Shown here: piece after piece, positions 1 through 64,000 of the stretch
How the letters are laid out: each line of letters begins with the position of its first letter
How positions within the stretch are numbered: position 1 is the stretch's first letter
Assembly: GCF_004010195.1 (NCBI RefSeq)
Contig: NC_057719.1
Span: 46,480,137-46,544,136 of the forward strand
Length of the DNA stretch: 64,000 nucleotides
Direction of reading: 5' to 3'
Source: Chiloscyllium plagiosum
Taxonomy: Eukaryota
Made by a program: the position numbers and the translations under genes
Notes under the pieces: model-generated
What the model was told of the DNA's origin: nothing
Database searches by the model: none
Seen by the model: only the letters and a program-made list of their open reading frames with translations

Positions 1-214
1 GAATGACATGTTGGTCAGGCCAGGTAAGGATGGCAGTTTCCTTCCCTGAAGGACAGTCGTGAACCAGACAGTTTTTCCAACAATTGGCAATGGTTTCATG
101 GTCATCATTAGACTCTTAACTCCAGATTTTTATTGAATTCAAATTCCACCACCCTGCCATGGCAGGATTCAAACCCAGGTCCCCAGAACATTACCTGGGT
201 TTCTGGAGTGATAG
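1..214 (-). mobile_element. tRNA-derived shark SINE (partial, cut by the window edge)
   Basis: Reverse strand reads ...ctggggacctgggtttgaatcctgccatggcag (B-box-like), then tgaattcaataaaaatctgga...gggaaggaaactgccatccttacctgg. Related degenerate copies lie at about 28.1 kb and 33.1 kb. Confidence 0.7.
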
Positions 215-592
215 TATTCAGAATCCACTTCAACCTCAGCTAATCCATCGATAGCCAGTTTAAACTGTTAATCAAACTGCCCCAGCTGAATTCGGGATAA
301 TGCAAGTCCTACCTCTTCCCCCATCAGAAGAAACTGGGGTTTGGAAACGGGGATGGAACATCCACATCTTGCTCCCGTCCCCATTTTTAAAGGTCCAGGA
401 GTCTTCTCAAATCTGTGAAAATTTGATCAATGATGCCCCACAATGTTTCTTCAAATTGTCACGGAAGACAAAGGGATTTTTGCCAAAACTGAGGCCAAAC
501 TGTATAATACCACAATTTATCCTTCCTGTGAGAAATATTAGAAAGTAATATGAGCTCAGCACAGTGATTTCTACAACTGATAGGTACTCAAT

Positions 593-1590
593 TGTTCCTT
601 TTCTACAATTTGATAGGTAGCTGGAGGGGTTCCCTGGTCACGTACTAAACGAGGAACCTAAATAAGTCATTAATGCACAACTAAAGACCACTTCCTGCTG
701 CCTCATTGATATAACAGGCTCCCAGTGTGCAGCTGGATAGGTTATAACTCAACAGGTCACTGCTCACTGGAAGGGAGCATGGATCCTTCCCATGATCCCA
801 GTGTCAATTGGAAGCCCGGGTTTAAAAATTTCAACCTAACTAAATGTTGGGTCTGGCATGAAGAGATCAAGCGAGAACATAAGGAGAGTGTGAATATAAA
901 ATTTCAAAGTTTCAAGAGTGAGGAACTGCAAATCCTTTCTGGAAAGGAATAAAAGGGATATTTCCAGACGTGCAAGAAATTTAAAAGTAAAGAATCTCTT
1001 GTGAGGGATACATGTAACCTAGAGTAAAGCAATAGGCATTGGCTGGACTTTAGACTGGGGCATATTCCCCACACCCCGGTGTAAATTACTGCTTTCACTC
1101 AGCCAGCTCTACTCGAGTTAATTTTTCAGGCATTGGCCCTTAAATTAGTGTGAGGCAGGATGTCCATTCATTTCCAGAAGGAAGTACCAATCAGAAAGTG
1201 GCAGTATCAGGCAGGAGGAGTAGACACTGCCGATAGGCTGAAGAGGTTGATCTCCAGCAATGGACTTGGACATTCAGTTAAGACTGAGATCTCACTGGGT
1301 TCAGGCTGCATACAGAGTAGGACAAGGGTGAGGGGTAGACTTGGGAAGGAAAAACCATGTGACCCGGGCTTCCAATTGACACTGGGATCATGGGAAGGAT
1401 CCATGCTCCCTTCCAGTGAGCAGTGACCTGTTGAGTTATAACCTATCCAGCTGCACTCTGGGAGCCTGTTATATCAATGAGGCAGCAGGAAGTGGTCTTT
1501 AGTTGTGCATTAATGACTTATTTAGGTTCCTCGTTTAGTACGTGACCAGGGAACCCCTCCAGCTACCTATCAAATTGTAGAAAAGGAACA
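593..1590. repeat. Long inverted repeat: 229-bp arms (593-821 and 1362-1590) with a 540-bp spacer
   Basis: Base-by-base comparison shows the arms are reverse complements with one mismatch (cccagTgtgcag vs cccagAgtgcag). Confidence 0.97.
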
Positions 1591-1696
1591 GTTGGGTTGG
1601 TGTGGGTGAAGATGCTGCTAAGGTTAATATGCCCTCATTCATGGGTTATTTGCCCACCAAGGGAGATGCACACAATTCAGCCCAATGTTTTGGCTG

Positions 1697-1807
1697 TTAT
1701 GTTGCAGTGGTAGTGTCCTTACTTCTGAGCCAGGCAGCCCAGGTTCAAGTGCCATCTGTTCTAGTGGTTTGTAATAACATCTCTGAACAGGTTGATTCAA
1801 AAATACT
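1697..1807 (+). mobile_element. Short tRNA-head SINE
   Basis: A-box-like gttgcagtggtagtg and B-box-like ggttcaagtgcc, followed by a non-tRNA body (aacatctctgaacaggttgat). Confidence 0.55.
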
Positions 1808-3029
1808 TTTTTTCTAACTGGCTGGTCCATACTGACTTGCATTCAAGTGGACGCTGGCTCAAATTTTATCCTGTTTCAAGAATTTTACAGATTGCCAACA
1901 AAATCAAGTCTGCCAGAATCTGCATCATTTTATATAAGAGTTTGTATAATTTTTCTTGTCACAGTGGACTTGGATATTGATGGAAAATGGATGCACTTGA
2001 GTTGCAAATGACTATAAGAAGGATACAGGATTTAACAGTGTTCAAACCATAAAGTTACTACAAAAAGTTTCCAGTACTGTACATCCATGGCAGCATTAGA
2101 CACATTGTTTTTAAAGACATTATCAGAAATAATTCTGTTCCCGTTGAGTTCGCCACTTTCCAAATAGTAGAATAAGAAATAATTATTTCTGAAAATAAAA
2201 TGAGAAAACTGTCTAAAATAAACAAACTAAAACAGGAAATTTCTGAACTGAATTTCTTATGTTTATGCAGATGAAAGATGTCAAAGCCTGTGCAAAGTCT
2301 GAATATTACATTAAAGCAGGCAGAGAGCTAAACAGCTAGATTCCCTTGACCAATAATCCCACTCAGATCAAAGTTAGCGATATCAGCACAACACAGCACT
2401 TAAATGATTCAACCATGTGCCTTCATAGATAACTCCTTTAAGGTTTGATGAGTTGAAAGTTGAGACGTTGCCACTTGATAGTGGAGTTGGGGTGGGGTGG
2501 GAGATGGTAGACAGTCCAGAATTAAAGGCCAACAATGAAACACAATCACCAATAAATTCAGTAAAGAATTTAGAAGAGGCTTCTTCAAGAACAATGGTTA
2601 AGGGTAGTTGTTGAAACTAGCATTAAGGTATTTAAGTGCGACATAGTTAACTACACAAAAGCGAAATGAATAGGAGACAGTGTCAAAGAGCTTAGACAAA
2701 GAATGTAAGGGGCTCAATTGTTAAGACCAGCTGAGAGGAGTGAATAAGCTCTCCTCTTTTCAGAAACTTGGGTTATCTGCAACAGAGGGTGGTCTGAGTG
2801 ACATGGGCTATGGTGGGATTTGTGGTAGAAATGGATGAGGAGACTAGCGAGACTACCACAACGTCTCAGTGAGCATCATACTCCATCTTTTGCCAAACAA
2901 CAAGGTAGATTTCTCACTAGGCAGCTGTGAGTCACCATTGAAAGGGGGAATTATACCTTGTTAAACACCTTATTAACACCAAAGCTCTCCTCAGTAATAT
3001 TCAGTGTCCTTTCTTACTAAATGCACTCT

Positions 3030-4420
3030 GACAAACTAGACATTGAAAATTCTCGACATGGAAGTCAGAGCAAGTACCTGGTGATATCTGGCTGCAAGGG
3101 CTGTCCATGTGGATCAGCAGCAAACATATCTTAGGGCACGATCCATGGGCATCAGCCACATGCCACCCCTTGGAGGAAGTGAGAATTGCAGATGCTGGAG
3201 ACAGAGTCGAGAGTGTGGTGCTGGAAAAGCACAGCAAGTCAGGCAGCATCCGAGGAGCAGAAGAATCAAAGTTTTGGGCTTAAGCTCTTCATCAGGAATG
3301 AGGCTCACCTCACTTCACATGTCACCCCTTGTCCATAGATATTGGCATCAACCTATGCCAATCCTAATGACTATCATGGCTCATCTCCAATCCACTTGCA
3401 GAAGGTCAGAATCAAAGGCCTGCATTGCAGTGTGCAATGAGGATGGCTGGAAATGGGTTAGTGAAAGGAATAATAAGGGGAGGGTCAGTGTGAAAGGGAT
3501 CATGTGGGTTTGGGGGGGGTGGAAAGTGGTTAGGAACTGTTTGGTGACCAGGCAGAGCCTGGCCTGACAGTACCCACCATGAGCTATACAGTGAAATGCA
3601 ATTGGAAAATGGCTGGGCCAATGCCCCAGGGTGGATGGAGTCAGTGTCACTTTTATGGGTGAAAGCACAGGATCCATGTCTACTGGCTGTAAAGATATTG
3701 ATGGGGCAAATTCGTGAAACATGGGTTTACTAATTCCAGCTATATTCAATTTGCAATATTCATTTGTACATTTGCATTGCATGCATAATGAATGTACTAA
3801 TGTGTCAAAAGCTGGTCAAAGATGGATAGCAACATAGCATTGGTGCTGACTAATCTAACATTGTCATTTCTGATATAGAAGTTATCAACAAAACGGAGGT
3901 GAATGCTAGGCAAAAGCACCCATCACTTGTGGATCTTTTGAGAGCACTGTTGGACGAGGGAAACATTGCTGCATCATAAATCTTATAAGTGTGACAAAAG
4001 CCTCTGGTGAATGGAAAGGGGAGTGGTTTGGGTGGGTCTGGGATGGGAAGGTATTTACAGCAGCTTTTTGATGTAATGTGTTGGTCACTCGGCATTGTGG
4101 CACCTTCTCCAAGTTGGTATCTGTGCCTCAAGCAGGGCTGAGATGGAGCAAATGGTAAGGCTGCTGGTGATCCACCTGTTGCTCAGAAAACTCTGGGTGA
4201 GGACCTCCTGGTATAATCCACAGAGTGTGCTATATCATCCTAATGTGTTGTGTTCTGCATAATTGGACCTGGCAACGAGGTGATGTGATAGATGCTGAGG
4301 AGCTGGGGGATTTGGGGCAGTTGTCCAAGGAGAAGGATGGGGACATTGATCTGAAGGAAGCTCTCCTTGTAAATGAGAGTGATCATCTGCACTGAGCCCT
4401 ATAAGGCAAACAGGGCCTGA
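3030..4420 (+). pseudogene. Highly decayed Harbinger/PIF transposase (DDE_Tnp_4) remnant
   Basis: About 4210-4280 translates, with a frameshift, to YNPQSV..IILMCCVLHNWTWQRG, matching the Harbinger C-terminal Y.PE.V..II..CC.LHN motif. Weaker similarity at about 3610-3750. Confidence 0.45.
3173..3302 (-). mobile_element. Penelope-like element terminal-repeat fragment with degenerate hammerhead
   Basis: Same repeat as the 23.7 kb and 57.7 kb copies. Minus strand reads cCTGATGAagagcttaagcccAAAActtt (core G12 mutated). Confidence 0.8.
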
Positions 4421-6417
4421 TCGACATCCAGTTCCAATAGATGTGAGGTAGGTGCAGGAGACCATAATTTATTGTCAAGTCAAGATGCCAACTTTTGGTT
4501 GACATTGCAATTACATTTTCTTTATGTTCCCTTTTGCTGGCTGTCAATGAAAGCCCATGGTTTATCACAGGACTTGTCTGAATGCCTGTCAGTATGTTCC
4601 TACTGAACAATGACAAGATGTGGATGACTACTACACATTCTAGGTAAATGTCCATCTCTTCTTCTTTGCTAAAGGCAACTCCCCAAAATTCAGCTAGTTT
4701 GGGTATTCCAATGACTGAGTTCCTTATTTCCAAGTCTGATAAATTGAAGGTGATGTCTTTCATCTTCAGTATGTGAACTTAATCATATAGGTGTAAATAG
4801 AAACAGGAGATACAGGTTTCTTTGTACCTGATTGGTTTCCATTTTTTTTTAATGAAAGTATTAATTTCAATTCAGACTTGTTTTTATTTATTGATGGTTT
4901 CATGATAGTTGGTCAACCAGTGGACAGGTGATTACTGAAACTATTTGTTAAGTCAATGTCTTTTCATCTTTGAAATCATTTCACTCCATAAAATCAGATG
5001 ATGGAAGTTAAACATTGATAGTCCATAATTTATCACGATTGTGACAATCTCTCAGGACCATCATCATCTACATAAAAATCCACCAAGTATTGGGCTGAAT
5101 AGCCTATTTCGATGTTATAAGTATGCAATTCAACATTTTCAAAATATTTCAACGAATTTTGCACCTGGGAATAAGTGGGGAACGGATATCCTGCCATAGA
5201 GGAGTGTGGTAAGGTGTCTGGATGTAATTATGACTTTTGAAAAGACTTTTATAAGGAGAGAAAAATGAGCTAGGAAGCATTGAATGAGAGAGTTCAAGAG
5301 AATGGGCCTTACTTAGAACATTGACATTCTGTGTAAATATGATCAGTCTTCAGAAAAGCAGAAACACAAAAATAAATGTTACTTTATAGGCATGACGGCA
5401 TTAATAACCTTTTCCCAAACCGTGCTTTTTTATGGTTACACTCTCCAACTTTGGTGTGATTGTAAAATGGTTTGCTGGAATGCCACAGCGATAGCGTTAA
5501 TCTGGAGTTGAGGCTTGACTTTTTCAGCAAGAAGCAGTGTGAGACCAGCCAACTGTGGAGGCAATCCCAAGACCTATACTTCAACACCATATGGAATTTG
5601 AGGGAAGGTTATAATAGGTTTAATGATTGCTACCTCTCCTGCTTACCTTTCTCAGTCTACCTGAATTTAATTTATATGGATAGACAGTGTAGGTGCTGCC
5701 ACCTTCTGGGAGATGGGCTCTACACATGTATCTAATGGCATTATGGGCCACTTTCCCGGAATTCCAGACAGTAGGGAGCAATACAGTGTTCAGACCAGTA
5801 AATGCTATATAGATAGAGTGCAAGATTGAAACAAGCATCTCTCGAAAATAAGATAAAAGTAATCATAATGTAAATTAATATAACCACTTAGAACCTATTA
5901 TGAGTGAGTACGTTTAAAAATAAAATATATTTCATAGCCAAGAGATCTGTACTACACAAAAGATTCGATATATAACACTATGATGTTTGTCTACTGCCTT
6001 TCAAATATAGAAGAATATTTTACATAGTTTTGTTTTATCAGAGTAAAAAATGCAAAATTGGACAATGTATATATTGGTGAAATCTATATTCCACATTTTA
6101 TAGGAAGCAAGGGACCTCGAAATAACACCTTCATTCCAAGAGGCGGAATCTTACATTTTTGGCACATCCCCAATAGGATTTCCTGCTGTTTATTACCAAA
6201 TACCTCTTTAACTACTCACCTCAGCCCTCCGGTGACCATCACAACTGATCCTATCCCTATCTTACCATGTGTATTCTCAGAGCAACTCATCACTCGATGG
6301 TTATCCACTGAAAGACCAGTTTCTCTTTCACCTGCACCATCTTGAAAAGGCTGCTGTGCATTCAGATGAACACCAGCTCATTTAAGGTTGTTTGCTGAGG
6401 ATGTCTGAGAGGAGTTG

Positions 6418-9400
6418 TAAAATAGAGGAGCAGAAATAGACCATTTGATCCATGGAGACTGTTGCATCATTCAGTCATGGCTGATATGTTTCTCAACTCC
6501 ATTATCCTCCCTCTAACCCTTGATTCCCTCGCTATCTTAAATTCACTCAATGACTTGACCTCCTCAATGTTCCGCAGGAAGGAGTTCCACAGATTCACCA
6601 CCCTCTGGCTGAATTCCTTGTCATCTCATTTCTAAAGGACAGTCCTTTCTCTCTGAGGTGGTGCCGTCAGGTCCTAGTCTGTCCTACTAGTGGAAACATT
6701 TTTTCCACATCCACTCTATCCGGGCCTCTTATTATTCTATCAGCTTCAGTGAGATCACTCCTCATCCTTCTAAACTCCATTGGGTACAGACTCAGAGTCC
6801 TCAACCATTCCTGATGTGACAAGCCCTTCATCCCTGGGATCATTCTTGTAAACTTCCTCTGGAACCCCTTCAAAATCAACACATCCTTCAAGAGATGTAA
6901 GGCACAAAATTACTCACAATATTCCAAATGCGATTTAACCAGAGCCTTACACGGCCTCAGCAGTAAATCCCTGTTCTTGTATTTGTGTTCTCTTGAAATT
7001 AATGCTAACATTGCTTTTATCTTACAAGATACCAACTGAACCTGCATGCTAGCCATAAAAGTATTCTGAACTAATACTCCTAAGTCCCTTTGTGCTTTAG
7101 ATTTCCAAAGCCTTTCCCATTTAGGAAATAGTCTACACCTTTATTCTTCCTATCAAAGCGCATAACTCTCCTGGTCCATCCAAGTCCTTTCGCAGCCTCC
7201 TTGCTTCCTCAGCGCCATCTCTTCCTCCACCTATTTTTCTGTGTCATCTGCAAACTTAGCAACAATGCCTTCTGTTCATTCATCCTGATTGCTGATGTGT
7301 AATGTGAATGGTTGTGATCCCAATACTGATGCCTGCAGAACTTCACTAGTCACTGGCAGTCATTCCGAAAAAGACCCCTTTATCTCCACTCTCTGCTTTC
7401 TGCCAGTCAGCCAATTCATTATCCATGTCAGCCCCTTGTTCCTAACACCATAGCCTCTTATTTAGCAGCCTCACATGCAGCACTTTGTCAAATGCCTTTT
7501 GGAAATCCAAATTGATCATGTCTACTGGCTCACCTTTATCTAACTTGCCTCATTACCTCCTCAAATAATTCAAAAAAATTTGTTAGGCATAACCTCCCTT
7601 TGACAAAGCCATGCTAACCTAGCCCCATTTTTATCATGGACTTCCAAGCACACCGCGATCTCATCCTGAATAAATGGGCTCTAAAATATGACTGGGAGAA
7701 AGTGAGGATTGCAGATGCTGGAGTCAAAAAGTGTGACACTAGAAAAGCACGGCCAGTCAGGCAGCATCCAAGGAGCAAGAGAGTCAATGTTTTGAGTATA
7801 AGCTCTTCATCAGGAATGCTATGCTCAAAACATCGATTCTCCTGCTCCTTGGATGCTCCTCCTCCTGACCAGCTGTGATTTTCCAGCGCCACACTTTTTG
7901 ACTTTAAATTTTACCAATGATCAACATTAGGCTAACTTAAACACTGTTGTTACATTAGTAATTTGCCAGTACTTTGGGATGGTCCCAGGCTTCAGTGATT
8001 TCTGAAAGATCACACCAATGCCTTGACAATCTCCTCAGCTATCTCCTTCAGAATTTTGGAGTGTAGTCTGTCCAGTCCAGGTGATTTATCCACCTTCAGA
8101 TCTTTCAGCTTCTCCAGCACCTTCTCCTTAGTGATGGCCACTACACTCATCTCTGTCCCCTGATTCTCGTGAAGTTCTGGTATGCTACTTGTGCCTTCTT
8201 GTATACTATTGTGAAGACTGATGCAAAGTACCTATCCAGTTCCTTTGTCATTTCTTTGCTCCCCATTACTAGTTCTCCAGTTTCATTTTTCAGTGATCCA
8301 ATGTCTATTCTGACCTCTCTTTGACCTTTTATATATCTGACAAAATTCTTGCAATCTTCTTTTTTATTACTAGCTGGCTCATATTTCATCTCCCTCCATC
8401 CCCAATATTGCTTTCATAGTTAATCTCTGCTGGTTTTTTCAAAGGCTTCTGGCTTCACACTAATCTTCACAACATTGTATGCTTTTTCTTTTGTTTTTAT
8501 GCTGCCCCTGAACTTCCCCTGTCTGCCATGCTTGTCTTATTATATTCCATCTTCTTGAGATGAATTTCCGTTGTACCTCTGAATTACCCCAGAAACTCCT
8601 GCCTTTGCTGTTCTACCATCATCCCTGCTAGATTCCCCTTTCAATCAACTCTGGCCAGCTCTTTCCTCATGTCTTTGTAGTTACTCAATTTTACTCAATT
8701 GTAATAGCCTTACATCCTCCCTCTCAAACTGCAGGGTGAATTCTATCATATTATAGTTACCACCTCCTAAGGGTTCCTTCAGCTCAAGCCCCCTAATCAA
8801 GTCCAACTCACTACACATCACCAAACCTAGAATTGCCTGTTCCTTGGTGGACTCTACCACAAGCTGCTCCAAACAAACCATCTCGCAGATTTTCTACAAA
8901 TTCCTTTTCTTGGGATCCACTACCAAGCTGATTTCCCCAGTCCACCTGCACATTGAGGTCCTGCATGATTATTGTAATAGTGCCTTTCTAACATGCCTTT
9001 CCTATCTCCTGATTTGTTTTCTGCCCCACATTCTAATCACTGCCATGAGGCCTGTACGCAATCCTGTCAGGCTGTTTTTCTCCTTTGTGGTTCTTCAACT
9101 CAACCCACACAGATTGTACGCCTTCCGACTTTATATCACTTCTTACTATTGATTTAATTTCTTAAGAACAAGGCATCCCTACCCCATCTGCCTTTCTGCA
9201 TGTCCTTTCAAAAGGATGTGTATCCTTGGATATTGGGTTCCCAGTCCATGTCTCTGTGGTACCCAGAACATCGTACCTGCCAATTTTGATCTGCACGGCA
9301 AGCTTATTTACCTTGTTTTTGTTAATTGCATGCATTTAAGTACATCATCCTGCATTGATTTCCCCTTTTCTCATAATTGTCTCCTTTTCTGCTGTGCCTG

Positions 9401-9450
9401 AAGTTAGATTCCTAACACTTTCCATACCCTTTGTCCTATTACTTTCATGT
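6418..9450 (-). mobile_element. CR1 LINE, decayed ORF2 (endonuclease to RT) plus 3' UTR
   Basis: Peptides QRKFTRMIPGMKGLSHQEWLRTLSLYPMEFRRMRSDL, KEDCKNFVRYIKGQR and QAILGLVMCSELDLIRGLELKEPLG..NYNMIEF; many stops and frameshifts. Confidence 0.92.
7695..7903. mobile_element. Fold-back PLE terminal-repeat insertion nested in CR1
   Basis: gagaaagtgagg...ttcatcaggaatg followed by an inverted copy ctatgctcaaaacatcgattctcc...cacactttttgact. Confidence 0.85.
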
Positions 9451-10158
9451 GTAAATTGTACAATTTATGAATGTTCCTTGGCCTTTCTGATGTGGTAAAC
9501 ATGTGATATTTACACAGAAATATTACAAGTAAAATTTTAACTATGTATTTATGTTTATTTAATATTTACAAAACCACTAATAAAAAATTTCTGACTTACA
9601 TTGTATGGCATTTGGCCTTTGCAGTTTGTAACAGGAATATTGCTGCTAATATGTCATTTAACAACAACTGGCAATGTACTAAAGGTTTCTAAGGTGAATA
9701 CAAATATATAGAACTAACAAGTATATCTTGCAGATGGATCAACTAATTGCATTTGTCATGAATAAAATTGGATCAGTGAGTTGGTTATGTTTATTAAAGG
9801 AAAGAATGCAGCATTTTTGTCAAATTAAATCATTGTGGCCTCGAATTTCTTTGGACTGAGTTATGTTCTCTTACCCCTTTTAAAATAAATTGCATCCAGC
9901 CATGGCCTGCAGAGGGAGATAAATGCAAGTTTCCTGGGTTTGATCATTTGTAACCACATTGGCACTGTAATTGGTGTAAAGTCTGTGTAAAATGTATATA
10001 AGATCTTGAATTGCCTGGAAAGCTGTCTGCGAAAAGTTCAACCTCCTAAGGGTTGTTCCCAGCTTCAGCTGAAGGGCAGGGAAAACATCACTCTTTTCAC
10101 TTCATTCACCAGTAACTTTATTGTACATCTTTGCAACATTTTTATTTGATGTGTACAG

Positions 10159-10321
10159 AAATATGACATCATACTCAGAGGGCAGCAGCACAGGGTACCA
10201 AGGTGGAGGAGAAAAACACAGAACATCACTGTTTTTGACTCCCGTTCCCTCCTCAAGTAACACAGAGACAGGAGGCACAGACCCCTGGATGTGGGGGGCA
10301 CCAAGCAATCCAGAAGTATAG
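10159..10321 (+). CDS. Candidate terminal coding exon of an unidentified gene (NMTSYSEGSSTGYQGGG...DPWMWGAPSNPEV*)
   Basis: T-rich tract plus cag acceptor at 10156-10158, an open frame to TAG, GC content above the AT-rich flanks, no resemblance to local repeats. No homolog recognised. Confidence 0.25.
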
Positions 10322-10741
10322 CATGTGTCTTCCTCATCTCCACAGCTGCAGAGCAGTGGTGTCTTGCAAGGTAACCCCTTGGCACCCTGTTACTTGTCCA
10401 TGCTAGGACAAACAATGCAATTGTCATACGGAATTGTGTGATAGACCATTCTTCAGTTTCTTAAAGCAACACTACCACACTAAGCCATTATACTGCATTC
10501 TAGTTAAGTTGAGAACTTGTCCTTTTTGCACTTTGGCTACAAAACATCGTAAATACTTTGATACGCAAACCTTAGCAAACTACTTTAGTGACCTTATACC
10601 CACACATTTCACATTTTAGTTCCCCTACACCATTTACTGTATTGCAATTTTTCTCAATTTCTAATTTTTCACAAATGAATTCGAATTCCAGATTTTTTAG
10701 AAAACAATGTTAATTTTGGTTCAAACTGGCTCAAATTGGTA

Positions 10742-11685
10742 GTCATAGTCATAGAGACATACAGCATAAAAACAGGCCCTTAGGCACATCATCTCTATAC
10801 CGACCAACAAACTATACTAATTCCATTTACCTGCATTCGATCCATAGCCTACTATGCCCGGGTATTTTGAGTGCCCATTCAGATACTTTTGAAATATTGC
10901 AAGAGTATCTGCCTCCACCAATCTCTCAGGTATGACATTCCATATTTCTGCCATCCTCCTACTGAGAAAACATTTCTTCAAACCTCCTCTAAACCTCTTA
11001 CTCCTCACTTTAAACTTGTGCCCTTAGACTCATCTGCCAGGGGAAGAGATTCTTATGATCGACTTCATCAATGCCCCTTTTAATACTGTATCTCAATCAG
11101 AAGCTTCTAGGCCTCTTCTGCTCCAAGAAAAACAGACCAAGCCATCTGGTCTCTCCATATAACTGAGACTTTCCATCCCAGGCAACATCCTGGTGAATCT
11201 CCATTGCAACGTCTCCAGTCCTTCTGATAGTGTGTTGACCAGAACCACAGACAGTATTCACATGTTTTATGAAGTTGTATCAAGTCTTCCTCGCTTCTAT
11301 ATTCTACAGCCTAACTCATGAAGGCAAGCATTCTATAAGCTTTCTTTACCACTGTCTACCTGTGCTGAAACCTTCAGGGATATATGGACTTGTACACTAA
11401 AGTCCCATTATTCTTCAGTACTCTCTGGGGACCTACCATTCAATGTGTATGTCCTTCCCTTGTTAGACCTCCAAACACGCATCACCTAAACTTATCAGGA
11501 TAAATTCCATCTGCCAATGTGTCAGCTGATCAATGTCAGACTGTAGCATGAGGCCATTCTCCTCACTATCAATGACACCACTGATTTGCATGTCAACCTG
11601 CAAACATACCAATTATAACTTGAATTCATATCTAAGTCATTCATGTACATAACAAACTGCAAGAATCCCAGCACTGATCCCTTCT
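10742..11685 (-). mobile_element. CR1 LINE, 5'-truncated
   Basis: RT C-terminal peptide (RFRGGLKKCFLSRRMAEIWNVIPERLVEADT) and (ctatga)n-type tail at 10742. Confidence 0.9.
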
Positions 11686-11949
11686 TTAACTCTTTGTACC
11701 CATGAAGAGAAGGTCATTGAGCTCTTGAAACCCACTCATCTTATATATTGTGGGAGATGATGTGTTCAGCAGCAGCATGCTGGTGCAGAGTTACAACTGA
11801 AGATCTATACTGTTGCCCTAGAATCCATGTGAAGCAAATAGCATCCCCACATCCACTTCTCTGAATTCTTTATGAAAGAGTAAAACTCATCCAATTTTTG
11901 TATTCAGTCCATTTCTTTAGGCCCATTATAATAGTAGGAATCAGAAAAG

Positions 11950-12480
11950 AATACAAACAATGATGGAGGAGGAGGAAGTTCTGGGAATGTTTTTCCATGT
12001 TCTTGAAACTGCTCTGTATCTTCATGAGGTTTAGGCCTTTGATAACACTCTGTTATTATTTTGCAAATCTTCACTGGAATATGAGATAAATATCAATGAT
12101 ATGTTCCAGTATTTTGAACATTGCTCTGGCCATGGTATACTTATATGCTTCATTAAATCCTGCTTGCTGCTGGCCGAGGAGGATTATGGAGCGACACCAT
12201 GGTTGGAGTATGTATATTCAAGAAGCTGGATAGCAATCTTTAGTTTCCTTCCAAAACACTGTAGTATGCTTGAATGCTTCAGAATCATCCGTCTGAGTTT
12301 TCTTTGAATATCCATAACAAGGCCTTAACTACTTTTCTCCCCATCACTTGGATTTTCATGAACTATTTTTCAGTAGTTACAGTCTTCGGAATAACATTAA
12401 ACGTGGATAAATGGGCCGTTCATCCTTTTTATTGTTGGCACATAGCTACCGCTTCATTAAAAATAGCAAGCAGATGAAAA
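11950..12480 (-). pseudogene. Decayed Harbinger transposase remnant
   Basis: Minus-strand frameshifted motifs in Harbinger order: NGPFIHV (~DGTHI), SMKIQV, DDSEAF (~HDS.IF), DCYP (~GDS.YP), MVSLHNP..QQQAGFNEAY, KICKIITEC. Confidence 0.5.
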
Positions 12481-14794
12481 TAAAGCATAAAGCAATTATC
12501 TTGCATTGTACCTCCTGTTGGGTAAACAGAAAGACAATGACAAAGATAAAGTCTGCTCCAGCACTATTCACCTTGACAAGTTCAGAGCAGCAAAGAATTA
12601 CATTGTCCTGAGTAATGTCATCAAGGAAAGAAAAGGAACCACTTTTACACCAGCATTGAGAAAAATCTGGCTAAATAAGGTGTGATTAAAGAATTGGTTC
12701 AAGGTAAAGTTTTCAGGTTTTCCCTTGTTTTAGGCTTAATTTGTAGCAAGTCTACCAGCTGATTTAATGTAATCAGTGAAGCTGGGAGTACCATAAACAC
12801 TAATGTGATTATTTCTACTAAAATGTGTGGTTGAGATTGATGGTTAGAGTTATTATTCAACCATGTTCTTGAATTTAAATATTTATGACTACACTGAGTT
12901 TTGTTTTCATATATGCCTTTGCTTCACCAGCTGACCCCCACAGTGTGAAATTGATGCAATAAATTAGACAGCAGGGTTTTACATGATGTTATATGCAGAC
13001 CATCTCAACTCTAGTGAAAGCTTTGACTGTAAAAGCTAAATGCCAGATATCAAACCCAGATTTTGTTTTTGACTCTCAGTGACAATATATCATTAGTGCA
13101 GACTTGCTAGTTTTTTTTCTCTCTTAACAGGTCCTTGGGAAGAGATTAGAACAGTGGAACGCATTAGTTCTTGACAAGGTGATTGAAACAGCACTTTCTT
13201 GTCCAGAGAAGCAGATTTTACCATCTCTTGTTCTTAACTCTCTTGGTTTTTTTTCCTTCATATAACATGGCTTGAATTGTAATTTTTTAATACTGACATT
13301 TAACATTAGGAACTTGATTTAGGAGGCTTCATATCCTGTTTTTGTTGCTCTATAAAATTCAAGCGTTGACTGTGTTTAGAAATTGAAGCAGTAAATTTAA
13401 AACTTTGGGGCTGCAGAATTCACAGTGTGTGCTATGATGCCTTAAGTCATTGGGTCAGCCCATTAGTACACATGCAAGGATAACCTCTGCTACCATAGAG
13501 GTTATAGTCTATCATACTAAGCCAAAGGTCATCATGTCACATTTGTTTTATCATTAACTCAGACTAATTCATTTTGAAACATACAGAATGCCTTCATTCA
13601 ACTTTTGTGAATGGTAGAGAGGATAATAATTTCAAATTATTAAGTAAGCAAGAAATAGCTTCTGCTCTGACATACCAGTGACCAGAAGCTTTTAATATTA
13701 TTTCAAATTTCTCCTCAATCCTCCTAAAAACACACTTTTCGATATTTATGTATCAGACATGCCTAGTGTCCTTCTTTTCTCGAGTAACCAATTTTCATGT
13801 GTGTATTAAATTAGTGAGTGGCAGTAACTGCTTAACTGTAGATAGTGTAACAACAAAAAATGATTTTATTTTCAACATGCATTTTCCAGCAGAGGCTACT
13901 GGAAAGCAGATAGTCAGTGGATATCTGGCTGATATTTATCTTCATTAAATGAGAGAAAGGTGTAGACAAATATAGCTTCTGGCTGACATTAGCCAAATCA
14001 GATTTGTTGTGTCCTAACTCAGAGTCAGTATTTGAGCATACCCTTAAGAGACATGCTCATGATATCATCACTGTATCGTTTTGGATGATTTAAAGATCTC
14101 ATACTCCATCTTACCTTGGAATTGTTTGAGGCATGACATGCTACTGAAAGCATGCTGATCTATCATTACTTAATGTTTGGATTAATAGTTAACTTTTGGA
14201 TTCTTCAATATCACAATATCCACACCCAGTTTTTTATGTTATGGGGATATCCTGCTGGAGGCAAAATCACATTAACACGAGAAACTACAATTTGGACCTT
14301 CTGGTCAATTTGACCTGGCACCACAACAAATCCTTGTAATTGGAAGGAGAAAGGGATACAGACCTCCTATGGATAATACAAAAAGGCAGATACCAGTATA
14401 ATAAAAAATCCTCTCGCTATGTGATCTGTCAGATGGGTCATTTAAGAAAAACCAATTGGTCTGGGACTGACCTCGTGAGTTTATGGGTCCAGGGGTAGTG
14501 AATCCATGTAGAGTGAGGGGTGATCGTACACAATGGGGAGTTAGGTAACAATTAACTCTCAATATAATATTTCTTTGCAATGTTATTTTACACCTCACAG
14601 TTGCTGATAGCAGGAGTTCCATTTTTGTTGACATGCACATAATGTAAATTAAGAAGTGAAATGCTCAAGCCCAAAATCATGACAAAATACCTTTAGGTCA
14701 AGAAATCAGATGTAAAATGGGATATGAGTGTCAGGTACCTGTGGAAGTCCTGAAATTCAATCCTACACGGAATTGCCTGGAAAATGTAGATATT

Positions 14795-15078
14795 TAATGG
14801 ATAATTCCCTGTTTCCTGGGAACCTAAGATGAGGAAGAATGTCTTCAGCCAGAGGGTGGTTGATCTGTGGAACTTATAGCTGCACAAGGCTGTCATTGAG
14901 TGTATTTAAGACAGACATAGATGGGTTCTTGATTAGTAAGGGAATCAAGGGGTATGGGGAGAAGGGCAGGAGAATGGGGTTGAGAAACATACCAGGCATG
15001 ATCAAATGGTGGAGCAGACTTAGTGGGCTGAATGGCTTAATTCTGTTCCTATATCTTATGGCCTTATGGTCTTACAAG
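14795..15078 (+). mobile_element. CR1 LINE 3' fragment
   Basis: gatgaggaagaatgtcttcagccagagggtgg...tcctatatcttatggccttatggtctta tail. Confidence 0.88.
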
Positions 15079-15084
15079 TGAATA

Positions 15085-15625
15085 ACCCTTTCAACCTGCC
15101 ACCAATCTTTGGCCCAACCACACCCTTGGGTCAACTAAACCTCCAGCCAGACCCAATTATCCTGGGGACTTGGCATCCAAGTACCATCCCTGATTCAATC
15201 AATTTGATAACATGTCCAGAAACTGATTATCTGACCCCAACCCAGTCAGATCTAACTATTCCCAATCATCTGACAAACCCCCAATCTGACTCAATATGAC
15301 TCTTCATCCTGACCTGACTCTCCTCCCAGACCATGCAAATATCCACATTCCCCTAGTAAAGCTCCTTATCAATCATTGCCATCTAACTCACCCACCTACC
15401 ACAGCCACCAATCCACCCTATCCACATACCCATCCAATCCCCACCCATTCATCCACCAAACCACTTCACATACTTACCCATACATCTACAACCAAGGAGA
15501 CACACACCTCTCACCCATCCAATCATCCACCAAACCACCTCACATGCCTACCCACTCATCCATACCCACCTAATCCCCATCCATTTATCCACCAAATCAC
15601 CTCCATCTGTCAATCATCCTTTCAT
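15085..15625. repeat. C/A-rich degenerate low-complexity tract
   Basis: Repeated ccca/cacc/ccatc/ctgac motifs, almost no G on the + strand from about 15380 to 15610. Confidence 0.75.
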
Positions 15626-16044
15626 TGACACTTACAGACAGGATCTTTACATTTACCTGAATACTGCAGTGAGTGTTGGAAAAAGGACATGTCCTCTCTT
15701 TCCCTGACATTACTGTGCCCTGCCAGAATTTCCCCTGGAGATGCTGTTTCCACAATTTGATGAAAGCTGGGGCCAGGAGAGTCTGGGAAAAATGCACAGA
15801 AGCATCAGGTCGGGAGAATCTTCATGGATGTGCATTGGCACCACTGACAAGATCCATGCTCATGTGCTGAGGACTCTTTTTCCTGAAACATTTAAAGCAG
15901 CAACACTGTCATTGACAAGTAGAAGTGCTGCTGATCATAAATCAAAACGGAAATATTTTCCTGTTGCCTTGGTGTGAATTGGTAGGGAATAGTTAAAGAG
16001 AAGCCTTTGTTAGATTTTTCAAATAGTGACTGTCAGACGGTTGG

Positions 16045-16235
16045 AGAAAGCGAGCTCTACAGATGCTGGAGATCAGAGTTGAGTGTGTGGTGCTGGAAAA
16101 GCACAGAAGGTCAGGCAGCATCCGAGGAGCAGGATAATCGACGTTTTGGGATTCCCAATGAAGGGTTCCAGCCTGAAACGTCGATTCTCCTGTTCTTCGG
16201 ATGCTGCCTGACCTGTTGTGCTTTTTCAGCACCAC
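16045..16235. mobile_element. Fold-back PLE terminal-repeat insertion with 16-bp TSD
   Basis: Inverted arms; TSD actgtcagaYggttgg at 16029-16044 and 16236-16251. Confidence 0.9.
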
Positions 16236-16655
16236 ACTGTCAGATGGTTGGCAATTTATTTCAGCAGATTGGAGAATGATTTTCCAAAGTGCATCAGAAA
16301 TTCAGTTACAGAGAGTGTTAGGGAACACTGTTAATTTGATGGAAATGACAGAGTAAGCAGAAGCTGTCTGCAAGCCCATTGGGAGCAGGGATTAACTCAG
16401 GTGCATTTTGATACATAAATACTCCCCCCTCTGTAAAGATAACTAATTACTTATAATATTTAAATGAGGCCATTGGAATTAGATTTTCATTGGTATTTAA
16501 ATTCGACATCACGTGCACTGGGTTCCTGAGCTTCCTGAAAATCACCATTTAAAGGAAAATGAGAAGATTATGCTTAGAATGCCTTACATTACAACATATT
16601 TCTTCTGCTGCTGTTTAATGATATTGCTTTTTATAGATAGCCTCCCATTTTACAG

Positions 16656-19600
16656 CATAGAACAAAGAACAATACAGCATAGGAACAGGCCCTCCAAGCC
16701 TGCACTGCCACATTTTGGCCTTCCATACTAAAATGGTCTTCACTTACAGGATCCATATCTCTTTATTTCCTTGCTATTCATGAATTCGTCCAGGTGCATT
16801 TTGAATGCTGTTATTGTGTCTGCTTCGCCAACTCCTCTGGCAGCACCTTCCAGGCACTAGCCACCCTTTGTGTGAAAACATTGCCCCACACATCTCTTTT
16901 AAAGATGCCCCCTTCCTCACATCTTGAATCTATGTCCCCCAGCAATTGACTCCTCCACCCTGGGAAAAAACCCTGATACTTTCCACTCTATCCATGCTTT
17001 TCACAATCTTATAAACATCTGTCACCCTTTAACCTCCTGCATTCCTGAGAAAACAAACCCAGTCGAGCCAACTTTTCTTTATAGCTAAAATCCCCCATAC
17101 CAGGCAACAGCCTGGTAAACCTTTTCTGTACCTTTTTCACATTCAGGTGACCAGAACTGTATGCAATATTCCAAGTGTGGCCTAACTAAAGTTCTATAAA
17201 GTTGCAACATAACTTGTCTATCCTTATACTCAATGCCCTTTCCAATGAAGGCAAGCATGCCATAAGCCATTTTTACTCCCTTATCTATCTGCACTGCCAC
17301 CTTCAGTAATCTGTGGACTTGCACACCCAGATCCCTCTGCATATCAGTACACTTAAAGATTGTGCCATTCACTTATAATTTCCACCTGTGCTTGACCTTG
17401 TAAAATGCATCACCTCACATTTGTCTGGAATAAACTCCAACTCCCATTTTTCTGCTCATGCCTCCAACTGATCTATATCCTGCTGTATCCTCTGACAATC
17501 CTTCTTATTATCTGCAACTCCATCAGTCTTTGTATAGTCCGCAAACTTACAAATTAGACCAGCTATGTTTTCCTCCAAATCATTTATGTAGATCATGAAC
17601 AGCAGAGATCCCAGCACTGATCCCTGTGGAACACTACTGATCACAACCCTCCATTCCAAAAAAATCCTCCACTGTTACCCTCTGTCTCCTATGTCTAAGC
17701 CAGTTCATTCCTGAAGAAGGGCTCATGTCTGAAACGTCGATTCTCCTGCTTCTTGGATGCTGCCTGACCTGCTGCGCTATTCCAGCAACACATTTTCAGC
17801 TCTGTATCCACCTTGCCAGCTTACCCTGATACTATGTGACATCACCTTTTGTACCAGTCTGCCACAAGGGATCCTGTCAAAGGCTTTACTGAAGTCAATA
17901 CAGACAACATCAATCTCTTTTCCCTCATCAATCGTCTTTGTCACTGCCTCAGAAAACTTAATCAAGATAGTGAGGCACGGCCACCCCCTCACAAAACCAA
18001 GCTATCCATCGCTAATAAGTCCATTTGTTTCTCAATGTGTAGATCTTGTCCCTTAGAATCTTTTCCAATAATTTCTCTACCACTGATGTGAGACTCACAG
18101 GCCTGTAATTTCCAGGATTATCCCAGCTACCCTTCTTAAACAGTGGGATAACATTGGTTCTTCTCCATTGGTTCTTCTGGGACCTCACTTGTGGCCAAAG
18201 AGGATACAAAGATATCTGTCACTGCTCCAGCAATTTGTTCTATTGCCTCCTTCAATATTCTGGGGTGTTATCTACCTTAATATTTTTAAGACGCATAATT
18301 CTTTTTAATAGCAACTTGGTTTAGAAGTTTTGACACTCTCTTCCCTGAGATCATTCTCCATCAATTCCTTCTGTTTGGTGAATACCGACACAAAGAATTA
18401 ATTTAGGACATTACCTACCTCTTCTGGTTCCACCCATGGATTCCCTCCTTTGTCCTTGAGTGGACCAACCCTTTCCCTGGCTACCCTCTTACTTGTTATA
18501 TATGTATAAAGTCTTTGGGATTCTGCCTAATCCTGTTTGCTATCAACTTTTCATGACCCTTTTATCCCTTCTAGTTCCTTGTCTAAGTTCTTTCCTACTT
18601 ATAAACTTCAAGAGTTTCATCAGTTCCCATCCTCTGAGAGCTATATATGCTTCCTTTTTCTTTCTGACCAAGGTCATAACATCCCTGGTCATCCAAGGTA
18701 ACTTGCCACTTTCCTTCATTCTGACAGGAATGTGACACTCCTGATCTCTCATCAACTGCCATATGAAATACTCCCAAATGTCCGATGTAGATTTACCCTC
18801 AAACAGCCACTTCCAATCAAAATTCTCCACTTCCTGCCTAATATTGTTGTAGTTCACCTTTGCCCAATTTAACATCTTGACCTGAGGACTGCTGTCGTCC
18901 CTATCCAAGAGTATTTTAAAACTCACAGTATTATAAGTCACTACTCCTGAAATGTTCCCCCAACTGAAAATTTACTCACCTGGCCAGGCTCATTTCCCAA
19001 AACCAGGTCCAGTGCAACCCTTTCTCTGGGTGGACTGTTTATATACTGTGTCGAGAAACCCTGATGAATGGTCCTTACAAATTCTGCCCCATCCAAGCCC
19101 CTAGCATGAAGTGAGTCCCAGTCAATATAGGGGAAGTTAAAATCACCCATCACGACAAACCTGATGATTTTACATCTTTCAAGATCTGTCTACATATTCT
19201 CCCCCTATCTCCCGCTGGCTGTTGGGAAGCCTGTAGTATACCCCCAGTATTGTGATTTTACCTTTCTCATTCCTGAGTTCTACCCATATTGTCTTACTGA
19301 ACAAGTCCTCTGATGTATCCTCCCTCAGTACAGCTGTGAGATACTCCTTTATCGGTAATGCAACTCCCCCATCCCTTTTACATCCCTTTCTCTCACACCT
19401 GAAACATCCAAATCCCAGGACATTCAGCTCCCAGTCCTGTTCCTCTTTCAGCCAAGTCTCTGAATTCACAATAATGTCATAGTTCAAAGTACTAACCAAA
19501 GCACTAAGTTCATCTACCTCTTCTACAACACTTCTCACATTGAAACACATGCATTTCAGACAACCTCTCCTGCTCTTTTCAGCAGCGTTTCCCTGCCTGT

Positions 19601-19975
19601 TCTTGCTAATGTTTGCCTTGGTTTCTACCTCTCCCTCAATTTATGCAGTTACTGCTCGACTGCTCTCATTCCCATCCCCAACCACACTAATTTAAAGCCT
19701 CCCCAACCACTCTACCTAATATGTCCCCAAAGACATCAGTCCCGGCCCTGCCCTGTGCAGTTTGTACAAGTCTGACCTCCCACAGAACTGGTCCCAATGC
19801 CTCACAAATTTGAAACCTTCCCCCTCACACCATTGTTTCAGCCATGTGTTCATCCTATACATCCTGCTGTTTCTACTCTGACTAGCTTGTGGCATTGGTA
19901 GTATTTCTGAGATAACTACCTTTAAGGTCCTTCATCTCAACTTTTGTCCTAGTTCTCCATATTCTGCTTTTAGGA
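16656..19975 (-). mobile_element. CR1 LINE: near-complete decayed ORF2 plus probable ORF1 remnant
   Basis: APE endonuclease (CFNVRSV..DIIVNSETWL..GGVALPIK..GVYYRLPN, MGDFNFPYIDW) and RT (NYRPVSLTSVVEKLLE, IDFSKAFD, VPQGSVLG, KFADYTK, LVRPHLEYC). Confidence 0.95.
17706..17802 (+). mobile_element. PLE terminal-repeat fragment with hammerhead core, nested in CR1 RT
   Basis: CTGAAGAagggctcatgtctGAAACGTC at 17711-17738 interrupts the CR1 sequence ccagtt|ctgtatcca. Confidence 0.88.
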
Positions 19976-20231
19976 CTATGTCTATGTTGTAACAACCAAA
20001 CCTGGGCAAGATTCCCCAAATTGTCAACGCCCCGAGTAAGGAGGAATGAACTGATCATTTTTTTCATCCAGCCACCCCCTCAGTTGGTCACAACAAGGCT
20101 CATTTGCGAAGAATCCTCCTTCTTTCTCATAGACTAAAGTAACTTATGATTTAATAGGAGCCAATTTAACTAAACATTCTTGAGCCATAAAAACAGTGAG
20201 TTTATTGATTACGAAATGTGGAAAGAAATGT

Positions 20232-20512
20232 TAGGTGAAAGGGGAAAAATTTAAAAGGGACCTAAGGGGCACTTTTTCACACAGAGGGTGGTAGGTGAAT
20301 GGAATGAGCTGCCAGAGGAAGTGGTGGAGGCTGGTACAATTACTACATTTAAAAGACATCTGGATGGGTATATGAATAAGAAGGGTTTAGAGGGAAATGG
20401 GCCAAGTGCTGGCAAATGGGAATAGATTAATTTAGGATATCTGGTGAACATGGACAAGTTGGACCAAACGGTTAGTTTCCATGCTGTACATCTTTATGAC
20501 TGTATGACTTTA
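20232..20512 (+). mobile_element. CR1 LINE 3' fragment
   Basis: aggtgaaaggggaaaaatttaaaagggacctaaggggc...tatgactgtatgact tail. Confidence 0.9.
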
Positions 20513-21045
20513 TAAATAAAAATGCAACATAATATACTCAGATTAGATACAAAGAATGAGTCTAATGAAAGGTAAAAGTTAAAAAGATATACAGATCAGT
20601 CTCTATGGGTTGTTTAAGAGAATAGACAGGAGAATGTTGCTTGTTAAACACTCAATTTCAAGATTCTAGGTTTTGCAGGTTAGTTGAAATTCTTTTTTCC
20701 TGTTTCATTTTGACTGACCTGTTGGCTAGCTAACTTCGGGCACTCAGTGCTACAGAGTCCTCTCCCTGCAATGAGGGGATGACTAGTGGATGGTTCATCA
20801 ATTGTGCTGAAACCTAGTCTAGTACCCACAAGCACCTTAGCTCACTGGAAAACCTTTCATTAGCACTCAGACCATGACTGAACTGGCCTTTAACCCCGTT
20901 CTTGTGTACTCTTGAACGTGGCAGATAGAATACATGCCTCTTGCTTAGAGTGTTGATAGTGCCCAGGAGATTACAGTTCAGTCTGTAGTGCATTTCTTTC
21001 ATTTTACCTCCATCCCTTTGAAGCTTCCTGGCCACTTTACCAGGT

Positions 21046-21380
21046 GTACAAAAGTTAAAAATCACACAATACCAAGTTATAGTTCAACAGGTTTATTTGG
21101 AAATGCTAGCTTTCGGAGCACTGCTCCTTCATGAGGTAGCTGTGGAGTAGGATCATAAGACACAGAATTTATAGCAAGAGATTACAGTGTCATGCAACTG
21201 AAACAATATATTGAACAAACCTAGGTTGCTCTGTCTTATGATCCTGCTCCACAGCTACCTGATGAAGGAGCAGCGCTCTGAAAGCTAGTGCTCCCAAATA
21301 AACCTGTTGGAGTATAACCTGGTGCTGTGTGATTTTTAACTTTGTCCACCCCAGTCCAACACTGGCACCTCCACATCATG
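21046..21380. mobile_element. Fold-back PLE insertion of a second family with two hammerhead cores and a 10-bp TSD
   Basis: Inverted arms about 21046-21162 and 21232-21349; CTGATGAaggagcagcgctctGAAAGCTA at 21259-21287; TSD tttaYcaggt at 21036-21045 and 21381-21390. Confidence 0.88.
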
Positions 21381-23684
21381 TTTATCAGGTATGATATGCC
21401 AGAGTCTCTGTCTCCAGACAGTCACTGAATTTGCTTCTGCAGTCGTTTGTTTTGCTCTAGCAGTCTTTTATTTTCCAAAGAAGTTGCAAGTAGACTGTAT
21501 AATTTCAGTATATCTATAAGCAATCTAGGGTTACAGTCTGTTATCATGACAAGGTTTATATCCAGTTGAGGTGGGAACCTTTTTAGCGACACCCAGTTTA
21601 GTACAAGATTAGGGTGACACCATTACCCATTAGACCATGATGGCATTGCTGGGTGACATGCTTGTAACAAAAATTTACTTTATCATTTGACAAACCAAAC
21701 ATTATGTGAAATCTAATTAGATTGCCTCAAATTTGGATTATTTTGGGGTGTGATTTCTTTTTATTAGGTAGTAAAAGAAATAACATAAATAAGATACATA
21801 TTTGTTTCATTCCTGGCGAATGCAAAGTTTATGCCTGTTATTGAACTAAAATTCTTCATAATGTTCCTTCATAAAATCCTTCATAGTGACCATCTTACTA
21901 GCTCTCCACTTAACCCTTCTCATTTTCTGTGTGGACCGTCCCAGCTTCACTAGTCTCTTTTCATATCTAAAGTCTATCAGTCCTGATATCAGTCCTGATC
22001 TTCTGCCAGCTCTTTACATCGTTGATAATCTTTCTAAATTAGGGTACTCAAAACTTGACACAGTCATTGAACAGCAGCAACTGCTTTCATTTTACCGTTA
22101 CCCTTTTCCTTTCTTTATTTTATCCTACGTTTTATAATATCTAAGATTTCATCAATCGTGACAGTGATGAACCTCAGTGGTAAAATTCCCGGAGCAATAC
22201 TAACACACACAGAATGAAGGTCCAATATAGAATGTAAGAAATATTGGAAGAGCACAGTTCACCCTCATCCTAGTGGATTTTGCCGTTTGCAACTGATTAA
22301 GAAATGGCTCTAAAATGGCAATAGAGAAGATTTATAGCCCAAATTGTGCTCGAGCCCTGAAATGATGTTGACCTACAAAGCCATAAGATGATAAATGTGG
22401 TTAGGGTGAGGTTGAAAAGGTAATGAAAGTAAGTTTGAAATCAGATATTTTTCAGTTACCAAAATATGGTGGGAATCATCTGAAATCTCCATTCACCTCA
22501 TGGGAAACAGATGCGTGCTGCACAACAAAAAATGCACATTTCAAATAAGCAGTATGTGTGGTTTTGTAAAATGGTAATTACTTGTCTGATAGACATTTCA
22601 GGCAAAAGTCCAAGTGATGCTATTTTAAACAAATATTTATAATAACTAGATTTCCCATAACCAGAAGTTGTTCAAAAGTTGTGTAAATGATTGAATGGCA
22701 TTTGCAATTTATACCTCACATGGTTTCACTTTTGACATTTAGGGTAGAATGCCCTGTATATAGTGTTGCGTGGTTTTAGGAAAATATGCACTTCTGCAAG
22801 AGAGGATCTTGAACTTAATGCAGTGACATTTTGTGCCAGACAGTGTGCTGTCAAAACTTTCCATATCTCTTCTTGAACAAAGTGCAAATGTTCTACAAGC
22901 CAGAGGACCAAAACACATGAATAATAAATTCACCCCTTAAAAACACTCCTGTTCCTTCTTATGTCTTATGAGATGGTGAACACATTAAACTTGTTCACTG
23001 CACACTGCTGTTGGGACCTCACTATCTACACCTGCTTCCAATCTATTCAATGATTGCTGGGAATCAGAGGATGCAGAATTAAAAATTAGGTTTTAGTAAT
23101 GCACAAATTAAAATAAATTACATATGATTTAAAGTATAAAAATACACTGCTGTGAAGTCACAAGATTTACAGGCAGCAACTTAAAATGTAGACACTTTCA
23201 AAAAATGTAAGTGAACACATGGACTTGTAACCTAACAATCTTACTGTATGGAAAAGAATGCATTTGTTTGAATATGAACACACCAAAAAAACAGAAACCT
23301 ATGATTAACATATGCAGTCTCATACAGTATTTCTTGGATAAATAACTAGTTTATTCCAAGCTATACAGCTGGGGGCAAGATCCCTGTCTTCATGTGACAA
23401 TATCTGCCTTCAAAAGGATCAGAATGCTGAAAATGTTCATAAATATAAACAGTAATTTAGTGCAGAGAATAATGGAGAGTTTGAGATTATGGCATTACAG
23501 ACAAAACATCCGTAGTAAATCAAACACGTACACTAATATCTCTGAAAGGAAAATGCCTGCTTTTGTAAAGTACCAAGTAAACTTTCCCACACTAATTGCT
23601 CTTTGGGCTATATCGATGGTAAATATCTTTGAAACATGTTTTGCTTCATATTTAAATGTTTGGAAGGGTTATTCATTTTATTTG

Positions 23685-23885
23685 GGAAAAAGTGAGGACT
23701 GCAGATGCTGGAGATCAGAGCTGAAAATGTGTTGCTGGAAAAGCGCAGCAGGTCAGGCAGCATCCAAGGAGCAGGAGAATCGATGTTTCGGGCATGAGCC
23801 CTTCTTCTTATGCCTGAAATGTCGATTCTCCTGCTCCTTGGATGCTGCCTGATCTGCTGTGCTTTTCCAGCATCACATTTTCAGC
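23685..23885. mobile_element. Fold-back PLE terminal-repeat insertion with perfect 15-bp TSD
   Basis: TSD tattcattttatttg at 23670-23684 and 23886-23900; inversion point inside the hammerhead (agcccttcttc|ttatgcctgaaa). Confidence 0.93.
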
Positions 23886-23984
23886 TATTCATTTTATTTG
23901 TCAAGATGAGTTTAAATAGAATATATAAACAGAAAATGCATTCACAAACACACAAAACAACCAGGTCATCAACAAGTTTTAATA

Positions 23985-24400
23985 GTTCCGGTTATGTTGA
24001 TAGACTGAATAGTCTGGGGTTCTTCTCCTCAATGCAGAGAAAGGTTAAGAGGAGATTTGCTAGAGGTGTTTAATGGTATTAAGAGGTTAGACAGACTAAG
24101 TTTAAAACAAAATGTGTTTGCAATATCTGTAGGGTCAATAATCAGAAGACATGAATTAAGGGAATTGGCAAAAGAGCCTTGAGCTACATGAGGAACAATT
24201 TTTCTATGCAGTGAGTTATTTGTAATGCACTGCCTTACAGGGTGGTGCATACAGATGCAATAGTAGCCTTCAAAAGGAGGTTGGGTAAATTATAAGAGGA
24301 AAATTATTGCTGGGAGAGCAAACCATATTGAATTGCTGACTGAAAGAGTCCAATGCGCACTCGTCAGGAAGGATAACCTTCCTTTGTTCTCTATGTGTCC
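23985..24400 (+). mobile_element. Old CR1 3' fragment
   Basis: YVDRLNSLGFFS....RLRGDL-like coding remnant followed by a decayed 3' UTR. Confidence 0.75.
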
Positions 24401-24844
24401 AATATTAAATAAAATTACATAGAATAATAACAGAATCATGTCATTCAGCTATACACTGCTGCTTGTGCTCTGCTCCCACATTACTACATCTCACCTTCTC
24501 AACTTTCCTTCCATGCCTTTCCCCATATCTGTGTTTATCAAACTTCTTCTTCAAGGCAGCTGTGGTATTCATCTCAACAACTCCACGTGGTATGGAGGTC
24601 AAGATTCTCATCAGTCACAAGGTTGTATTGTTTTTTCCATCTTCTTCAAGGGAGTCCCCTGGGCAATATTCACTCTAAGCTGGACAGCTGCATATGCAGC
24701 CACTCCAAGGTTTATGGCCATTGGCATAGACATGCTGAATACACCACTGATGTCCTGTTCTGGATCTCAGATCGCTGCTGTACATATATCTCAGAGGTCA
24801 TGCAGCCAGGAAAAAACAAATTAAAGGGAAGGTTGGTCCTGGGT

Positions 24845-26010
24845 TCAACATGCTACAGCAGCTTTTTTGATGACCTTTCCTCCACCATTAGGTGAGAAAT
24901 GGGGATATTCACTGATGATTGTGCAATGTCCAGCACTATTTGTGATTCCTCTGGTACTAAATGAGCTGTGTCCGTATGAAGCAAGACGTGGCAAGATCCA
25001 GACCTGGGCTGATAAGTAGCAGATAAAATTCATGTTACACAGGTGCCAGGCAATGAACATCTCTAACAGGAGAGAATCTAATCACCATCTTTAACGTTCA
25101 ATGGCATTATGAATGTTGAATGCCCCACTATCAACATCCTGGGGGTTACCATTGACCAGAAACTGAACTGAACCAGTCAAATAAGTATTGCGACAAGAGC
25201 AGGTCAGAATCAGGGAATTCCAAGACAAACATTTAACATCCTAAATCCCCAAACTATGTTGATTACCTACAAGGCATATGTCAGAGATGTGATTAGCCAC
25301 TTGCCTAGATGAAGTCAGCTCCAACAGTACACAAAAAGCTCAATGCCGTTTAGGACAAAGCAATTCACTAGATTGGCACTACATTCACAAACGTTCACCA
25401 ACGATGCAGAGCATACGGACACCCATCAAGGCTCTTTCAACACCTCCTTCGAAACCCCTGTCCTCTACCAGGAGAAGGACAAGGTAAGTTAGTGGGTGGC
25501 ACGGTGGCACAGTGGTTAGCACTGCTGCCTCACAGCGCCGGAGACCCGGGTTCAATTCCCGCCTCAGGCGACTGACTGTGTGGAGTTTGCACGTTCTCCC
25601 CGTGTCTGCGTGGGTTTCCTCCGGGTGCTCCGGTTTCCTCCCACAATCCAAAGATGTGCAGGTCAGGTGAATTGGCCATGCTAAATTGCCTGTAGTGTTA
25701 GGTTAGGGGTATGGGTGGGTTGCGCTTCGGCGGGTCGGTGTGGACTTGTTGGCCCGAAGGGCCTGTTTCCACACTGTAATGTAATGTAATCTAATCTAAG
25801 TTAATGCATGGTAACACTGCTACCTGCAAGCCCATCTCCGAGACATGCACTTGGAACCAAATGTCCAGCCCTTCACTGTAAGTGGGGCAAAATCCTGGAT
25901 CCCAGCCTAACAGGGTGTACCTACACTGCATGGGCTTACTATCACCTTCTCAGAACCAAATTAGAATGGGCAATAAAGGCTGGCAATACCCACCTCCATG
26001 AATAAATGAA
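24845..26010 (+). mobile_element. Decayed CR1/L2-clade LINE 3' portion, interrupted by a SINE
   Basis: FDDLSSTIR..GIFTDDC (FADD-like) motif, ILGVTIDQKLN, and tail ttagaatgggcaataaaggctggc...catgaataaatgaa. Confidence 0.8.
25492..25796 (+). mobile_element. HE1-type (V-)SINE, young full-length copy
   Basis: ggcacggtggcacagtggttagcactgctgcctcacagcgcc head, B box ggttcaattccc, CR1-like 3' end, (taatc)n tail, TSD taagtta (25485-25491 and 25797-25803). Confidence 0.93.
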
Positions 26011-26221
26011 GTTTGAAAAATTAGATTTATTGGTGACAATCTTACACTTCTTGCCCCCTAGTTTTAAATTGCCACACGAATTAGAACATATTTTTGATAT
26101 ATTGTATTTGGAGTGAATTCAGAACTTTAAAGATAGCTATTAGGTCCCTTCTCAAGCTTCTTTTTTATAAGGAGCTTTTCCACCTGTTTGATGTTTCATT
26201 ACAGTTCAGTGTGAAAAAGAG

Positions 26222-26470
26222 TGAGTTGTATTTATATAATGCCTTTCGTGAGCTTTGGATGTCTAAAAGCACTTTACAGCAATTAAGTAATTTGGAAGTG
26301 CAATCATTGTTGTAATAATGGAAACCTGACAGGTGATTTGCACATGGTAAACTTCCACAAACAGGAACGTACTAATGATCAGATAATCTGTTGTTATATT
26401 GTTAATTGAGTGACTATTTAGTTGAGCACAGGGATAACTCTGCTGCTGTTCTTCATTTTTCATGTCAGTG
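26222..26470 (-). mobile_element. Deu-domain SINE remnant (SacSINE1/AmnSINE1-like)
   Basis: ttgtatttatataatgcctttc...actttacagcaatt...cacaaacagg...atcagataatctg resembles the reverse complement of the Deu domain and L2-like tail (from recall). Confidence 0.7.
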
Positions 26471-28074
26471 TATTCACGTTTTAAACCAACGCCCTTGTAA
26501 TTCTATAGCTAAATTATAGTTATCCATTGTAGTATTATAATTCTTTTCATTGTTTCCTGCCACAGCTATAACTATTAAAGGTCAGAAGATGGCAAAAAGG
26601 GATGTTTCAATAACTGCCTTTAAATCTGTGATCGTCTTTCCAAAGCTGCATGAAGAAATGTACCTCCGTGAGTGTTACAATAACTTCGGCTGAAATCACG
26701 TTGCCTCAAAATATAGAAGCCACTGTTTGCACAGCCAGCTACTCTAAACCTCTCTGATCAAGCTCAGCATTCCACTGTTCTTGTCAGTCTGTCAAAGCAA
26801 TGGACGTGGCAGGTCTAAAATCTTGTCAGGGGACTAGCAGTGACGTGACAGGTCAATCCCACCAGTCAGTTAGTATCTTAGTGGTCCAACATCCCGCAGA
26901 GTTTTACGTGTATAGTGTTCATCAGCAGCTGTGTTAGTACAGCTTTTCCTGCTGACAATCCAAGCGTAATAGAGTCATAGTGGCGGCCATACAGAAGGCA
27001 CTTCAAACCCAAAAGAAAATTGATGAAGCGTGTAACACAGCATAACCTCACGATTAATCATACATATAAAGGACCAACCTCTCCAGCTGCTTTGTATAGT
27101 TACTGCTGGATATGACCAGTATGTCCCAAGAATAATTTTCCTAAATGCTAATATGAGCTAATTGGTCATGAGCTGTCAGCTCTTCAGGCATCATCACACA
27201 ATCTATTTTCTTTCTGCAATAATGTTTTCTAATTTAAAGAAAGGTTTAGGAAAACCTGAGGACTGTCATGTCAGAAAAGCAGTAAACACTATTTTACTCT
27301 GTAAACTTTTTAACTGATAATTTGCTGGTATTGACATGCTCCATATCTAACCCACAACTAACACATAGTCAGAAAATGACTAAAATATCTGCAGCAGAAA
27401 ATCCGAACAGAAAATCTCAATCAGTGAAAATTCTTCTGAAACAATGGTCTCGTGAAATTGGTAAAGGGCGGATGGTTCTTCAAAGGTATATTTGGTCAAA
27501 ATTTAATCGTGTAACACAAACTCATCTTTAGAATAACACACTTCTATCACAATTCTCAGCTAAAAAGGATGTTACCTCTGAATTTCTTGCAAAAATAGTT
27601 TGTTTAAGACTTAAAGCTGTTGCTAAACCAAAAGCAGTGCAATGATAGAAGAACAAACAAGGCTTGGGATGAACTAATTACAGTGTATAATCTTATAGAT
27701 TGAATTCCTTAGGTATTGCGTATGCAAAATTTTGTGTATAGTTAACTGCTAAACATCCCTGTTTCTTTAAGACCACTTTAAGACCACTGCCCAATTATGG
27801 CTACCTTTAATTTCTTGAGGTCAATTCAAAACAATTATCTGTGCTTTTAAGACTCCTCATATACTATAAGTTTAATATAAGTATATCCTTTCTGACAGCT
27901 TTCTATTATAATACATATCTCCCTGTTTATAATTAAAATTAGCTATGTGAACTTGTCCAGTATTGTAGGGGTTAAGTTAATTAATAGATGAGTGATCGAG
28001 AAACTTGATGTATGTGTGCTCAAATCATTCCAAGGCAGTTTGAGACTTTGTCTTCCATTAATACAGACATAAAA

Positions 28075-28265
28075 GTGTCTATAAATCTGTGTGAATGTTA
28101 TAAACACCTAACTGGTACACAAATTCCATTCAAGAAAGGGATCCTGCTCTCCGACACGTGACCTGTATCTGACTCCAGTCCCACGCCAGTCTGGTTGAGT
28201 CTATCAAATCTCTACAGGTGGTTTAAAACTTGCTCATTACAACTAGGGGAGGGAAATAAAGACCA
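28075..28265 (+). mobile_element. Degenerate 3' half of tRNA-derived shark SINE
   Basis: Similar to the reverse complement of the 1-214 element; tgactccagtcccac and caactaggggagggaaataaa tail. Confidence 0.55.
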
Positions 28266-29429
28266 TCTTTTTTAAAAGAAAATATAATTATACTGTGCTG
28301 CCAGAGGCAGTGCTCTAGTGCCTTAGTTTTGAGTCTCTGAACTCCTTAGACTGTACTGCAGGACAACTCTTTCATGTGAACAACCTTCACTTCTCAAATA
28401 ACTACAAACAAGTTCAAATATCATATAAAAATAAATACATTGGAGTACTTTAAACTGGTGATTGAATGGTTTGCTCACTATGGTCCCAATTATCACATGC
28501 CTTCAAATTCCTCTTCAGTTGAACTAGATCTTGACTCCCCGTGAGCAACACGTGACACTTCAAATAATGGTTGGAAGAACAGCATCATTTTATTTATCAT
28601 ATTTTTCACTTAGGTTTCAAAACATATAGTAACAACTAATGAAAATCTGGAAACCATTTTCAACGTTCGTGTAGTAAAAAGGATCACATGTACAACTCCA
28701 TTAAAACAAAGTATTGGTATATTACTCTAAACAAAAAATTAATTCTATATAGCTTTCTGTTTGGGGGTCATTCACAAACTGATATTTGTCATTATGTTTG
28801 GGGTCAGGTAATGCAATGTTAGTTCAAGTTAAAAAGGCAAGATTATACAGCTGCCAACAAAACAATTTTCAATATTTTCTTCTATTCATGTTGGCGAATT
28901 TCAAGAATTATAGTATGTGCAGTAAAGTGTGAATATTATTTATTCTTGTTATTGAGAATTGCTACAAAATGCTATCATAGCAGGATGACCAAGTAGTTGA
29001 AAATAGCAGGATTCCACACATTCCTTCTCTGTGTTTTGAAAAGCAATATTATCTTTATAGTCCTTCTGCATCTTAATTTGGAAATAAGACATTGCTGTAA
29101 ATACACAAAAAGACCAGTATGCAGTAAAATGTGCAATTAGTTTATCAATATTGCATTTATAAAGATTTGATAGGTGTGTTTTCCCCTCTATGGTAATGTT
29201 AAAATGAAGCCCCCACCCTGTCGAAAGGTTAATTTGTATGATCCTGCCTCAAAATAGCCTATTATGTAGCACAGCTCATTCTTTCATTGTGCTATGCCAT
29301 CAAAATGACTGTATGATCTTTGTTAAAAAAAAACACTCTTAAATTTATGATGCATCAACATTGTGGTTCTTAAAAAGAATAATGTGTTTAGCAATAAAGC
29401 AACATAAATTATTCTAGAATGCAAATGAA

Positions 29430-29760
29430 TTAAGTTTGACTAAACTATTTATGCAGACCTTTACATTGAGAATAGGTCACAGGTCAAAAGGGCTGCAGCA
29501 CATTAAATTAGTGGCATTTAATCACTTTCCTGCCATTGCACTTCTGCAGGTGCTCTGTGTGACAGGCTGTGTACACCTTTCTGTCATCAAACAGCTGACA
29601 AGGAAAAGTAGTGGGCAGCAATCAGACGGAGCTTTATGGGATAGTTCAAGCTGCCATTCTCATTCTGTTTGTTTATGTTTCAGTAGGAAACCATGTGACC
29701 AGTCAATACATTGTTATTGTTAGAGGTTTAATGATGGGGTTTCAATTTTCAGGAGGACCA
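29430..29760. promoter_or_regulatory. Candidate enhancer / conserved non-coding element
   Basis: Perfect DR1 AGGTCAcAGGTCA (29474-29486), TGACAG/CTGTCA TALE sites, CAGCTG E-box, TTTATGG and TAAT motifs in a repeat-poor block. Confidence 0.4.
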
Positions 29761-32700
29761 ACATGGTTTGTTTAAACAGAGAAGGTCCTCCTAAGGTCAG
29801 ACCATGACAGCTCATTAAGGAATTGTATGTTTATTCCATATGAAAAGGAAACTCGAGGTTTCAGCTCAGCTTGGCCTTCTTAGTACAAAAGCCGTGGAAA
29901 CAGAACAAGAAAACTATCGCTAGGAAATGTTCAGAGCTTTTTATCTTCAGTAGTCTATCTTATAGGCCAGCTATATTGCACCACTTAATCTAATGCAAAA
30001 CCTCATTGATCACATTTCAGGTGAGAATTTTAAAACCACAAACAAGATCTAGTCTCACACTGCGCATTGCCTTCAGGCAGTGACTTCTTTCAGGATGTTT
30101 AACTGATGTTAACAGAAAGCCCACTAACCTATCAGTTATTTGTTAGCATTGAAAACATAATCACACTGCAGATGTTGGTGAACAGAGATCTGTGTATGTA
30201 TTCTACCATGAACACACAAATCTGTTTTGCATAACAAGATATTGATGTGCGGTCAACAATATAGAAGCAGCAATATAGATGGAATTACAACCTGGGTATC
30301 TGGGCTGGCATTGCTCCCATGAGGCACCGGTACAAAATGTACAATGTAAAATGAGAGTTGGAAATTCAGTAATACATGATGACTGAAAATCCCAAAGAAT
30401 AGTGAAAAAGTTAGGTTGGTGACCAAGGTGCTGAAAGGAACTCTTCCCACCTTTCTGAAATCAGTCTATGAATTTTGACAGCTATTTTACATATACTGTA
30501 TATACATAAAACTGCATTGGCAATTTCTGAGTAATTATAGATAGTAACAAGATCATGCTTATATTTTAACTAACAAACCATGATTCCTACTTTAGTCTGC
30601 TTTACATTTCACAAATGAAATGTCTTTGTTTTTAATTATCAAGCAAGCTAGAATGCAAAGCTCACCCTGTTTTTGCAGATGAAGTGTACATATATACTGA
30701 GAATGCTTGTGGTCTGGCAGGTTGGACACAATAGATAGTTCTGCTGTTTGTTGCATGGGAGCTGAAGCAGATGTTGGGGCTCTGGGTTGGCACAGACCCT
30801 AGATGCTGGCAGGGAGTCAATGCACACAGGCTGCAGGGTTCAGAAGGGGAGTATCCAGGGACCATTTGTTCATAAACACAGCTGAGGGCCAACAACCTGC
30901 TCTATGCTTTCCTTGTGCTTCTCTGTCGGATTTTTTTTTGCATGCAATCTCTCTAGGAGAGGAAAAGCAGGCACACACTGCTCCTGAAGCCCACGCACTC
31001 CAGAAGTTATTAAACAGTTTTGCTTAACCCTGCTTGCCCGTCATTTGTTATTTGCATTCTCTGATGTCCACTACTTGGGAATGCAAGAATGCTTGAAGCT
31101 GTACTGCTGGGTTATGGAATTCAGCTTTAATTGAACTAGAACATTGTGGAAATTATACAGAGTATTTATAATAGAAATTTCTGGTTTACTCAATCCGTTC
31201 CATATTACAAACAATGAGGTTTGATGTGTTTTCTTACAACAAAGCAGGAAATAGAGGACAAGTATGTTACTGGTACGAACATGTTACCAAATCCTTTCTC
31301 TTTTCCAAGTGACATCTGTGTTCTAATAAAAACATTCCACCATCAAAATACCAGGAAATTCTGGAAGTATCTGTGTTCTCTTCAGGCTATTCTACAATTA
31401 GCATTCTTGGCATACAGAATAGGAAAATATGGAGTACATAATCCAAGTGTTTTTAAAATACCATTCATGATTACATCTTTAGGAGCAAAGCTCAGAAAGA
31501 TTACCTAATTATGTTATTAACATGTAAGTTTAAGAAATTATTTTATTTAATTGAAAATTAAAACTAGATAAATGTAAGCAATTGCATGTTTACATGCATA
31601 TATCTATTTTAATATATGATTGTCATAAACATATTTATGTAATATGTATAAAAATGTACATATATAAAATACCACATTAAATATTCCAGCTTTCCTCTCA
31701 TTTTAATATATATAAAATAATTCAGTGTAATAGAATTCCACTAAAAATGAATACACCCCCTTTCTTTTCACGAAAATATAAAGCCCTTCCTGTATTTGAA
31801 TTGTTAATATACACAAGAGTATAGAAACTCTCAAAGAATGGTGATTATGAGTTAATTTTTAAAATTAGTTATATTTGTTTTATAGATTTTAATGTATCAT
31901 TATTTAATAGAACATTGCAGTAGGTTATTTGAGGCATGCACTTTGCTTCTTTGGTAATTGGTTTGACCTCCCTTTCCGCTTCCTACAAAATTCTCCAGAC
32001 ATTTCAATCCCTTTTTGTTGTAATCTGTGTCCTTCTGTTAGCTCCTTTTCACTTTTCACAATAATCTCTAGAATTTAGATCATTCAACACTTGTGTTTCA
32101 CACCTTGTTTGTGCTGTGGCCAAGTAAACAGTAGCCAAACCAATTCTCTTTAAATAAATTAAGATGTTTCAATCACCAGAATGCAGAGCCAGAAGGAGCA
32201 GGAGTACTCCTCCGGGCATCGCATTAACACCAAGGGTCCTCGCCAACCACCACACCCCATTTGGAACAATGTATTTTACACTGGTGGTTGATGAAGCATG
32301 GATTACTTTGCCAGAGGGAGTGGGTGAGGCTAAATCATATCATCTTCTTTAAAAAAAAGAGCATAAACATTTATAGCAGAGGAAAGGCTCTGGGAAAGAT
32401 GTGGAAATGTGATGACATATGGTCAGTGTAGTATGCTTGGAAAGAATGGGTGGGTTTGAACATATGGTTCTCAAAGATTTCCATTACTGGGTGTTTTTGT
32501 CAACTCATGCCTTGGTCTGTTCTCAATAATTGATTGAAATTGATTGCTATAATTAGTCAACAGCCCTATTATTGCATCATGCAACTGCTAGACACATGGG
32601 GATTGAGAGCTGGATGGACATTGCCATCTTTTCACTCAGCAATTTGTACGGTCTGACACAGTTAGGTTTGAGATTTCTGTAGGAAGGAGCTGGCACAATG

Positions 32701-33049
32701 AGCCAAGTGGTTGTCTTTGCTGCCAAGATCAATTGTTCTATAGTTCTATACGTTAATGTCATTCACACTAACAAATTTTGGGAGGAATTGGAATGATTGC
32801 TGATCAAACTGAGAAGAAAATATGGAAACCACGGCAAGGAAAGTGATATACTTCGAAAAAGAAGGCATACAATGCAAGTCTTATGGGGCTAATAACTTAG
32901 TGACATCACCGAAGTATATATTGATGGTCTTTCAGTGTGACACAAAGTAAACTGCCCTCATATAAACATAAAATCCTTGGAATATGGGGAAAAAAAGTTC
33001 CATCCTTAACTGGCCTAGGAGCATCAAGAGTTAATCATACAGTGTGTAT

Positions 33050-33256
33050 GTGTAACCGCATGTAGACCAGGCTAATGAATGGAGAAGGTTTTGAGGAGAC
33101 AGATTCTGTCAGTAAATCTAGTTGTTTTATGATAAACATAGCAGCTATTGTGGTGATTAACTGAATTTCACAACTTGCCATGGTGTAATTTGAATTTACA
33201 GGGTTTTCTAGAATATCAGTCCGACTTGTATAGTATAGAAATGTAACGCTATGACG
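33050..33256 (-). mobile_element. Degenerate tRNA-derived shark SINE
   Basis: catgtagaccaggct...aactgaatttcacaacttgccatggtgtaatttgaa parallels the element at 1-214. Confidence 0.55.
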
Positions 33257-33404
33257 TTTATAAGCCCACTGAAGAAATTTCCTTATGAAATTTAAATATT
33301 CCACAATGCCTAATTATCTTAGAGAAGGTTTTACAGATATTAACTGAAGAAAAATGTAGGATTTGAAAACTTAGTAAAATAATGTAACAAGATCATAGAA
33401 GCAA

Positions 33405-33550
33405 GTTTTTAAGTTATTCATTTCTGTTTGTGGAACCTTGCTGTCCACTACTTGGTTGCTGCATGCGCCTATACAAAATGCAGAATTTTACAATTAATTC
33501 ATTGAATATGAAGCAGTGTATGAACTCTTAAGCAATGGCAAGGTGATTTT
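33405..33550 (+). mobile_element. Deu-domain SINE remnant
   Basis: ctgtttgtggaaccttgctgtccactacttggttgctgcatg resembles the Deu core; reverse-complement similarity to the 26.3 kb copy. Confidence 0.55.
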
Positions 33551-34374
33551 TCATGACTCTTATTTATGGGATTATTTGAAAAAGCAGGTATTTACTGATT
33601 AGATGATATAATAATTCTGATATGGACTCATATTTATGATTTGAAGATTTCTATTTGTTGATATTGGTAATATTTTGTAGATTCTTAAAGAGTTAGTTTC
33701 CTATCAACAGGAAAGTCAGTTTTATTGAGATTAAAAGGGGTTTAATATGTTATCTTATAGGACTTCACTTTGGTTAGAGCAGTAGCTGAATTAATTTACA
33801 GACCTACAGTCCAATCCCCAGACAGGGAGAGAGTCAAAGGTCAAAACACTAACTTTGTGTCCTGAATTTTACAAAAGAATAATGATCCACATGTTTATAG
33901 TGAGTTGATAAGATCTACTGAGTATGTCTGGACTGCAGTATGTGGGAGCTTGTGCACAGCGGGACTGTCCTGAGTGACCACATCTGCTGTAAATATCTCC
34001 ATCTCGAGCTCTGGCTCACAATCATTGGGCTCGAATATGAATTGGAGGCACTGGGCTGAATCTTCTGTTAAGTGTCTTTTCATCAAGTTTCATCACAGGT
34101 TTGTTTCCGTGAGGCCTAGTGAGATTTGTTGTGCTATTGTCCCAGACTCGCCTCATTAACTAGGGGCCACAACCTTGCAGTGTCCCTCTTGTCTAATGTT
34201 AGCCCAAGTCTCCCAGTCGCCTGAGCCAGAAGCATTCACCACTGCTGGAATATCCCATAGTATCCTGGGATATCTGATGCCAGTGCCACATTTAAAAGGT
34301 CATTGAGGCAAATGCTGGCTGTCCAGAGCTATCCTGCTTTTTTGGAGACATTCGCCCCAGACATGGAAGACATG

Positions 34375-34605
34375 GAGGAATGAATGCCCCTTTTTGTGGA
34401 CAGGATCTGGAGGTCATGGTAAATGGGTTGCTATAGAGGAGCTCCGTCCTCTGCCCCATGACTGACCAAAAAGGCTGCGACATAAAATTCTGTCAGGTTG
34501 GTCCAAAGCTGACACTTGAGTCAGTGTTGTCCCCACAGTCTGGAGAAATTCTGAGCATAGTAGGAAAAAGGCCAGTAATCTTCTCTGCTTAGCTAGGGTG
34601 AGTAC
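34375..34605 (+). mobile_element. Harbinger Myb/SANT-like ORF remnant
   Basis: Frameshifted P.F.DRDLEVMVNGLL*RSSVLCP, like the PRFS..DLE.L...V..RR.VL.P motif; ends at a donor-like ggtgagt. Confidence 0.5.
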
Positions 34606-34685
34606 GACCAGCTTCTCTCAGCTACTTCAATCTCTGTTAGTACATCCAACTCCCATCAAAGTCATGATCAACCACACTTACCATC

Positions 34686-35590
34686 GGACCATAAGACATA
34701 GAAGTTGAACTAGCCCATTCAGCCCATTGTTCTGTCATTCAATGGGATCAGGTTGATACCATAAGCCTCAACTCCTCTTTCCCACCATTTCCCCATAACC
34801 TTTGACTCTCTGGAATTACAAATGTCAACCTCAGCCTGAATATACTGAATGGCCCAGAACCCACAGCCCTGTTTGCTAAAGAAATCCCCAGATTCACTAC
34901 CCTCGCAGAGATGAAATCCTTTCCCATCTCTGTTTTAAATGGATGATTCCTTATTCTGAGATTTTGCCCCTCTGGTCCTAGATTTTCTTTTATTTGGGGT
35001 GGCACGGTGGCTCAATGGTTAGCACTGCTGCCTCACAGCACCAGGAACCCAGGTTCAATTTCCGCCTCGGGAAACTGTCTGTGTGGCGTTTGTACATTCT
35101 CCCCATGTCTGCGTGGGTTTCCTCCCACAGTGCAAAGATGTGGAGGTTAGGTGAACTGGCCATGCTAAATTGCCCATAGTGTTAGGTGTAGGGGAATGGG
35201 TCTGGGTGGGTTGCTCTTCAGAGGGTTGGTGTGGACTTGTTAGGCCGAAGGTCCTGTTTCCACACTGTAGGTAATCTAATTACTATGTTTGAAAGGAACC
35301 TTTCTGCATCGAGCCTGTACAGTTTTGTAAGAATCTTATATGTTTCAATAAAGTTGCCTCTTATTTTTCTGAACTTCAATGAGTACAGACCCAATCTACT
35401 TGATTTTACTTCATAAGACATTCCCTTCATACTCGGAATCAGCCCAGTGAAACGTCTCTGACTGCCTCCAATGCCAATATTTTGTCCGTTAGACAAGAAG
35501 CCCAAACTGTTCACAGTATTCCAGCTGTGGTCTGTCTAGTGTCTTGTATAATTTTAGCAAAACCTCCCTACTTTTATATAGCACCATTAC
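34686..35590 (-). mobile_element. CR1 LINE 3' fragment, interrupted by an HE1 SINE
   Basis: QRRFTGLIPSMKGMSYE..LGLYSLKFRKIRGNFIETYKIL; tail gaccataagacatag. Confidence 0.9.
34997..35280 (+). mobile_element. HE1-type SINE
   Basis: Same head, body and tail as the 25.5 kb copy. Confidence 0.9.
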
Positions 35591-36209
35591 ATGCAGCATC
35601 TTCCTTCATTCACTCTCAACCATGTCAAGACCCCCACACCATTAACTCTGCACGGTCTCTGCACTGTTAATCAGTCACTGAGGACACTGCAGTACCTTTC
35701 CATTGGCACTGCCAGCTGTGCCATTCACTTACATCTTTCAATACCTCCTTTTTTCTCATTAGAGGAGTAAACGCCCCATAATCGGGTTGAATGAGCCACA
35801 GTGAGCTCAGTGAGCCACAGTGAGTGGTGGATAGCGATATTTGTGTCCTAGCTCCCTACAAGGTGAGGATCTTTACCCTATCAGATAAAAACTGGGACTA
35901 CTCTTGAGGAGACTGAACCTCCATGCTCTGGCCACCAAGTAAGAAGCCTTGTTCATTATTGTGCTACTTTCCCATTACCTCCACTGTGAATGTATTATTA
36001 TTATTATCATAACTTCGACCCCTTGCTCGCAACATTTTTTCTCTTATATCTCCTGCAGGCATAAGTAATATGTTCACATGCTCCTTGCTGAATAGTGGGT
36101 ACTGCAAAACACCTTCTTCCTCAGCTCTGAGGAAAAAGAGTTCAGGAATGTCTAAAAGGAAGCAACAGGCAACGATGTCTTCCACACCCCGAACTATCTG
36201 AGCTACTCA

Positions 36210-36279
36210 TTTGCTGTGCTTTTCCAGCACCACACTGTTCGAATCTGATCTCCAGCATCTGCAGTCCTCACCTTCTCCC
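36210..36279 (+). mobile_element. PLE terminal-repeat 3' stub
   Basis: tgctgtgcttttccagcaccacac...tctgatctccagcatctgcagtcctcaccttctcc. Confidence 0.75.
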
Positions 36280-36361
36280 ACCTTGATGTATACGTTAAGT
36301 ACAGTTGAAAATGCAATTAGAAATGAGAAAACTTGAGTCAGAGAGAAAGATGATCGAGAAT

Positions 36362-36495
36362 TGGAAGGGTTTGGAGGGATATGGGCCGGGTGCTGGCAGG
36401 TGGTAGTAGATTGGGTTGGGATATCTGGTCGGCATGGACAGGTTGGACCGAAGGGTCTGTTTCCATGCTGTACATCTCTATGACTATGACTCTAT
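36362..36495 (+). mobile_element. CR1 3' UTR stub
   Basis: gggtttggagggatatgggcc...catctctatgactatgactcta. Confidence 0.85.
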
Positions 36496-36508
36496 ATAAA
36501 AGATATAT

Positions 36509-36813
36509 GGGCGGCACGGTGGCACAGTGGTTAGCACTGCTGCCTCACAGTGCCAGAGACCCGGGATCAATTCCTGCCTCAGACAACTGCCTGTGTGGAG
36601 TTTGCACATTCTCTCCGTGTCTGCGTGGGTTTCCTCTGGGTGCTCCGGTTTCCTCCCACAGTCCAAAACTGTGCAGGTTAGATGAATTAGCCATGCTGTT
36701 AGGTGAAGGGGTAAATGCAGGGGAATGAGTCTGGGTCGGTTGCTCTTTGGAGGGTCGGTGTGGACTTGTTGGGCCGAAGGGCCTGTTTCTACACTGTAAG
36801 TAATCTAATCTAA
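36509..36813 (+). mobile_element. HE1-type SINE
   Basis: Full head-to-tail match to the other copies; (taatc)n tail. Confidence 0.92.
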
Positions 36814-36921
36814 GAACAATATAAATTGGAAGATAGAAGAGACAAAAGGAAAATAAAAGAAAGAAAAAAATGGAAAGGGATAAAGGAAAACAAAGAGAAA
36901 TGGAAATGGAAGAGAATGTAC

Positions 36922-37983
36922 CAACTGATACATAATTGGCTTAATGGCAGGAGACGCAGTATGGTGATGGAGAGTTGTTTTTCAGACTGGAAGTCTGTGA
37001 CCAGCGGTGTTCCACAGAGATCGGTTTTGGGCCCTCTTTTGTTTGTCATTTATATAAATGTTTTGGATGAGAATATAGAAGGCATGGTTACTAAGTTTGT
37101 GGATGACACCAAAATTGGTGGCGTAGTAGACAATGAAGAGGGTTTTCTAATGTTACAAAAGGATCTTGATCAAATGGGTCAATGGGCTGAAAAATGGCAG
37201 ATGGATTTCAATCTGAATAAATGTGAGGCATTGCATTTTGGTACAATGGACAAAGGTAGGACTTACACAATTAATGGTAGAGCCTTGAGTAGTGTTATAG
37301 AACAGAGGGACCGAGGGGTTCAGGTACATAATTCTTTGAAGTTTGCATCACATGTAGACAGAGTGGTTAAAAAGGCATTTAGCACACTTACCTTTATTGC
37401 TCAGTACTTTGACTACAGGAGTTGGGACATCATGTTGAGATTATACAGGACATTGGTAAGGTATCTTCTGGAATAATGTGTCACCCAGTTATAGGGAGGA
37501 TATTGTCAAGCTGGAGAGGGTTCAGCAGAGATTTACCAGGATGTAGCTGGATATGGAAGGTTTGAGTTATAAAGAAAGGCTGGATAGGCTGGGACTTTTT
37601 TTACTGGAGTGTAGGTAGTTGAGAGGTGATCTGATAGAAGTTTATAAAATAATGAGAGGTATCGATATAGCAAATGGGAGTTGTCTTTTCCCCAGGATGG
37701 GGGATGTCAAGACTGGGTGCACATTTTTAAGGTGAGAGGAGAGAGATTTAAAAAAGACATGAGGCGTAAATCTTTTATATGGAGGGTGGTTTGCGTGTGG
37801 AATGGCCTTCCTGAGGAAGTGGTGGATGTTGATACAATTACAATGTTTAAAAGACATTGGATAAGTATGTGAATAGCAAAGGTTTGGAGGGATATGGGCC
37901 AGAAGCAGGCAGGTGGGACTAGTTTAGTTTGGGATTCTGTTCAGTATGGACCGAATGGCCTGTTTCTGTGCTGTATGACTCTT
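36922..37983 (+). mobile_element. CR1 LINE RT 3' portion
   Basis: WKSVTSGVPQRSVLGPLLFVIYIN..KFVDDTKIGG..WAEKWQMDFN..YRTLVR; ctgtatgactct tail. Confidence 0.95.
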
Positions 37984-37989
37984 TGAAAA

Positions 37990-40640
37990 GGGAACTGGAA
38001 TATGAAAATCTTGAACTTCAAAGAGAGATACAGATCAAACAATATGATTTGGCTACAGGAAGGTTTAGAGTGCAGAAGGAAAGAAGAAATAGTAACTCAG
38101 AGGATGATTCTGATTCTGGTGAGAGATTTGATGTAACTAAAAATCTATGCTCAGTGTCTAAATTTATTGAAGGTGGAGTTGAAAGATATTTCACATCATT
38201 TGAAAAGGTAACCAGACAGTCAAATTGAACAACTGATACTTAGGCCTTTTTGGCAGGTACAGCTATGTCTGTGATGCATATTTGTCAATAGAACAACCTG
38301 CAGATGATTACATTCCTATTACTTACTTGTGCTTTTACATTGATATTAGGAGGTATGTTATTATTTTCACATAGATTTTTTGAGAGATGTTGATGCCTCA
38401 TAGCTTTGCTTGGTCAGGTTTTAATGCAGTTATGCGCACCTCTTGATTATCCGGAATATTTAATCAACAGGCGCACTCCTGGTCCCATAGGCACCGGTGA
38501 ATAAAATGTTTGCTTTACTACTAACTGAATGTGTACATGGAGAGTACAAAACAGTCTCATTATAGAGGGTGGGGTAAAGTGAGGGGAGAAATTGTAGCTG
38601 TAGCAGTGAAAATAATCTCTATCAGAGGAAATTAATTTAATCCTGGCAATGACCTGGCTGGTTTAAAAGTTTGGGCTCACTGGCGGTGGAACAATCAGCA
38701 GAGATGAAAATAACTCTGATGTTTCAGGAGGAAGATGTTGGATTTTCTAACTGTTATATTAGATCCCAGGTCCATGCGAATAAACAGGAAGAAGAGGAGG
38801 CCATAAAAATGTAAGCTGACTTGGCAATTCAGATATCAGACATAATTTTTGAAAATTTAAATAAAAGGGTTGAAGGTATGAAGACTGAGGTAGTGGATAA
38901 TCATGCAAAAATTGTATTTACACTTAAGGAAGAAATAGGGATTGAAATAAAAGTTTCAGAACAAATGGAGAATGAATCAGAAATTGCAAATTCAAAAGTT
39001 GATCCTTCAGCAAACAGGATGCATAATGCAGATGTACTTAAAAGGTTTAATACCATGATTTTTTTGTTTTCTAGAAAACTATTAAAGTTTTAGACTTAGA
39101 AAAGCTGTTAAAGACTCTAATTAATTTGCATGAATAAGCCAGGAACACCTTTGACAGTTCTGTTGGAGGGGACATGTGTTCTGGTGAGTCACACCGGTAA
39201 GAAACAGCCGGGAGACGCAGAAGATTCCTCAAGACGTAATTTGCGAACAAAAGTTGTGACAACCAGAGAAGTACTTGATGATTGCCCATGAGCACTGGGG
39301 CTACTCCCTTTTTATGGTTTTCTAATAGTCGCACCCTCTCCCCGTTACATTAGCATAGACAATCGCACTAAGTTTATGTTATATCCCCTAACCAATCACA
39401 TTTTGCCACAATTGTCTTCTGGTATACAGTCAGTCTATCATGTTATGCCACAGTTATCTTACAACATTCGCTGTATACATTGCTTCATCATCTATCACAT
39501 GACAGGCGGTGCCATGCTCTACCGTGCTCCTGCCGCAAGCGAACTTAGGGGTGCAAAACAGACCTCACTATTGTGCAACATCCCAACACAAAGGGGAGAC
39601 ATCATACCCACTGTTACAATGTAACTTACTCATATTTCATATTCATAATACTCATATATTCCATACATGTTACTTATAAAACCACATCCTTAGACTCAAT
39701 GCAGAAAAACTAGCTCAGGTGAGAGAAGACATTAAACTCACGTTGGACAATTACATTATTGAACTGAGTAACAGTTGTTGAAGCTCACCTATTGTAAGAA
39801 TGCTGAAAATAGATGGGTTGCAAAGATTCTGCTTTGATCAGCATAGTCTAAACACAGCGGCGAATGCAGAGTCATGTTTTTCCATTTTTGATTAGGATTA
39901 CATTGAAAGAAGTGGACACACATGATTCATCACCAAAATTGACTCACTAAAAGGATATTGGCAAGTTTAATTGATCAATAGAACAAGAGCAAAATCAGTT
40001 TTCTAAAACCAAATGGAAATAGAAGGTCATGTCACTTGGATTGAAAAAGACACCAGCAACATTCCAATGATCAACCTGTAAAGACGCAGAGAAACTATTT
40101 AACTACATGGAACTATCAATGATCTGTTACGCTCAGGCAAGCCTGGGAAGAAAGTTTACAGCACTGGACTAAACTGTTTGATTGGTTACAAAGAGCTAAT
40201 TTAGTTATAAATCCAGTTGAAAGTGAGTTTATCAAAACATAAGTGACTTTATAGCACCTACAGAAATTAAAGTAAAATCTCATTAGATTTTCTTGTTCCC
40301 AAGATAAAACATGAACTTTATGAAATGTTGGTATGAGTGAATTTCATCACATGCTTGTACCAAACTTCAGTATTGTAGAGGCTTCTTTGGCAAATTTACT
40401 GAAGAAGGGTAGAAAATTTGAATGGATACATGAATATCAGAGTGTTTTTCACAAGCTGAAAGCTATGCTGACAAGTGTGCTGCTTTTAACATTTCCAAAT
40501 TATGAGAAGCCATTCAAAGTGGTTTTGATGTGGGTGCTGTTTTACTGGAAGAATTGGTGATTGAACAGCCTGTCAGCTACCTTGTGAAAAAACTGATCTG
40601 TCAGCTATCTTTCGAAGAAACTGAGTTCATGTCAATAGAA
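37990..40640 (+). mobile_element. Decayed Ty3/Gypsy LTR-retrotransposon internal region
   Basis: gag-like KFIEGGVERYFTSFEKV; protease-end EEINLIL(G)NDLAG (about 38625-38665, frameshifted); RT SSPIV.., FITKIDSLKGYWQV, MSLGLKKTPATFQ; RNase H VPNFSIVEASLANLLKKGRKFEW..PNYEKPFK. Confidence 0.85.
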
Positions 40641-40929
40641 ATATTTGATGGTGGAGATAGACATTGGGCAGAATCTTACCTGGCTCCGAACAATACGGGT
40701 TATGGTGAGATGCATAATAGAATTGGACAAGATGGTCATCTCAATGTCACAATCATCTCGCTGCAACCTACCCCCTTTTCTGAGGCAGTGTGATTGGATT
40801 CTCACCAGGGAGTGGTGGGTTCCCAATTGATACTGTTCGTTGCTTGTTAAATGGCTTGTTAACAGTCCAACTCACCACATGTTTGATCTTACAAAACTCA
40901 CTATACAAACTAGCCAGCAGGAAATCTCA

Positions 40930-43900
40930 ACATGGAAACTAGAGTAGTTTCTTAGGTGGGTTCAACCCGCTGCTTGTCCCAAGAGATCCATGTTGGCCAC
41001 AACTAAATTGCAGAGTCTGATCCACCAGCACCAGCTGTATGTATCCTTCCAGTACAGATGTTGACACTCCACTTTCAGAGAACCATCAACACCATCCTGG
41101 TATCCTTCAATGCACCAGCACTGTGCCCTGCATGGGCAGACTAGTCTAGGAGGGCACACTGATGGTATCTACCAGGGCTGCTCCTTTGCTCTTTCAATAT
41201 GCATTCACCTGGTGTCTGCAGACAAGCCCCCTGCATGCCTGCCTTATCCTGCCCTGCCTTGCATGGCATCTGTCACACAATCATGCAGATGGCAGTGCTG
41301 TGTAGCAGTGCTCAGTTAGGGCTCATGCATCCTGCCTTATGTCAGTCTGAATCGTTCCACAGAAGTTTGCAGCTTGCGCGTTGCCAAAAAATGATAAGAT
41401 TCAGCCCTAAGCATTTTCTTCCTGTTTGGTCTTGTTTATTTTGATGCCACCAGTGATCAGTGATCTTAGCTTCATGACTTCACCCAGCAGAACCAATTCT
41501 TTTCTGTTAGTCATAGATCACTTTGTGCAGTGACCATAGACCAAAATATTTGGTCAACTTTATGTAAATTTGCAGTTTTCCGACAAGGGCTTTGATTGTA
41601 AGAAATGCTTTAAAAAGCCTGTTGTCTGTTAAAAAAAATGAATGTTAGAGTAGAATTCAAACGGTAGAATATTTAGAATATTTTCAGTATTGTTTGAGTA
41701 TTCTGTTCAATTTTTATAGAAATCTTTCAAAGTGACAAACCATAACAGACCTTTTGACTCCATTAACATACTTTTGTTTTTAAAGCTAACTAACTCCTAA
41801 CATGAACCTTAAAGAAACAGAGCCTATGGTTTCTGCTAAGGGAGACTGTTTTGCTGAGTCCTACTTATCTCGTGCTCAAAAACATGCTGAACTCTCGGGC
41901 AAGTATGTGCTATACCCAGCTGTTTAAACAGCGATTAATTAAAACAATTCAGTTTGAAAAGTGATATGTCCCAACAGACTGTAACTATTTCATATTACAC
42001 ATTGAAAAAAAGATGCAGCAATTTTCTGGTATTCTGCACCCAGGAGGTTAGCAGACAGCATGCTGCTATGGTAGAAGGCATTGCAGAAAGCCACTTGGTA
42101 CTCACCTGATAAAAATGACTGAAGATAGATCTAGTGTTATCAAGATATAAACTTGCTATGTTTCCAGGTCCCAGAATCATGCATTCAGTTCATCCTGCCT
42201 TTTGTAATGAATGACATGAAGAAAGGCTTCAATGTAGTTAGGAATGGAGAAACATTGTGGAAATCAGACAGTGTTTGTTGACACCCCTTGCAACCCCAGA
42301 AACTATGAGTGGAATTCACTGCTCCTTTTAACATTACAGACAATGGTGAGAACATTGCGATGATGTGCTGAAAATGAAAAAAGAAATCATTTGTTTGAGA
42401 AAAATATTCTGTTTTCCCTATAAGGTTTAAACAGTTCTGAATCTCGATGAGTGTAAAGTACTTTATTTCCATGCATTTTAACTCATTACTAGGTGAACAC
42501 ATCTCATATCTATGCATCTCCCAATTCACCCATCCTTCCAAGAAATCAGAGGGGGGCCAATTGCTGACATGAACGATGCAGGCAGCTTGCTCCTGGTTTC
42601 TCTAGGCCTTCATACTCCTCCTCTTTCCTCACCACAATCTTCCTGCATGATATTTGGCCTCCATTCACTTCCACCCTTCATCCATGCAAGTGGGCATTGA
42701 TCAAGTGCCATCCTCACCACATCATCATAGCTGCTTTTGGATCAACTTACACACCACTTTCAGGACCTCACTGGTACTTCAGATTTGTATGCTTCTGCCA
42801 GGTTGTTTTGTGCATCAGGATACATATGCCTCATATATACACGCAATGCCTCTTATGGCTCATAGTTCACTTTCTTAGCACTCACTCACTTTGCATTTAC
42901 TTTGAGGCTGCCAGCCTCTGCGACTTATGTTGCTTTTGAGCACAGAGGGAGTAGGTGTCACAGTTTGGAGCAATGAACAGTCAAAAGAATGGACATGTAG
43001 CTGTATGGCACTGTGCTACATCAATGTCACACTAATAGCATGTGCCAGCAGCTTATGTGGCAAGTACACTGTATGTGCATCAACCAAAGGGTCATGTTTG
43101 AATGTCAACAATCTTCAGTGGCGTGAAAGACAAGGATAGTCAGGGGTCACCACCAAACCCAATAAAGGGGCTTGTCTGATTTCAGTTCATGGATTGGGAC
43201 ACGATCAGTCCTCAAGTCAAGTGCTACCACTCCAAGGATTGAAGGTGGGTCAGTTGGGTTCCTGTGGAGACATCAGTCCAGGGCCTAGACTGCACTCAGT
43301 GTGGTCTGTCCTGGGGTTTTGGGCATGATTGGTTAGGAAGCTCATCAGAGACAGTTTGTGAAACTCTGAGAAGAGCAGGTCTGGGGTTGTGATTCTGGGT
43401 CACTGAGACAATGATTATATTGAAGGGGAGCTCAAGATAGAAGGCTGGAATCAGCGAGCATTGGAATGGATAGGAACAGTAGGAGTAAGGGACGTATTCC
43501 AAGTGACAATCACCTTGGACTCAAAATGATGAGTGTGTACGGTCAACAAGGTCATGGCAATTTGTAAACCTATGAGATCGGGGGAAATTGAAGGCTTAAT
43601 GGTTATATAATGTGGGGAGGCTGAAAGGCCATCAGGGATGCAGGGATAGCAACATAAAAGAAAGCATGAAGGATGGGCTTTCCAACTTACACTTAAGTAA
43701 TGTTACATAGCTCATAGCTCCTTATTTAGGCATAACATTTACCCCTATGCAAAGCCTCTTTGGCAGATAGCGTCAGGGTACAATATGATGCTTCATTGTG
43801 ATTGGGGTGAGGGTTCAGGAGGACTGATACTGAACGGGTTCTATTTCTGACATTGCCCTCAGATTAATTAGCTCAAGCATTTGACATGGACCTTGCAGTT

Positions 43901-45330
43901 GGCACAGTTTTTGTGAGTTTGGTGAAGACAGTAGCAGTAACAATGTGGACAGCAAGCCCAGTAAGAACAGTACCCATCCAGCAACTGCTGCAGAGCCCCC
44001 AGAGTGCCCAGCTGCAGGTGAAGAGAATAAAGAGAATGACTGGATCCTGGATGTGCCCGTGCTTGCTGTTATTTTCCACAACTCTCAGAAACCCAGTGCA
44101 GATTCAGGCAAAGGGTGACCCGGGCTATCACCATGGAACAGTGGTATCTGCTGGAGCAAGGCATGCACCTCGGAAAGAATGGGTGGCCATCCCATCTCAG
44201 TGTTGTGAATGTTAAAGCTGCTGGAATTTATTTATAAGGAGCTCAACCCAAGGAGGCACTATGTAGAAAGGAACTATGTAGAAAGTCATAATGCCTGACA
44301 GACAATTCACTTGGCATGTCACTGGTGCCATCCTTCAATCCATGGGGACATAGGAACATAGGAACAGGAGTAGGCCATTCAACCCATTGAGCCTGCCCCA
44401 CCATTCAATACGATCATGGCTGGCTGAACACTTCAAAGCTTTTATCTCATTCCATTCTCATAACCCTGGATGCCACTGATCTTGGTTACCAACTGCCTCT
44501 GGAAACGCGGCCAGCATATTCTGTGCCTATTACTAATTTTGACAAAGTCATTACTGGCTGAGCCAAGAAATAGTCTTCTGTCTGAGAATGAGCAGATGCC
44601 TGAAAGTCAGCCAGCCTGGGCTTTCCTTCTTCAACTAGCTGTGGAGACATGTCAGCAATGTGTTGATCAGACTCTGTTGATGAATCTAATCCAGATAGAG
44701 TGCCTACTGAATTGAAAGTACCTGAGCTGATGGAAAGTGCAGGTGAAAACCTTGCCAGGCACACTCTGTGAGTTAAGTATCTTCTTCTTCATAGGTAGAT
44801 GTGTAATCTTGGGTCTCCAGTATTGACCTCTTTCTCACGATGGTTTGCTGGGTTGTGCTAGTCCATGCTCAAAAGAGGAGAGAAAATTAGCTGTGTGAAA
44901 AGGATAAAAGCTTGTGTGGGGTGAAGAATAAGTTAACTTTGGTGTTAATGGGAGGGCAGCACAGAACAATGAAGGTTATTTGGTTGGTTGCTCATGTAGG
45001 TCTCACTATCTCCATCAATAGTTGTGCGCTTCTCTTTCTAAATCATAAGGAGCTGGAAAGCTTATGTTGCCACCACACTATTATTAGTTTTTGCTCTCTC
45101 AGTTTGGGATGGAGACATTTTTCCTGCACTGACACAAGTCACTATTTATGTCCAGGTTGGCTGGATCTGAGGGTGTGGCCTTCTTTGGTGGTCAGCATGA
45201 GAAAGATGGTCCATCTTTCCACCACTCTGTCTGCCAGTGCTTCGAGATCCCTTTCTGCAAAGTGCACATTTAACTTCCTTTTCCAGGCCATTTTCTTTGG
45301 GGTAATGCTGGAGCACCAATGTGTGAGGAC
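40930..45330 (-). mobile_element. Cluster of old Harbinger-like remnants (Myb/SANT ORF pieces)
   Basis: KMAWKRKLNVHFAERDLEALADRVVERWTIF at about 45200-45300, with weaker similar pieces near 41.0-41.1 kb and 42.0-42.2 kb. Boundaries uncertain. Confidence 0.4.
44346..44480 (-). mobile_element. CR1 3' UTR stub
   Basis: acataggaacataggaacaggagtaggccattcaaccc. Confidence 0.8.
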
Positions 45331-45574
45331 CAGGTTCAGGTTTAGAGTATTAAAAGGGGTGCTTAGCTGGGCTTTAAAAGTGGCACCAGTGAGATGGACA
45401 TCACAATATCCAACAGTGGTGAGCACTTCCACTTCTCCTATGATACAATTCCACAAAATGGACTCCAAAGAGGACAGTTGTATAATTAATGAGCTGAAAG
45501 GTGGAAAACTGTGTGGGTAAAGTTGGCATGGGCCATAGTACTCCAGCCATCAGGAATCTCACTTCTAACTGCAT

Positions 45575-45735
45575 CCGAGAATCCTACGGCACAAAAGGAG
45601 ACCATTTGGCCCTGAACACCTGGGCTGGTTTCATAAACAGTGTCCAATTTAGACCGAAGCCTAGCTTTTCTCACATAGCCCTGCAGACTAGCCCTCTTCA
45701 AATACGAGTCCAACTGCCTTTTGAAAATTTTAAAT
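45575..45735 (-). mobile_element. CR1 3' stub
   Basis: Minus-strand FKRQLDSYLKRASLQGY plus 3' UTR. Confidence 0.65.
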
Positions 45736-48731
45736 TTTAATTTTCTAACCATTCAGGTTGTGCTAGCAGCTATTTTGAGATTTTAAGGAATGATAAAAAT
45801 CCATTTCATGAGTGCAATATATGTTTATAAATGTGTAGGATATAAAAATGTGTCGTATTTTACTGAGCCATCAATGTTCATTCCAATAGAAATATTATTC
45901 CAAGATTTAAATAGTGACCAAAATAAGCAGTCGGCATGTTTCAGGCAGCAAGCTTTTGTAGTATTAAAACCTTAAACTAGACCCAGTGCCATTTCAAAAT
46001 GTGGAGGTATCTTTTGTTGGCCATTTCTGAATAAAGTGTATAAATAATAGGAAGAGTTGCAGACAGATAAAGTGTTACATTTTATAGCTTCGGACTGACA
46101 CATTGCCATAAATTCCTGGCAGGAACTCATTATTTCTTTTAACTAGAGACAGCCCTTAATCACTCTTGAAATGAATTCAACACCATGACATCAATGCTGA
46201 GGTAGTGGATTCAATCTGCGAATTTCACTTGGTATTATTGCTGAAATTCCTTCTGAAAAGGCAAATGACTTGACTCAGATCTGCATGGAAAAGCTTTAAA
46301 ATATAATATCAGCAATAAATATTAAGGACTTAATGGGATTTTGAGTGGTTTTTGATGATGAACTGTCAGCATTTTCTGTCATTACCCTCTCAAAATCACT
46401 TCAGGAAATAACATAAATGCAGATTATTGAAAATTCCCAAAGTTCCAGTCTTGCCTCTCATTGTTCCCCCATTTGTTCCTCCTGCACCTATAGTCATCAG
46501 TGAGGTCAGCTCTTCTCTACTCTCACACCAGTTATGAATCTATTGAAGCTTAGACATTTTTAAAAGTCCGATTACCCAGTGATCGGTGATCTGTACATTA
46601 GATATTGTGGAACAACAGACCTAGCCTTGAGGTAAAATAAATTTGGACATTTTGCAAGTTTGTACAACACCATATTCAGGTCAATTACTGGATTTTTTTA
46701 AACTAAATCTTTAACAAATTCATAAAAGTTTTTTTTTGTGATGTTTCAGCTTTTATCTTAACCTATGCCTTGTCCCAATCTTTACTATATGTAAAATAAA
46801 ATTGCTTCGTAAATATTGAAATGCTTTTCATTTCTTGGCTAGCTGCTTATGGAAATTCTTTCATTTGATTGGCTGCTCAGCCTCTTGATAGCACTACTGT
46901 TCAGTGCTAAGATGGCTCATTAAAGAAAGCTGTAATCCACTACAAAGGTGACAGAGGTAAAGCTCTCGCCATACAGATTACTAAATCTCTCAGCAATGTT
47001 TTCTTAGAGACCTTAGAGTTCTCTTACTCTGGAAGTGACTGAGAAACCCAGGTCTCTGAGTTGGTAGAGCAGATATGGCAGCAACTTCTTAACATTGAAA
47101 CATTGATTGCTAGAGCTTCCTTCTTCAGTTACTTTCTATAGAGTAGCTCAGAATTTGCTGTACAAACAATAAGTTTAATGTGGCTCACCACCACCGAGCA
47201 AATCATCCATAAAAACAGTGAAGCTACCCAGGAATTTCCTATTGCCACAAGTTACTGGCCCTCAAATTCCCCATGAGTCTCATGAATTTGTTCCGTTTGT
47301 ACATTCATTTGCAATTATGTTGCTGCAGAAAGTCAGGATGGTATTTTATATTTGCCACTGAAACCATATCCTGATATAGAACAGAGTTTCAATAGTTCCA
47401 GCAACTGATCCCTTTCAGAAAGTCAATATATACATTATTCATTTAATTCTTAAGATGATCTTTACAGGTTTGTGCGTTTTATTAAACAGAGATTGTTGTT
47501 ATCCCAAATCTGACAATCAAATTTATGGTGTGATCAAGCTAAGGACCAGTAACTTTTATTTTCGAAACAAAGTGAAAGATCCCAGGGATTTACTAAGAGA
47601 GTAAAGCCACAAGATTGCACAACTTTAAACAATCAACAGTAAACTTATAATACATGTACAACTTCCTTTCTAACACCTAGACTTACCATACGGTAAATTT
47701 GGGTAATAGATTATGATTGAACATCCCACAGAGCACATCAAATGCAAAGAAGATCAATCCCACAAGTTTCTCCCCCCAGTTGTTAATGACGCGATGGGTC
47801 ATTAAATCTAATTAAACTTCACAAGGCATTTAAAATTCTTCACTTCGGCTGATCTGCTCTTGAAATTCTCTTTCGAAAATCATTCCATCATGAACTGCCT
47901 CAATGAATTCAAATCAATCACCCTTTTTTCCTGAGTCTGTTACCCCAGGACTCCAGAAACTGGGTTCCCTTACAGGCACAACCCTAACTTTTCTCAAGAA
48001 AACAGGCTTCACCCAGCCAGTGCGAGTCATGGATTTTTCTGAGTTCTAAGCTTGCAGCCAGGAGATATTGCTTATGCACTTTTCGATCCTTACTTCAGCT
48101 GTACTGAAGTATTAATGCTTACTGGCTCCTTCCAAGAACCTCAGGGCTTCTCCTCACACCTTCCCACTTTCCCAGCTCCTTGGAATGTCTGCATCCTGAC
48201 TCTGCTATTAGTTGTCCAATAATTCCTTGAACTTCCTCTCAGGTTCTAACAGCAAGAACTGTCCCCTTATTTTCGCTGCATCCCAGGTCTCCTACATTGT
48301 TCAGTGGCCCTCTTAGCAGTTCAGCTAAAAGCAACATTCCTAATATGGAATCTATTTTCAGTCCAATGTTTTCCAAATTTCTCCAACCCTCTGTCCTTTG
48401 AACACCTCTTCAGGACATAAGGGACCAGATGCCTAAGTGATCAATCAAAAGTCTGGAAATAGGCACCTCCCCATTGCTGGGCAGAATTTAATGTTGCCAC
48501 CTAGCAATTCTTGGACTGCCTGTATTACAAGTTTTACCAGTTTTGGATTGCTGGCTTGCTCAGTACAAACAATGGACACACTTAGAGGATTTAATCACAA
48601 TGTGACTGAGCAGAAAATGAATACAGACACAACATAGTCACTTAACATACCAGTAATAATTTATCTTTTCCTTTCTAGATAGCAATTATTTTTAACAACG
48701 TGGATCGCTTGTTGAGTATCCAAAAAGCTAG

Positions 48732-48861
48732 ATGGAGGTGGGTACTGTAGATGCTGGAGATTACAGTCAAGATGACAGTGGTGCTGGAAAAGCACAGCAG
48801 GTCAGGCAGCATCCGAGGAGCAGGAAAATCGATGTTTTGGGCAAACACCCTTCTTCAGGAA
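48732..48861 (-). mobile_element. PLE terminal-repeat insertion with perfect 14-bp TSD
   Basis: TSD atccaaaaagctag at 48718-48731 and 48862-48875; minus strand cCTGAAGAagggtgtttgcccAAAAcatc. Confidence 0.9.
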
Positions 48862-51764
48862 ATCCAAAAAGCTAGTCTCGCATTGAGCTACATAGTTTAA
48901 AAGGTTTGTCCTTCTGCTTTTACATTTTGTTAGTAAATTTTAAAACTTATTTTTGTCTCCTGGATCTTTCTGTCTTAATCCAATCTTACTCTAATTAACT
49001 TTCCCTGAGCACATGATTTTGTGTTCCAAAAGTCTAGCTTACACTTCCAGCTTTAGACACTTGGCGGGGGGAGGGGGGTGGGATCATCATGTTCCCATTT
49101 CCAGTGTGGTAGGGCTTGAATCTTCCTGACACATTTCCTCCCCCTAGTTTGGTTTTTTGAAGGTGGCCAGCATCAGATAAATCGCTTGTTCAGTTGTGGG
49201 TGGTAGCCAATTGAAATAATCAAGACCCCAATTATTAATACTCGCCAAACATTTTGCCTCTGTTGGACTGGTCTCCCGTTGTATAGGGAGTCACCACCTG
49301 AATGGAGGTAGCTTCCTTAGAACAGATTGGTGGCCCATCAAAGCCAGAGAATTCCTTTTCAAAGAGGTGGTCTTTGGCAAGGAGAGTGCCCACTAGCCAA
49401 ATGCTTCCACCAGAGATGTTATCTTTCCAAATCCTGAGAACTATCAGCTTGCCATCTCTGAGAGCTATTATTAAATTTATCTAAGCCAAAAGCCCTTCCA
49501 TTTTGATGTGCCCTCCCAGTCTATGAACATTCTTGAGCAGTGCCAATTCTCACACTGAAGCTGCCGTGACTGGGCATGCAGCAGCAGGAATCCATCCACT
49601 ATCCTTAATTGGACGACAGACTCACAGATCCCCAATAAGGGGGCCACCTCTGGGAAAATAGATCCTCTGATCTGGTTTCTGTCAGGTACAGGCCGAACAG
49701 TCAATTTTATCTTGACATCGGGATCTCAATGCCCTGTGTATCCTAGGAAGGATTCTGATTGGATAAGGCAATTACATTGTTGCTTGTCTTATTTAAACAA
49801 GGGGATTGTCAATTAGAGGGCAATGTATAAATATCGTTAAAAGGTTCGTGCTCACGTAAGTGAACTGAAGGTACTTTTCATTTGCAGCTGACCACAAAAT
49901 ACAGGCCAAAGGTTTTGTGCCCCAATGAAAGATGCAGCAAATTATGGTGTTAATTATATTTAGCAAGAGCACAGCAGTCATCACATTTTGTTCCATCAGT
50001 TTTATCAAACCATGGGCAAATGCCAAAGTAATGAATCATGGATAATTTTGTACCCTGGAACTAGGTTGAGACTATGCAGATTCATTTCACTGATATCACT
50101 TACTAATCATAAGTTAGAGACTGTAAATCCATCAATTTGAGCTAAGGGTGAAATATGAGTTCTATTTCAGTGTACTATACATGAAAAAATAATCAATCAT
50201 GTTTATATCTGCAATAGTATGGGGTAGAAGTTGACTCAGTACAACACGCACACCAAATGGCAGTTGTGGAGACTATCTAAAGAGCACCTGATGATTTCCA
50301 GAACTGATATTGGATAGGGCATGTTCTGACATCAGGGCAGCCAACATAATTAGGTCTCTAATGTATGCTAATTAGGTCAGTAAAAAATTCTTTGTCTCTG
50401 AAGAGAGAAACTGGGATGGTCTGATTGAAGCAGATTAAACCGTGCTCTGAACGGGTTTACAGTCTACCAAGTAAACCTACTCAGAGTTAAAATCCACCTG
50501 GTTATCTGCACAAACTCTGTAGTTTAACCACACTTAGCTTGGATTCCTTTCAGCTATTGACAGTGGGATTTAAATCACGCCTAGCCGATTCATTAACCTG
50601 TTTGCTGATTTTGGTCAGTGCATTTATCAACAAACCACAATCGTGATGTATTAATATGCACTTTGAGAAAGGAATATTTGTTTCACTTTCTCCGTATATT
50701 TAATGTACCAAGCTGGATATGTGTACAAAGATATGTCGTCTTAAATTAGCTTCAACTCAAATGCCTAATTACAGTTTTCAAATGAGAGTACAATCTTTGA
50801 GAGAGTCTGGATTTAGTTTTACCGAGTGTTCCTACGGAACAGTGCCAGATTTTAAAGAAAAGCTTGCTCAAAGAACATCTGGATTTTTCCTTAAAAAAAA
50901 GTATCACCAGGCATTTTATGGTGTCTATAATGTCAAAAATCTTCCCAAGTGTTTCAAAGCAGAAAAAGTTATCAGTGGCAGAAGTGAACTCCCAAGAGAA
51001 GCAAGACAAAGGAGTAATGATGAAAAGTTAATAATACTCTCGGGGCTATCAAAGATTTGGCTTCTTGGTTTTAATTTTCCGGTGTAAAGACTTAGTTGTG
51101 ATAAGCAACAAGTGCTTTCACTCACTGAGTGAAATGACCATTGGAATTAAGTTGCCAACTTTGCTTGGGAGAATCCTGAATTTGGCTATTTGTCTTCAGA
51201 GTGCTGTTGCTGGCAACTCTGGAGAAGAGTTCATCATAAGGTCAAGTCATGCGCAAGCATAGTCCGAGCATTAGCACTTGCAATAAGTTGGCTTCGCACC
51301 CTGCACCCCCCAAACCTGTTATAATTCCAGTTACATTGGTGCCAATTGGAAGAGGTTGCTTGGTTTGCCAAGAGTGCAAGGTCAGTGAATTTACAATGTG
51401 TGGCTGGTGGTTACAGAGCAGCTGTGGAGCAGGGAGTAGGAGAACGGATTGGAATGGAGGCAAAAGAATTTATATGAGACAGTTTTGCCAGGACCCAAGC
51501 TGGAAGTATCAGCAATTTTCTGAAGCTAAAAAGGAACACGTCAGTGTACTGCATGTTTGATGCAGCCAGTCTGCGGGGTAAATATATACCTGTCTGTTTC
51601 CTTTCACAATGCCACTTTGATTATCTTTAACTTGCGGGGGCGGTGGGGGGGGTAGTGGAATTACCATTTTAAAAAACTGTTGAAAAGAATTACATCGGGA
51701 CCCAGGAGAAATTGTTTTAATGCATGCTTTATGCCTGGGTGCCTTCATGACCTGAACACTACAT

Positions 51765-52627
51765 TCAATGACACTGAAGTTGGTGGAGTAATGGACAGTG
51801 TGGAAGAATATGGCAGGTTTCAGGGGGACTTGGATAAACTGCAGAATTGGGCTGAGAGATGGCAAATGGAGTTCAATGCAGATAAATGTGAGGTGATTCA
51901 CTTTGGGAAGAATAACAGGAAGGCAGAATACTGAGTCAATGGAAAGGTTCTTGGTAGAGTGGATGTGCAGAGGGATCTTGGAGTCCATGTACATAGATCC
52001 TTGAAAGTTATCACCCAGGTTGATAGTGCTGTTAAGAAGGCAAACAGTAAGTTAGGTTTTATTGATAGAGGGATTGAGTTCCAGAGCCGTAATGTCATGC
52101 TGCAACTATACAAAATGCTAGTGCGGCCGCACTTGGAATATTGTATACAGTTCTGGTCGCCCATTACAGGAAGGATGTGGAAGCATTGGAAAAGGTGCAG
52201 AGGAGATTTACCAGGATGTTGCCTAGTCTGGAGGGAAGGTCTTATGAGGAAAGGCTGAGAGACTTGGGTCTGTTCTCATTGGAAAGAAGGCTAAGAGGGG
52301 ATTTGATGGAGACATACAAGATGATCAGAGGATTAGGTAGGGTAGTCTTTTTCCTAGGATGATGGCGTCAGCTTGTACGAGGGGGCATAGCTTACAAATT
52401 GAGGGGTGATAGATTTAAGACAGGTTCTTTATTCAGAGAGTGGTAAGGGTGTTGAATGCCCTGCCTGCCAATGTAGTTAACTCAGCCACATTAGGGGGAT
52501 TTAAATAATCCTTGGATAAACACATGGATGATGATGGAATAGTGTAAGGGAATGGGCTTAGATTAGTTCACAGGTCGGCACAGCATCGAGGGCCAAAGGG
52601 CCTGTTCTGTTCTGTAATGTTCTATGA
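51765..52627 (+). mobile_element. CR1 LINE RT 3' portion
   Basis: DTEVGGVMDS..WAERWQMEFNADKC, QRDLGVHVH..LVRPHLEYC, VQRRFTRMLP; tail ttctgtaatgttctatg. Confidence 0.95.
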
Positions 52628-54992
52628 ATTCTCAATTCCTGCTCACACCAAGCCATAAAGGGAGAATTTCATGGCAGGGAACCAGAATTCTTAAAAAAAG
52701 CATAACTTACTGTATAGACAATGTCAATAACATTGAAAATCGATGCTGCCTGACTTAACCATGAAAAATATCAATGTTTCTGTCTTAACCCATAGGTACA
52801 AGTAAATAATAAGTACTTCATCTTACACTTTGAGTTTACACTTGAGATGTTGGTCTGGAACATCATGGACTGATGTCTGCACATATACAATCCTGGAGTC
52901 TGTTTGCTCACATCTTTAAGTTGAATTTACTTCAACTCCTTACTGTTTAGGTCTATACAGAATAGATTCACATACACAGATCTTTAGTATAGTGTCTGGG
53001 AGCCAGTTGTTCAAATGTTCATCCCTTGACTAGTGTCTTCTCTCTCTCTTACTGACATTACATGATTTACATGAATTTCATGATACCACATGTCCTCTTA
53101 CGTTTCTCTCTAATTGATCTACATTATTCCAATAATTTATTTTTTTCTTACATAGTCTTTGTAATTAAAGTCATTATTGACATAATTATCATTAGCACTG
53201 TTTTCACATTATTATTGTTGTTTCCCCCTGCTCCACAGGTCTGAATCTCACGGGGCAAAATGATCTGGAATTTTGACTGGATGGCCCTATTTGGTTCACT
53301 TACATTTAATGTTAGGGCGATGGTGTTATCGGTGTCTGGAATAATTCTATCACTATCAAATATTCTATCGGGCCTGGTTGTTTCAGGTCCTGTGATAATC
53401 ATATTCTGTCTCAGTTCTGGGCTTGAGCTTGGGCTTCTGTTCCCCCTGTAAGCACTCTCAGCATTCGGACAACAAAAAGGACTCAGTTGATGTGTTTGCT
53501 TAATGACTGTGGCTTCTGACTTCTTATCCCTTCAAATCAGACTCTTTGGCTTGGCTTTAAGATTGACAGCATTCTTGCTCAGTGTCATGAGTTGAACTGC
53601 TGGTTTTTACTGTGGACTTTCTCTGAATGTTTTACCTTCTTGTGGCCTTGAGAGGTTATAGGTGGCCTTATAGGCTTTTCTAAAACTGATATGTCTGCTT
53701 TTAGCATCTCCTGATTAATAATTGCACTGGTAAATATTCATTATTCAAAGGTATTTCTCAGTCACTGAGTAGAGCTAATTCCCAGTTTGGATTCTAATGG
53801 GTCAGTAACAAGTGGAGAACTTGTTACTTGGTTAACACAAATTTGCTGAAATCCTCATTCAAGAATTGAGGTCCTATGTCCTGTACTAATTCTTCCAGGA
53901 AACTTTATATGGAAAAGATCCTTTCAAGTGTCCTGGTCACTGAAATGGTTGAATGAAATTTTGGTGCTTTGATCCGTCTTGAATAATTGGCATAAATACA
54001 TGTTGACTCTAAAACCAAACAAACAACGTATTGCTAGCCTTTCAAGAAACCTTGAGATCATTGACTCTGAAGGCATATGGTTGTGTGTAGCACACATTTG
54101 GCCAAATGAAAATAATCCTGCACACCTCTTGAAGTGCCTGGCACAGTTTGTTGGGCTTTTGCTCTGCATTTTGATATCTAGATGCCCCCGGAGTTTCTGT
54201 AGGATTTTTCTTTGCATCAACTTTGGTAAAACAATTTTATGGGTATACAGTACAACAATTGATCGTTCAAAATTGTCCAATGTTGTTTCTGTCTATGTTT
54301 TGCTTTTCAGCTTTTGGTCTGCTGGATTATGTTTCAACCACCCTGCAAATCGAGTAGTCAGATCTTGTGCATGCCTTTGAACTGCACGCATTTGCCCTCA
54401 GTTGCCAGTAAGGTGTTCATCATTGCCTTAGAATAAGGCTGTACTCTTCTACAAGAATGAGGTCTTTTACTGATTGATTCATGGAATTATCTCAAGAGTG
54501 TATCTGCCATTATTTGCTGTTTGCCTGGAACAGAGTATTCAGTAGCCATATCTCACTAATCTAGGCCTGAATCTTTGTATATTCTAAAGGTATTTTTGTA
54601 ATTTTTTTTGTTACACAAGACTTGTGGTCCATCTCGATCTGGATTTTCAATCCCATGAGGTAGACTGTAAACATTTCACATCCCAGTGTAAAATGTTAAC
54701 GCTGCCTTCTCTATGGTTGTGCATCTCTGTTCAGGATCCACTAAACCTTTTTGATGTGAAATAGACCAGGTTTGTATTTCATCAGTTTGCTTTTAAAAAA
54801 GGACTGCTCTGAGTCCTGTGGATGATGCAACTAAGTGAGCATCATAGCTAATGCACTATAATAATAAATGGAAAGCAACTTCTCTTTGATCTTTTCAAAA
54901 GTTGCAGTCAGTTCCTGACTCCAGTATCATTGCTGCCCTTCTCTTCAAATGCTTTCTCATGGATTGAGTAAAACCAGCAATGTTAGAGATAA

Positions 54993-55115
54993 GGTAAAAA
55001 CAATGACTGCAGATGCTGGAAATCAGATTCTGGATTAGTGGTGCTGGAAGAGCACAGCAGTTCAGGCAGCATCCGAGGAGCAGTAAAATCAATGTTTCGG
55101 GCAAAAGCCCTTCAT
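54993..55115 (-). mobile_element. PLE terminal-repeat insertion (subfamily variant) in Gypsy
   Basis: ggtaaaaacaatgactgcagatgctgg...tttcgggcaaaagcccttcat; truncated inside the hammerhead core; possible 5-bp TSD gataa. Confidence 0.85.
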
Positions 55116-55579
55116 GATAAACTTACCCGCTTGTTTTACTGAGACCTATGATCGTTATTCAAAAACTTCAATGTTGGAAATTCCACAATGGCTCTTGTCT
55201 TCTTGGCTCCACTGCGATGCCTAGTTCTTGGATAATGTGTTGTAGGAATCTACTCATCTACAGAACTGGCATTTCACATTTTGTTTAGGGCCTAGATTGT
55301 ATATTTCTGGTCCTCGGGTCAATTTAATGCTTTGTTTACTACGTACCAGGATGTCACCACATGGCACATGGTCCGCTGTTCCCCATCGAGATTTTGCTCT
55401 TTGGAAAAATCTCTCATGCAAAGAACATCCCAATGGTTGAAGGAATATCACCAGAATGATGTAATGAATGTAGTCAGCAATCTTGACTCTTAGTTTGAGG
55501 GTATCTGGCAGAACCCACTGTTTGGTGTCCAGTTGTATGAAAACTTGTTTTGTTGACAATTTTGATAAACTACTGTTTT

Positions 55580-55900
55580 GATTAGATTACTTTCTTACAG
55601 TGTGGAAACAGGCCCTTCGGCCCAACATGTCCACACCGACCCGCCGAAGCGCAACCCACACAGACCCATTCCCCTACATTAACCCCTTGACCTAACACTA
55701 TGGGCAATTTAGCGTGGCCAATCCACCTAACCTGCACATTTTTGGATTGTGGGAGGAAACCGGAGCACCCGGAGGAAATCCATGCAGTCACGGGGAGAAT
55801 GTGCAAACTCCGCCACAGAGAGTCGCCTGAGGTGGGAATTGAACCCGGGTCTCTGGCACTGTGAGGCAGCAGTGCTAACCACTGTGCCACCATGCTGCCC
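55580..55900 (-). mobile_element. HE1-type SINE
   Basis: Reverse-complement full-length match to the 25.5 kb copy. Confidence 0.93.
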
Positions 55901-57322
55901 ATTCTAATGAAATAGAATAGATTTCTGTTCGAACATCATTGACTAACTGATTGAGATCCATACACAAATATAGTACTCCATTTGTCTTGGGAACAATTAC
56001 TATCCCGAGTACTAATGTGTCAGCTGTATCACTGATGATATAACCCCACTTTCATTCATGATAACTGACTGAGATTTTACGTTTTCCATTGAAAGATGGG
56101 AACTTTTCCTGGGTGTGTCCATGCAGATAAATTTAGCATCTTATTACAGTGTAATGTGATACTCCTGCTTCCATTTTACTACACCTTTGAATAACTTTGG
56201 AAATTATTGCTCGTTGCTCGTTGATTCTATTGATTCTCGGAATGCTAAGATCACTGACTAAGCCTCACCTCTTGGTGCATTAAATGCAAAAGTATGCATC
56301 ATACTATGTAGTTTTTTTTTGTTCCACACAGTATTATCAGAACATCGTGAGCTAATAGATCTACAGCAGATAGAAACATGTTGATTTGACGGTATCGCTC
56401 CTTTGCATAACTGAAGCCTGAAGCCACTCTATGGGATAAGGACTGTCACTCCCACTTCAGGACTCATTGTTGGCCTTCCATATAATCAAGTGATAGAAAT
56501 AATGGAAAAAGTCTCTACTGGAGTCCATAGGGATGCTTACTATCACGTCTGACTGATTTGGGTTGGATACTTCATTTTCTCCACCTCTTGCTATGGAAGT
56601 GTTCTGATCTTTTGCTTGTAATCTTCAGAATATTGCTGGCCGGTGGCTAAGCTTAGAAATCTTCTAAAGTTGTTTCTCCTGCCCATCGACATCTTCCCAA
56701 AATCAAAGTCTTTGATTTTGCCTGCTGTTTGAGTCTTCTCTGTTTTAACTCAACTGTACCTTTGAAGTTTTGAGATCCTGTCCTTCCTTTGAGGTTCCCT
56801 GTGAATTTTTATTTCAACTTCAGATCCTTGTTCCTTAGTTGCTATCACATGTAATCCTGCACTTTAGTTCTTTAAGCTAACTGCATATTTCTAGGCTATG
56901 AGCAATTGTCTTTGTAGCTGCTTACTCATGAGGTATCCTGAATAAGGATCTTCAACTGTTTATGTAAAATAATACTCCTTTATTTGCATCAATAGGTCAA
57001 TGCCTACAAAGCAGAGTGTGGCAACTACAGAGATATCACATTTCTGTCCATAGCAGGAAAAATCTTTTCTCACATCACTCTGAACAGTCTCATCATTGTG
57101 ACAGGAATAAATCTACCAGAGCCTTGGTGTATCATTTGCTCAGGTTACAGCATTATGGACATGAGACGACAAATGCAGGAAAATGCCTCAAGCAGAACAT
57201 AGCCCTTCACTTCATCTTTGTTGACTTTGCAAAGGCACAGTTAATAGGTGGTCCTCTGAACAATCCTGGTACAGTATAGTTTGTCAACAACAGATGTCAA
57301 GAGCACACCCATGTTCCATGAT

Positions 57323-57407
57323 GATTTTCAAAAGTGTCAAAGCATCTTGCATTGGCAATCAATCTTGGAGAGATTAGCCCTTGCTAAATTCCAGCACTCT
57401 TTAACCA
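57323..57407 (+). repeat. 85-bp direct copy of 58991-59075
   Basis: gattttcaaaRgtgtcaaagc...ctctttaacca, one mismatch. Confidence 0.95.
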
Positions 57408-57494
57408 TGATGGAATGATGGGCTAAGTCGTTTTAAATGGCACCTCTTTAATCTGTTCTTCACCTGTGTCATTAGCCATGCTATCATGCAACGT

Positions 57495-57718
57495 TTTCAT
57501 ACAGAGAGTGGTTCCTCTGTGAAATGAACTGCCAGAGGAAGTGGTAGATGCAGATACAGTTACAACATTTAAAAGACATTTGACAAGTACATGAATAGGA
57601 AAGGTTTAGATGCATAACAACTAAACACAGGCAAATGGGACTGGTTTAGTTTGGGAAACCTGATTGGCATGGATGAGTTGGACAAAGAAGTCTGTTTCCA
57701 TGCTGTATGATTCTATGA
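57495..57718 (+). mobile_element. CR1 3' fragment whose tail is split by a PLE insertion
   Basis: gaactgccagaggaagtggtagatgc...ctgtatgattctatga; tail resumes at 58808. Confidence 0.88.
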
Positions 57719-57795
57719 GGAGAAAGTGAGGTCTGCAGATGCTGGAGATCAGAGCTGAAAATGTGTTGCTGGAAAAGCGCAGCAGGTCAGGCAGC

Positions 57796-57988
57796 ATCTA
57801 CAAACCGTAGTAGAACCGACCGACTCCCACAGCTACCTGGACTACACCTCCTCCCATCCTGCCCCCTGTAAAACGCCATCCCATTCTCCCAATTCCTTCG
57901 ACTCCGCCGCATCTGCTCCCAGGAGGGCCAGTTCCAAAAACGCACAACCCAGATGGCCTCCTTCTTCAAGGACCGCAACTTCCCCCCC
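57796..57988 (+). pseudogene. Penelope-like reverse transcriptase C-terminal/thumb fragment
   Basis: IYKP/TDSHSYLDYTSSHPAPCK/AIPFSQFLRLRRICSQEGQFQKRTTQMASFFKDRNFPP, matching the PLE YxKPT...YL...S.HP...K..IP.SQ..R..RICS motif. Confidence 0.9.
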
Positions 57989-58708
57989 TTCAATGCCAGT
58001 TCGATTTTTCTTCATGGCTGGAGGCAATCACGAAAGTCCGCATGGCCCTAGATATTCCGTGATCCCTGACACTGGTGCCATCTTCAAAAGGTCAATGGGC
58101 ACACAGTTGAGCTTTCTCAGTTTGGAGCTGTTCTGCATAGTTTACCGTGAGCATGGCAGATAAGGGGCAAATACACCACGGTTTGTCAACAAGGGTACGG
58201 AGCTCCCGGTGGATGGGCTTGTACAGAGGGGGACCATTCTCTTCCCAGAGGGAAGGCTCACTGTATTCGAGCCTTTTCGGGCACAGGCCCTTCTTCAGGA
58301 ATGGGCAGAGAGTGTTCAGCAGGAGAAGATAAAAGGTAGGGAGGAGGGACTTGGGGGAGGGGCGTTGGAAATGTGATAGGTGGAAAGAGGTCAAGGTGAG
58401 GGTGATAGGCCAGACTGGGGTGGGGGCAGAGAGGTGGGGAAGAAGATTGCAGGTTAGGAAGGCGGTGCTGAGTTCGATGGATTTGACTGAGACAAGGTAT
58501 TTCCCCTCCCCCCACCTTGTCTCAGTCAAATCCATCGAACTCAGCACCGCCTTCCTAACCTGCAATCTTCTTCCCGACCTCTCCGCCCCCACTCCCGTCT
58601 GACCTATCACCCTCACCTTGACCTCTTTCCACCTATCACATTTCCGACGCCCCTCCCCCAAGTCCCTCCTCCCTACCTTTTATCTTAGCCTGCTGGACAA
58701 ACTTTCCT

Positions 58709-58746
58709 CATTCCTGAAGAAGGGCTTATGCCCGAAACGTCGATTC
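58709..58746 (+). ncRNA. Minimal type I hammerhead ribozyme motif with intact core
   Basis: CUGAAGA-A-GGGC(uuau)GCCC-GAAAC-GUC at 58714-58741; predicted cleavage after C58741; very short stems I and III as in PLE hammerheads. Confidence 0.8.
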
Positions 58747-59768
58747 TCCTGTTCCCTGGATGCTGCCTGACCTGCTGCGCTTTTCCAGCAACACATTTTC
58801 AGCTCAGGTATGATTCTATGACTCTATGAGGGAATGTATCCTTGATATTGTCTTGACAGCACACTCTTTGACCCATGACATATCAGTGTAAAACCAAACC
58901 TTGCAAAAAAACTCATCAAAGAAACCCTTTTGGCCCATCATTGTGCCCTGACAGATCACAGCCAGAGAGGTTTGCAGATCTTAGCTGACCGATTTTCAAA
59001 GGTGTCAAAGCATCTTGCATTGGCAATCAATCTTGGAGAGATTAGCCCTTGCTAAATTCCAGCACTCTTTAACCAGACAAATCCAACAAATGTTGATTGC
59101 CTTAAATACCCTGGAACCATTATCTCTAACAACAGTTTGCTTGATGTAGAGATATCAGCTAGGATATTAAGGTGAACCAGACAGTCAGAAGGCTTCATAT
59201 CAGATTACTAAACCACCACAGCATTGGACAATCCACAAAGATTCAAGATGTACATTGTTCTTGTACATTGTACAAGATGTACATTGCTCACTTCTGTCAT
59301 TTATAGCTGTGAGTGCTATACCGTAAACACATGAGACAGTTCAAACCTTATTCTCTGTTGTCAAGACCAAATCTAGAAATGTTAGGCTGAGCCTGGTCAG
59401 CAAGTATTGAGGCAATGTTCCTGAAAGCCCAACCCCTCTGGGTAAGACACTTAGAATTGCATTCTGAGATTGTTGCTGTATGAAGAACGAGTACCTGGTT
59501 AAAGAAACCAAGGTCAGCCACTTAAACACCGCAAAGATATCCTCATGGAAAACCTGAATTTGTGTAGCATCAGGAGTTGGACGAATCAGTGTGAGAAGAA
59601 ACTCACTGGAGAGTCATAACCTGTGGGACCTTTGTTACTTTTGAAAAGGATCAATTTCAACATTTTGTTGCTGTCTGTGAATATCATCGTCAAGAAGCGA
59701 TTGTCCATGTTGCAAAATATTAGTTATAATGTCCTAGATGCTTCTGACTCTGTGAGCTCAGACTGGGA

Positions 59769-59870
59769 TTCTAATGAAGAGTCATATTGGACTCAAATCG
59801 TTTACTTTATCTCTCTCTTAACAGATAGTAGCAGATCTGCTGAGTTTCTCCAGTATTTTATGCTTTCATA
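59769..59870 (+). mobile_element. Old third-family PLE terminal repeat with degenerate hammerhead
   Basis: CTAATGAaGAGTCatattgGACTCaaatcgtt followed by ...acagatagtagcagatctgctgagtttctccagtatttt. Confidence 0.65.
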
Positions 59871-62800
59871 GCCATGTTTGTGTTCATTGTGTTCATTTAA
59901 TACATCTATCACCATCTTTAAATTTGAAAGAGAACCATCATAATCATCATAGTATGATCTCAAATCCTGCTTTCAGGTAAAAGACTAGAAAAAGACAGGA
60001 AAGACGCTTCATATGCTCATTCTGGACTGGCGTCTTCTCTCTTACTGATGCCAAAGTCATCTTGATTTGCATGAGTCTCATTGTAGCACACAAACGAACT
60101 TGGCAGGCGTCGAGGGAAAGACAGTGGAGGAACATATACATAAAAAATGAATTGGAGAAGACAAGATGGTTGATATTCAAAATTGACAATGACACAAGAC
60201 AGTAGGTAACATGGACAGAGATAGAGATGAAGGAATAAAATGGACATTTTAGATGCAGAGAATGCATGAATAGTTAAAGTAGATTAGCTAAATTACAAGG
60301 GGAAAAGCAGATGCAATCATAACAATCACCTCCTGTTGTGTGCCCAATAAATTCAAAAACACAATCTTTGTTTTATTCATAAAACAAATTGGATCTTCCT
60401 CTTTCTCTTTCTCCATCCCTTTCCTCTGCACTTGCCTAAGAAGAAAGAAAGTGCAAGGAAAGAGTAAGTACAATAATATTTATAAACGGCAGCAAACTAG
60501 ATATCACATGATTAGATCATATATGGTAAGGTGCTTTGTAATTGGGTTTCATATGACTAAACCTCATGGACTATGTGTAGAATAAGTTGGCAAAACCAAT
60601 TGTAAAGGCAGCATCAAGAGGGTGGAAACTTTTTTTTTATTTACGTTAATGCCACTTAGTTTAAAATGTAAACTCCAATTTTACTTTAATGTACTGAGCA
60701 CTGAATGTTAACTGTGATGGTGTGAACACAATTGTAAAATTGAGGTTGCATTCTAATGAAGTGGGAATGAAAGCATACTTTTCGGAACTGACACTCTCTT
60801 CCAATAGAGAGTGTGGATAGAGTTACATGTTATTCTGGATGAAAACTAATACAGAAATAACATATTTCTTGTGTAAATTGAAGTGTGAAACAGACTCTTA
60901 TTGATTAAAAGCATGAAAGTGTTGACAGGACCACACTGGAGCAGAGCATGAGCAATTAGAGAGCAGTTGTCTCTTAATACCAAGCTGTTTTAAATTCAAT
61001 TGAAGGTATCTCATATAAATTATTTCCAAAGTAAAACGTTACACTACAAAAAATGATTTCCTTACTATCACATTTTATTTCTATTGCTTAACTCAATTTT
61101 GGACTGAAGCCCATTTTAAGATGAATTGAACTGCTGAATGAACACAGCTGCATTCAGAATTCTTAATAACTCTAGGCAACAGGCCGGGCTGTGTATTTCT
61201 GGGATTAAGTGTCCGTTTTGACTAACATGACATGTTTAAAATTTTTTGCAGATTTATTTATTGGAATTTTAATTTACTGCGAGGTCAATGACAATACTAT
61301 CTTAGGCATGTATTTGTCTGACAGATCGGCAGGTCCAGAATGACCTGGGTCCATTTTCTTCATGCTTTTTGGATTCCATAAAAGACAAAAACTGAAAGTC
61401 AAAAAATGGACACTGTATCCATTAGCTAATTTGTGCCTTATTCTTTTTAACTGCCATTACCTAAGATCCAGCCTCTTACACCCTCACACCTGCTAGGCTG
61501 ATACTTGAGGTACCACGGGCACATCCTTCTAACTGTAAGGGGCCAAATTTCCAGCTTAGTGTACTGTCCCCCGGGCTGCTCACATTCCACATTTTGTTTC
61601 TAGCATGAAGGATGTTGTTTTAAATCATAATAGTAACCAGGCTGTAATCACATTATAGCACACATGGAGAACTTGCAAAGATCATGTGTTTCAGATTTGA
61701 CATTCTGATTTATGGTTGTGTGCTCCAGTTACACAGCTGCAATCTCATTTCTGAACAAAGATGGTTTTTATTTTTCTATTACTTTGCTCCAGCTCTTTCC
61801 TTTCAGCAGGGGGAATTTATACTAAAAGTTAAAGTCATAATACAAGCACAAACGTACTGTTTTTTTTCACTTGGCAATAACGCTATGTTCTTTGTAGTAA
61901 AATGACTACCTCTTGATAGGTAGATACACTCTTAAATAATTTTTTTATATCTGTCCAACAGAGCCTATTGCCACAAACTAATCTTTGCAGAAAACGGTTT
62001 ATAATTTTAAATGAACCCAAGAAAAATGTGCTGTTTTCTCAGTAGTTATAAATCCTTCCTTCCTTCATTAAATATACTTTATTATTTGAGCTCTAATTAT
62101 AAGATTGGCCTCAGCAAAGCAAATTCAAACTGATCTGATTTTAGATTGACCTTATAAGGAATTTGCATTTAAATACATAAACAACAGTATCAGCTACAAA
62201 CTGGGTGTTTGGGGAATTTTCCATAAATTGGTAGAAGGAGTTGGAGCCAAAATCAGTTACCAAAACCAAGGAAACATTTTTCTTATTCACTAGTGGCACA
62301 TTTGCATTCCATGAGCAGAACCACTTCAAGCAGAAGCTCTGCGGGCTGATATCCACGCTGTGGGGTGATACCAAAACACCTGTGGCAAGATCCCTGCACA
62401 ATTTTCTTGAAAATCTCAGTTACAACTTTAATTTTCTAGCCATAGACCTCCCTTGATGTAAGCAGAAAATTTTATCCAGGCCAGCGATTCAAAAGAAATC
62501 ACTAAACCCGCCTGCAGCTCTCGGAAATGAAAGTCTGTGGTATAACGGCTAGCATTTATGCCTGCCCCGGGTTTAATTAGGCTCAATCAGAGCTTCCAGA
62601 GATAGGCATTTCTCTTGCACCTCCTTCATATTACAGCTTTGTCCCTGGAGCAGCAAAGGCCACTGTGGTTGTGTTGTATAAGTGAAGCATAATTCATTGA
62701 CCATTTCATAGTTTCACACATTTACTTCGAAATGAGACTCTTTTATTTTCAATAAATTCACATAAATTGTTTGTTATTATGTTGTTTCAAATACGCAGTT

Positions 62801-63645
62801 GCTGTAAGATTGTTATATTTTGGGACTGAGTCTTTAATTTAGAATAAGATGAAACCAGCTATCTGTTCTGAAGTCTGCACAATAAAAAGCCTGAAGGATC
62901 TGCTGATTGGAGACTGAAGGGAGGTCTGGATTCTTTTGCTGGAAAGAAGGTGTAAGGTTTGGAGACAATGGTAGCAGCATTTGGGCCTATAGGTGTTAGA
63001 TTGCTAGTGACCAAAATGTCAAGAAGGCTAATAATGTTGGATTGCGAACGCTGACTCTATGACTTGTCCTTAAAAGCATCTATTTAGTCCCAGTCTTTTG
63101 AAATTTGGATGACAAGCAAGAGGCTAGAGGCCAAAATGCTCTCTCGTACATATTGCAAGACTGCTCAGTTGGAAAAGACAAAATTCATGAAAATTTGGGA
63201 TGAGACTGGGATATTTTTCTACTTTATTGTAGAGGGAGAATATCCATGAAAAACAACCCTTCACTATAAAAGGGAGTTCTGGGGTTCAGAATTACCAGGT
63301 TAGGAAAGGAACAGAACAGAAGTAAACACTTCAGAGTTGAAAATTACTTTGCCTTGGTTTTAGGAGAATTGAATTTCTACCTAAGGGACAATTTAAAGTT
63401 TAATCATGAAATGGGATTTTCAGTTGTGTTAAAAGTGATTGCTCAGTAATTGAAAGGACAAGTTACATATACAAATGGACTTGCTCCTGGTTTGCTTATT
63501 ATAGTAAAAAGTGGTAAATGTGAAATCTTAACATATCACCCTTTCAATTGACAATCAATCGGAAGTTCAGTTTTTCTCTATGGAATTTGTAACAATGGGC
63601 ATGAACGACATAGGCTATAGCAATAAATGTTGCAGATCACACAAG

Positions 63646-63757
63646 AATGGGTATGGGTGGTTTGCGCTTCGGCGGGTCGGTGTGGACTTGTTGGGCCGAA
63701 GGGCCTGTTTCCACACTGTAAAGTAATCTAATCTAAATCTAATCTAATCTAATCTAA
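63646..63757 (+). mobile_element. HE1-type SINE, 5'-truncated
   Basis: gggtatgggtggtttgcgcttcggcgggtcggtgtggacttg...(aatct)n tail. Confidence 0.9.
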
Positions 63758-64000
63758 GAAGTTCAGTGAGGCTTATCTTGGTGTCAGGAACAACTTGCTG
63801 TATCTTTTAACTACATTATGGCATCGAGATGACTTTCACGCTCAGCAGCAGTGAGTTGCGTATTAAAGGTTTTTATTGTTTGTGACTGACCATAAGTGCA
63901 CCTCTCATCTCATTAATATGCAGCTTTCTATTGTACGACCTGCCATGAGCAATCTGGACCCTGAGAATTCTCAACATGAACATAATTGTGGACACCTAGA

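Follow-up and report, generated by a model that had tools for sequence, protein, structure and literature searches.

Hammerhead-bearing insertions of Chiloscyllium plagiosum are pieces of Neptune-type Penelope-like elements that share a discrete 5' boundary

The window analysed here, a 64,000-nt stretch of the Chiloscyllium plagiosum genome (NC_057719.1, positions 46,480,137 to 46,544,136, forward strand), harbours 11 insertions, all of them pieces of endonuclease-bearing Penelope-like elements (PLEs). The initial annotation had listed 11 short insertions from about three families; each was found where first placed, and they belong to families A (nine loci), B (the insertion at 21046) and C (that at 59769). 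Ten are 67-337 bp long, in line with the 70-335 bp, ORF-less pieces first described, and the eleventh, at 57719, is a single 1.09-kb composite that holds RT-coding DNA. The report of TSDs at several loci holds as well: clear TSDs of 14-16 bp flank the insertions at 3173, 16045, 23685, 48732 and 57719, the insertion at 21046 has a candidate TSD (9/10 matching), and none was found at 7695, 17706, 36210, 54993 or 59769. In what follows, unit positions are numbered from the first C of the CUGANGA core, set to 0.

Single family A units include 3173..3315 (minus strand, -8..+124, with tail, 16-bp TSD at 3157-3172 and 3316-3331) and the tail-less 17705..17804 (plus strand, -6..+93), whose complete core at 17711 has G-U pairs in stem II. 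Two others, both on the minus strand, are of an older A subfamily: 48732..48861, which starts at -3 and carries the tail (14-bp TSD, 48718-48731 and 48862-48875), and 54993..55115 (+3..+126), which lacks CUG. A stub at 36212..36282 (plus strand, +59..+124) has no hammerhead. Three further A insertions are head-to-head pairs. In 7695..7903, which is old and has a decayed core, a tail arm (-6..+124, minus strand) faces a tail-less arm (+13..+90, plus strand); 16043..16241 combines a tail arm (+17..+124) with a tail-less arm (about -4..+86) between TSD copies at 16029-16044 and 16236-16251; and in 23685..23885 (tail arm +2..+124, tail-less arm +11..+86, 15-bp TSD at 23670-23684 and 23886-23900) CUGA is absent from both arms. 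The family B insertion, 21043..21379, is likewise head-to-head, with a tail-less arm (-100..+93, minus strand) whose core is broken and a tail arm (-32..+122, plus strand) with a complete core at 21259. Family C, which is old and related to A, is represented by 59769..59870 (plus strand), a unit that begins at position -4 and has decayed at both G5 and G12. The composite (57719..58807, 14-bp TSD at 57705-57718 and 58808-58821) consists of an inverted tail arm (57719-57798), an RT-thumb coding piece (57814-57988), captured flank (57991-58274), an inverted arm (58275-58498) and a sense arm (58499-58805). The latter contains the only undecayed minimal hammerhead of the window (58710..58745, plus strand), the first base of which, 58710, is position -4.

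This hammerhead comprises a stem I of 2 bp, a U-U mismatch and 1 bp, followed by CUGAAGA, an unpaired A, a 4-bp stem II and GAAA-CG-UC. The annotation had seen all or part of the core in every insertion except that at 36210. The motif is indeed far above chance, since a minimal-hammerhead descriptor gave 85 matches in a sample of ~1.3 Mb versus 1, 1 and 0 in three shuffles, with 4 matches in the window; however, a complete core with both stems is present in only 3 of the 11 insertions (17711, 21259 and 58714). Elsewhere, G12 is replaced by A (at 3295, 7813 and 48858) or an intact CUGANGA is missing (16045, 23685 and 54993). Rfam covariance models, the check suggested at the outset, yielded no hammerhead match, whether across the whole window (E<=1) or within 58690-58770 (E<=10). 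On head-to-head hairpins, Rfam returned only sub-threshold miRNA-like matches; these hairpins mimic miRNA precursors in model searches. Base pairs were counted by anchoring on the core in 114 family-assigned cores. Stem II pairs are present in 107-111 of them, the unpaired A in 112 and the stem III palindrome, ACGU in family A and AGCU in family B, in 101. Pairs 1 and 2 of stem I are kept in 98 and 102 of the 114 and change type between families, pair 3 is kept in 49, and few independent lineages underlie these counts; most family A copies have the U-U mismatch (55/89 cores). Stem II was said to differ between copies while keeping its pairing, and pair changes do occur between families and within one A sub-lineage, but three of the five variants quoted differ only in the loop. 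Folding does not predict the active-type dimer as the structure of lowest energy. These are the known minimal type I motifs of PLEs, carried as originally proposed by PLE terminal-repeat units with a palindromic stem III.

Families A and B are Neptune-type, with RT and GIY-YIG parents in the genome. Upstream of both units, the parents encode RT motifs, a CxxC linker and a GIY-YIG endonuclease (YIGET motif); the RT motifs give a match to Pfam RVT_1 (E=1.5e-4) that stays below the cutoff of that model. Since most long copies in the assembly contain N gaps, the parents were read without any intact full-length element or ORF. A CX2-5CxxC linker between RT and endonuclease defines the Neptune clade in the available text of PMC8557442, and both parents have it; an assignment of family B to the Poseidon type was dropped once the linker was seen in the B parent. 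Besides a PLE-type RT and a GIY-YIG endonuclease at the C terminus, the elements have the pLTR unit at both ends, an inverted 5' copy and an optional 30-40 bp tail, as do endonuclease-bearing PLEs. The unit lies at either end of the full element, 3' and 5', and at the 5' end it runs straight into the N-terminus of the ORF (L270 and L271); in L270, the 5' unit extends to at least -245. In a 1.26-Mb sample of the genome, we counted ~190 insertions per Mb, and A and B segments make up ~6% of the sampled bases. The very high copy number first suggested is borne out, with roughly 0.5 million A and 0.16 million B copies as extrapolated from the sampled blocks, but there is no local swarm: 50-kb blocks of the sample contain 4-18 insertions versus 11 segments in the window, the density of which is ordinary for this genome.

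The ends of the copies are not spread evenly. At the 3' side they form two classes ~35 nt apart (+85..+94 and +120..+126), and at the 5' side they pile up at -4/-3, 4 nt upstream of the core. Among young A arms, 30 of the 61 at risk stop in [-10,0) and 19 of 80 uncensored arms at -4/-3, with 27 stops at -5..-1 versus 1.3 expected. The peak is found in single copies (31/87 in -10..+10) and in hairpin arms (69/106); end calls have an uncertainty of a few nt, and arms of one hairpin are not independent counts. Copies from the 5' region of the element end at the same place: among 30 selected on +131..+260, the start lies at -10..+9 in 16, further downstream in 12 and at -17 and -31 in 2, and 13 are partial tandems whose downstream unit begins at -8..+3. 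Family B has a weaker, broader peak (11/47 in [-10,0)) and no good initiator match. A third of the typed young arms (24/72) run past -20, and many long copies cross -4 seamlessly, so that some templates must have a 3' unit, or a jump can be exact. Raw reads from an independent run show loose ends with mixed flanks at the same -4 base (162 reads), while two read placements revealed no site where many molecules begin and no spliced joint. A splice acceptor at -4, as in the D. virilis intron, was discarded, as no AG precedes -4 and no common upstream exon is joined; a second 5'-end peak, at -150, proved to be one re-copied composite. The annotation had named a continuous series of random truncations as the finding that would speak against its proposal. 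The ends are discrete, and the boundary is likely to be the 5' end of the autonomous element's RNA, a transcription start that we infer solely from DNA ends.

Head-to-head copies obey a simple rule: the 35-nt tail is on exactly one arm in 51/53 A and 19/20 B hairpins (70/73), against an even 45/45 split of units with and without it among A singles. The tail-less arm reaches at least 8 nt further 5' than the tail arm in 14/51 A and 9/19 B hairpins, which fold-back of one cDNA cannot produce, so that many hairpins need two cDNAs. The arms overlap by 1-3 nt at the junctions. Same-strand pairs number six among all insertions and are mostly complex long copies. True non-autonomous derivatives do exist, those found being long rearranged composites that are re-copied in trans.

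Taken together, we consider it likely that the short insertions are hammerhead-plus-tail unit copies of autonomous Neptune-type PLEs, made by RT that starts inside the front unit and runs off the 5' end of the RNA. Instead of constituting a ribozyme SINE in their own right, they are probably by-products. Position -4, at a TCAKTY motif that we take to be initiator-like, would be the transcription start of the element RNA. A protein dimer would nick both target strands 14-16 bp apart, and one cDNA would be primed at each RT start site on uncleaved RNA, reaching the RNA end after ~95-130 nt. Joining of such a run-off cDNA to the target would give a single unit, joining of two by 1-3 nt of microhomology a hairpin, and a cDNA jumping to a new template site a partial tandem and the pLTR structure. 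In this scheme, the RNA would begin directly with the hammerhead, the cleavage of which would be unnecessary for making these copies. For an anole PLE in vitro, the available text of PMC11167929 describes extension on both strands, two internal RT start sites, a dimer that is predicted and cleavage that is dispensable.

We consider it unlikely that the copies arose by ordinary 5' truncation, starting at the 3' end and without any run-off, with stalling or end-joining favoured at the hammerhead by its structure, a bound protein or palindromic microhomology. Such truncation would account for the smooth shortening of long copies (hazard ~0.02-0.08 per 10 nt upstream of -20), for the drop of first-look candidates towards the 5' end (26,033, 17,677, 15,537 and 4,653) and for the overlaps at hairpin junctions; nevertheless, a structural stall is expected 3' of the stems (+19, +31), whereas the peak is at their 5' base, it recurs in TSD-bounded single copies and at head-to-tail junctions, and 5'-region copies almost never go beyond -10. 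No more probable, in our view, is that an internal promoter drives transcription of the short units themselves, which are then copied again in trans as a SINE-like population of hammerhead RNAs. The short length of most copies (137/173 N-free A insertions are <300 bp), RT start sites that lie within the unit, the D. virilis promoter internal to the pLTR (PMC2377424) and trans-copying that is real here (one composite has an identical spacer in 40/40 scored copies, and the composite of the window has a sister copy) would all suit such a population. Against it, no short subfamily with its own variants emerged among the six young haplotypes with at least five arms in the 1.26-Mb sample, all of which include long copies (8/22, 5/11, 5/9, 1/7, 1/6 and 3/5); 52 short singles share no 5' flank, 73 hairpins show 70 distinct end combinations, and reads on the unit derive from both strands and continue into unlike flanks (93%), as expected of passive read-through.

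An origin as non-LTR retrozymes, in which hammerhead cleavage frees unit-length or circular RNA that is then reinserted, is largely refuted, and we regard it as highly improbable even though vertebrate retrozymes with the same motif type and a PLE origin have been described (bioRxiv 10.64898/2026.07.22.740005). Neither the window nor the 1.26-Mb sample contains head-to-tail arrays of short units or a complete hammerhead in at least two consecutive tandem units; partial tandems carrying 5'-region DNA exist and are not unit arrays. Hairpin arms bear the hammerhead on opposite strands. Cleavage-defined DNA ends were discarded, since only 1/250 arms starts at the cleavage site, +28, and 3' ends do not pile up at +27. 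One of the 30 5'-region copies nominally aligned from +28, with its first bases mismatched. The independent non-autonomous retrozyme/SINE-like system suggested as possible in the initial annotation thus finds no support in unit arrays, young haplotypes, flanks or cleavage-site starts.

Both the elements and the hammerheads they carry belong to a known kind. With endonuclease-bearing PLEs of Neptune type, as described in the available portions of PMC8557442 (Craig et al. 2021) and PMC3846280 (Arkhipova et al. 2013), they share an RT, the CxxC linker, a GIY-YIG at the C terminus, strong 5' truncation, partial tandems, an inverted copy at the 5' end, a 30-40 bp tail at one end only, pLTRs that contain a hammerhead, solo pLTRs and the capture of host DNA. 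They differ in the very high copy number of minimal units, in TSDs of 10-19 bp versus 8-10 bp in the rotifer examples, and in a 5' boundary that falls sharply on the hammerhead's first base and a near-strict rule of one tail per hairpin, two features for which no quantification was found in those portions. The minimal hammerheads known from PLEs (Cervera and de la Pena 2014, PMC4209133) agree with ours in the type I core, the unpaired nucleotide that precedes stem II, the G10.1-C11.1 pair and the palindromic 15.2-16.2, and are also mostly single motifs from truncated PLEs, with opposite-strand pairs 100-700 bp apart; here, in contrast, stem II is shorter, at 4-5 bp, most A copies carry a mismatch in stem I, only the youngest subfamily having a perfect one, and the motif begins at the inferred RNA start. 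The anole element PAc (Frangieh et al. 2024) resembles ours in its two internal RT starts, which define the tail, and in the use of uncleaved RNA as template but, unlike the elements here, belongs to the Poseidon clade and has an ORF that starts inside the hammerhead; the available text of that study contains no proposal that solo units or hairpins originate by run-off at the 5' end of the RNA. Animal non-LTR retrozymes are likewise PLE-derived and non-coding with a type I hammerhead, but are defined by tandem units each with a hammerhead, whereas the copies here are dispersed monomers or inverted pairs with TSDs. Within the literature covered, outside which lie most subscription papers, Repbase entries and supplements, we found no run-off or strong-stop model for PLEs and nothing describing a run-off footprint for shark PLE hammerheads.

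The origin in PLEs of pseudo-LTRs, inverted ends and tails and the role of the hammerhead are presented as open in the available text of PMC8557442. The very large set of young copies in this genome provides sharp and countable end rules, namely that the 5' boundary is fixed, that a hairpin has a single tail and takes two cDNAs, and that cleaved RNA is not used, and the short copies expose a likely step in how PLEs copy themselves. A broader reading, to which we give an even chance, is that PLEs copy by a strong-stop-and-jump cycle of a two-headed enzyme. Both subunits would initiate immediately behind the hammerhead that lies at the front of a single RNA and would run off at the 5' end; longer copies would need a template jump, and the capped first 32 nt of the RNA would be where the hammerhead acts. 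The solo units, hairpins and partial tandems of this genome, hundreds of thousands in number, would then be intermediates frozen in place and would account together for pLTRs, inverted ends and the tail. The end rules turn the question of PLE copying into direct predictions for 5'-end mapping and for the existing in vitro system.

All 11 insertions listed in the initial annotation were found in the window. Nine belong to family A of the Penelope-like element (PLE) terminal units that bear a minimal type I hammerhead, one (21046) to family B and one (59769) to family C, an old relative of A with which it has downstream sequence in common. Simple head-to-head pairs of unit copies, hereafter called arms, make up four of these loci (7695, 16045, 21046 and 23685), and 57719-58807 is a composite, a single insertion bounded by a target-site duplication (TSD), with an inverted pair inside it and a stretch of RT-coding DNA. 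The composite sits at the end of a LINE-like piece (57491-57718) and is flanked by an 85-nt direct repeat (57323-57407 and 58991-59075, 1668 nt apart, 99% identity). Decayed LINE-like RT and endonuclease fragments, which we take from their motifs to be CR1/L2-like, occupy 16753-17663, 18543-19640, 36814-37951 and 51768-52331, and a dispersed family of ~300-bp repeats (25493-25799, 34996-35280, 36507-36813, 55577-55902 and 63645-63748) presumably resembles a tRNA-derived SINE. A 236-nt inverted repeat unrelated to the PLE units (586-821 and 1362-1597, 540 nt apart, 99% identity) is either a recent inverted duplication or an assembly artefact.

Upstream of unit A, loci harbour RT motifs, a CX4CX2C linker and a GIY-YIG motif; unit B is preceded by a second ORF, ~30% identical to the A-side ORF and with the same linker. 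Judged from their sequences by the linker criterion given in PMC8557442, the A and B parents are Neptune-type PLEs. At two loci elsewhere in the genome, L270 and L271, the unit is directly continuous with the ORF N-terminus and is therefore also the 5' end of the element. There, a pyrimidine tract ending in AG (1190-1201 in both) lies directly behind the tail, the extra ~35 nt at the 3' end of some units, and ahead of the ORF start. It could be a candidate 5' UTR intron acceptor, as in D. virilis Penelope; no spliced joint at this acceptor was found in reads. In L248 and L267, a Pro/Thr-rich repetitive stretch precedes the RT in the ORF N-terminus, and many long copies terminate there.

For the census, we drew 26 50-kb blocks from 26 large contigs (1,260,303 non-N bases) of the 3.56-Gb assembly. 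Insertions with a 3' end numbered 185 for A and 58 for B, i.e. ~147 and ~46 per Mb, which extrapolates to ~0.5 million A and ~0.16 million B copies if the sample is typical. Their segments occupy 5.2% and 1.2% of the sampled bases, respectively, and the insertion density of the window is average relative to the sample. Searching the genome with 39 residues of RT thumb encoded in the window gave 26,033 first-look candidates, a figure that is not a copy number. Most N-free A insertions (137/173) are shorter than 300 bp, and 3' ends fall into two groups ~35 nt apart.

The 5' ends are non-random and pile up in [-10,0), 0 being the first C of CUGANGA, which argues against purely random truncation. 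Among young A arms, 30 of the 61 at risk stop in this interval, 19 of 80 uncensored arms end at -4 or -3, and 27 stops fall at -5 to -1 against 1.3 expected, the two arms of one hairpin not being independent. The interval holds 70/144 stops for all A arms and, more weakly, 11/47 for B; by eye, family C copies retaining their 5' part also tend to start at -4. Upstream of -20, truncation is smooth. The predicted cleavage site, between +27 and +28, is not an end point, with only 1 of 250 A arms starting at +28.

The simplest reading is that -4 is the 5' end of the element RNA. Thirty copies selected solely by the unique region behind the tail started at -10 to +9 in 16 cases; 12 began downstream, two of these at N gaps, and the remaining two at -17 and -31. 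Thirteen of the thirty show a piece that extends to +267 to +669, followed by a head-to-tail unit starting at -8 to +3, and nine of these units begin no more than 2 nt from the A at -4. An assembly artefact is ruled out by 162 loose ends at the -4 base, with mixed flanks, in raw reads of run X19 (~2% of the run). The surrounding sequence fits an initiator consensus. An internal pLTR promoter was demonstrated in D. virilis (PMC2377424), and an Inr-like motif is described for a rotifer pLTR (PMC3846280). Counting against an RNA start at -4, neither of two mapped-read sets showed RNA molecule starts, L270 reaches -245, and of 72 typed young arms, 24 span -4 seamlessly and pass -20.

The hairpins combine one tail arm with one tail-less arm in 51/53 A pairs (one of the 53 being an A/B neighbour and one doubtful) and 19/20 B pairs, and no pair has two tails; A singles are evenly split (45/45). 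TSDs of 10-19 bp flank 39/53 A pairs and 20/90 singles, versus 0/300 random sites. In 14/51 A and 9/19 B pairs, the tail-less arm exceeds the tail arm on the 5' side by 8 nt or more. Each arm of such a pair contains sequence absent from the other, the upstream part in the tail-less arm and the tail in the tail arm, so fold-back of one cDNA is excluded and two cDNAs are needed. At 12 diagnostic sites, the arms of 15 young pairs are identical in 12 cases, with one difference in two and several in one, which suggests that both arms derive from one RNA or one source. This pattern agrees with that reported for an anole PLE, in which both strands are extended from two internal starts, with a predicted dimer and uncleaved RNA as the template (PMC11167929). 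PLE hairpins at 7759-7860, 23751-23855 and 58428-58584 gave sub-threshold Rfam miRNA-precursor matches; such copies could trigger false miRNA calls or give real small RNAs.

The proposal of a non-autonomous mobile RNA holds for long rearranged derivatives, in which trans-copying does occur in this genome, and is not supported for the short units. In the sample, no lineage was made up of short copies alone: long copies occur in every one of six young haplotypes, the 52 short singles have no flank in common, and 73 hairpins show 70 distinct end combinations. One trans-copied composite joins a piece of the endonuclease region in inverted orientation, a foreign spacer of 142 nt (L143:7585-7726) and the last 275 nt. 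All 40 scored spacer matches (of 64 candidates) are identical, giving at least 40 copies on many contigs, and the same junctions occur in 30/30 loci (L272-L301); this is a very young rearranged family A derivative and a true non-autonomous PLE derivative. The window composite shares 785 bp (in 57991-58807) at 99.87% with L202, a separate TSD-bounded insertion on another contig. This segment comprises a captured multi-copy flank, an inverted arm and a sense arm, and the flank DNA also adjoins a PLE copy in L201. Since the window and L202 copies cannot derive from each other, both were probably copied from a third, rearranged source.

A minimal-hammerhead descriptor matched 85 sites in the 1.3-Mb sample versus 1, 1 and 0 in shuffles; an Rfam scan gave no hammerhead match. 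Complete cores in the window are limited to 17711, 21259 and 58714, the remaining loci being truncated or devoid of G12 or G5. Among 114 family-assigned cores, collected without requiring pairing (22 unassigned of 136 were excluded), stem II pairs are intact in 107-111. In stem III, A cores have the palindrome CG and B cores GC; stem I pairs switch type between these families. The third stem I pair is U-U in 55/89 A cores, a mismatch of the older, commoner subfamilies, and stem I is perfect, with 4 bp, only in the youngest A subfamily (L054:6351-6386 and related copies, <1% divergence). One older A sub-lineage carries a compensated A-U pair in stem II.

In the mechanism that we propose, transcription would start at -4, and dimeric twin priming would be followed by putative run-off and then a template jump. 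Cleavage, if it plays any role, would take off the first ~32 nt of the RNA; the active-type hammerhead dimer differs from the predicted minimum-energy fold.

Published work describes minimal hammerheads in Neptune, Poseidon and Xena PLEs, single motifs by the thousand that stem from truncated PLEs, and pairs on opposite strands (PMC4209133). Inverted copies, tails, solo pLTRs and non-autonomous PLE derivatives have likewise been published (PMC8557442, PMC3846280). Retrozymes, as defined in bioRxiv 10.64898/2026.07.22.740005, consist of tandem units, unlike these insertions. The element and its hammerhead motif are real and of a known kind, rather than a new mobile RNA system. The literature searched contained no description of a fixed 5' boundary or run-off model for PLEs, which older subscription papers, Repbase notes or supplements may hold. 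What these data add is a footprint, in quantitative form, of how PLEs replicate.
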